Both the position numbers and the translations under genes were made by a program. A stretch of 46,564 nucleotides of DNA from Planctomycetota bacterium (GTDB taxonomy: Bacteria; Planctomycetota; B15-G4; JADJEK01), in contig JACQZJ010000058.1 of assembly GCA_016213895.1 (NCBI GenBank), positions 1-46,564 on the forward strand, in the 5' to 3' direction. Below, in pieces: positions 1-46,564 of this stretch. Position 1 is the first letter of the stretch. Each line of letters starts with the position of its first letter. The notes under the pieces are model-generated. The model was not told the origin of the DNA. It saw only the letters and a program-made list of their open reading frames with translations, and ran no database searches.

Positions 1-1
1 C

Positions 2-274
2 TCCAGCCCGTTCCATCCCACGGTGCAGGGGACCCGCCCGAATCCGGGGTGGAGTGCGCTGCAGGCGATCGAGCACGGCGGCTACGTCTACACCACCTAC
101 ATGAGCGGCGGGATCTCCAGGGAGCCCGCCGCGACCTTCGGGTCGGGCCTGCAGACCTTCTACGCGACGCGCTTTCAGGCGAATGCCCTCTGCCCCGACC
201 CCAACCCGCCGCTCGACAACGGCTTCTACCTCGCCGACGGCAGGGGAGGCGTGCACCGCATCAACATCCCGTAG
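2..274 (+). CDS. 3' end of a hypothetical protein whose start lies upstream of the window
   Basis: Frame 2 is open from the first base to the TAG at 272-274. The ORF-track translation (23..274) has ordinary amino-acid composition and is not R/P-rich. I do not recognise a family. Confidence 0.4.
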   Translation, partial: SSPFHPTVQGTRPNPGWSALQAIEHGGYVYTTYMSGGISREPAATFGSGLQTFYATRFQANALCPDPNPPLDNGFYLADGRGGVHRINIP

Positions 275-559
275 GAGCCGGTACGTCGAAACGAGCCTCC
301 GTGGGTCTCCTGAGCCCGCCGCGCGGACGGGCCAGGGAGCCTTTGGCACGCCGGGTTCCCTGAAGAAACTGCCACGCTCGAGGGCCGGCCGCCTGCGCTT
401 TCGCCACCGTGACCATGGAGGGTCTCGTCGACGATCCTGCTGGCGCAGCCGGACTCTCGGCCACGAACGGCCTCGAGGTAAGAATCGAGAAGCGCCGCCT
501 GCGGCGTAGGCTGAGGGCGTCGCGGCTGTTTTACTGGGAGCCGGAGGGAAGGGACGTGA

Positions 560-960
560 GGCGAGCGATCGCGGCCGTTTCCCCGGGGTCCGGGGCCGGA
601 TCGCGACTTCCGGTGCATCCCGTGCCCGAGGAACGCCATGTGGCTCGTGGTCGGCGAAGGCGATGCTGGCGGAGGGCGTGGATGAGGCACGGCAGGCGTG
701 AACGGGCAACGACGTCGCGGCCGGCCCCTGAACCGGGGAAACGCCGCTCCGCTTCTTCTTCTATGGGGAGGCCGGCCCTGTGAAGGGGGAAGTCTGGGCA
801 TGCGTAGTTCTCCTCTGGGCGGTCGCGGTGGTTTGTTTCGGGAACAGTTGCGTGAGGAAGTCAGCGTCTCCTGAAGCAGGTGTAGCCCCCGCAGGGGAGT
901 TCTGGAGCACGTGGCGACTGTTCTCGGCTGCGGCAACGCCTCCCGCACCAGGTCGGAAGC
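560..960 (-). repeat. Copy A of a diverged repeated non-coding element; partner at about 43990-44330 in inverted orientation
   Basis: The reverse complement of about 560-960 aligns by eye with plus strand about 43990-44330 at roughly 75% identity. Shared blocks include 'gtgcctcatccacgccc', 'acgcatgcc', 'gatgcaccgg(a/g)agtcgcg' and 'gggaaacggc'. Copy A carries an insertion of about 70 nt. Substitutions are not concentrated in third codon positions, so it is not coding. Confidence 0.5.
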
Positions 961-1052
961 GCGCGAACCCTGATCCAGCGCTCGCCGGTCCCCGGGCTCG
1001 AGCCTGGCCGGTGGACCGGAGATCGTAGGAGCCGCCCCCGCGACAGTTTGCC

Positions 1053-1089
1053 GGCGCGACCGCCCTTCACTCGCAAGGGCGGTCGCGCC
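1053..1089. other. Perfect 15-bp stem / 7-nt loop hairpin: GGCGCGACCGCCCTT-CACTCGC-AAGGGCGGTCGCGCC
   Basis: Read directly from the sequence. It lies in the 1.3-kb apparently non-coding stretch between the left partial CDS and the IS110 element. No T-tract follows on either strand. Confidence 0.5.
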
Positions 1090-1499
1090 CACCACCTTGA
1101 GGAGCGCCGCTGCCCGAGCGGAGCCCGCAGGCGCAGGCCAGCACGTCCGTGACGAGCCGCGCGCGCGGAGCTTCAGCGGCGACACACCGGCTGCGGCGCG
1201 GCTCGGCGCGGACGTGCTGCCGCAGCCGCGGGCGAAGCGGCCGGGCGCACGACGACGCGCGCGCCAGGTCAAGCGCAGACCCGCAGGAACTGGTGGAGAG
1301 TCCCACGCGAGAGGGGCGATCCCGGCCATGCTTCTATCCGCAGTCGGACCGTGGTCCGCTGCACGTTGTGGTCCGGTGAAGGCGGGTGCTGCAATCTCCC
1401 TTGAACGGCCTCGTGCGGCCAGCGGAGCGGGCGCAGTCACCCGGACTCTTCGGTGGGATCGTTGTCTCTTCGTCACGTGGGGAGGTGGTCGCATCGCGA

Positions 1500-2760
1500 C
1501 CACATTGGTCGGTGGTTCCTGTCGGGATGTTTCGGCTCAGACGGTCTGGGCCCTCGGGCTAGGCTGCAGGGGGGTGATCCTGGCGGCGGTCTTGGTGTTG
1601 GCGCGGTTCGGCGGCCTCAACGGGATTCCTGCGGCCTGCTTCTGGTGGAGCCGCGCCACGTAGTGGGGGTCGAACTCCTCGCCCGTGATCCACAGGCGGT
1701 GCATGAGCACGGCGAGCCGGCGCGCGACGGCCACGCAGGCGCGCTTGTAGCCGTTCTTGCCGCCGCGCTCGGCCAGCGCCAGGCCGAAGCTCCTCAGGTC
1801 CCAGTCGGCGCTCCGCGGGTGCAGGACGCTGTGCGCACACTGGACCAGGAGCGAGCGCAGGCGCACGTCGCCGGCGCCAGGCCGATGTACGCACCGACGT
1901 CGCGGCTCCTCTTGAAGCGGCGCGGGTCCTCCACGGTCAGAACGAAGGCCAGCGACGTGACCGGGCCGACGCCCGGGATCTGCTCGGCCAGGGTCTGTGC
2001 GATCGGGTAGCGCTTGGCCGTGATCCTGGACAGCCGGCGGTCGCACGCGGCGATGGCGCGGCTCAGCTCGCGGATCGAGCGCAGCAGCGGTAGGACGATG
2101 CGCAAAAGCTCGCGCGGCAAGTCCTTGACGGCGCGCTGCGGGAAGACCTTCGGGTCGCAGCGCTGGATCCTGCCACCCAGGGGCTTGACCAACCCGCGCA
2201 CGGAGTTGACCAGGGTGGTGCGCGCCCCGACCAGCGCACCGCGGGCACGCAGCTGCGTCAAGTCAAGGTGCGTGGCGCGCGACCGGTAGCGCACCGTGTT
2301 CAGGTAGCCCGCAGGCAGGAACCCGGCCATGGCGAGGCGCCGCGCGTCCTCGCGATCGGTCTTCTTCGTCCCCTGCGTGCGCGGGTCGCGCGGATCCACG
2401 ATCAACAGCTCGTGGCCGAGGGAGGTGAGCACGTCACGGATCCAGTGCGTGTGGGTGCCCGCCTCCAGCACCACCCGGAGCGGCGCGAACTTGGTGAACT
2501 TCGCCCGGAACGCGTCCTCGTTGTTCTTGACCACGTCCTCGAGCAGGATCTCGCCCGGCGCGCTCATGACGCAGATGCGCGAGGACTTGTCGCTGACGTC
2601 CACACCCGCCACCACACCGTGAAACTCGAAGCTAGACTGCACCATGAGGCCGGTCTCCTTCTGCACTCGACGAGTGCGTAAAACGCTTGCAGACCCCGCA
2701 AGGGTACTGCGTCACGCGGAGGCCGGCCTCCCCATCACATCTCCCACTCCGTCCCGCCCC
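1500..2760 (-). mobile_element. IS110-family insertion sequence; boundaries approximate
   Basis: It contains an IS110-type transposase gene. IS110 elements lack terminal inverted repeats, so the ends cannot be fixed from sequence alone. Confidence 0.5.
1537..2666 (-). pseudogene. IS110-family transposase disrupted by a frameshift at about 1880-1900
   Basis: ORF 1794..2666(-) carries the N-terminal DEDD-type domain and the 'IPGVGPVTSLAFV...DPRRFKRSRDVGAYIGLAP' region. The C-terminal IS110 module ('GDVRLRSLLVQCAHSVL...YKRACVAVARRLAVLMHRLW...EEFDPH') continues in a different frame (ORF 1537..2046). The frameshift could be genuine decay or an assembly error. Confidence 0.7.
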
Positions 2761-3135
2761 GGTGCTCAGAGCGAGGCGGGCCGCTCCGGTACAACATGCT
2801 TGCGGTAGGCGCTCGCGGGCAAGAGCCCGCTCCCGCCCCGGAATGACTGCACCACGCGCGGACGCGCGGTGCTACGCCCGTCGCGGTCCGAGCTGAACGC
2901 TGAGAGCCGACAGCTGACAGATCTTCTCGCCGGCGCTCGCGGGCCGGAGCCCGCTCCCGCCCGAATCCCGGCGGAACCCCGGTGATCCGCGAGCCGAAAG
3001 GCGATAGAACGTCGTTCATGGCCTCGTCTTGGAGCAGTGGCTGCCGAAACGACCGTCTTCTTGGCAGAGCGACGCCGTCGCCACTCTTCGGGTGCGGGCG
3101 AAGCCCGCGCTGACGGTGCCGGGGAGAACCGCGCG

Positions 3136-4263
3136 ATGGGCCTGAGGATCGCCCTCGACGCCTCCGCGGCCGCGAAGCGGGAGCGCACCGGCGTGGCGCG
3201 CTACGCCGCCTGCTTGATCGACGCGTTGCTCGCGGCCGCCCCGGACTGGCAGTTCACGCTCGGCTGCCGCCTGTCGCGGCTGCGCCGCCATCGCTACCGC
3301 CTGCGGCCGCGCGCCGCGAACGCGCGCACGCGCTACTTCACGGACGCGAGCGTGCGCCTCTGCCTGGGCGCGGCGGACGTCTTCCACGGCCTCGACGCGC
3401 GCATCCCGCCGCGCTGTCCCTGCCCGGCGGTCGTGACGCTGCATGACCTCGGCCCGCTCGAGCGGCCCGAGATCGCGGCGGCGGGCTTCCGCGGCAAGAA
3501 GCTCGCCGCCTATCAGGTCATCGCCGCGCGCTCCGCGCGCATCATCTGCGTGTCGGACGCCACGCGCGACGCCTTCCGCCGCGCCTTCGACCTGCCCGAG
3601 GAGCGCTTCGCGGTCATCCACCACGGCCTGGAGCCGCGCTTCCGGCCGCAGACCGAGCAGGCGGTGGAGGCCGCCCTGCGCCGCCTCGGCATCGCGCGCC
3701 CCTACCTGCTGTTCGTGGGCCTGCTCTCGGCACGCAAGAACTGCGCCGCGCTGGTGCGCGCCTTCGACCGCATGGCCGAGGCCGTACCCGGCCTGCGCCT
3801 GGTGCTCGCGGGCGGGCGCGCGCACGGCTTCGCCGAGGTGGAGCAGGCGCTCGCGGCCGCGCGCGCGCGCGCGCGCATCGTCCTGCTCGGCTTCGTCGAG
3901 GATGAGCTGCTGCCGCCGCTCTACGCCGGCGCGCGCGCCTTCGTCTTCCCCGGCCGGAACGAAGGCTTCGGCCTCCCCATGCTCGAGGCCATGGCCTGCG
4001 GGGCGCCGGTAATGGCCGCGGACACCGCGGTAGCGCGCGAGGTGGCGGGCGGTGCGGCCCTTCTGGCCGACACAGGCGTGGAAGGCGCTTTCGCGGCCGC
4101 GCTGGCGCGGATATGTTCCGAGCGCGCGCTCGCCGAGGAGCTCAGCGCGCGCGGCGCGCTGCGCGCCAAGGAGTTCTCGTGGCAGGCCGCGGCCTTGCGC
4201 ACGCTCGAGGTCTACCGCGCCGCGGCGGCGGCTTCGGTTCCGCTTTTCGGGAGGGGCTCATGA
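3136..4263 (+). CDS. GT4-family glycosyltransferase
   Basis: Typical GT4 layout: N-terminal domain, 'PYLLFVGLLSARKN', and the EX7E-region motif 'FVFPGRNEGFGLPMLEAMACGAPV'. The ATG at 3136 (MGLRIALDAS...) follows an in-frame upstream extension with no homology. The stop overlaps the next start (ATGA). Confidence 0.8.
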   Translation: MGLRIALDASAAAKRERTGVARYAACLIDALLAAAPDWQFTLGCRLSRLRRHRYRLRPRAANARTRYFTDASVRLCLGAADVFHGLDARIPPRCPCPAVVTLHDLGPLERPEIAAAGFRGKKLAAYQVIAARSARIICVSDATRDAFRRAFDLPEERFAVIHHGLEPRFRPQTEQAVEAALRRLGIARPYLLFVGLLSARKNCAALVRAFDRMAEAVPGLRLVLAGGRAHGFAEVEQALAAARARARIVLLGFVEDELLPPLYAGARAFVFPGRNEGFGLPMLEAMACGAPVMAADTAVAREVAGGAALLADTGVEGAFAAALARICSERALAEELSARGALRAKEFSWQAAALRTLEVYRAAAAASVPLFGRGS

Positions 4264-6401
4264 GGATCCGCACGGGACACGGCCGGTACCTGCCGGCGCT
4301 CTGCTTGATCTCGCTCAGCGCCTGCACCGGCCTGGAGCGCGAGGGAGTGGACGAAAAGTTCAACTTCTGGCCGCTCGCGCGCTACGAGACCGTCGCCGAG
4401 CCCCCCGGGCACACGCTCGACGTGCTCTGGCCGCTGGCGCAGTTCCAGCGCGCGGGCGAGGCGTCCGCCTCGCGCGTCCTGCCCTTCTACGTGCACAAGG
4501 ACGACGGAGCGGGCAAGCGCTTCCTGAACGCGCTGCTCCTCTACTGGCAGGAGATCAACGAGCCGCGCTCAAAGGTGAGCAGGACGCTCTTCCCCTTCCT
4601 CTTCTACGTGCGCTCGCCTGAGGAATGGGAGACCCACGTCTGGCCCTTGTACGGCGTGCGCAAGTACGGGCCGGAGGACAAGCGGTCGCGCTGCGACATG
4701 GCCATCTTCCCGCTCTTCGACTACGACCGGCGCCTGGACGGCTCGTGGAGCGACCTCGACCTGCTCGGCATCGGACCGGTCTTCTCGCTCTTCGATTCCG
4801 CATACGGCGCGCCCAAGGGCGAGGGAGAGGCGGCCGTGGCGCGGCGCGACATCGACGTGCTGCAGCTCCTGAGCGGGCTGTTCAGCGTCTTCACCTTCCG
4901 GCAGCGCCCCCTCCTCGAGGCGCAGGCGCTCGCGGAGGGCGAGCAGGCGAACGCACAGGCCGCCCCGACCGCGGGAGGCTTCACGCGCGAGAGCCGCTTC
5001 CTCGACCTGTTCGGCGCCCTCGCCCTGTTCGCGCACCGCAGCGAGCACGATGCGGCCGCGCAGCCCGAGAGCCGGCGCGCGCACTTCTTCCCCTTCTACT
5101 GGCACTTCCGCGACCAGGAGAAGTCGACGCTCTTCCTGCTGCCGCTCTTCGGCCGGGAGGAGCGCGGCGACACTTACACCCGAACCTGGATCGTGCCGCC
5201 GCTCGTCTCGCTGGAGGAGGACGACGCCGAAGAGATGAGCGGCGTGGACGTGCTTTGGCCGCTGTGGCGCTACGAGAGCCGCGGGGGCTCTGATCCCGGC
5301 TGGCATCTGCGCGCCCTGCCCCTTCTCTGGTTCACCAAGCGGCCGGACGCCCAGACCAGCCTGATCCTGCCCATCTACTACCGCATCCGCGACGCGGAGA
5401 ACGACTACCTGCACGTCGTCCCCTTCTACGGGCGGCACAGCGAGCATGGCGGCCTCCTGCGGCGCACCTTCATCGTGCCGCCGTTCTACATCGCCACGCG
5501 CGACGAGCGCGAGCACCTGACGCGCCGCGACTTCCTGTATCCGCTGGCGCGCTTCGAGACGTCCCAGGCCGGGACGCGCAACTACGCCCTGCCCTTCTTC
5601 TACTACCGCGACGCGGAGAGCCGCTCGCACCTGAACGTGCTCGGGCTCTTCGACCGCGACAAGAGCGAGGTCAGAGTCTCGACCCTCTGCTACCCCTTCT
5701 ACTCGGGCATCGAGGCCTTCGGCGAAGGGAGCCGCACCTCCTGGCTGCCGTTCTTCGACTGGCGCTTCTTCTCCGATCCCGTGCCCGGGGGCGAGGACAC
5801 GTCGGTCCTCTTCCCGCTGGCGAGCTTCCAGCGCAAGGACAACGAGCGCAGCCGCTGGGTCTTCCCCTTCTACTGGTGGTTCGACGACGGCGCCGGCGAG
5901 ACCTACAGGCACATCTGGCCCTTCTTCGGCGTGGACCACGAGAGGACCGGGCTCAGGCGCTTCTCCACCCTCTTCCCGTTGTTCTTCTACGGCGCGAACG
6001 AGGAAGGCACGCACAAGGACGCGGGCGTCCTCTTCCCGCTCGGCGGCGCGGCCACCGAGGACGGCGAAAGCCGGCACTGGTTCATCCCGCTCTTCTACAA
6101 CCGCACCACCGAGCAAGGTGACAACGCCGGCTCGCGCACCTGGGTGCTCTGGCCCTTCTTCTCGCGCACCACCGAGGCCGACGGCTCCTGGCAGTGGAAC
6201 TCCCTGTTCACCCTGCTCTTGAACCACGAGCACGGCCCGGGCGAGGAAGGCGCCGAGGAGTTCTCGGTGCTGGGCGCGCTCTACCGCAGCCGCAGCGAGG
6301 GCGAGAAGAGCAGCACGAGCGTCGCCTTCCTCTTCCGCTACGAGAACGACGGCGGCGAGCGCACGCTCAAGCTCTTCCACTTGATCCCCATCCGCTTCTG
6401 A
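4260..6401 (+). CDS. Large repeat-rich putative outer-membrane lipoprotein, family unknown
   Basis: Signal peptide with the lipobox-like 'LISLSAC'. About 28-30 degenerate repeats with a period of roughly 24 aa and core h-[WFY]-P-[LF]-[FYW]-x-[YFW] (FWPLARYE, LWPLAQFQ, FFPFYWHF, LWPLWRYE, VFPFYWWF, IWPFFGVD...). The C-terminal residue is Phe. The gene is translationally coupled to the GT4 gene and lies 57 bp upstream of the RND gene. Confidence 0.7.
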   Translation: MRIRTGHGRYLPALCLISLSACTGLEREGVDEKFNFWPLARYETVAEPPGHTLDVLWPLAQFQRAGEASASRVLPFYVHKDDGAGKRFLNALLLYWQEINEPRSKVSRTLFPFLFYVRSPEEWETHVWPLYGVRKYGPEDKRSRCDMAIFPLFDYDRRLDGSWSDLDLLGIGPVFSLFDSAYGAPKGEGEAAVARRDIDVLQLLSGLFSVFTFRQRPLLEAQALAEGEQANAQAAPTAGGFTRESRFLDLFGALALFAHRSEHDAAAQPESRRAHFFPFYWHFRDQEKSTLFLLPLFGREERGDTYTRTWIVPPLVSLEEDDAEEMSGVDVLWPLWRYESRGGSDPGWHLRALPLLWFTKRPDAQTSLILPIYYRIRDAENDYLHVVPFYGRHSEHGGLLRRTFIVPPFYIATRDEREHLTRRDFLYPLARFETSQAGTRNYALPFFYYRDAESRSHLNVLGLFDRDKSEVRVSTLCYPFYSGIEAFGEGSRTSWLPFFDWRFFSDPVPGGEDTSVLFPLASFQRKDNERSRWVFPFYWWFDDGAGETYRHIWPFFGVDHERTGLRRFSTLFPLFFYGANEEGTHKDAGVLFPLGGAATEDGESRHWFIPLFYNRTTEQGDNAGSRTWVLWPFFSRTTEADGSWQWNSLFTLLLNHEHGPGEEGAEEFSVLGALYRSRSEGEKSSTSVAFLFRYENDGGERTLKLFHLIPIRF

Positions 6402-6457
6402 GGGAAGCGGCGGCGGGCGCGCGGGGAAGAACCGCGCGCCGCTATCCGCCCACGAGC

Positions 6458-9400
6458 ATGCCCGAAACGCCGGCCGAGGACCGCCGGGAGCACCCCGGCT
6501 TCGCCGCCCTGCTCGGCCGGCCGGTCACGGCGCTCATGGCCTTCATCCTCATCGTCCTGCTGGGGGTCGTTTCTTACCTGCGCATCCCGATCATGCTCCT
6601 GCCCAAAGGGATCGCCGCGTCCGAGATGACGATCATGGTGCCCTGCCCCGACTCCAGCCCGACCGAGGTCCTGGAGCAGGTCACCAAGCCCCTCGAGGAC
6701 GCGATCCGCACCCTGCCGGACGTGACGGAGGTCAACTCCGAGTCCGAGGCTTCGAGCGCGCGCGTGAGCGTGAGCTTCGCGCCGAACACGGACATGGACC
6801 TGGCCTACAACGAGATCCAGGACCGCATCGAGCGCACCAAGCCGAGCTTCCCCGAGGGTGTGAGCGACATCCGCATCTGGCGCTGGAACTCGGACGTGGA
6901 GATGCCGATCTTCTGGCTCGGCATCCTCTACGAGGACACGGTGGCGGATCCCTTCGGCGTGGTGGAGGAGGTGATCCAGCCGCGCTTCGAGGCCGTGGAC
7001 GGCGTGGCCCGGGTGCAGATCCACGGCATGGTCGAGGACTCGGTGCGCGTGTTCGTCTCGCCCGAGGCGCTGCGCTCCCACGGCCTCAGCCTGTACGACG
7101 TGGTCGCGACCCTGCGGCGCGACAACTTCACGCTCCCGGCCGGGAGCATCGACGACGGCGGGCGCGAGTTCCTGCTGCGCATCGAGGCCGGCTTCCACAG
7201 CCTGGACGAGATCCGCCAGTACCCGATCCGCGAGAACGTGCAGGTCCAGGACGTCGCCGACGTGCGCATCGAGAAGGCGTACCGCGACAACGTCAGCCGC
7301 GTCAACGGCTACAGCTCGCTCACCGCCGTGCTCAACAAGGAGTCGGACGAGAACACCGTCGCCGTGTGCCAGCGCGTCATGGCGCAGATCGAGGAGATGA
7401 AGCGCGACGAGCGCCTGGCCGGATTCCAGTTCAACGTCTACTTCAACCAGGCGGACGTCATCGTCAGCTCGCTCGGCAACCTCAAGTCATCGATGGGCTG
7501 GGGCGCCCTCTTCTCCTTGCTGATCCTCTACGCGTTCGTGCGCCGCGTCGCCATGACGCTCATGGTGGCGCTCGCCATCCCGGTGTCGCTCCTCGCCGCC
7601 CTGGTCGCGGTCTACTTCAGCGGCTTCACCTTCAACATCCTCTCCCTCGCCGGGTTCACGCTCGCCATCGGCATGCTGGTCGACAACTCCATCGTCGTGG
7701 CGGAAAACGTGGCGCGCCTGCGCGCGCTCGGCTGGAAGCCGTTCGCGGCCGCGGCCTCCGGCGCCGGGCAGGTGGGCCTGGCCATCATCCTCTCGACGCT
7801 CACCACGATCATCGTCTTCACGCCGCTGGTGTTCATGGCCAAGGAGCGCAACACGCGCATCCTGCTCGGCGAGCTGGCCGCGCCCATCACCTACTCGCTC
7901 CTGGCCTCGCTGCTCACCGCCCTGGTCTTCCTGCCCATCGCCACGGTGCAGTTGAGCCGGCGGCGCACGGGCCGGGCCGCGGAGTGCGCCGCGCCGTCGG
8001 CCTACTCCGGCGCTTCGCGCCTGCTCTCGGGCTACCGCCGCCTGCTGGCCTTCACCCTGCGCCACCGCTTCGGCGTGACCGTGTTCACGCTCGCCGTGAT
8101 CGCGCTCGGCGCTCAGGCGTGGCGCGGCCTGCAATTCTCCTTCGAGGAGGGCGGCCACAACGACCGGCTGCGCATCGACGTCAAGCTGCCGAGGCGCTTC
8201 ACCCTGGCCGAGGCTTCCGCGGTCTTCGACCAGTTCGAGGAGTTCCTGCTCGCACGCCGCAAGGAGTATCAGTTCGAGGACCTGAGCGTGTTTTTCGACC
8301 GCCGGCGCGGGGAGGCGGGCCTCTGGTTCGACGACGACGCCCCGCGCCCCGATTCGCGCCAGCTCTCCTGGCGCCTGCGCGAGGAACTGCCCAAGATCCC
8401 GGGCGTGGAATACGAGATCGGCTTCGAGGCCGAGGGCGCCGAGGCCGGAGTGCACGTCCAGCTCTACGGGCCGGACAGCGTCGAGCTGACGCGCATCGGC
8501 GACGAGCTGGTGCGCGAGCTGCAGCGGCTGCCGGAGCTGTCGAACGTGCGCACCGACGTGGCGGAGGGCTTCGAGGAGCTGCGCGTGGGCATCGACCGCG
8601 ACCGCGCGCAGCGCTTCGGCGTGAGCCAGGAGATCCTGCAGGGACTGATCGCCTGGGGGGTCGGCGGCCAGCGCCTCGCGGGCTACCGCGGCGAGGAGCG
8701 CGAGATCCCGCTGCTCATCGAGTACGAGGAGCCCCAGGTCGGCGACCTCAACTACCTGCGGGCGCTGGACGTGCCCGTCGATCGGGAAGGGGGCTCGGTG
8801 CCGCTCGCCGCGCTCACCCACTACCGCTTCGAGAAGTCGCTCGGCTCCATCCTGCGCAAGGACGGCATCACCAGCCTGGGCGTGCAGGCCGATTCCTACG
8901 ACAAGAACTCCTACCGCATCCAGCGCAAGGTGGCCGCCGTGCTCGAGGACTTCCCCTTCCCCGAGGGCTACGGCTGGAAGGACGCGGGGCGCCGCGAGGA
9001 GTTCGAGGAGGGCCTGAAGGAGGTCGGCATGGGGCTGTTCGCCGGCATCTGCTTCGTCTTCCTGCTCATGGGCATGCTCTTCGAGTCCGCGATCCTGCCC
9101 CTGTCGGTGCTGCTCACCATCCCGCTCGCCATGGTCGGCGGCATCCTGGCGCTCTTCATCACGCGCACGCCGCTCGACGGCATGGCTCAGCTCGCCTTCA
9201 TCCTGCTGGCGGGCGTGGTGGTGAACAATGGGATCGTGCTCGTGGACCGCATCCGCCAGGTGCAGAACGCAGGCATGGCGCGCACCGAGGCGATCCTCAC
9301 CGGCTGCGCGCAGCGCGTGCGGCCGGTGCTCATGACCGCGCTCACGACCATATTCGGCCTGCTGCCCATGGCTCTCCCCAAGGTCTTCGCCTCGGGCACG

Positions 9401-9595
9401 AACAGCGGCCTGAGCTACGAGTCGCTCGCCATCGCCACGCTCGGCGGCCTGATCCTCTCCACCCTCCTCACGCTCTTCGTCGTGCCCCTCTTCTACTCCC
9501 TTTTCGACGACCTGGGCCGCGTCTTCCTCAGCCCGCTGCGGCCGCGGGCCGCGCGCGACGCGGCAGAGCCGCCACCCGAGGTCACGGCCGCGTGA
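6458..9595 (+). CDS. RND-superfamily efflux permease, AcrB-like with 12 TM segments
   Basis: Length 1045 aa. N-terminal TM1 is followed by large periplasmic loops. The conserved TM4 region reads 'AIGMLVDNSIVVAENV'. The architecture is a duplicated half-transporter. No membrane-fusion-protein or outer-membrane-factor gene lies adjacent. Confidence 0.85.
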   Translation: MPETPAEDRREHPGFAALLGRPVTALMAFILIVLLGVVSYLRIPIMLLPKGIAASEMTIMVPCPDSSPTEVLEQVTKPLEDAIRTLPDVTEVNSESEASSARVSVSFAPNTDMDLAYNEIQDRIERTKPSFPEGVSDIRIWRWNSDVEMPIFWLGILYEDTVADPFGVVEEVIQPRFEAVDGVARVQIHGMVEDSVRVFVSPEALRSHGLSLYDVVATLRRDNFTLPAGSIDDGGREFLLRIEAGFHSLDEIRQYPIRENVQVQDVADVRIEKAYRDNVSRVNGYSSLTAVLNKESDENTVAVCQRVMAQIEEMKRDERLAGFQFNVYFNQADVIVSSLGNLKSSMGWGALFSLLILYAFVRRVAMTLMVALAIPVSLLAALVAVYFSGFTFNILSLAGFTLAIGMLVDNSIVVAENVARLRALGWKPFAAAASGAGQVGLAIILSTLTTIIVFTPLVFMAKERNTRILLGELAAPITYSLLASLLTALVFLPIATVQLSRRRTGRAAECAAPSAYSGASRLLSGYRRLLAFTLRHRFGVTVFTLAVIALGAQAWRGLQFSFEEGGHNDRLRIDVKLPRRFTLAEASAVFDQFEEFLLARRKEYQFEDLSVFFDRRRGEAGLWFDDDAPRPDSRQLSWRLREELPKIPGVEYEIGFEAEGAEAGVHVQLYGPDSVELTRIGDELVRELQRLPELSNVRTDVAEGFEELRVGIDRDRAQRFGVSQEILQGLIAWGVGGQRLAGYRGEEREIPLLIEYEEPQVGDLNYLRALDVPVDREGGSVPLAALTHYRFEKSLGSILRKDGITSLGVQADSYDKNSYRIQRKVAAVLEDFPFPEGYGWKDAGRREEFEEGLKEVGMGLFAGICFVFLLMGMLFESAILPLSVLLTIPLAMVGGILALFITRTPLDGMAQLAFILLAGVVVNNGIVLVDRIRQVQNAGMARTEAILTGCAQRVRPVLMTALTTIFGLLPMALPKVFASGTNSGLSYESLAIATLGGLILSTLLTLFVVPLFYSLFDDLGRVFLSPLRPRAARDAAEPPPEVTAA

Positions 9596-19031: not shown

Positions 19032-19976
19032 ATGTCCAGAACCCCGGCGCTCCTCTTCGCCTGCGCGGCGCTTTCTTGCGGCAGCGCGGCAGCGGACGAG
19101 TTCACGCTCGCAGACGGCAAGGTGGTGCGCGGCGACGTGCTGAAAGAAACCGCCGACAAGGTGTTCGTCGACATCGGCTTCACCGTGCTCGACGTGCCCA
19201 AGGCGGACGTCGTCAGCCGCGTGGCCGAGGCAGAGGAGAGCCTGGCGGAGCCGGCGGAGGAGGAGAGCCGCGGCCTCTACTCCGAGGCCGAGCTCGCCGA
19301 CCTGGGCGTCAAGGCGGCGGTCGAGAAGTACGGCGAGGGCGTGGTCCTGGTGAAAGTGCCGGGAGCGCTCGGCTCGGGCTTCATCATCCGCGAGGACGGC
19401 TACATCATCACCAACTCGCACGTGGTGCAGGGCGAGATCGAGGTCTCGGTCGTGATCTACCACCTGGCCGACGGCCAGTTCGAGAAGAAGAACTTCGACA
19501 AGGTCAAGGTCGTGGCCGTGAACCCCTTCGTCGACCTGGCGCTGCTCAAGATCGAGGAGGAGGACCTGAAGGACACCAAGCTGCAGAAGGTCTACCTCGG
19601 CGACATCGAGAAGGTCGAGGTCGGCCAGCAGGTGTTCGTGGTGGGCGCGCCGCAGGGGATGGAGCGCAGCGTCACCGAGGGCATCGTCTCGATCAAGAAC
19701 CGCGAGAACGACGGCAAGGTCTACATCCAGATCGACGCCGCGGTGAACCCGGGCAACTCGGGCGGCCCGCTGTTCAACACGCGCGGCGAGGTGATCGGCG
19801 TCAACACCTGGAAGCGGCTCTTCTCCGAGGGGCTGAACTTCGCCATCCCGGTGGACTACGTGAAGCACTTCATCCGGAACCGCGACGCCTTCGCCTACGA
19901 CCGCGACAACCCCAACTCCGGCTACCGCTACCTGCCGCCGCCCAGCCGCCCGAAGACCGAGAACCCGGAGGAGTGA
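19032..19976 (+). CDS. Trypsin-like (S1C/HtrA-type catalytic domain) serine protease without a PDZ domain; secreted or lipoprotein
   Basis: Catalytic triad context: 'TNSHVV' (His), 'DLALLKI' (Asp) and 'GNSGGPL' (Ser). The signal peptide carries a possible lipobox 'LSCG'. Confidence 0.85.
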   Translation: MSRTPALLFACAALSCGSAAADEFTLADGKVVRGDVLKETADKVFVDIGFTVLDVPKADVVSRVAEAEESLAEPAEEESRGLYSEAELADLGVKAAVEKYGEGVVLVKVPGALGSGFIIREDGYIITNSHVVQGEIEVSVVIYHLADGQFEKKNFDKVKVVAVNPFVDLALLKIEEEDLKDTKLQKVYLGDIEKVEVGQQVFVVGAPQGMERSVTEGIVSIKNRENDGKVYIQIDAAVNPGNSGGPLFNTRGEVIGVNTWKRLFSEGLNFAIPVDYVKHFIRNRDAFAYDRDNPNSGYRYLPPPSRPKTENPEE

Positions 19977-19980
19977 GATC

Positions 19981-20454
19981 GTGCACACCGAACTCAAGGG
20001 CACGCTGGACGGCAGCGGCCTGCGCATCGCGATCGTGGCCGCCAAGTTCAACGAGTTCATCACCACGCGCCTGCTGGCCGGAGCGCTCGACGAGCTCGGC
20101 AAGCTCGGCGTCAAGCCCGAGAACGTGACCGTGGCCTGGACGCCAGGCGCGTTCGACATGCCGCTCGTGGCCAAGGCCTTTGCCGAAAGCGGCAAGATGG
20201 ACGTGATCGTCTGCCTGGGCGCGGTCATCCGCGGCGAGACCGACCACTACCATCACGTGGCCGAGGGCGTGGCCAAGGGCATCGCCAGCGTGGCGCTGCA
20301 GAGCGGCGTGCCGGTTCTCTTCGGCGTGCTCACGGTCGACAGCCTCGAGCAGGCGATCAACCGCGCCGGCGCCAAGTCGGGCAACAAGGGCGCGGAGACG
20401 GCGCGCGCCGCGATCGAGACCTGCCACCTGCTGCGGCGCATCCGCGGCGCCTGA
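19981..20454 (+). CDS. ribH: 6,7-dimethyl-8-ribityllumazine synthase
   Basis: 'GLRIAIVAAKFNEFIT', 'VAWTPGAFDMP' and 'ETDHYHHVAEG' are canonical RibH motifs. GTG start with an upstream GGAGGAG. Confidence 0.9.
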   Translation: MHTELKGTLDGSGLRIAIVAAKFNEFITTRLLAGALDELGKLGVKPENVTVAWTPGAFDMPLVAKAFAESGKMDVIVCLGAVIRGETDHYHHVAEGVAKGIASVALQSGVPVLFGVLTVDSLEQAINRAGAKSGNKGAETARAAIETCHLLRRIRGA

Positions 20455-20456
20455 TC

Positions 20457-20969
20457 ATGGCGACACGCAGGAGGACGCGGGCCCGCGAGCTGGCCCTGCA
20501 GCACCTCTACGCCGTGGACCTGCGCGCGGACGGGTTGACGCTCGAACCCGGCCCCTTCCTGCGCGCGCAGACCAAGGACGACGAGGTCTACCTGTTCGCC
20601 ATCGGCCTGGTGAACGGCTGCCTCGCCCACCGCGAGCGCATCGACCAGGAGATCCGCCGCGTGGCGGATAACTGGGACTTCGACCGCATGGCCGCGGTGG
20701 ACCGCAACATCCTGCGCATCGGCGCGTACGAGCTGCTCTTCCGCGAGGACATTCCCCCTCAGGTCACGCTGAACGAGGCCATCGAGCTGGCCAAGCGCTT
20801 CTCCACGGCGAAATCCGGCGCCTTCGTGAACGGCGTGCTCGACCGCGTGCGCGGCGACGCCGGCCGCGAGCCGAGCCGCGCGCCTCTTCCGCGCGCCGCG
20901 GGCGAGGAGGCGGCGCGCGAGCCCGAGGGCGAGACCGCCGAGACCCTCGACGACCTCGAGACTCCCTAG
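20457..20969 (+). CDS. nusB: Transcription antitermination factor NusB
   Basis: 'RARELALQHLY', 'NWDFDRMAAVDRNILRIGAYELLF' and 'AIELAKRFSTAKSGAFVNGVLD'. The conserved ribH-nusB arrangement supports the call. Confidence 0.9.
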   Translation: MATRRRTRARELALQHLYAVDLRADGLTLEPGPFLRAQTKDDEVYLFAIGLVNGCLAHRERIDQEIRRVADNWDFDRMAAVDRNILRIGAYELLFREDIPPQVTLNEAIELAKRFSTAKSGAFVNGVLDRVRGDAGREPSRAPLPRAAGEEAAREPEGETAETLDDLETP

Positions 20970-20991
20970 CCCCCCTCCCAGAGAGAGAACG

Positions 20992-21894
20992 ATGTTCGAG
21001 CGACTGCGCGCCGGACTGAGGAAGACGCGAGAGAAGCTGGCCGCCGGCCTGAACGCCATCCTGTCGATCGGCCGCGACCTGGACGACGCGCTGCTCGACG
21101 AGCTGGAGGAGCTGCTCTACACCGCGGACCTGGGCGCGACCGGCACCGAGATCATCGAGAAGGCGCGCACCGCGTACCGGCAGCGCGCGCTCAAGACCTC
21201 GGACCAGGTGTACGACTTCCTGAAGCAGGAGGTCAGGGAGCGCCTCGGCGCGCGCGCCGAGGTGCGCCTGGCGGAGAAGGCCCCCACCGTCATCCTGGTC
21301 GTGGGCGTGAACGGCTCGGGCAAGACCACCTCCATCGCCAAGCTGGCGCGCTTTTTCGCGCGCCGCGGCCAGAAGGTGGTCATCGGCGCGGCCGACACCT
21401 TCCGCGCCGCGGCCGTGGAGCAGCTCGCGATCTGGGCGGAGCGCGTGGGCGCGTCCCTGGTCAAGGGCAAGGCCCAGGGCGATCCCGCGGCCGTGGCCTT
21501 CGACGCGGCCGAGACCGCGCTCGCAGAGGGCGCGGACGTGCTGCTCGTGGACACCGCGGGGAGGCTTCACACGCACGAGACCTTGATGCGCGAGCTGACC
21601 AAGATCAGCAGCGTGCTCGGCAAGCGCATCGCGGGCGCGCCGCACGAGGTGATCCTGGTGCTCGACGCCACCACCGGCCAGAACGCGCTCGTCCAGGCCG
21701 AGAAGTTCAAGGCCGCGGTGCCGGTGAGCGCGCTCTTCCTCGCCAAGCTCGACGGCTCGGCCAAGGGCGGGGCAGCGGTCGCCATCCGCGACCGGGTCGG
21801 CCTGCCGGTCAAGTTCGTGGGCGTGGGCGAGAAGGCGGACGACATCGAGGAGTTCGACCCGCAGGCCTTCGCGGAGTCGCTCTTCGCCGGATGA
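20992..21894 (+). CDS. ftsY: Signal-recognition-particle receptor FtsY (NG domain only)
   Basis: GTPase motifs 'VGVNGSGKTTSIAKLA', 'DTFRAAAVEQL' and 'DTAGR', and the ending 'FVGVGEKADDIEEFDPQAF'. Confidence 0.9.
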   Translation: MFERLRAGLRKTREKLAAGLNAILSIGRDLDDALLDELEELLYTADLGATGTEIIEKARTAYRQRALKTSDQVYDFLKQEVRERLGARAEVRLAEKAPTVILVVGVNGSGKTTSIAKLARFFARRGQKVVIGAADTFRAAAVEQLAIWAERVGASLVKGKAQGDPAAVAFDAAETALAEGADVLLVDTAGRLHTHETLMRELTKISSVLGKRIAGAPHEVILVLDATTGQNALVQAEKFKAAVPVSALFLAKLDGSAKGGAAVAIRDRVGLPVKFVGVGEKADDIEEFDPQAFAESLFAG

Positions 21895-21925
21895 CGCGGA
21901 AGAAAGCGTCGCTACGCTACCGGCA

Positions 21926-24160
21926 ATGGCTCCGCTCCTCCTCCTCTTCGCGGTCCTCCTCGCCGTCGACCCCATGGTCTTCGAGCAGCCGCACCTCAAG
22001 GAAGGGGTGCTGCTCTTCCTCGGCCCGCTCGTGCTCCTGCGCTCGGCCTGGAGCGGCACGCTCAGGCGCGCCGCGGCCGCGCCCCTCACCCGGCCGCTGC
22101 TCGCGCTTGCCGCCCTGACCGGCCTGTGGACCGTGCTCGCGGCGGTCGCCACTGCGAACGTGCCGGACGCGATCCGCGCCTGCGGCTGCCTGCTGGTCGG
22201 CCTGCTCGTCCTGCTCGAGGTCCACGAGACGAGCTACGACCGCCCGCTGCGCCTGCCGGCGGCGCTGCTTCTCGCCGGCGCGCTCGCCGCGGCCCTCGCT
22301 CTGCTGCAGGCCGCGGGCCTGGACTTCCCCTTCGCCGATCCGGATGGCGCGAACCCGGCCGTTTCCTTCTTCGGCAACACCAACCTGACCGGCGAATTCC
22401 TGGCGCCGATCGTGCCGCTCGCCTGCGTGCTCGCGGCAGGAGCGCCCGCGCGTCTCCGGGCCCTCGCCCTGGCGGCGCTGGCGCTCGCGCTCGCCGCGCT
22501 CGTCCTCACGGGCAGCCGCGGCGCAATGCTCGCCGCGGCGCTGGGGCTTTGCTTCGCGCTCCTGCTTGCGCGCGGGCTGGTGCGCGGCCGCCTGTTCAAC
22601 GTCCCGGTCCTGGCGGCGCTCCTTGCCGGCGCGGTCCTCGCGTTCCTCGTGGGCGGAGCCGAGGCCTTCCGCGCCAAGACGATCGCGACGAGCCCGGCCT
22701 CGATCGCGTCGCCGGAGTATCCGACGAACCGCCAGCGCCTGGCTCTGGCGCGCGCCACGCTCGACCTGGCGCGCGCGGCGCCGCTTCTCGGCCACGGGCC
22801 CGGCAGCTTCCGCTCGTCCTTCCCCCCTTTCCGCGATCCCGAGGAGGCGGCGATCCCGACGCTCGCCGGCGCACGCTCCGAGGCCGAGGATCCGCACAAC
22901 CAGTACCTGCTGTTTCTCGCCGAGGGCGGGATCGTCTCGCTGCTTTTGTTCCTCGGCCTGGTCCTGCCGGCCCTGTTCGCGTTCCGCGGCGCCGCCTTGC
23001 TGCCGGAAGGGGATGCGCGCCGGGTGGCGGCCGCGGCGCAGGCCGCGGCCCTGCTCGCGCTCCTTGCGGTCGCGCTCTTCCGTTCGCCGCTCGAGCACCC
23101 GCCCTCCGCGCTGCTCTTCTTCCTGCTGTGCGGCGCGCTCCTGCCCTATCGCGGGTCGGTGCTCACGGATGAGCGGCCGCGGCGCCCCCCGGGCTTCCTC
23201 AGCCGCATCCTGCCGCTCTACATGGTCGCGCTCGCCGCTCTCGGCCTGCTCGCGCTCGGCGCCGACCTGGCCCAGGGGATGGCGCACCGGCTGACGGAGT
23301 CCGCCTCGACGACCGGCAACCGCGCGCACCTCTTGCGCGCCGAGCGCTGGCTCGCGTTTGCCGCGACGCTCGACCCGGGCGGCCTGGACACGCTCCAGCT
23401 CCGCGCGGCGACCCTGCGCATCCTGGGGAAGGGCGGCGAAAGCCGCGTGGCCGAGGAGGAGGCCGTGCACCGGCGCATCCTCGCGCTCTACCCGTGGCAC
23501 GAGGCGTCGCTCCTGCGGCTCGGCGGCATCCTGGCCGATGAGGACAGGGTTCAGGCGGCGCGGAGCTCCTTGCGCCGCGCGCTCGAGCTGCGGCGCGGGG
23601 CCAAGCCGGCTTCGGCCGAGGACATGGCCGAACTGCTCGCGCGCTCGGGCCACGCGCGCGGCGCGGCGCGGCTGCTCTTCGACGAGGTGCGCCGCGGAGC
23701 GCTCCCGGCCGGGAGCCTGCGGCGAGCCGCCGACGAGGCGAAGGCGAGCGGCGCAGAGGACCTCGAGTTCGCCTGCCACGAGGCGATCCTCGAGCTCTAC
23801 CCCTACGACGGCGACTCGGCCTTCCGCGCTGGCGAGATCGAGACCGCGAGAAACAGGCCCGAGGCGGCGCGGCGCCTGTACGCCCGGGCGCACGTCTCGT
23901 TCGCGCTCGAGTTCCTCGGGCAGCGCGACTACGAGGCGGCGCGAGAGGCGGCGGAGCGCGCGGCGCGGCACGAGGCCCTGCTCGAGGCCGAGGTGCTCTC
24001 GGCGCTCGCCGCCGTGGGAGAGGGGGACAAGGGCGCGGTCGAGCGCCTGCGCGCCGAGCGGCCCGAGCCCCTGCCCGCGGAGTTCATGCGGGCGCTGCGC
24101 CTGCTCGAGGGGAACGGCGACCTCGCGCCGGCCGTGCGCGCCCTGGCCGGCGCGGAATAG
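21926..24160 (+). CDS. O-antigen-ligase/polymerase-like (Wzy_C domain) polytopic membrane protein with a C-terminal TPR-like domain
   Basis: About 12 TM helices, a 'LTGSRGA' loop motif typical of O-antigen ligase family proteins, and an Ala/Leu/Arg-rich helical repeat tail. Confidence 0.7.
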   Translation: MAPLLLLFAVLLAVDPMVFEQPHLKEGVLLFLGPLVLLRSAWSGTLRRAAAAPLTRPLLALAALTGLWTVLAAVATANVPDAIRACGCLLVGLLVLLEVHETSYDRPLRLPAALLLAGALAAALALLQAAGLDFPFADPDGANPAVSFFGNTNLTGEFLAPIVPLACVLAAGAPARLRALALAALALALAALVLTGSRGAMLAAALGLCFALLLARGLVRGRLFNVPVLAALLAGAVLAFLVGGAEAFRAKTIATSPASIASPEYPTNRQRLALARATLDLARAAPLLGHGPGSFRSSFPPFRDPEEAAIPTLAGARSEAEDPHNQYLLFLAEGGIVSLLLFLGLVLPALFAFRGAALLPEGDARRVAAAAQAAALLALLAVALFRSPLEHPPSALLFFLLCGALLPYRGSVLTDERPRRPPGFLSRILPLYMVALAALGLLALGADLAQGMAHRLTESASTTGNRAHLLRAERWLAFAATLDPGGLDTLQLRAATLRILGKGGESRVAEEEAVHRRILALYPWHEASLLRLGGILADEDRVQAARSSLRRALELRRGAKPASAEDMAELLARSGHARGAARLLFDEVRRGALPAGSLRRAADEAKASGAEDLEFACHEAILELYPYDGDSAFRAGEIETARNRPEAARRLYARAHVSFALEFLGQRDYEAAREAAERAARHEALLEAEVLSALAAVGEGDKGAVERLRAERPEPLPAEFMRALRLLEGNGDLAPAVRALAGAE

Positions 24161-24592
24161 TCACGCTTTCGAATCGTCGCACGCGGCGCACAGGCCGAAG
24201 AGCTTGAGCGAGTGCGAGAGCACGCGGAAGCGGCTGCCCTTGGCGGCCTGCTCCTGCAGCTTCTCGATCGCGGTCTCGCTGAACTCGGCGATCTGGCCGC
24301 AGCCCAGGCAGATCATGTGATCGTGGTGCTCGCGGCCCGAGATGGCCTCGTAGATCTTCGGCTCGCGCACGCCCACCTCCAACTCCTCGAGGAAGTGCGC
24401 TTCGACCAAGAGCTTGAGCGTGCGGTAGATGGTCGCCTTGGAGACGTAGGTCTTCTCGCGCCTCAAGACCAGGTAGAGGTCGTCGGCCGAGAAGTGCTTG
24501 GGCATGGAGAAGGCGCGCTGCACGATCTTCAGGCGCTGCGCCGTGTGCTTGAGGCGGTTGTCGCGCAGGAAGCGCTCGAACAGCTCGTTCAC
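24161..24592 (-). CDS. fur: Fur-family metal-responsive transcriptional regulator
   Basis: 'LKHTAQRLKIVQ', an HHDH metal site and two CxxC pairs ('CLGCGQ'...'CAACD'). Probable GTG start at 24592, 30 bp downstream of purD. Confidence 0.8.
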   Translation of the reverse strand: MNELFERFLRDNRLKHTAQRLKIVQRAFSMPKHFSADDLYLVLRREKTYVSKATIYRTLKLLVEAHFLEELEVGVREPKIYEAISGREHHDHMICLGCGQIAEFSETAIEKLQEQAAKGSRFRVLSHSLKLFGLCAACDDSKA

Positions 24593-24621
24593 CTTGGCGT
24601 TCCTGCGGTCTTGCTCGCGCC

Positions 24622-25908
24622 TCACTGCAGCGCCCCTTCGTGCTCCGCGCGGCCGATGTCCGTGCGGTAATGAGCGTCCTGGAAACGGATCTTCCCGACC
24701 GCCTCGTAGGCGCGCCGGCACGCCGCCTCGACGCCGGCGCCGAGCGCGGTGACGCCGAGCACCCGGCCGCCGGCCGTCACCAGGCGGCCGTCGGAGAGGG
24801 CCGTGCCCGAGTGGAACACGCTGACGTCGGAGAGCGCCGCGGCGTCCTCCAGCCCCTCGATGGGGAAGCCCTTCTTGTACGCGCCCGGATAGCCGCCCGA
24901 GGCGAGGACCACGCAGCAGGCCGCGCGCTCGTCCCAGGAGATGGACTCGGACTCCTCGAGCCGGCCGTGGGCGGCGAGATCGAGCAGGGCGAGGAAGTCG
25001 GACCGGAGGCGCGGCAGGATGGCCTGGGCCTCGGGATCGCCGAGGCGCACGTTGAACTCGAGCACCTTGGGCCCGCCCGGGGTGAGCATGAGCCCGGCGT
25101 AGAGGAAGCCGCGGAAGGGACAGCCCGCGCGCGCCAGGGCGTGCACCACGGGCACGAGGATCTGCGACTCGACCTGGGAGAGCACGCCGCGCGTGACCGC
25201 GCGCGCCGGCGAGACCGCGCCCATGCCTCCGGTGTTCGGCCCGCGGTCGGAGTCGAAGGCCGCCTTGTGGTCGCGCGCCGGCTCGAGCAGCGCGATGGTG
25301 CGGCCGTCGACCACGGCCAGGACCGAGGCCTCGCTGCCCTCGAGGTGCTCCTCGATGATCGCGCGCGCGCCGGCCTCGCCGAAGCTCCTCTCGACCATGA
25401 CAGCGCGAACCGCCTGCTCCGCCGCGGCGCGGTCCCGGGCGATGAGCACGCCCTTGCCCGCGGCCAGCCCGTCCGCCTTGACCACGACCGGGTAGGTCTC
25501 GAGCGTTTCCAGGTGGCGGAGAGCCGAGTCGGCGGAGCTGAACACGCGGAACGTGGCCGTGGGGATGCGGTGCTTGCGGCACAGCTCCTTGGCGAAGGTC
25601 TTGCTTCCCTCGAGGCGCGCGGCGAGCCGGCTCGGACCGAAGAGCGGCCGCTCGGCCGCGGCAAAGGCGTCGGCTAGCCCAAGAACGAGCGGCGCCTCGG
25701 GGCCGACGATGGTCAGGTCGATGGACTCCCGCTCGGCGAAGCGGAGGAGCGTCGGGACGTCGTCCGCCGCGATGTCGACGCAGTCGGCGAGGGCGGCGAT
25801 CCCCGCGTTGCCGGGCGCCGCGTAGAGCCGTTTGAGCAGGGGTGAGCGCGCGATCGCGGCGCACAGGGCATGCTCGCGACCGCCTCCCCCGACCACGAGC
25901 ACGCGCAT
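24622..25908 (-). CDS. purD: Phosphoribosylamine--glycine ligase
   Basis: '[15 protein letters not shown]', an ATP-grasp core '[14 protein letters not shown]', and '[17 protein letters not shown]'. Confidence 0.9.
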
Positions 25909-26069
25909 CGAGCCGCCAGTTTGAGAGGTGGTTTCGTGGACCAGGTCCGAGGCAAGCGTGACCCTACCACTCGCGGCGGAGAAGCGTCAAGGAAGGGAGG
26001 GCCGCGCGCGGGCCGGCCATGCCGTAGAATCGCGCTTGACGTTTCAGTGTTTCGGTCTCGAGGCGCGAG

Positions 26070-27335
26070 ATGATGAACCGAGCCGGCGCGGCCATCGCGT
26101 CCGTCCTTGTCCTGGTCGCGGCGCCTGTGGCCGCGGCGCAGGGCTTTGCTGCCAACCGGCTGTACGCGGCCTCGGTGGGCGAGGACGCGGTCTTCGAGTT
26201 CGACGGCTCGGGTGGAGTGCTGTGCACGCTCGGCGAGGGCGTGCTGCAGGATCCGCGCGGGCTCGCGTTCGGGCCGGACGGCCTGCTTTACGTCACGAGC
26301 GGGGACGAGATCCTCGCGTTCGACGCAGAGGGCCAGCTCGCCGCCACGATCGGACCGGGCACGGCGCTGTCCTCGCCGCGCGGCCTGGTCTTCGGCCCGG
26401 ACGGCAACCTCTACGCCACGTCCGGCGACCGCGTGCTGGCGTTCGACTCGAGCGGCGCGGAAGTGCGCGAAATCGGGGCGGACCTCCCCATCGGCGTGCC
26501 GGTCGGGATCGCCTTCAGCGCGGGCGGCGACCTGTACGTGGCGTCGGGCGGGGCCAACACGATCCTGCGCTTCGACGCGAGCGGCGTGCTGGTGGACGAG
26601 ATCGGCTCAGGCTCGAGCCTGAGCGTCCCCATGGGCATGGCATTCGGGCCGGGAGGCGTGCTCCACGTCGCGTCTTTCTTCAGCCACGAGATCCTGGCCT
26701 TCGACGCTGCCGGGCAGGAGGTTCCCGCGCTCACGATCAGCGATCCCGACCTGCTCTTCCCCATGGGCCTGGCGTTCGGCCCGAACGGGCACCTCTTCGC
26801 CAGCGCCTTCTTCAACGCCAAGGTCATCGAGTTCGACGAAGCCGGCGCCAAGGTGCAGGAGATCGCCGCGCCCGGCGGCTTCGAGAACCCGGAAGGCTTG
26901 GCCTTCTCGCCGCTGCGCCTGCGCGCGCGGCTCAAGGGCAAGGTGCGCCAGCGCGGCGCGGGCACGGCCAAGATCGCGGAGAGGGCCACGCTCTTCCTCG
27001 CGCCCGGCTCAGGGACGATGATGCTCGCCTTGAACGACGACCCGGGGAACGGCCAGGACCTGGCCTCGGCCTTCGGCTCGACCTCCATCGTCTTCCACGG
27101 CTTCGAGGCCTACCTCGACCTCGCGGCCGAGGAGCGGCGCTTCCAGGGAGCGCAGGTGGGCGCGCCGCTCCTCGCGGCCGGCCTGGCCTCGCTCACCCTG
27201 AAGGTGGAAGGCAAGCTCGCCGCCTTCGGCGACGGCACGGCCTTCAAGCCGAAGAAGGCGCGCGGCACCATCCACCGCGCCGCCTCGGGCAGCGTCTACA
27301 AGGGCCGCGTCAAGACCCACGAGATCCTCGACTGA
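26070..27335 (+). CDS. Secreted NHL/SMP-30-like beta-propeller repeat protein
   Basis: Signal peptide plus 6-7 repeats of 'P-x-G-[LVI]-AF-[GS]-P-DG-x-L-Y-V' type. Confidence 0.7.
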   Translation: MMNRAGAAIASVLVLVAAPVAAAQGFAANRLYAASVGEDAVFEFDGSGGVLCTLGEGVLQDPRGLAFGPDGLLYVTSGDEILAFDAEGQLAATIGPGTALSSPRGLVFGPDGNLYATSGDRVLAFDSSGAEVREIGADLPIGVPVGIAFSAGGDLYVASGGANTILRFDASGVLVDEIGSGSSLSVPMGMAFGPGGVLHVASFFSHEILAFDAAGQEVPALTISDPDLLFPMGLAFGPNGHLFASAFFNAKVIEFDEAGAKVQEIAAPGGFENPEGLAFSPLRLRARLKGKVRQRGAGTAKIAERATLFLAPGSGTMMLALNDDPGNGQDLASAFGSTSIVFHGFEAYLDLAAEERRFQGAQVGAPLLAAGLASLTLKVEGKLAAFGDGTAFKPKKARGTIHRAASGSVYKGRVKTHEILD

Positions 27336-27370
27336 CCGGCCCGTCCCTGGCACAATTCAACGTCGCACGA

Positions 27371-27447
27371 GCGCCCGTAGCTCAACCGGACAGAGCATCG
27401 GATTTCTAATCCGAGGGTTGCAGGTTCGAGTCCTGCCGGGCGTACCA
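27371..27447 (+). tRNA. tRNA-Arg(TCT)
   Basis: Manual fold: GCGCCCG-TA-GCTC...anticodon loop UUUCUAA (UCU)...GGTTCGAGTCC...CGGGCGT-A-CCA. 77 nt. Confidence 0.85.
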
Positions 27448-27473
27448 TTGCCGCCTGGGCCAACGGTGATCTC

Positions 27474-29024
27474 ATGAACACCTCGTTCACGAAGGCAGTG
27501 CTTCTCGGCGGCGCGCTGGCGGCGGCGTGGATGTTCTCCTCGCCCGCGCTGGTGCTCGGCTACAGCCTGATCGGCGGCAGCCTCGGCATCGGCACGACCG
27601 GGAACGGCTTCCAGCGCGACTTCCGCATCCGCAACAACGCCGCAGACCCGGCCGCCAACAACAACACCACGCCCGAGGCGGACCACCCCGGAGCGCTCGG
27701 CGCCGCGCTCGCGGTCTGGAAGGCGGGGCAGGCCTGGAACTCGACCACGGTCGACGCCGCGCGGAACTTCGACTTCGACTGGCAGGGCGCGACCGCGAGC
27801 ACCGCGAACAACGAGAACATCGTGCTCTGGGCCGACAGCGGCTGCTCGGCCGGAGTCCTCGCCTACACGATGACGCCGATCAGCGACGGCTGGATGATGG
27901 TGATCTGCGAGTCGGCGTGGGTGTGGTCCGACGGCCCGGGCGATCCGGGCAGCGGCGAGATCGACATCCAGGGCGTGGTGGCGCATGAGCTCGGCCATGC
28001 GCTCGGCCTCGGCCACACCAGCGTGGGCTGCAGCGGCGGCTGCGCCACCCAGCCAACCATGTGCCCCTACCTGTGCGGCACCGGGGTCTTGATGCGCGAC
28101 ATCGAGGGCGACGACCAGGCCGGCTTGCAGGCGGTCTACGGCACGATCCCGGCGAACAAGCCGGTCATCTCGAGCCTTTCCGGGTCGACCGCGACCGGCG
28201 GCACGCTCACGATCCACGGTTCCAACTTCGCCGGCACCGTGAACGTGAAGTTCACCGCGGACGCCGCCCAGAACACGGGCACGATAACGGGAGTGGTCTA
28301 CAACGTGACCAGCGTGAGCGGCACGCAGATCGACGTGGTGATCCCGGCCGCCGCACTGGACGGCGAGGTGCACGTCTGGGAGCCGAGCCTCAGCCGCCTC
28401 TCGAACGGCTATCCGATCGACATCAACGCGGCGCCGCCGGCGCCGAGCATCACGAGCCTCGCGCCAGGGAGCGCGCAGGCGATCGGCGGCGAAGTGATCA
28501 CGCTGACCGGCGCGAGCTTCACCGGCGCCGCGAGCGTCCAGGTCGGCACGGTCACGCTGCTGCCGCCGCTCGGGTTCACGATCGTGAACGACGCGACGAT
28601 CACGTTCAAGGCGCCGCCGGCGACCGCGCTCGGCGCCGCCAGCGTCACCGTCACGAACGCCACGGGCACGAGCAACGCCCTGCCGCTCAACTACGTCGTG
28701 ACCAGCCCGGCAGAGATCATCGCGCCCCCGCAGCTCGCGAACGGCGCGCCCGCCACGTGGTCATGGGGCGATGATCCGGGCGACGCGGTCCTGCTGCTCG
28801 TGAACCTCGACGGCGCCACGGGAGTGCACTCGGGCATGACCATCCTCACGGCGCTGCTCGCCCTCCCCTTCCCCGACCTGGACGCGGCCGGCCTCGGCGG
28901 CTTCACCGCGACGCCGAGCGGCGTTCCCGTGGGGACCACGTTCTACACGCAGGTCCTGACCCACACCGGAACGCTGGCCACTCTGGAAGCATCGGACATC
29001 GACTTGACGAACGTGGTCCCGTGA
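27474..29024 (+). CDS. Secreted metzincin (matrixin/M10-like) zinc metalloprotease with C-terminal IPT/TIG-like beta-sandwich repeats
   Basis: Signal peptide, the zinc motif 'HELGHALGLGH' (HExxHxxGxxH), and a downstream 'MCPY' as a possible Met-turn. Several roughly 90-aa Thr/Gly-rich repeats follow ('ISSLSGSTATGGTLTIHGSNFAG', 'ITSLAPGSAQAIGGEVITLTGASFTG'). Confidence 0.75.
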   Translation: MNTSFTKAVLLGGALAAAWMFSSPALVLGYSLIGGSLGIGTTGNGFQRDFRIRNNAADPAANNNTTPEADHPGALGAALAVWKAGQAWNSTTVDAARNFDFDWQGATASTANNENIVLWADSGCSAGVLAYTMTPISDGWMMVICESAWVWSDGPGDPGSGEIDIQGVVAHELGHALGLGHTSVGCSGGCATQPTMCPYLCGTGVLMRDIEGDDQAGLQAVYGTIPANKPVISSLSGSTATGGTLTIHGSNFAGTVNVKFTADAAQNTGTITGVVYNVTSVSGTQIDVVIPAAALDGEVHVWEPSLSRLSNGYPIDINAAPPAPSITSLAPGSAQAIGGEVITLTGASFTGAASVQVGTVTLLPPLGFTIVNDATITFKAPPATALGAASVTVTNATGTSNALPLNYVVTSPAEIIAPPQLANGAPATWSWGDDPGDAVLLLVNLDGATGVHSGMTILTALLALPFPDLDAAGLGGFTATPSGVPVGTTFYTQVLTHTGTLATLEASDIDLTNVVP

Positions 29025-29052
29025 GGCCGCCGCGCTCGAGCTGCGTGAGCCA

Positions 29053-29253
29053 CTACTCGCCTGCCGGCTCTTCCTCGAATCCTGCCAGCTCGATCGCTCG
29101 CCAGAGATCCTGCCCGACTGCGTGCCAGTCCAGGGCGAGGGCGATGCGATCGGCCTGCTCCGGGCTGCCGCAGCGGCTGTATTCCTCGAAGGAGCCACCC
29201 GGGTCGAGGATCCTCCCCACGCCTTCCAGGAATGGCGGTCGCGCGAAGAACAT
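29053..29253 (-). CDS. Possible small ORF (66 aa) in a convergent intergenic gap; may not be real
   Basis: It is the only ORF lying wholly within the 352-bp gap between the metalloprotease and galK. Composition is acidic and not R-rich. No homology evidence. Confidence 0.2.
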   Translation of the reverse strand: MFFARPPFLEGVGRILDPGGSFEEYSRCGSPEQADRIALALDWHAVGQDLWRAIELAGFEEEPAGE

Positions 29254-29376
29254 CGAAGAAAAGTCGAATATGTTGACCTGCTCGTTCAGACGGCGGGGTG
29301 CCCGGATGCGGGGACGAGAACCGGCCCAGTTTCTTGCCTGGCTTCGCGTAGCTGGCGGCCAGTCGCCAGCAAGAGC

Positions 29377-30549
29377 CTACCCCCCGCCGCCGAGCACGTG
29401 GAAGCGGGCCTCTTGGCCGCAGCGCTCGGCGTACTCGGCGCCGAGGGTCGCGACGAGCGCCTGCTCGGCGCCCTTCCGCGTGAGCGCCAGCACGCAGCCG
29501 CCGAAGCCGGCGCCGGTGAGGCGCGCACCAAACGTGCCAGGAAGCGCGCTCGCGCGCTCGGCGAGGAAGTCGAGCGCCGGGGTCGAGACCTCGTAGAGAT
29601 CGCGGAGCGAGCGGTGCGATTCGCGCAGCAACCGACCGCAGGCCGCGAGGTCGCCCTGCTCGAGCGCGGCGACGAAGGCGAAGACGCGCTCGATCTCCTC
29701 GACCACGTGCCGCGCGCGGCGCAAGGCCGCGGGCTCCATGTGCGCGGCAGAGCGCTCCAGGTCGCCGGGCAAGACGTCGCGCAGCGAGACGACGTCCGCG
29801 CGGCGCCTGCAGAGCGTCGCGAGCGCGGCCTGGCACTCGGCCACGCGCTCGTTGTAGCGCGAGTCGGCGAGAGAACGCCGCGTGCCCGAATCGATGATCA
29901 CGAGGCTGGCCTGCTCGGAGGGCAGCGCCACGTGCCGGAAGGAGCGGTCCCGGCAATCGAGGAGGAGCGCGTGGCCGGGCTTGGCCACGGCCGCAGCCAT
30001 CTGGTCCATGATGCCGCAGGACACGCCGGCGTACTCGGTCTCGGCGCGGAACGCGACCTGGGCCAGGTCGACCGGCGACAGGCCGAGGTGGAACAAGTCG
30101 TTCAGCGCGCGCGCGCACGCCACGAGCAGGGAGGCCGAGGAGGAGAGGCCCGCGCCGACCATCAGGTTGCCGGCCACGGCCAGGTCGAAGCCGCCGATCT
30201 CCTTCCCCTGGTCGCGTAGTGCGCGCACCAGGGCCAGGGGGTACTTCATCCACCCCGCGTCCGCAGCCGCCTGGCCCGCGCCCAGGTCGGCGGCGGCGAG
30301 GTCGAACGTGCCGCGCTGGCCCTCGTTCCAGCTCGCGAGGCGCACGGCGAAGGCCTTCCCAGCGCGCGCGGCCGCCCACGTTCCCAGGCCGAGAGGCGCC
30401 GGCAGGACCGGCCCCTGGTTGTAGTCCACGTGCTCGCCGATCAGGTTCACCCGGCCCGGGGCGAAATGCACCCGCTCCGGCGGCTCGCGGGAGAAGGCAC
30501 TCGCGAACAGCGACCGCAGCTCTTCCTTCACGGCTCGACTCTCTTTCAA
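29377..30549 (-). CDS. galK: Galactokinase (GHMP kinase)
   Basis: 'APGRVNLIGEHVDYNQG' galactokinase signature, GHMP ATP motif 'GAGLSSSASL', and 'GARLTGAGFGGC'. Confidence 0.85.
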   Translation of the reverse strand: MKESRAVKEELRSLFASAFSREPPERVHFAPGRVNLIGEHVDYNQGPVLPAPLGLGTWAAARAGKAFAVRLASWNEGQRGTFDLAAADLGAGQAAADAGWMKYPLALVRALRDQGKEIGGFDLAVAGNLMVGAGLSSSASLLVACARALNDLFHLGLSPVDLAQVAFRAETEYAGVSCGIMDQMAAAVAKPGHALLLDCRDRSFRHVALPSEQASLVIIDSGTRRSLADSRYNERVAECQAALATLCRRRADVVSLRDVLPGDLERSAAHMEPAALRRARHVVEEIERVFAFVAALEQGDLAACGRLLRESHRSLRDLYEVSTPALDFLAERASALPGTFGARLTGAGFGGCVLALTRKGAEQALVATLGAEYAERCGQEARFHVLGGGG

Positions 30550-30631
30550 GGAGAAGGGTCTCGTGGTATCGTGCCATGCTCGCGCGCCCGCCGCGATGCG
30601 GCGTGCGGCGAGAAACGACAGATCGCACGCG

Positions 30632-30708
30632 GTGGGTGTAGCTCAGCTGGTGAGAGCGCCAGACTGTGGCTCTGGAGGCCGCGGGTTCGAACCCCGTCAC
30701 TCACCCCA
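30632..30708 (+). tRNA. tRNA-His(GTG) with a genomically encoded G-1 at 30631
   Basis: Manual fold: (G)GTGGGTG-TA-GCTC...anticodon loop CUGUGGC (GUG)...TTCGAAC...CACTCAC-C-CCA. G-1 opposite discriminator C73 is the His identity element. Confidence 0.85.
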
Positions 30709-30812
30709 TTCCTCGCGAGCGGGGGCCGGGTCCGTCAGGGCCCAGGCCCCCGCTGCCTTTCGCGGCCGGCTTGACGCGCGGCCGCGGCAGGGTACAGTCG
30801 GCGGCCTGACGT

Positions 30813-30889
30813 GCGCCCGTAGCTCAACCGGATAGAGTATCGGGCTTCGAACCCGAGGGTTGCAGGTTCGAGTCCTGCCGGGCGTGCCA
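30813..30889 (+). tRNA. tRNA-Arg(TCG)
   Basis: Manual fold: GCGCCCG-TA-GCTC...anticodon loop CUUCGAA (UCG)...CGGGCGT-G-CCA. Near-identical backbone to the Arg-TCT gene at 27371. Confidence 0.8.
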
Positions 30890-30993
30890 ACCTCTCCCGC
30901 GCGCGGCGTGGCGCCGCGCCGTTCTTGACATCCGCGGCCGGGCGGGTAAAAGGTGTCGTTTCACCTCAGCGGTGAGACAAGCGTTGCTGGGAC

Positions 30994-31069
30994 GCCCTCT
31001 TAGCTCAGTCGGTAGAGCAGCTGATTCTTAATCAGCGGGTCGAAGGTTCGAGTCCTTCAGAGGGTACCA
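30994..31069 (+). tRNA. tRNA-Lys(CTT)
   Basis: Manual fold: GCCCTCT-TA-GCTCAGTCGGTAGAGC...anticodon loop UUCUUAA (CUU)...GGTTCGAGTCC...AGAGGGT-A-CCA. 76 nt. Confidence 0.85.
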
Positions 31070-32868
31070 GCGCTTCCTCCGGCCGCGCTGCCTCGTGCGC
31101 CCTGCAGAGTCAGGGTAAAGCCCGCCCCGCGCGTCCACTCCCGATCGAACGCCAGGTCGCCCCCCATGCCGCGCGCCAGGCGCCGGCAGAGCGCGAGCCC
31201 GAGGCCCACGCCGGGCTGCGTGCGCGCCGCCTCGCGCGCCGACTTCGAAAAGGGACGGAACAGGCGCCGCCTCTCCGAGGGCAGGATGCCCGGGCCGAAG
31301 TCGCGCACGCGGAAGGCGACCTTCCTCCCGGCCGCGGCGACCTGGACGAGGATGCGGCGGTCGTCCGAACGCGCCGCGTACTTGCACGCGTTGTCGACCA
31401 GGTTGAAGATGATCTGCTCGGTCGCGGCCACGTCGGCCCGCGTCAGGCGCTCCCCGATCTCCGCGGGCATATCCTCTTCCACGGTCATGCCGGCGAGCGC
31501 CGCGCGCTCGGCCACGCGCTCGCGGAAGCGTGCGAGGAGCGCGCTCACGCTCAGGACCTCGCGCCGCTCCGCGGCCGGCCGGACGTTCTCCAGGCGCGAG
31601 AAAGCCAGCACGTTCTCGACCAGGCGACCCAGGCGGCCGGCCTCCTTGCGCATGGTCTCGAGGTAGAGCGCCTTCTTCTCCTCGGTCTTGATGCGACCGT
31701 CGAGAAGCAGCTCGGCGTACATGTTGAGCGTTGTCAAGGGCGTGCGCAGCTCGTGCGTGACCGCGGACACGAACGCGCCGCGCCGCTCGCTGAGCAAGAG
31801 GACGCCGCGCAGGAGCACGGCCGCCGCGGCCGCGGCCACGAGCAGCGAGCCGAGCGCCAGGTAGAGCGAGAAGCGCACCGGAGAGGTCCCCTGCGCCACG
31901 AGCCCGGCCACCTCGCCGGGTACGAGCCGCACCGGCAGCGAGGCCAGCTCGAGCCCCTCGCCCTCGCTGCGCGCGGACAAGACCGGCACGACCTCGGCGT
32001 TGGGCAGCAGGTCCTCGATGCCGCTCAGGAAGCGCTCGCGGATGGCCGGCCAGTCCAGCCAGCACCCCTGCACCGTGGGTTCGCCGCCGATCATCACGGG
32101 CCGCGCCAGGAACAGGCCCGAACCGCACCAGTACGGGCGGATCATCCCCTCCTCGGCCGCCACGGCCGGCAGGCCCGCGCCTTCGAGCTGCTGGCTCGCC
32201 ACGCGGTCCCAGCGCGCGGCGAGCTGCGCGTCGCGCACGTGGCGGCGGCGGCTCTGGAACTCGCGCAGGTTGAAGAAGAGCGTGGAGGCAGGAGCGCTGG
32301 TCAGGCCCGTGCCCGCGGCCGGTCCCGTCTCCCCGGCGAGGCTCAGCTCCTCCTTGACGATGACGCGCGAGAGCGACTCCTGCTTGAAGAGCGCGCGCAG
32401 CTTCTCCAGGCGGCGTTCGCCCTCGGCGATGACCTCGCCTGCGCCGAAGCGGCTCTCGGCCAGGGCGCGCAGCTCGAGGCTCTTCGGCACGTGCGGCGAG
32501 GAGAGCGCGCTGTCCGGCAAGATCGAGAAGTGCATGATCGTGTACGGCACGAAGTGCGTGAGCAGCGGCGAGGCCTCGACCTGCGCGCGGCCCGCGTCGC
32601 TGCGCGACAGGTCGGTGAAGCCGCGCTCCGCGGCGTAGAGCGCGTAGTAGTGGTAGGCGGGACGCGCGGCCTCCTGGACGATGAGCTGCTCGACGGCGTA
32701 CTCCATGCGCCACAAGGCCTGCAGCGCCAGCTCCTGGACGCGCTCCTGGCGCCGCAGCTCCGCCTGCGCCTGGTCCAGCTCGAGGATCGTGGCGTGGATC
32801 CAGCGCGCGGCCCAGAGGAGCAGGCCGAGGCTCACGGCGAAGACGAGCCACACCCGCCAGGGCTTCAT
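31057..32868 (-). CDS. Sensor histidine kinase with a periplasmic sensing region and an HisKA + HATPase_c core
   Basis: N-terminal TM helix, a second TM ('LYLALGSLLVAAAAAAVLL'), an H-box 'VTHELRTPL', an N-box 'IIFNLVDNACKYA' and a G-box 'GVGLGLALC'. The 3' end overlaps tRNA-Lys by 13 nt on the opposite strand. Confidence 0.85.
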   Translation of the reverse strand: MKPWRVWLVFAVSLGLLLWAARWIHATILELDQAQAELRRQERVQELALQALWRMEYAVEQLIVQEAARPAYHYYALYAAERGFTDLSRSDAGRAQVEASPLLTHFVPYTIMHFSILPDSALSSPHVPKSLELRALAESRFGAGEVIAEGERRLEKLRALFKQESLSRVIVKEELSLAGETGPAAGTGLTSAPASTLFFNLREFQSRRRHVRDAQLAARWDRVASQQLEGAGLPAVAAEEGMIRPYWCGSGLFLARPVMIGGEPTVQGCWLDWPAIRERFLSGIEDLLPNAEVVPVLSARSEGEGLELASLPVRLVPGEVAGLVAQGTSPVRFSLYLALGSLLVAAAAAAVLLRGVLLLSERRGAFVSAVTHELRTPLTTLNMYAELLLDGRIKTEEKKALYLETMRKEAGRLGRLVENVLAFSRLENVRPAAERREVLSVSALLARFRERVAERAALAGMTVEEDMPAEIGERLTRADVAATEQIIFNLVDNACKYAARSDDRRILVQVAAAGRKVAFRVRDFGPGILPSERRRLFRPFSKSAREAARTQPGVGLGLALCRRLARGMGGDLAFDREWTRGAGFTLTLQGARGSAAGGSAGTL

Positions 32869-33575
32869 CCGCCTTTCCCCCGCTTGCTGCCGGGCCTGGC
32901 GAACATGTAACCCTTGCCGCGCACGGTGACGATCACGCGCGGCGCGGCCTTGTCGTCCCTGAGCTTCTCGCGCAGGCGCGCCACGTGCATGTCGATGGTG
33001 CGCGTCTCCACGCCGCGCGGATCGACGCGCCAGACGTTGCTCAGAAGCTCGTCGCGCGAGATGGCGCGTCCGGCGTTCTGCACCAGGTAGCGCAGGAGCT
33101 CGCGCTCGCGCTCGGAGAGGTCGACGCGCCCGCCGTCCGGCAGGAGCACCTCGCAGCGGTTCAAGTCGACGATCGCGCCGGCCACCTCGACGCGCGCGAC
33201 GTCCGCCGGCCGCTCGGCCGAGCGCCTGAGCACGGCCTCCACGCGGGCGAGCAGCTCGCGCGCAGAGAAGGGCTTCACGATGTAGTCGTCCGCCCCGAGC
33301 TTCAGGCCGCGCACGCGGTCGTCCTCCTCGCCGCGCGCGGTCAGGCAGATGACGGGCAGGGTCGGCCGCGCGGCGCGCACGCCCTCGAGCACGGCGAAGC
33401 CGCTCTTCCCGGGCAGGATCAGGTCGAGCAGCACGAGGTCGAACGCGCCCAGGACCGCGGCCTCGAGGCCGTCGTCCCCGTCCGCGGCCTCGTGCGTTTC
33501 GTAGCCCTCGGATTCAAGGAGGTCGACGACTCCCTGACGGATCGCGGCGTCGTCCTCGACGACCAGGATGCGCAT
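32865..33575 (-). CDS. OmpR-family response regulator
   Basis: Receiver domain 'MRILVVEDD...DLVLLDLILPGKSG' and a winged-helix C-terminal domain ('RVIVTVRGKGYMF'). The stop overlaps the kinase start by 4 bp. Confidence 0.9.
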   Translation of the reverse strand: MRILVVEDDAAIRQGVVDLLESEGYETHEAADGDDGLEAAVLGAFDLVLLDLILPGKSGFAVLEGVRAARPTLPVICLTARGEEDDRVRGLKLGADDYIVKPFSARELLARVEAVLRRSAERPADVARVEVAGAIVDLNRCEVLLPDGGRVDLSERERELLRYLVQNAGRAISRDELLSNVWRVDPRGVETRTIDMHVARLREKLRDDKAAPRVIVTVRGKGYMFARPGSKRGKGG

Positions 33576-33779
33576 GACGGTCTCCGGTCCTGCCTGAGCC
33601 GCGCGACCCGGGATGCGGGCGGCAGCTCCGATGCCGCGCGCGCCCCACTCTGGCGCAGGGCGCGCGCTCCGGGCGTAAAGGCACCGTAGCGAGCGCGTCC
33701 GTTCTGCGTCCACAGCGAGCCGCAGGGACCAGACAAGCGCGGCCCGCGCGGCGCGATGAGTGGGAAATGGTTCCCACAC

Positions 33780-34030
33780 GGACCCAAGAAATTCTGCTGA
33801 GTTTTTCGGCAGATGGCGGGATTGCGCTTTTGACAGTGAGCGCGTGTGCTAAAAATGTCACGGGGGACATTTGGGAGGCAGCTCCCAGATTCCCCCACCA
33901 GAAAACGTGAGCCAGGGGTCTGCCCGCAAGGGCAGCTTCTCTTCTCTCCCTTTCCCTAATCCCTAATTCCAAAGAGACCCCCTGGCTCACCTTTCCCCTC
34001 CCCCGGTTCTCGGTCTTCTTCGTCTCGCGC
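33780..34030. promoter_or_regulatory. Low-GC intergenic patch with nested inverted repeats; probable promoter region of the two-component operon and/or a structured RNA or terminator
   Basis: Local drop in GC ('aaattctgctgagtttttcggc', 'tgtgctaaaaatgtcac'). A 15-nt inverted repeat GTGAGCCAGGGGTCT (33907-33921) pairs with AGACCCCCTGGCTCAC (33975-33990) and encloses a CTGCCC-GCAA-GGGCAG GNRA hairpin (33920-33935). There is a CCCTAAT CCCTAAT tandem repeat. Confidence 0.35.
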
Positions 34031-34126
34031 TTGCATGCAGCAGGCGGGGCAGCGCGTCACGCGCGACCCCGCCTGCTCGGCACGGTGCGGACCTTGCGGC
34101 GATCGCCGCCACCCGCGGGCTTCTCG

Positions 34127-35746
34127 TCAATCCGTCTCGGGCGGCTCCCTGCCCTTCGTTCCCGCGGCGCCGCCTTTCTTCGCGCCCCCGTCAGACGGCT
34201 CGCCGCCGCCCTGCTTCGCGCTCTCGCCCGGCTCCGGGTTCACGAGCCGGCCGAAGAACTCCGGCATCTCGACTCCTCCCACGTCGCGCATGATCTGCAG
34301 CATCGGCGGGATGGCGCTGCCCAGGCTCTGCAGGAAGCCCGCGGTCCCGCCCTTGCCGTTGCCACCGTCCCAGACCACGACCTTGTCGAACTTGATGTTC
34401 GAGATCGCCTTGGCCGCGGTCTCCGACAGGTGCTCCATGTGCTCGAGCATGAGCATCTGGAACGCCTCGTGCGAGCCGCCGCACGCCTGGACGATCTCCC
34501 TCAAGCCCATGCCCTTGCGCGCCAGGATCTCGTACTCGCCCTTGGCCCGCGCCTCGAGGCACGCGAAGATCGCGGCCGCCTCGCCCTCCGCCTCGATGCG
34601 CCGCTTCTGCGCCTCCGCCTCGGCGTCGACGATCTGCTTGGCCTTCTCCGCCTTGGCCACGGCCTCGAGCTCGGCGCGCTTCTCGGCCTCCGCTCTCGCG
34701 GCGAGCGCGAGCGCGGCCTTGGCCTGGGCGACGTACTGCGCCTCGAGGACGGCGGCGTCGGCCACGCGCTTGCGCGTCTCGCCGAGCTGGTAGGCCTCCG
34801 CCTCCTTCACCTTGAGCGTGGCGTTGGCGTCCGCGATGCGCGCCTTGGCCTCGTTCTCGCCGGCCACGGCCTTGGCGTTGAAGTCCGCCACCTGCACGCG
34901 CATCTCGCGCTCGGCGTTCCTGACCATCGCCTCGCGCTCGAAGCGCGCGGTCTCCTCGCCGACCATCTTCTCCTTCTCCAGGACGGCAATCTTGACCGCC
35001 CGCTCGCGCTCTGCCTCCTTGGTGCCGATGTTCTGGAACTTCTGGGCGTTGGCGACCTGGATCTCCTTCTCGCGCTCGGCCTCGGCCACGCCGATGGCGC
35101 CCTTCCGCACCTGCTGCGCCACGTCGATCTCGGCCTGCTGCACGGCCTCGGACGCCGCCTTGCGGCCGATCGCGTCGATGTAGCCCGACTCGTCGGTGAT
35201 GTCGGTGATGTTGACGTTGATCAGCACCAGGCCGATCTTCTCCAGCTCGGGCTCGAGGGAGCGCTGGATGCTCTCCAGGAACTTCTCGCGGTCGCGGTTG
35301 ATGTCGTCGATCTTCATCGACGCGATGACCTGGCGCAGCTGGCCGAAGATGATGTCCTCGGCCTGCTTCATGATCTCCTTCGTGCCCAGGCCGAGGAGGC
35401 GCACCGCGGCGTTCTCCATCGCGCCGCCGGTGGTGCCGATGGCCACGGTGAACACGCTGGGCACGTTGACGCGGATGTTCTCGATGGAGAGGGCGCCCTT
35501 GAGCGGGATCTCGATCTGTATGGGATCGAGGCTCAGGTAGGCGTAGTCCTGGATCAACGGCCAGACGAAGGCGCCGCCGCCGTGCAGGCACTTGGAGGAT
35601 TGCCCGGCCCGCACCTTGCCGTAGATCACGAGGATGCGGTTGCTGGGGCAGCGCCGGTAGCGCTTGACCACCATCATCAGGAACAGGAACGCGATCAGGA
35701 TGACCGCGAGGAACAGGAACAGCAGATAGGGATTCCCGGTCGGCAT
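34127..35746 (-). CDS. Flotillin / SPFH (band-7) domain protein
   Basis: N-terminal TM anchor, an SPFH domain and a long Ala/Glu/Lys-rich coiled-coil (EA-repeat) region typical of bacterial flotillins (FloT/YqiK-like). Confidence 0.85.
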   Translation of the reverse strand: MPTGNPYLLFLFLAVILIAFLFLMMVVKRYRRCPSNRILVIYGKVRAGQSSKCLHGGGAFVWPLIQDYAYLSLDPIQIEIPLKGALSIENIRVNVPSVFTVAIGTTGGAMENAAVRLLGLGTKEIMKQAEDIIFGQLRQVIASMKIDDINRDREKFLESIQRSLEPELEKIGLVLINVNITDITDESGYIDAIGRKAASEAVQQAEIDVAQQVRKGAIGVAEAEREKEIQVANAQKFQNIGTKEAERERAVKIAVLEKEKMVGEETARFEREAMVRNAEREMRVQVADFNAKAVAGENEAKARIADANATLKVKEAEAYQLGETRKRVADAAVLEAQYVAQAKAALALAARAEAEKRAELEAVAKAEKAKQIVDAEAEAQKRRIEAEGEAAAIFACLEARAKGEYEILARKGMGLREIVQACGGSHEAFQMLMLEHMEHLSETAAKAISNIKFDKVVVWDGGNGKGGTAGFLQSLGSAIPPMLQIMRDVGGVEMPEFFGRLVNPEPGESAKQGGGEPSDGGAKKGGAAGTKGREPPETD

Positions 35747-35749
35747 TTC

Positions 35750-36334
35750 TTACTCCTCCTCCTCGAGCGCGGCGACCTCGAACGTGTCTTCGGCGGGCAG
35801 CGCCATGACCTTCACGATCTTCCCGGTCGGGAGCTCCGCCCCGGCCGTCATAGCTTTGACTTCCAACGTCCGCCCCTGGATCGCCACGGTCACCTTGCCG
35901 CGGCCTGAGTTCCGGGCCGGAATGGTCAGGTACACCTTGGCGGCCGAGCCGATCGCGTTCCTCAGGTCGATGTTGCCCGAGGACTGCAGGCGCGAGAGGC
36001 CGGCCATCATCCAGGCGACGATGTAGAGGGCGGCGCAGCCGGCCGCCACGGAGATCACCACGGTCGGCGTCTTCCCGAGCCCGCCCTTCAGGCTCGCCAG
36101 GCCGGCGAGGCCGAAGAAGGTGAGGAACGCCACCAGCGTCTTGAGCGACAGCACCTTGAAGAACGCGTCGCTGGCGCCGGCGTGCGCGTCCATGTCCGCG
36201 TCGAGGTGGACGTCGGCGCTGGCGTCCACATCGGCGTCCGCGCCGCTGTCCGCGCCGCCGATCAGCAGCAGGATCACCTGGAGCACCAGGAGGCTCCCGC
36301 CGATCACGGCGCAGTAGAAGTAGAGCGTTTCCAT
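35750..36334 (-). CDS. NfeD-like (YuaF/YqiJ-type) membrane protein partner of flotillin
   Basis: Multi-TM N-terminus plus a C-terminal OB-fold-like soluble domain ('GKVTVAIQGRTLEVKA'). It sits directly upstream of flotillin, which is the conserved pairing. RBS GGAGGG before the ATG at 36334. Confidence 0.7.
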   Translation of the reverse strand: METLYFYCAVIGGSLLVLQVILLLIGGADSGADADVDASADVHLDADMDAHAGASDAFFKVLSLKTLVAFLTFFGLAGLASLKGGLGKTPTVVISVAAGCAALYIVAWMMAGLSRLQSSGNIDLRNAIGSAAKVYLTIPARNSGRGKVTVAIQGRTLEVKAMTAGAELPTGKIVKVMALPAEDTFEVAALEEEE

Positions 36335-36531
36335 GGCTTGTTGGATCCCTCCGCTCGAACCAACACGAGAGGGCGTCTGCCCGGCCTGGACCGCCCGCCT
36401 CGGGCCTCTGAACTCCGCCAGGCCAGCTATCCTACTTGCCAGGTTGGATTCGATTCCAAGAGACTGAGACAAAACGGGGGGCCGGCCCAGGGCCGGACCC
36501 CCGCTCGATCGGGTCGGACTGCGCGCTCCTG

Positions 36532-37944
36532 CTACGGGAACCAGATGGCGCCCGGCGCGCCGAGCTGCTCCGGGATGGGGAAGAGCGCGTTCCCCGGGTC
36601 ATAGGCCTGCCCGACCAGCACGTAGGGCGAGATGCTGTGGGTCAGCGTGCCCTGCAGGACCGCGACGCCGTTGAAGTCGGTCGGCAGGAAGAAGACCAGG
36701 TTCCACCCCACCGGGTAGGTGAAGATCTCGGGGTAGATCTTGCCCCAGACCTGCAGCGCGGTGGGCTGATTGCCGGGCGTTCCGGGGAAGACCTTCACCA
36801 GGAAGAGAACGACCGAGTTCGGCACGCAGTTGCCGACGTCCCACTCGACGAGCGTCTCGCCCGGATACGCGATCTCGCCGTCCGGCACGTCCATGGCCAG
36901 CGGACGCCCGGTGTCGCCGAGCACGGTGAGCGCGCCAATGCCGCCGCTCATGGATGCCAGGCCGTACTGGAAGAGATCGGGCGTGGGTGCGCCGAGAGGA
37001 GCGCCGAAGCTGGTCACGCCGAAGGCGCCGCCCGCGTCGGTGGTGAACACCACCGGACCGAGGCTCTCGCCGGAGAAGAAGAGGTTCGGGTGGGCCTGCC
37101 CGTCGAGGCCGATGAAGGTCTTGCCCACGGTGTCGATCGCCAGGCAGCTCAGGTCGCCGACCGCCGAGGCGGTCAGCAGGCCGGCGGTCACGATCATCGC
37201 GTCCACGTCCGCCTCGTTGAGCAGAAGCACCGCGGAGCCGGAAACGACCGCCGTCACCACGCCCGCAGGCGAGTAGGTCAGCGCGCTGCCCGGGATCATG
37301 ACCACGCCGCCGTCCCCCACCAGGACGGTGTTCACCAGCTCGTCATCGGCGAACGACAGGTAGACGTTGCCGTTGTCGTCCTGGGTGAACGCGTCGGTGT
37401 TGGCTGCGTCGCCGAGGCCCTGCCCGATCGCCGCCAGGATCTGCGCCTCGGAGAGCACGACTTCGATGAAGTCGCCCGCGGCGAAGCCGGGCACGAAGCG
37501 GAAGATCGAGCCGTTCGCCACGCCGGCGAAGGGGTCGCTCGCCGAGTAGACGTACTCGTAGACGGTGCGCGTCACGCTCGGCTGCACGGGCACGCGCAGC
37601 AGGTCGATCGCGTCGATGCCGCCCAGGATGTTCTCGAAGTGGTCGCCGTCGCCGTCGTGGTCGCCGAGCAGCACGTTGATCGTGGCGTTCGTCAGGATCT
37701 TCTCCGCGGAGAAGGTGAACACGGGCTGGAAGTGCACCACGTCAGTCGGGCCGCAGGTGCCGAGCGCGGTCCCGCTCGACCCGGACGAGGTGAGGGCCGT
37801 GCCGTTGGCCACGTAGATGATCCCATCGGGTCCGGGAACGACGATGTCGGCGCGCGCCGCGGTCGCGAGCGCGCACAGGATGCCGGTTGCGAGGATGACG
37901 CGAGATGTCTTCACGCTGATCCCTCCAGGGTGTGCAGGAGCCAT
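36532..37944 (-). CDS. Secreted hypothetical protein of about 470 aa
   Basis: Signal peptide 'VKTSRVILATGILCALATAARA|DIV'. Gly/Thr/Val-rich with beta-rich-like composition and a 'DHDGDGD' motif. No family recognised. Alternative GTG start at 37914. Confidence 0.6.
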   Translation of the reverse strand: MAPAHPGGISVKTSRVILATGILCALATAARADIVVPGPDGIIYVANGTALTSSGSSGTALGTCGPTDVVHFQPVFTFSAEKILTNATINVLLGDHDGDGDHFENILGGIDAIDLLRVPVQPSVTRTVYEYVYSASDPFAGVANGSIFRFVPGFAAGDFIEVVLSEAQILAAIGQGLGDAANTDAFTQDDNGNVYLSFADDELVNTVLVGDGGVVMIPGSALTYSPAGVVTAVVSGSAVLLLNEADVDAMIVTAGLLTASAVGDLSCLAIDTVGKTFIGLDGQAHPNLFFSGESLGPVVFTTDAGGAFGVTSFGAPLGAPTPDLFQYGLASMSGGIGALTVLGDTGRPLAMDVPDGEIAYPGETLVEWDVGNCVPNSVVLFLVKVFPGTPGNQPTALQVWGKIYPEIFTYPVGWNLVFFLPTDFNGVAVLQGTLTHSISPYVLVGQAYDPGNALFPIPEQLGAPGAIWFP

Positions 37945-38350
37945 GCCGCCAGGTTCTCGGGGAGTGCAAGCCGCCAGGCAGCCACCCCGCCGCCTTCCGG
38001 GTAAGCCGGAGTTCGATCCGGACGTTGGACGCGGACCGCTCCAGCCGTGTTCCGGCTTCGTGCGCGCAATCGTACCAGGCAGTCGAAATCCCGCACACGG
38101 ATTCGACCGAGCCGCCCGAGTCGCGACGGCACGGTCGCACGTTGGCCGCGCGGACCGTCGCGGGCGCCGCCGAAAGGCCCGGCCAGGCGAAGTAAACCGG
38201 CCCTTAACAAGAGCTTGACGCGACGTCGCGTTTCGCTTCGCGGACGTTGCGACGGCCCGGCGCGGGATCCCTGACGGCAGCGCGCGCGCTTCCACCGTGC
38301 GGGTGTTACACTGGCGCACACCCAGCACCGCAACGGAGGCGCACACCCGA

Positions 38351-39751
38351 ATGTCCCGCCACACCCTGCTCTTCGCATCCGCGCTCGTTCTCGCCGCCCT
38401 CTCCGGCGCCGCCCTGGCCACCGAGACGGTTCGCGTCGCCACCTACAACATCCAGTCGGTCGGCTCAGGCACCGAGCTGACCGCCCTGACCAGCGTCATC
38501 AACCGGATGGCGGCCGACGTGGTGCTGCTGCAGGAGGTGCAGTCGAACGAGACCGCGCAGGTCGGCCCGCTGGCGAGCGCCTGCGGCTACCCGTGGTACG
38601 TGGTCGCCAACACCAGCGGGACCCTGAGCGGCGCCCTCAAGAACGCGGTGCTCTCCAGGTACCCGATCACCTCCTCGGTCTCCTGGTCCGCGGCCATGGC
38701 CAGCGGCGACCCGGCGGCCAACGACATCTGCCGGGACATCCTGCAGGCGGAGATCGCGGTCCCGGAAGCGTGCGAGCCGCTCGCGGTGTTCACGGTGCAC
38801 CTCAAGGCCTCAAGCTCGAGCACGGATAAGTTCCGGCGGGCCGTGGAGCTGATCCGGGTGCGCCAAGTCATCGAGGCCTACCTCCTGGCCCACCCGAGCG
38901 CCTGTGTCGTCTTCGGCGGGGACATGAACGAGGACATCGGCGACGGGCCCTTCGGCCAGACCTTCACCAGCCTGCCCGGCGGGCTGCCGGCCTCGTACCA
39001 GCTCGGCAGCGACATCTCGTTCCCGGTGCTGTACGACCCGTTCAACTACGTGACGACGATCGGCGGCCTCGGCCTGCTGCCGGTGGACGCGACCCAGGAG
39101 GACAGCCTCGCGTATGCGACGCGGGCCGCCTCGGGCCGGCGGCTCGACTACGTGTTCCAGCGCGCGAGCGTGCTGGCGCTGGGAGACGAGGTGTATGCCT
39201 CGCCCCAGGACAACGGCCTGGACGACGCGCCCCTCGGCTACTTCCTGAGGAAGGGCGGCGCGCCCCTCGCGTCCGGCGCGAGCGCACTGGCGTCGGATCA
39301 CTACTCGGTGTACGCCGACTTCCTGCTGGAGAGCTGCACCGGCGTGCGCTACGGCGGCGGCTACCCGGGCGACCACATGCTCATGCCGCGCGCGGGGATC
39401 GCCGGCACGGGCAGCATCGGCGACGCCCTCTTCGGCCTGCGCGGCCTGTACGCCGCGCCGAACGCCCCGTGTGTGCTGGTGCTCGGCAGGGCGCGCATGC
39501 TGCCGCCCACGGGCTATCCCCTCGATCCCTACGTGCCCGGCGCCTACCTGCACGTCCAGCTCGCGGGCATGATCGGCCTGTTCACGCTCTTCACGGACGC
39601 GGCCGGCGAGGTGATCCTCAACGTGCCCCTGCCGAACGACCCGGCCTTCATCGGCCAGATGGTGAACACGCAGTGGTTCATCTCCGACGTCAACGGTCCG
39701 AACGGCGTCGGCGCGATGACGGACGCCTACGAGCTGGCCATCCAGCCCTGA
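38351..39751 (+). CDS. Secreted endonuclease/exonuclease/phosphatase (EEP) family protein, paralog 1
   Basis: Signal peptide and EEP hallmarks: 'VATYNIQS', 'DVVLLQEV', 'FGGDMNED' and 'SDHYSV'. An extra C-terminal domain of about 150 aa is shared with paralog 2. Confidence 0.8.
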   Translation: MSRHTLLFASALVLAALSGAALATETVRVATYNIQSVGSGTELTALTSVINRMAADVVLLQEVQSNETAQVGPLASACGYPWYVVANTSGTLSGALKNAVLSRYPITSSVSWSAAMASGDPAANDICRDILQAEIAVPEACEPLAVFTVHLKASSSSTDKFRRAVELIRVRQVIEAYLLAHPSACVVFGGDMNEDIGDGPFGQTFTSLPGGLPASYQLGSDISFPVLYDPFNYVTTIGGLGLLPVDATQEDSLAYATRAASGRRLDYVFQRASVLALGDEVYASPQDNGLDDAPLGYFLRKGGAPLASGASALASDHYSVYADFLLESCTGVRYGGGYPGDHMLMPRAGIAGTGSIGDALFGLRGLYAAPNAPCVLVLGRARMLPPTGYPLDPYVPGAYLHVQLAGMIGLFTLFTDAAGEVILNVPLPNDPAFIGQMVNTQWFISDVNGPNGVGAMTDAYELAIQP

Positions 39752-39770
39752 GCCGCCGGAGCGAAACGCC

Positions 39771-41174
39771 ATGCGCCTGCCGCGTGCCGCCCTCGTCATC
39801 GCCGCACTTTTCGCCGTCGCGCCGCCGCTTGCCGCCACCGGCGCGCTCCGGGTCGCGACCTACAACGTCGAGGAGCTGAACTACGGCACCTCCGGCTTCA
39901 CCGCGCTGGTCAGCATCCTGAAGCGGGTCGATGCGGACGTCGTGCTGCTCCAGGAGGTCAAGACCTCCGAGGTGGCGCTCGCCGCCACGCTCGCCAACGC
40001 CGCGGGCTACGCGCACTACCAGGTGGCAAGCGTCAGCGGCACGCTGAGCGGCGACTTGCGCTGCGCGGTGCTGTCGCGCCACCCCATAGCCCAGGCGGTC
40101 TCTTGGTCGGCGGCCGCCATCAGCGGCGATCCGCAAGCCAACGACATCTGCCGCGACATCCTGCAGGTCGAGATCGACGCGGCCGAGGCGTGCGCTCCGG
40201 TCGCGGTCTTCACCTTCCACCTGAAGTCCGGTTCGACCACGACCGACGACTTCCGCCGCGCGGTGGAGATCCTGCGCCTGAAGGAGGTGGTCGAGAGCTA
40301 CGCCGCCTCCCACCCCTCCGCCACGTTCTTCCTCGGCGGGGACGCGAACGAGGACCTGGCCGACGGCCCCTTCGGCCAGACCTTCACCAGCCTGCCGGGC
40401 GGCCTGCCGCCCACGTACGACCTGGGAAACGACGTCTCCTTTCCGGTCGTGTACGACCCGTTCACCACGATCTCGTCGATCGGCGGCCTCGGCCTGCTGG
40501 CGGTCGACGCCACGCAGGAGGACTGCGCGACCTGCTACGCCACGCGTCCCAGCTCGGGCCGGCGGCTCGACTACGTCTGGAAGCGCTTCAGCACGACGCT
40601 GCTCGGCGACGAGGTCTACGCCTCGCCCGTGGACAACGGCGCAGACGAGGCGCCGCTCGGGAACTACTTGTACAAATGGGGCTCGCCCCTGGCGTCGAAC
40701 ACCTGCTCGCTGGCCTCGGATCACTACCCGGTGTTCACCGATTGCCTGCTGGAGAGCTGCGGCGGCACGCGCTACGGCGCCGGCTACCCCGGGGACCACA
40801 ACCTGACGCCGCGCGCCGGCATCACGGGCGGCATCTCCATCGGCGACGGCGGCTTCGGTCTGCGCGAGCTGTACGGCAAGCCGAACTCCCTGACGGTCCT
40901 GGTCCTGGGCCAGGCGCGCCTCTCGCCGCCCTACGGCTATCCGCTCGACCCCTACGTTCCGGGCGCCTGCCTGCATGTCTCGCTGGCCAGCATGTACGGC
41001 CTCTTCACCCTGTACACCGACGGCCAGGGCGATGCCCTGCTCTCCCTGCCCTTGCCGCCCAATCCGGCCTACATCGGCCTGCATCTCAACAGCCAGTGGT
41101 TCGTGAGCGACACGGCCGGGCCGAACGGCGTGGGCGCGATGACCGACGCGTACGAGGTCGTGCTGCAGGCGTGA
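39771..41174 (+). CDS. Secreted EEP family protein, paralog 2 (tandem duplicate)
   Basis: Same architecture and roughly 60% identity to the upstream gene: 'VATYNVEE', 'DVVLLQEV', 'LGGDANED', 'SDHYPV', with a shared C-terminal 'GYPLDPYVPGA...GPNGVGAMTDAYE'. Confidence 0.8.
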   Translation: MRLPRAALVIAALFAVAPPLAATGALRVATYNVEELNYGTSGFTALVSILKRVDADVVLLQEVKTSEVALAATLANAAGYAHYQVASVSGTLSGDLRCAVLSRHPIAQAVSWSAAAISGDPQANDICRDILQVEIDAAEACAPVAVFTFHLKSGSTTTDDFRRAVEILRLKEVVESYAASHPSATFFLGGDANEDLADGPFGQTFTSLPGGLPPTYDLGNDVSFPVVYDPFTTISSIGGLGLLAVDATQEDCATCYATRPSSGRRLDYVWKRFSTTLLGDEVYASPVDNGADEAPLGNYLYKWGSPLASNTCSLASDHYPVFTDCLLESCGGTRYGAGYPGDHNLTPRAGITGGISIGDGGFGLRELYGKPNSLTVLVLGQARLSPPYGYPLDPYVPGACLHVSLASMYGLFTLYTDGQGDALLSLPLPPNPAYIGLHLNSQWFVSDTAGPNGVGAMTDAYEVVLQA

Positions 41175-41251
41175 CGTGTCCGGCGCGCGACGCTGCAGCG
41201 CCGTGCCCGGAGCGTCCATCGGCGGCTCGCGCGGACTCTCGGCCGCGAAAG

Positions 41252-43786
41252 TCACCGGCCGGCGTGTTGCACCAAGTTCAGGAGCCGGCGATCGCAAGGA
41301 TTGACGCGGGAGCCCTCCCGGAAGATCTCGAGACCCGACCTCAAGTCACGGATCCCGGCGCCCGCGGCGTAACCGCGAAGCAGGTAGGTCTCCGAGAGCT
41401 GGAAGCGGGCGAGGGTCTCGGGATCGTGGTCGCCGCGCAGCCCCAGCCCTCGCGGATCGAGCGAGCGAATCATCCACGCGAGGTTCTGGCGCTCGAGCTG
41501 GCCCGGGGAGGCGATCCCCATCATCGCGGCGATGATGGAGAACTCGAGTCGGGGCCGCTCCCATGTGTTGACCGGCCCCGGCCCCGCCGCTGCGCGCAGC
41601 TGCTCGTTCCCGGCAACATACATGGAGGCCAGCACGTATGGATCGCCGATGTCGAGCAGCCGGTAGTCCGCAAAGGTGCGCAGGCCGAGCGCGAAACGAC
41701 GCGCGCGCTCCAGGTCGAGCACGAGCGGGGACCGACTGCCGGCGAACACGAGGTTCATCGGGCTGTGCCAGAACAGGCCCGCGTAGGTGAAGGCCTCGGT
41801 GAAGCTGCGTACGATCATCTGGAGCTCCGCCGGCGGCGTGTGCAGGACGATCCACTGCACCATGACGCCGCGGTCGGTCAGTCGCTCGCGACAGAGCTGG
41901 TAGTAGTCGCGCGAGAGCAGCCGGGCGTTGCCCGAGCAGGCCGGGTTGAGCTTCGAGTCGCAGCTGATGACGTCGTACCGCTCCCGCGAGGTCAGAAGGT
42001 GCTGGATACCGTCCCCGACGTGGAGAGTGACCCGCGGGTCCTGGAGTACGTTGTCGTGGAAGACCGAGAAGAACCGGGCTCCCTCGACCACGCCGGGAAC
42101 GATCTCGACGCAGGTCAACTGCCGGATCTCGTCGTACTGGGCGAGACTCCCCAGCGTGATCCCGGAACCGAGGCCGATCACCAGGACCGACTCCGCCTGC
42201 GGAACGAGCACCATCGGCAGGTGGGCGAGGATCTTCTCCTTCTGGAGGATGGTCCGGTTCGTGCCGCCGATCTCGTGCCCGTCGATCGCCATCTCGCGGT
42301 CTCCGCTGCGCTTCTCGTAGACGCGGGTCTCGGCGACCGAGTCCTCGCGCTCGAACAGCACGCGGTCCCTGGGCGACTGCGAGTCGGCGAGAATCGCCCC
42401 CCCGGAGCGCAGCGCGGCCGGCGCCGCGACCGCGATCGCGACCGCGACCGCGGCGGAAACCGCGACCGAGAGGGCGCGGCGCGGCCGGGTCCCGATCTGA
42501 GCGACGACCCCCAGCCCCGCGCTCCAGACCGAGCTGGCGAGGATCGCTCCCTTCACCCCGAGGGCGGGCAGGATGACGAAACCGGCGGCCAGGGCTCCCA
42601 GTATCGATCCGATGGTGTTCGCGAAGTACAGCCGCCCGACGCCCTCGCCGACGCCATCGATGCGGCGGATCCCGATCCGCGTGACGATCGGGAGCGTCAT
42701 GCCGAACAGGAACGTGGGCAACGCCATGACCCCGAACGCGACCAGGAAGCGCCGGCTCACGTACGTGGCCAGCCCGCACTGCGCGGGAGAGAGGAACGCC
42801 CCTTCCCTCAGGCGCGGCAGGACGTCCCAGATCACGGGGACGGTGGCCAGCACGAACAGCCCGATGCAAAGCTGCACCCACCCGAGCAGCCGTCCCGGCG
42901 AGACGACGCGATCGGCGAGACGACCTCCGACCCACCCCCCGGCCGACAGCCCGATCAGGAACGTCGTGAGCATCGCTCCATGCGCGTACGTGGAGTTGCC
43001 CAGGAACTGCTGAAGGGCCCGCGTCCAGTGGATCTCGAGACCGAGCGCGGCGAAGCCGCTCGCAGCGAAGATCGTCGCGAGCAGCGAACCCGCGATCTCG
43101 CTCGGCGAGGCGCACGGGCCGTCCACCGGGGCAGGCGCGGCGGCCGCGGGCGCGGGATCCGTGAGCGAGGACGGCCGAACCTGGCGCAGCGCCAGCACGG
43201 CGAGGCCGATCGCCAGGTTGAGCGCGACGGCCAGCGCGGTGCAGCGCGCGAGACCCAGCCACCCGATGAGCACGAAACCGGCGAGGAACGCGCCGGCAAC
43301 GGCTCCGGCCGTGTTCAGGGCGTACAGCAGGCCGAGCCCCCGGCCGAGCCGATCCATGCGGCGCACGAGGAACCGGCTGAGGGCCGGCAGCGTGCCGCCC
43401 ATGAGAAACGTCGGCGGAAAGACGGCGACGAACGCCACCAGGATCTTCCACGCGGGAGCGCCTGCCGGCGCCCATTGGACCAGACTCACGTAGATCGGTT
43501 TCAGGAGTGGCAGCAGGACGAGCACGAACGCGCCGAGCAGTCCGATGCCGAGCTCGAGGAGCCCGTAGAGAAGGAGCGGATCACGCACGCGGTCGGTCCG
43601 GCCCCCGAAGAAGCGGCTCCCGAACGCGAGCCCCCCCATGAATGCCGCCAGCACCGTGCTGATGGCGAACGTGGTCCCGCCGATGAGGTAGGAGAGGGCC
43701 CGGATCCAGACCAGCTGGTAGATCAGGCCGCTGACTCCGGACAGCGAGAACAGGACGAGAATCAGGACCAGGGCGACCCGAGGCAT
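41252..43786 (-). CDS. Fused polytopic membrane domain + spermidine-synthase-like (PABS) aminopropyl/methyltransferase
   Basis: About 12-14 TM helices in the first 450 aa, then a class-I methyltransferase/PABS fold ('VLVIGLGSGITLG', 'VEIVPGVVEGARFF', 'DVISCDS') and a C-terminal TPR-like tail. Confidence 0.75.
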   Translation of the reverse strand: MPRVALVLILVLFSLSGVSGLIYQLVWIRALSYLIGGTTFAISTVLAAFMGGLAFGSRFFGGRTDRVRDPLLLYGLLELGIGLLGAFVLVLLPLLKPIYVSLVQWAPAGAPAWKILVAFVAVFPPTFLMGGTLPALSRFLVRRMDRLGRGLGLLYALNTAGAVAGAFLAGFVLIGWLGLARCTALAVALNLAIGLAVLALRQVRPSSLTDPAPAAAAPAPVDGPCASPSEIAGSLLATIFAASGFAALGLEIHWTRALQQFLGNSTYAHGAMLTTFLIGLSAGGWVGGRLADRVVSPGRLLGWVQLCIGLFVLATVPVIWDVLPRLREGAFLSPAQCGLATYVSRRFLVAFGVMALPTFLFGMTLPIVTRIGIRRIDGVGEGVGRLYFANTIGSILGALAAGFVILPALGVKGAILASSVWSAGLGVVAQIGTRPRRALSVAVSAAVAVAIAVAAPAALRSGGAILADSQSPRDRVLFEREDSVAETRVYEKRSGDREMAIDGHEIGGTNRTILQKEKILAHLPMVLVPQAESVLVIGLGSGITLGSLAQYDEIRQLTCVEIVPGVVEGARFFSVFHDNVLQDPRVTLHVGDGIQHLLTSRERYDVISCDSKLNPACSGNARLLSRDYYQLCRERLTDRGVMVQWIVLHTPPAELQMIVRSFTEAFTYAGLFWHSPMNLVFAGSRSPLVLDLERARRFALGLRTFADYRLLDIGDPYVLASMYVAGNEQLRAAAGPGPVNTWERPRLEFSIIAAMMGIASPGQLERQNLAWMIRSLDPRGLGLRGDHDPETLARFQLSETYLLRGYAAGAGIRDLRSGLEIFREGSRVNPCDRRLLNLVQHAGR

Positions 43787-43989
43787 TGCATTGAAGAAGA
43801 GTAACCGAGTCGCCGTAGGCTGGCGAGAGGGTAGGACAAGGGTGCGTCAATGTCCCAAGGCGAGTCCCCGTCGCAGCTATTGGCGGCTTCCCGAGGAGGG
43901 GACATCGGGAAAGCCGCCGGGTGAACACTCGACGTGGCCCGCCGGCACCGCGCGAGCCAGGTTCACACCCACAGCGCCAGCAGTTCCTA

Positions 43990-44330
43990 TTCCAGAAGCG
44001 CCGCATAGCTCGGCGAGTCGCCCACCGGCCAGCCGTTGCCCGAGTAGTGGTGGCGGCACGGCGGCGCTCAGGCCGCGTACTCGTGCAACAACAGCGGCCG
44101 CACCGCCAGCTCGGGCGCTCTCTGCGGCACGGCTCGCGTGAACGCTTACGCATGCCGCACGGCCGCGACGGCGTCACCCTCGCGCCCACCGTGCCTCATC
44201 CACGCCCGCCGGAAGCACCGCCTCCGCCCGCAGCGAGCCACTCCCCGTTTCTCGCGCACGGAATGCACCGGGAGTCGCGCACCCGTCCCCGGAGCCAGGG
44301 AAACGGCTGCGACGCTCCCCCTCTCCCCTC
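43990..44330 (+). repeat. Copy B of the diverged repeated non-coding element (partner of 560-960)
   Basis: See copy A. It sits in the 565-bp gap between the start of the PABS-fusion gene and the ispH stop. Confidence 0.5.
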
Positions 44331-44351
44331 CTCCCACCCCTTTCCCGCCCC

Positions 44352-45188
44352 TCAACCCGCTGCCAACACCCGGATGCGCTCCACCACCGCCGCAATCAAC
44401 TCGTCCGGCGTCGACGCCCCAGCAGAAACCCCGACCGACTCGGCTTCCGCAAACCACTCCGGCCTGAGATCGGCCGCAGTCGCCACCTGGTGCGTCCTCT
44501 CGTTGATGGTCGCGCCGATGCTCGCCAGGCGCTTGGTGTTGGCGCTGGTGAAGGACCCGACGATGACCACCACGTCGTTCCTCTCGGCCAGCTCCCGGAT
44601 CTCCTCCTGGTTGCGCCGCGTCGGGAAGCAGATGGTGTTGACGAACCTCAGGTCGACGACCTTGCGGCACAGGACGTTCAGGATCGCGGCGACGTTTTCC
44701 AGCATCTGCGTCGACTGGGAGACAACCCCCACGCGGCGCATGCGCGGCAGCTCCTCGGCCTCGGCCGGGCTGCTCACCACGTGCGGCTGCTCCACCTGGC
44801 TGGCGATGCCCACCACCTCGTCGTGGCCGTGGTCGCCGATGATGACGATCGTGCGCCCCTCGTGCGCCAGCTCGCGCACCTCGGCATGGATCTTCGAGAC
44901 CAGCGGGCAGGTGCCGTCCAGGATCTCCAGGCTCTGGGCGCGCGCCGCCTCCCAGGTGTCGGCCGGCGTGCCGTGGGCGCGAAAGAGCACGGGCGCGCCC
45001 GCTGCTTCCTCCAGGCTCCGCACGACCTTCACCCCCGCGGCCGCGAGCTGCGCCACCACGACCTCGTTGTGCACGATGTCGCCGAGCATGTGCACCGCGC
45101 CGTGTTGCTCGGCGCTCTCCAAGGCCAGGTTCACCGCCTCGCGCACGCCAAAGCAGTATCCCGCGTGCTTCGCCAGCTCGATGCGCAT
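44352..45188 (-). CDS. ispH: 4-hydroxy-3-methylbut-2-enyl diphosphate reductase
   Basis: 'GYCFGVREAV', 'GDIVHNE', 'GTCPLVSKIH', 'IGDHGHDEV' and 'NTICFPTRRNQEE' include the three Fe-S cysteines of LytB/IspH. Confidence 0.9.
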   Translation of the reverse strand: MRIELAKHAGYCFGVREAVNLALESAEQHGAVHMLGDIVHNEVVVAQLAAAGVKVVRSLEEAAGAPVLFRAHGTPADTWEAARAQSLEILDGTCPLVSKIHAEVRELAHEGRTIVIIGDHGHDEVVGIASQVEQPHVVSSPAEAEELPRMRRVGVVSQSTQMLENVAAILNVLCRKVVDLRFVNTICFPTRRNQEEIRELAERNDVVVIVGSFTSANTKRLASIGATINERTHQVATAADLRPEWFAEAESVGVSAGASTPDELIAAVVERIRVLAAG

Positions 45189-45339
45189 GTCGTGTGTCGT
45201 GGATCTCCGCCGCGGCCAGAAGACTCATGCTAGCACGCCGGGCGGGCGGAGGGCGCGCATTCGGCCGGCTCCGCGACGTTCCGCGCGCGGCGGCCTGGTC
45301 TGAGGGAAGCGGCGGTAGAATCCGCGGCTGGAGGTCTCC

Positions 45340-46320
45340 GTGACGCGCCGCCAATCCTGGGTGGTTCAGCCCGAACACAAGAACCTGAGCCCGTATCGCT
45401 TCCTGTGCCGGGTGCTCGCGCACGTGCATCCCGCGCTGCTGAAGCAGGCGCTCATCGATGGCCAGGTCACGGTCGACGGCAGCGGCGACGCCCTGAACCG
45501 CCCGCTGCGGCCCGGCGCGTTCGTCGAGATCGCGCTCTCCGCCACGCTCATCCAGCGCGCGGCGGGCCGGCCGCGCGATCTCGCCGTGGCCTTGCTCTAC
45601 CAGGACGAGGCCGTGCTCGTGGTCGACAAGCCGGCCGGACTCGCGGTCGTTTCCGAGCGGCGCCGCGACCGGGAGACGGTGATCGACGTGCTCCCGGCCG
45701 CGGTCGCCGCGGATCCGGTGACCGGCGTACGGCCCAGGGTGGTGCACCGCCTGGACAAGCACACCAGCGGCGCGCTCCTCCTGGCGCGCAGCCGCGCGGC
45801 CAAGCAGGTTCTCACCCAGGCCTTCGTCGAGCGCAGGATCCGCAAGGAGTACCTCGCGCTCGTGCGCGGCGCCGTGAGCGAGGACGAGCAGGAGATCGAT
45901 GCGCCGATCGGCGCGGACCGCCGCCACGCCCTGCGCATGCGCGTGGACGCGGCGCGCGGCAAGGAGGCCGTCACGCGCCTCTTCGTCGAGCGCCGCTTCG
46001 ACGGCTACACGCTGCTGCGCGCCGAGCCCGTGACCGGCCGGACCCACCAGATCCGCGTGCACCTCGCGTACACAGGCTTCCCGGTCCTGGGCGACGCTCT
46101 CTACGGCGGACGGCCGCGGCTCCTCCTCTCCGACATCAAGCCCGGCTATCGCTCGAAGCCCGGCCGCGCGGAGAAGCCGCTGCTCGAGCGCCAGGCGCTG
46201 CACTGCCGCCTCGTCGAGTTCGACTCGCCCGCGACCGGCCGGCGCGAGGCCGTGGCCGCGCCCCTGGCGCGCGACTTCGAACTGCTCCTCAAGCAGCTCG
46301 AGCGCTATCGCCGCGGTTGA
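45340..46320 (+). CDS. RluA/RluD-family pseudouridine synthase with an N-terminal S4-like domain
   Basis: Catalytic-Asp motif 'HRLDKHTSG', 'GRTHQIRVHLA', and an S4-like N-terminus. GTG start. Confidence 0.8.
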   Translation: MTRRQSWVVQPEHKNLSPYRFLCRVLAHVHPALLKQALIDGQVTVDGSGDALNRPLRPGAFVEIALSATLIQRAAGRPRDLAVALLYQDEAVLVVDKPAGLAVVSERRRDRETVIDVLPAAVAADPVTGVRPRVVHRLDKHTSGALLLARSRAAKQVLTQAFVERRIRKEYLALVRGAVSEDEQEIDAPIGADRRHALRMRVDAARGKEAVTRLFVERRFDGYTLLRAEPVTGRTHQIRVHLAYTGFPVLGDALYGGRPRLLLSDIKPGYRSKPGRAEKPLLERQALHCRLVEFDSPATGRREAVAAPLARDFELLLKQLERYRRG

Positions 46321-46564
46321 CGCTGGCGCTCCTCCGCCCGCGCCGTCTCCGGCGCGCCCATGGGCGGCGCGCGCGGACTCTCGTCCGCGCACGCCCTCCT
46401 CGCTCTTCGGCCCAAGGAACAGCCCCGGTCGCGGTAGGGATGCGGGTTGCCCCGCACCCCCCGCACAGATCCCGGCGTGCGGCGCTACCGCACCGGGCTC
46501 TTGCCTCGGGTCAAGTAACGCGCAGGCGTTGGCTCGGCCACGGCTGGAGGATTCGGGCGGGTGG

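Follow-up and report, generated by a model that had tools for sequence, protein, structure and literature searches.

The two inverted sequences near the ends of the window, the 46,564-nt stretch analyzed here from an uncultured lineage labelled Planctomycetota, are probably paralogues from a mosaic repeat family dispersed through intergenic DNA rather than boundaries of anything. They are best read as a dispersed, REPIN/BIME/MITE-like repeat targeted by an insertion sequence (IS). A dispersed REP-like family was the last of three possibilities offered by the sequence-only reading, and it is the one supported by copies that occupy non-equivalent intergenic positions in a related genome, by the clustering of copies by genome and by the use of the repeat as an IS target. 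The positions of the repeat copies (A and B) and of the associated IS are collected in Table 1.

Table 1. Repeat and insertion-sequence features of the window; L120 and L125 are sequences of the related genome
Feature	Position	Strand	Remarks
Copy A, X module	543..723	+	74% identical to 44160-44338(-), 77% to L120 8858-9099, 72% to L125 5554-5748
Copy A, complete hairpin-forming unit	556..757	+	L arm ~556-609, ~100-nt core, R arm ~711-757
IS1111-subgroup (IS110-family) insertion sequence, 1,983 bp	760..2742	-	Stretch absent from the L120 copy
IS sub-terminal inverted repeat, right-end side: ATGGGGAGGCCGGCC	763..777		Perfect 15-bp inverted match to 2721-2735
Conserved non-coding region downstream of the transposase gene, candidate seek/bridge RNA	1290..1536	-	4-copy alignment
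IS110-family DEDD transposase gene, frameshifted	1537..2666	-	Pfam PF01548 and PF02371 (the latter truncated)
IS sub-terminal inverted repeat, left-end side: GGCCGGCCTCCCCAT	2721..2735		Pairs with 763-777
Y module, continuation of the copy A long-form unit past the IS	2754..2888	+	77% identical to L120 9107-9246
Copy B, short (truncated) form	44160..44338	-	L arm 44272-44324, core, inner 10 nt of the R arm only

The inverted similarity between the two copies is real and far above chance, and it is shorter than first claimed. The minus strand of copy A aligns with the plus strand of copy B over 181 nt at 74% identity with two gap positions (blastn E 4e-34), a match that includes an ungapped 159-nt arm pair (I1), and the local alignment score is 90; the controls (64 real sequences taken from the window, and 200 shuffles) reach 23 at most. 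The earlier extent of 350-400 nt (at least 300 nt aligned, with an indel of roughly 70 nt) is not supported, since outside the core (reverse complement of 724-1100 against 43800-44159) the best local score is 12 and shuffles average 11.9. A repeat of that length was rejected, the flanks on both sides aligning no better than shuffles; on the left, the supposed extension enters the IS. Among the identical blocks quoted at that stage, gtgcctcatccacgccc, atgcaccgg.agtcgcg and gggaaacggc lie inside the 181-nt alignment, and acgcatgcc lies outside it: its A-side occurrence at 797-805 is inside the IS and is therefore no part of the repeat. Likewise, the 1.3-kb non-coding gap described on the left consists mostly of the non-coding end of the IS (760-1536) plus the repeat. 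The view that the conservation is not at the protein level was upheld. Differences between the copies fall at codon positions 1/2/3 in the numbers 3/9/7 (best shared frame, counted by hand from the alignment and translations), showing no third-position bias; the start codon is not conserved between them and GC3 periodicity is absent over both, and on these grounds protein coding by the repeat was rejected.

The orientation of the copies and the presence of an IS beside one of them would suit the proposal of a composite transposon or island, ~43 kb long and carrying the IS110, hgcAB and RND regions, whose inverted ends survive as these relics. This reading is contradicted by the housekeeping interior, by the kept synteny and by the absence of target-site duplications, which were looked for outside the two copies and not found. 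Among the core functions encoded in the interior are FtsY, NusB, PurD, GalK, five tRNAs and a two-component system; no integrase is present. In the related genome GCA_020723465.1, which was reached via 90%-cluster members, the interior genes are syntenic and the series RluA-LytB-...-844aa is collinear across the site of copy B; outside the lineage, the nearest homologues of the 844-aa protein are only ~55% identical. The region does not show the combination of marks expected of a composite transposon or island (terminal repeats with target-site duplication, mobility genes with accessory cargo, presence or absence of the whole block in relatives). The IS110 element is an insertion into the unit of copy A, neither a terminal module nor cargo of an island, and the repeat is also present elsewhere. 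The A/B pair does not form the ends of a 43-kb mobile island, and an origin as relic termini of such an element is hardly credible.

Four full and at least five partial copies of the repeat are present in ~106 kb from the two genomes. The third full copy (L120 8858-9246) is a long form at a non-equivalent site of the relative and is accompanied by fragments and tandem partial copies running off the contig end; the fourth (L125 5554-5748) occupies a GT-proximal site of the relative. Two size classes can be distinguished, namely long forms (copy A and the L120 copy) and short forms cut at ...GCGGCCG (copy B and the L125 copy), in addition to smaller fragments. In the two related genomes the copies stand at different intergenic sites, typically a short way past the 3' end of a gene read in the same direction. 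They are closer to copies of their own genome than to those at corresponding positions in the other: identity is 74% and 80% within genomes versus 64-69% between genomes, and informative sites group 16 times by genome, 5 times by position and once otherwise. Outside the repeats, adjacent intergenic DNA shows 80-91% identity between the two genomes. As a weak point of the preferred explanation, the 64-80% identity among copies is far below that of typical active REPIN or MITE populations.

In the related genome, another 33 kb contained no copy, also when surveyed with the Y-module profile, so the family may be small. Scanning genome contigs for the 17-mer gave at least 118 matches in unrelated taxa, attributable to chance, with none similar past the seed among the matches listed, and metagenome contigs scanned with two independent conserved blocks (22 and 24 specified bases) gave no match. 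A profile of the translated repeat, searched against 1.84 billion representatives for spurious ORF calls over other copies, produced two low-complexity matches only. Assembly breaks occur in or beside the repeats (the end of L120, the start of L124 and the IS-sized contigs L121-L123), and in these metagenome-assembled genomes (MAGs) they are attributable to the repeats.

The low identity, the lack of copies in the further 33 kb, and the fact that neither a mobilizing enzyme nor a target-site duplication was found would also be compatible with passive leftovers of old segmental duplications, or with occasional gene conversion, devoid of mobility or function. This alternative appears quite unlikely, since the two genomes have collinear flanking genes yet carry copies at differing intergenic sites, a sharp truncation point recurs unchanged, tandem partial copies stand at a contig end, the complementarity of the inverted arms appears to have been kept through changes on both sides, and duplicated flanking gene sequence never occurs beside the copies. 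A dispersed repeat family remains the preferred reading, and its architecture can be described as follows.

The core unit measures ~200 nt and consists of two ~50-nt inverted arms around a ~100-nt core, an arrangement in which a long hairpin is possible; the motif CGTTTCCC is invariant in the arms, each of which also has a small palindrome. Copy A, which matches the 4-copy profile with E 1.4e-43, has its G-rich strand on the plus strand, 3' of a co-directional gene ending at 274. Its R arm is an inverted copy of its L arm, with arm-profile matches on opposite strands (556-609(+) and 711-757(-)) and an internal inverted repeat (579-599/721-741) of 81%. The L120 arms (8922-8950/9059-9087) reach 76%, so that the arms are 76-81% complementary. 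The arm profile matches in both orientations, the inverted-arm arrangement of the REPIN/REP family is present in both long forms, and a closing stem of ~32 bp is predicted. In the closing stem of copy A, two pairs show compensatory changes relative to the L120 copy and no pair is broken, each change being a single event between two genomes; one inner changed pair is maintained in all four copies. The folding z of the copy A unit is -2.98 as DNA and -2.88 as RNA (0 of 200 shuffles as stable), and the stability of the L120 unit is not significantly above shuffles (z about -1.4).

A second element, the Y module, often follows the core unit and contains REP-like stem-loops (GCGGGC-N4-GCCCGC and CACCaCGCGCG-N2-CGCGCGGTG). 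Its counterpart in L120 (9107-9246) comes directly after the repeat copy, and a sub-repeat is found at 2923-2965 of the window. Copy B begins ~14-28 nt past the stop codon of LytB, with which it is co-directional, and ends sharply at ...GTCGCGGCCG, the same truncation point as in the L125 copy. No remnant of the 1200-aa gene of the relative was found in the copy B gap. A faint periodicity was observed at 43900-44150.

It has also been proposed that the copies represent an unannotated structured RNA. They would then be non-coding RNA genes or cis-elements (such as an sRNA derived from a 3'-UTR, or a hairpin acting as stabilizer or terminator), transcribed from the G-rich strand and with few paralogues. 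All four full copies indeed come shortly after the 3' end of a gene that is co-directional with their G-rich strand, the long-form unit forms a long stem with two compensatory pairs, the copy A unit is unusually stable as RNA, and G-U pairs are tolerated on the G-rich strand. Nevertheless, the proposal is unlikely on the remaining evidence. Rfam 15 at the gathering threshold identified only five tRNAs in the whole window and nothing over copies A and B even at E<=10, so the repeat corresponds to no known covariance model. The core alone has a folding z between -1.1 and +1.1, without a stability excess. The covariation term was +1.0/+2.6 with three copies and -0.4/+0.25 with four, near zero or unfavourable, and the predicted fold changed with each added copy; a two-copy RNA hairpin pairing the two best-conserved blocks was rejected, its register being lost once the third and fourth copies were added. 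Across eight instances of the local arm hairpin no compensatory pairs occur, and the outer R arm, which the closing stem requires, is missing from two of the four copies. The existence of fragments and of tandem partial copies and the turnover of positions between close relatives likewise count against an RNA gene. Scans for sigma-70 promoters and intrinsic terminators found no consensus on the repeat, except that a weak stem of 5 bp at 734-751 precedes a TTCTTC run.

The IS that interrupts copy A belongs to the IS1111 subgroup, having a DEDD transposase with PF02371, sub-terminal inverted repeats and site-specific insertion. The outer edge of the R arm is its insertion point, and window positions 755 and 2754 are 7 nt apart in the IS-free L120 copy, where the empty site reads GCTCCGCTTC on one side of the insertion point and AAGCGCGCCGTCTCG on the other. 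The ends were placed by the 7-bp/3-bp extension rule (PMC11187229), by which the right junction falls directly against the target AGCGGAGC in L121 and no more than 2 nt from the L120 empty site. Relatives of the IS from three other samples (L121-L123) are 84-88% identical. In the window, L121, L122 and L123, the IS occupies the same repeat point with differing flanks, which places the IS1111-type element at the outer R-arm edge, beside GCTCCGCT, in at least three distinct repeat versions; the left flanks of the window and L122 copies are similar, and these two might be one inherited insertion. A second IS copy of the same MAG is represented by MBI4879400.1 (P0294) on a 92.8-kb contig.

The transposase domains were recognized with E-values of 5.4e-15 (PF01548) and 2.4e-10 (PF02371). 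Intact relatives have 385-386 aa, and the closest, all metagenomic, are 83-87% identical at the amino acid level. In tblastn with an intact 385-aa relative, residues 1-259 matched 2645-1866 and residues 239-384 matched 1995-1543 in another frame, and the frameshifted gene is probably a pseudogene or an assembly error. The non-coding region (NCR) of the IS spans 777 nt in the window, with an extra ~260-370 nt, and in the 4-copy alignment its first ~240 nt appear better conserved than the coding sequence (1290-1536 is roughly 90% conserved as judged by eye, not computed, versus 84-88% for the coding sequence). This conserved stretch contains CCGCTCCGCT, the reverse complement of plus-strand AGCGGAGCGG at 1421-1430, which provides a 10-nt complementarity to the repeat sequence of the right flank beside the insertion point (the 8-mer occurs in 1.5% of shuffles). 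Candidate left-flank guide matches extend over 5-7 nt only, and the right-flank match alone is convincing.

Several IS110-family elements insert all their copies at a fixed position in REPs, and REP-targeting members of the IS110/IS1111 families include ISPa11, ISPpu9, ISPpu10, ISRm19 and IS621 (PMC1525189); seek or bridge RNAs have been described for IS110/IS1111-family elements (PMC11187229, PMC11208160). The window IS resembles the REP-targeting elements in its DEDD transposase (PF01548 and PF02371), sub-terminal inverted repeats, long NCR downstream of the transposase gene, single fixed insertion point in several host-repeat copies and conserved NCR stretch complementary to the flank. However, its sub-terminal repeats are 15 bp rather than the usual 11-13, it is uncharacterized, and it differs in its extra NCR sequence, its frameshifted transposase and a guide match convincing for one flank only.

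REPINs consist of two REPs in inverted orientation on either side of a spacer; they form hairpins, show compensatory changes and leave decayed singlets (Bertels & Rainey 2011, PMC3116915). BIMEs are mosaic clusters of REPs in enterobacteria. A REPIN/REP family would be expected to number tens to hundreds of mutually similar copies outside genes in each genome, and to accompany a RAYT gene (Y1 transposase) with REPs on its flanks. The repeat is similar to REP, REPIN and BIME elements in being extragenic, in having two inverted palindrome-containing motifs that flank a less conserved spacer, in its long single-stranded DNA or RNA hairpin, in two pairs with changes on both sides that would preserve pairing, in singlet-like remnants and tandem partial clusters, in its mosaic arrangement with other short modules (Y, family 2), and in copies that are closer within a genome than between genomes. 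Unlike described REPINs, which measure 71-110 bp overall, it has arms of ~45-50 nt and a spacer of ~100 nt; moreover, its copies are far more diverged (64-80%), its abundance is apparently modest in the sequence examined, and its host is not a proteobacterium. No RAYT/Y1_Tnp gene or other candidate mobilizing enzyme was seen among the window proteins scanned. With MITEs it shares a length of ~200 nt, imperfect terminal inverted arms, and a non-coding, intergenic location that varies between related genomes, whereas no target-site duplication is defined, the unit ends are not set to the nucleotide, and no autonomous IS with matching ends was found, the only IS nearby having unrelated sub-terminal repeats and using the repeat as its target, so that the repeat is not a derivative of it.

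On the basis of these comparisons, the unit may act as a non-autonomous or recombination-homogenized element of the REPIN/BIME/MITE type that would spread or be converted within the genome, probably via its hairpin form, and truncated copies such as copy B would be decayed remnants. The IS may locate the repeat by RNA-guided (seekRNA or bridge-RNA) recognition through the 10-nt complementarity in its conserved NCR. At the host level, an effect of the 3'-end hairpin on transcript stability or termination can be speculated. A more specific version, which is doubtful, holds that this is an undescribed REPIN-like hairpin replicator with ~50-nt arms, a ~100-nt spacer and a linked Y module, native to a deep-branching uncultured lineage, moved by an undiscovered enzyme and retained at the 3' ends of genes for a transcript-hairpin function in the host, and that it has become a landing pad for a seekRNA-programmed IS1111 element.

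With no 43-kb island, the window gives no evidence for a mobile hgcAB or RND pump, and a false lead is removed. The analysis documents an intergenic repeat family of hairpin type from an uncultured, sparsely sampled lineage, in which such elements are hardly described, together with an IS1111-type element whose conserved NCR has a stretch complementary to the host repeat, a natural candidate for a guide/target pairing.

A repeat pair is present in the window, which is the whole 46,564-bp contig (G+C 70.6%; proteins MBI4879465-95). An inverted-repeat search returned 543-701 versus 44180-44338 as its longest hit (159 nt ungapped, 74% identity), and gapped alignment of minus-strand 543-723 (copy A) with plus-strand 44160-44338 (copy B) spans 181 nt at 74%. 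The pair has a local score of 90, against a maximum of 23 among 64 same-window controls and 200 shuffles. The flanks beyond this core (left to 960, right from 43990) score 12 (shuffles average 11.9), which is chance level; the repeat is therefore real but about half as long as the 350-400 bp given in the sequence-only reading. That reading also held that conservation was not protein-level, and the repeat is indeed non-coding: GC3 periodicity is absent over the copies, differences at codon positions 1/2/3 number 3/9/7 in the best shared frame (hand count), indel lengths are not divisible by three, and the copies have no conserved start codon.

Features of the window and of contigs L120 and L125 of the related genome GCA_020723465.1; coordinates without prefix refer to the window
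Feature	Coordinates	Strand	Details
IS1111-subgroup element	760-2742 (1,983 bp)	minus	Perfect 15-bp sub-terminal inverted repeats, DEDD transposase, 777-nt non-coding region (NCR)
Neighbour of copy A: gene end	ends at 274		GC3 gene calls and Pfam
Neighbour of copy A: IS110-family transposase	1537-2666	minus	Frameshifted; GC3 gene calls and Pfam
Neighbour of copy B: LytB/IspH	44352-45188	minus	GC3 gene calls and Pfam
Neighbour of copy B: fused MFS/spermidine synthase	41252-43786	minus	GC3 gene calls and Pfam
Unit proper, copy A	556-757		Two ~50-nt arms, mutually inverted copies, round a ~100-nt core
Unit proper, L120	L120 8903-9100		Same architecture
Full L120 repeat copy	L120 8858-9099		Directly downstream of the 844-aa gene; 77% to copy A, 76.5% to copy B
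Fourth repeat copy	L125 5554-5748		Just upstream of glycosyltransferase; L125 collinear with window 3.1-13.5 kb
HgcA-like CdhD-domain gene	12376-13509	minus	
4Fe-4S ferredoxin gene	~12041-12375		Relative: L125 16634-17090
Trypsin-like peptidase ORF	19032-19973	plus	
FG-GAP ORF	16497-20228	minus	
Tandem endonuclease/exonuclease/phosphatase-family genes (two)	38297-41174		
Second repeat family	41193-41253; 46328-46428; L120 6036-6135		

Copies A and B probably belong to a dispersed, REPIN/BIME/MITE-like hairpin repeat; an IS1111-type element targeting the repeat interrupts copy A, and copy B is truncated. DNA-pattern searches of sequence collections were uninformative, and the related genome GCA_020723465.1 was reached through 90%-identity protein clusters; its 844-aa protein is 90% identical to that of the window, with 87-90% identity in coding DNA. 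The full copy on its contig L120 occupies a different site from copy B and is followed by partial copies that run off the contig end, with one more fragment upstream of the 844-aa gene. No copy was detected in a further 33 kb of this genome collinear with the window interior, and a four-copy profile had no hit across 0.9 Mb from unrelated genomes. Identity within genomes is 74% (A-B) and 80% (L120-L125), against 64-69% for all pairs between genomes, including 68% at the equivalent glycosyltransferase-proximal site; nearby intergenic DNA outside the repeat, where alignable, shares 80-91% identity between the two genomes. Of the informative sites, 16 favour grouping by genome, 5 by position and 1 another arrangement. 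Together with the non-equivalent sites, this grouping supports the REP-like option raised earlier, and the identity pattern points to within-genome spread or homogenisation of a family rather than to vertical inheritance of single-copy elements.

The earlier suggestion that A and B are the termini of a 43-kb island is refuted. Gene placement by GC3-based calling and Pfam shows that the intervening 43 kb is core chromosome, encoding a GT4 glycosyltransferase, AcrB, an HgcA-like CdhD-domain protein, FtsY, NusB, PurD, galactokinase, a two-component system, flotillin and five tRNAs, with no integrase among its genes; the order RluA-LytB-...-844aa is common to L120 and the window, spanning the position of copy B. 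In L120, LytB and the 844-aa gene are separated by an additional 1200-aa CarboxypepD_reg-repeat gene (window 43787-44351 versus L120 2191-6325), of which no remnant is detectable in the window gap, consisting of copy B and ~370 nt; faint coding-like GC periodicity is seen at 43900-44150. The HgcA-like gene is followed by a small ferredoxin gene, recognised via its annotated orthologue in the relative, in agreement with the initial hgcAB call; since the pair is syntenic there, it does not lie on a mobile block in the window.

Elsewhere in the interior, a trypsin-like peptidase ORF overlaps the 5' third of a long FG-GAP ORF, and both have Pfam matches; because the trypsin gene is called in contig L128 of the relative, the true start of the FG-GAP gene is probably downstream of the one implied by its longest ORF. 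The tandem phosphatase-family paralogues share 70-75% DNA identity over ~900 nt and form direct repeats D1-D3 with a spacing of ~1420. A second, unrelated family of small intergenic repeats (86% identity between window copies, 76% to the relative) has one copy just past the RluA stop codon, close to the contig end, and another in the gap where the 844-aa and Exo_endo_phos genes converge.

Immediately left of copy A, synteny with the relative breaks (window 1-535 versus L125 4834-5553): the window has a gene end at 2-274, lacking a Pfam match, in place of the EutN and Aldolase_II genes of the relative. This break is due either to rearrangement at the repeat or to an assembly mis-join in one of the MAGs. 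The purine-rich 5' end of the L125 repeat (5560-5580; window 543-562) overlaps the last codons and TGA stop of Aldolase_II, so that the repeat supplies the end of this reading frame.

The L120 copy runs straight into a homologue of window 2754-2888 (the Y module), so window 756-2753 interrupts a longer unit as an insertion. The core of the unit holds the 17-mer noted at first reading, and the arms have in common an invariant CGTTTCCC as well as a small palindrome. Short forms are represented by copy B and the L125 copy, which stop at the same ...GCGGCCG boundary, without the outer right arm and the Y module behind it. In both long-form units (A and L120), a closing stem of ~32 bp is predicted, within which two pairs differ on both sides and no pair is broken; all four copies retain the inner of these two (CGCGAC/GTCGCG versus CGCGCC/GGCGCG). 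None of 200 shuffles matches the copy A unit in stability (z about -3, folded as DNA or as RNA), and the L120 unit is only modestly stable (z about -1.4). An unannotated structured RNA, the remaining early proposal, is unlikely: although one feature favours it, the location of each of the four copies 3' of a co-directional gene, an Rfam scan gave no match, the core has no excess stability, the covariation term for three or four copies is about zero or unfavourable, the predicted fold shifts with each added copy, and the arm-to-arm stem, the sole supported pairing, is absent in two of the four. The RNA reading of the repeat is unsupported.

The IS1111 subgroup is defined by sub-terminal inverted repeats, a DEDD transposase and a downstream non-coding region (PMC11187229), features that place the window element within it; this IS1111-type element has not previously been characterised. 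The MAG holds another copy of it, represented by MBI4879400.1 on a 92.8-kb contig. Its transposase is frameshifted near 1866-1995, and its segment 861-1227 comprises ~370 nt where the IS copy in L121 has ~109 nt. This segment reaches 81% G+C, contains a strong hairpin (GCGCGACCGCCCTTCACTCGCAAGGGCGGTCGCGC at ~1055-1089) and may be a nested insertion or passenger segment. Three further samples yielded related IS copies (L121-L123; 84-88% DNA identity) that abut this point of the repeat too, with differing flanks. At the right-arm edge, the repeat sequence abutting the element is ...GCTCCGCT, and L120 has two empty sites, the empty-site sequence being GCTCCGCTTC followed directly by AAGCGCGCCGTCTCG. 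Insertion at a fixed position in REP sequences is well documented for IS110-family elements (PMC1525189), which the window element resembles in lying at one repeat point. In a four-copy alignment, the first ~240 nt of the NCR (1290-1536, minus) seem better conserved than the coding sequence and contain CCGCTCCGCT (the reverse complement of plus-strand 1421-1430), complementary to 10 nt of the repeat adjoining the insertion point. Such complementarity would fit RNA-guided target choice, and the conserved NCR is a candidate seek/bridge RNA with a putative natural guide-target pair.
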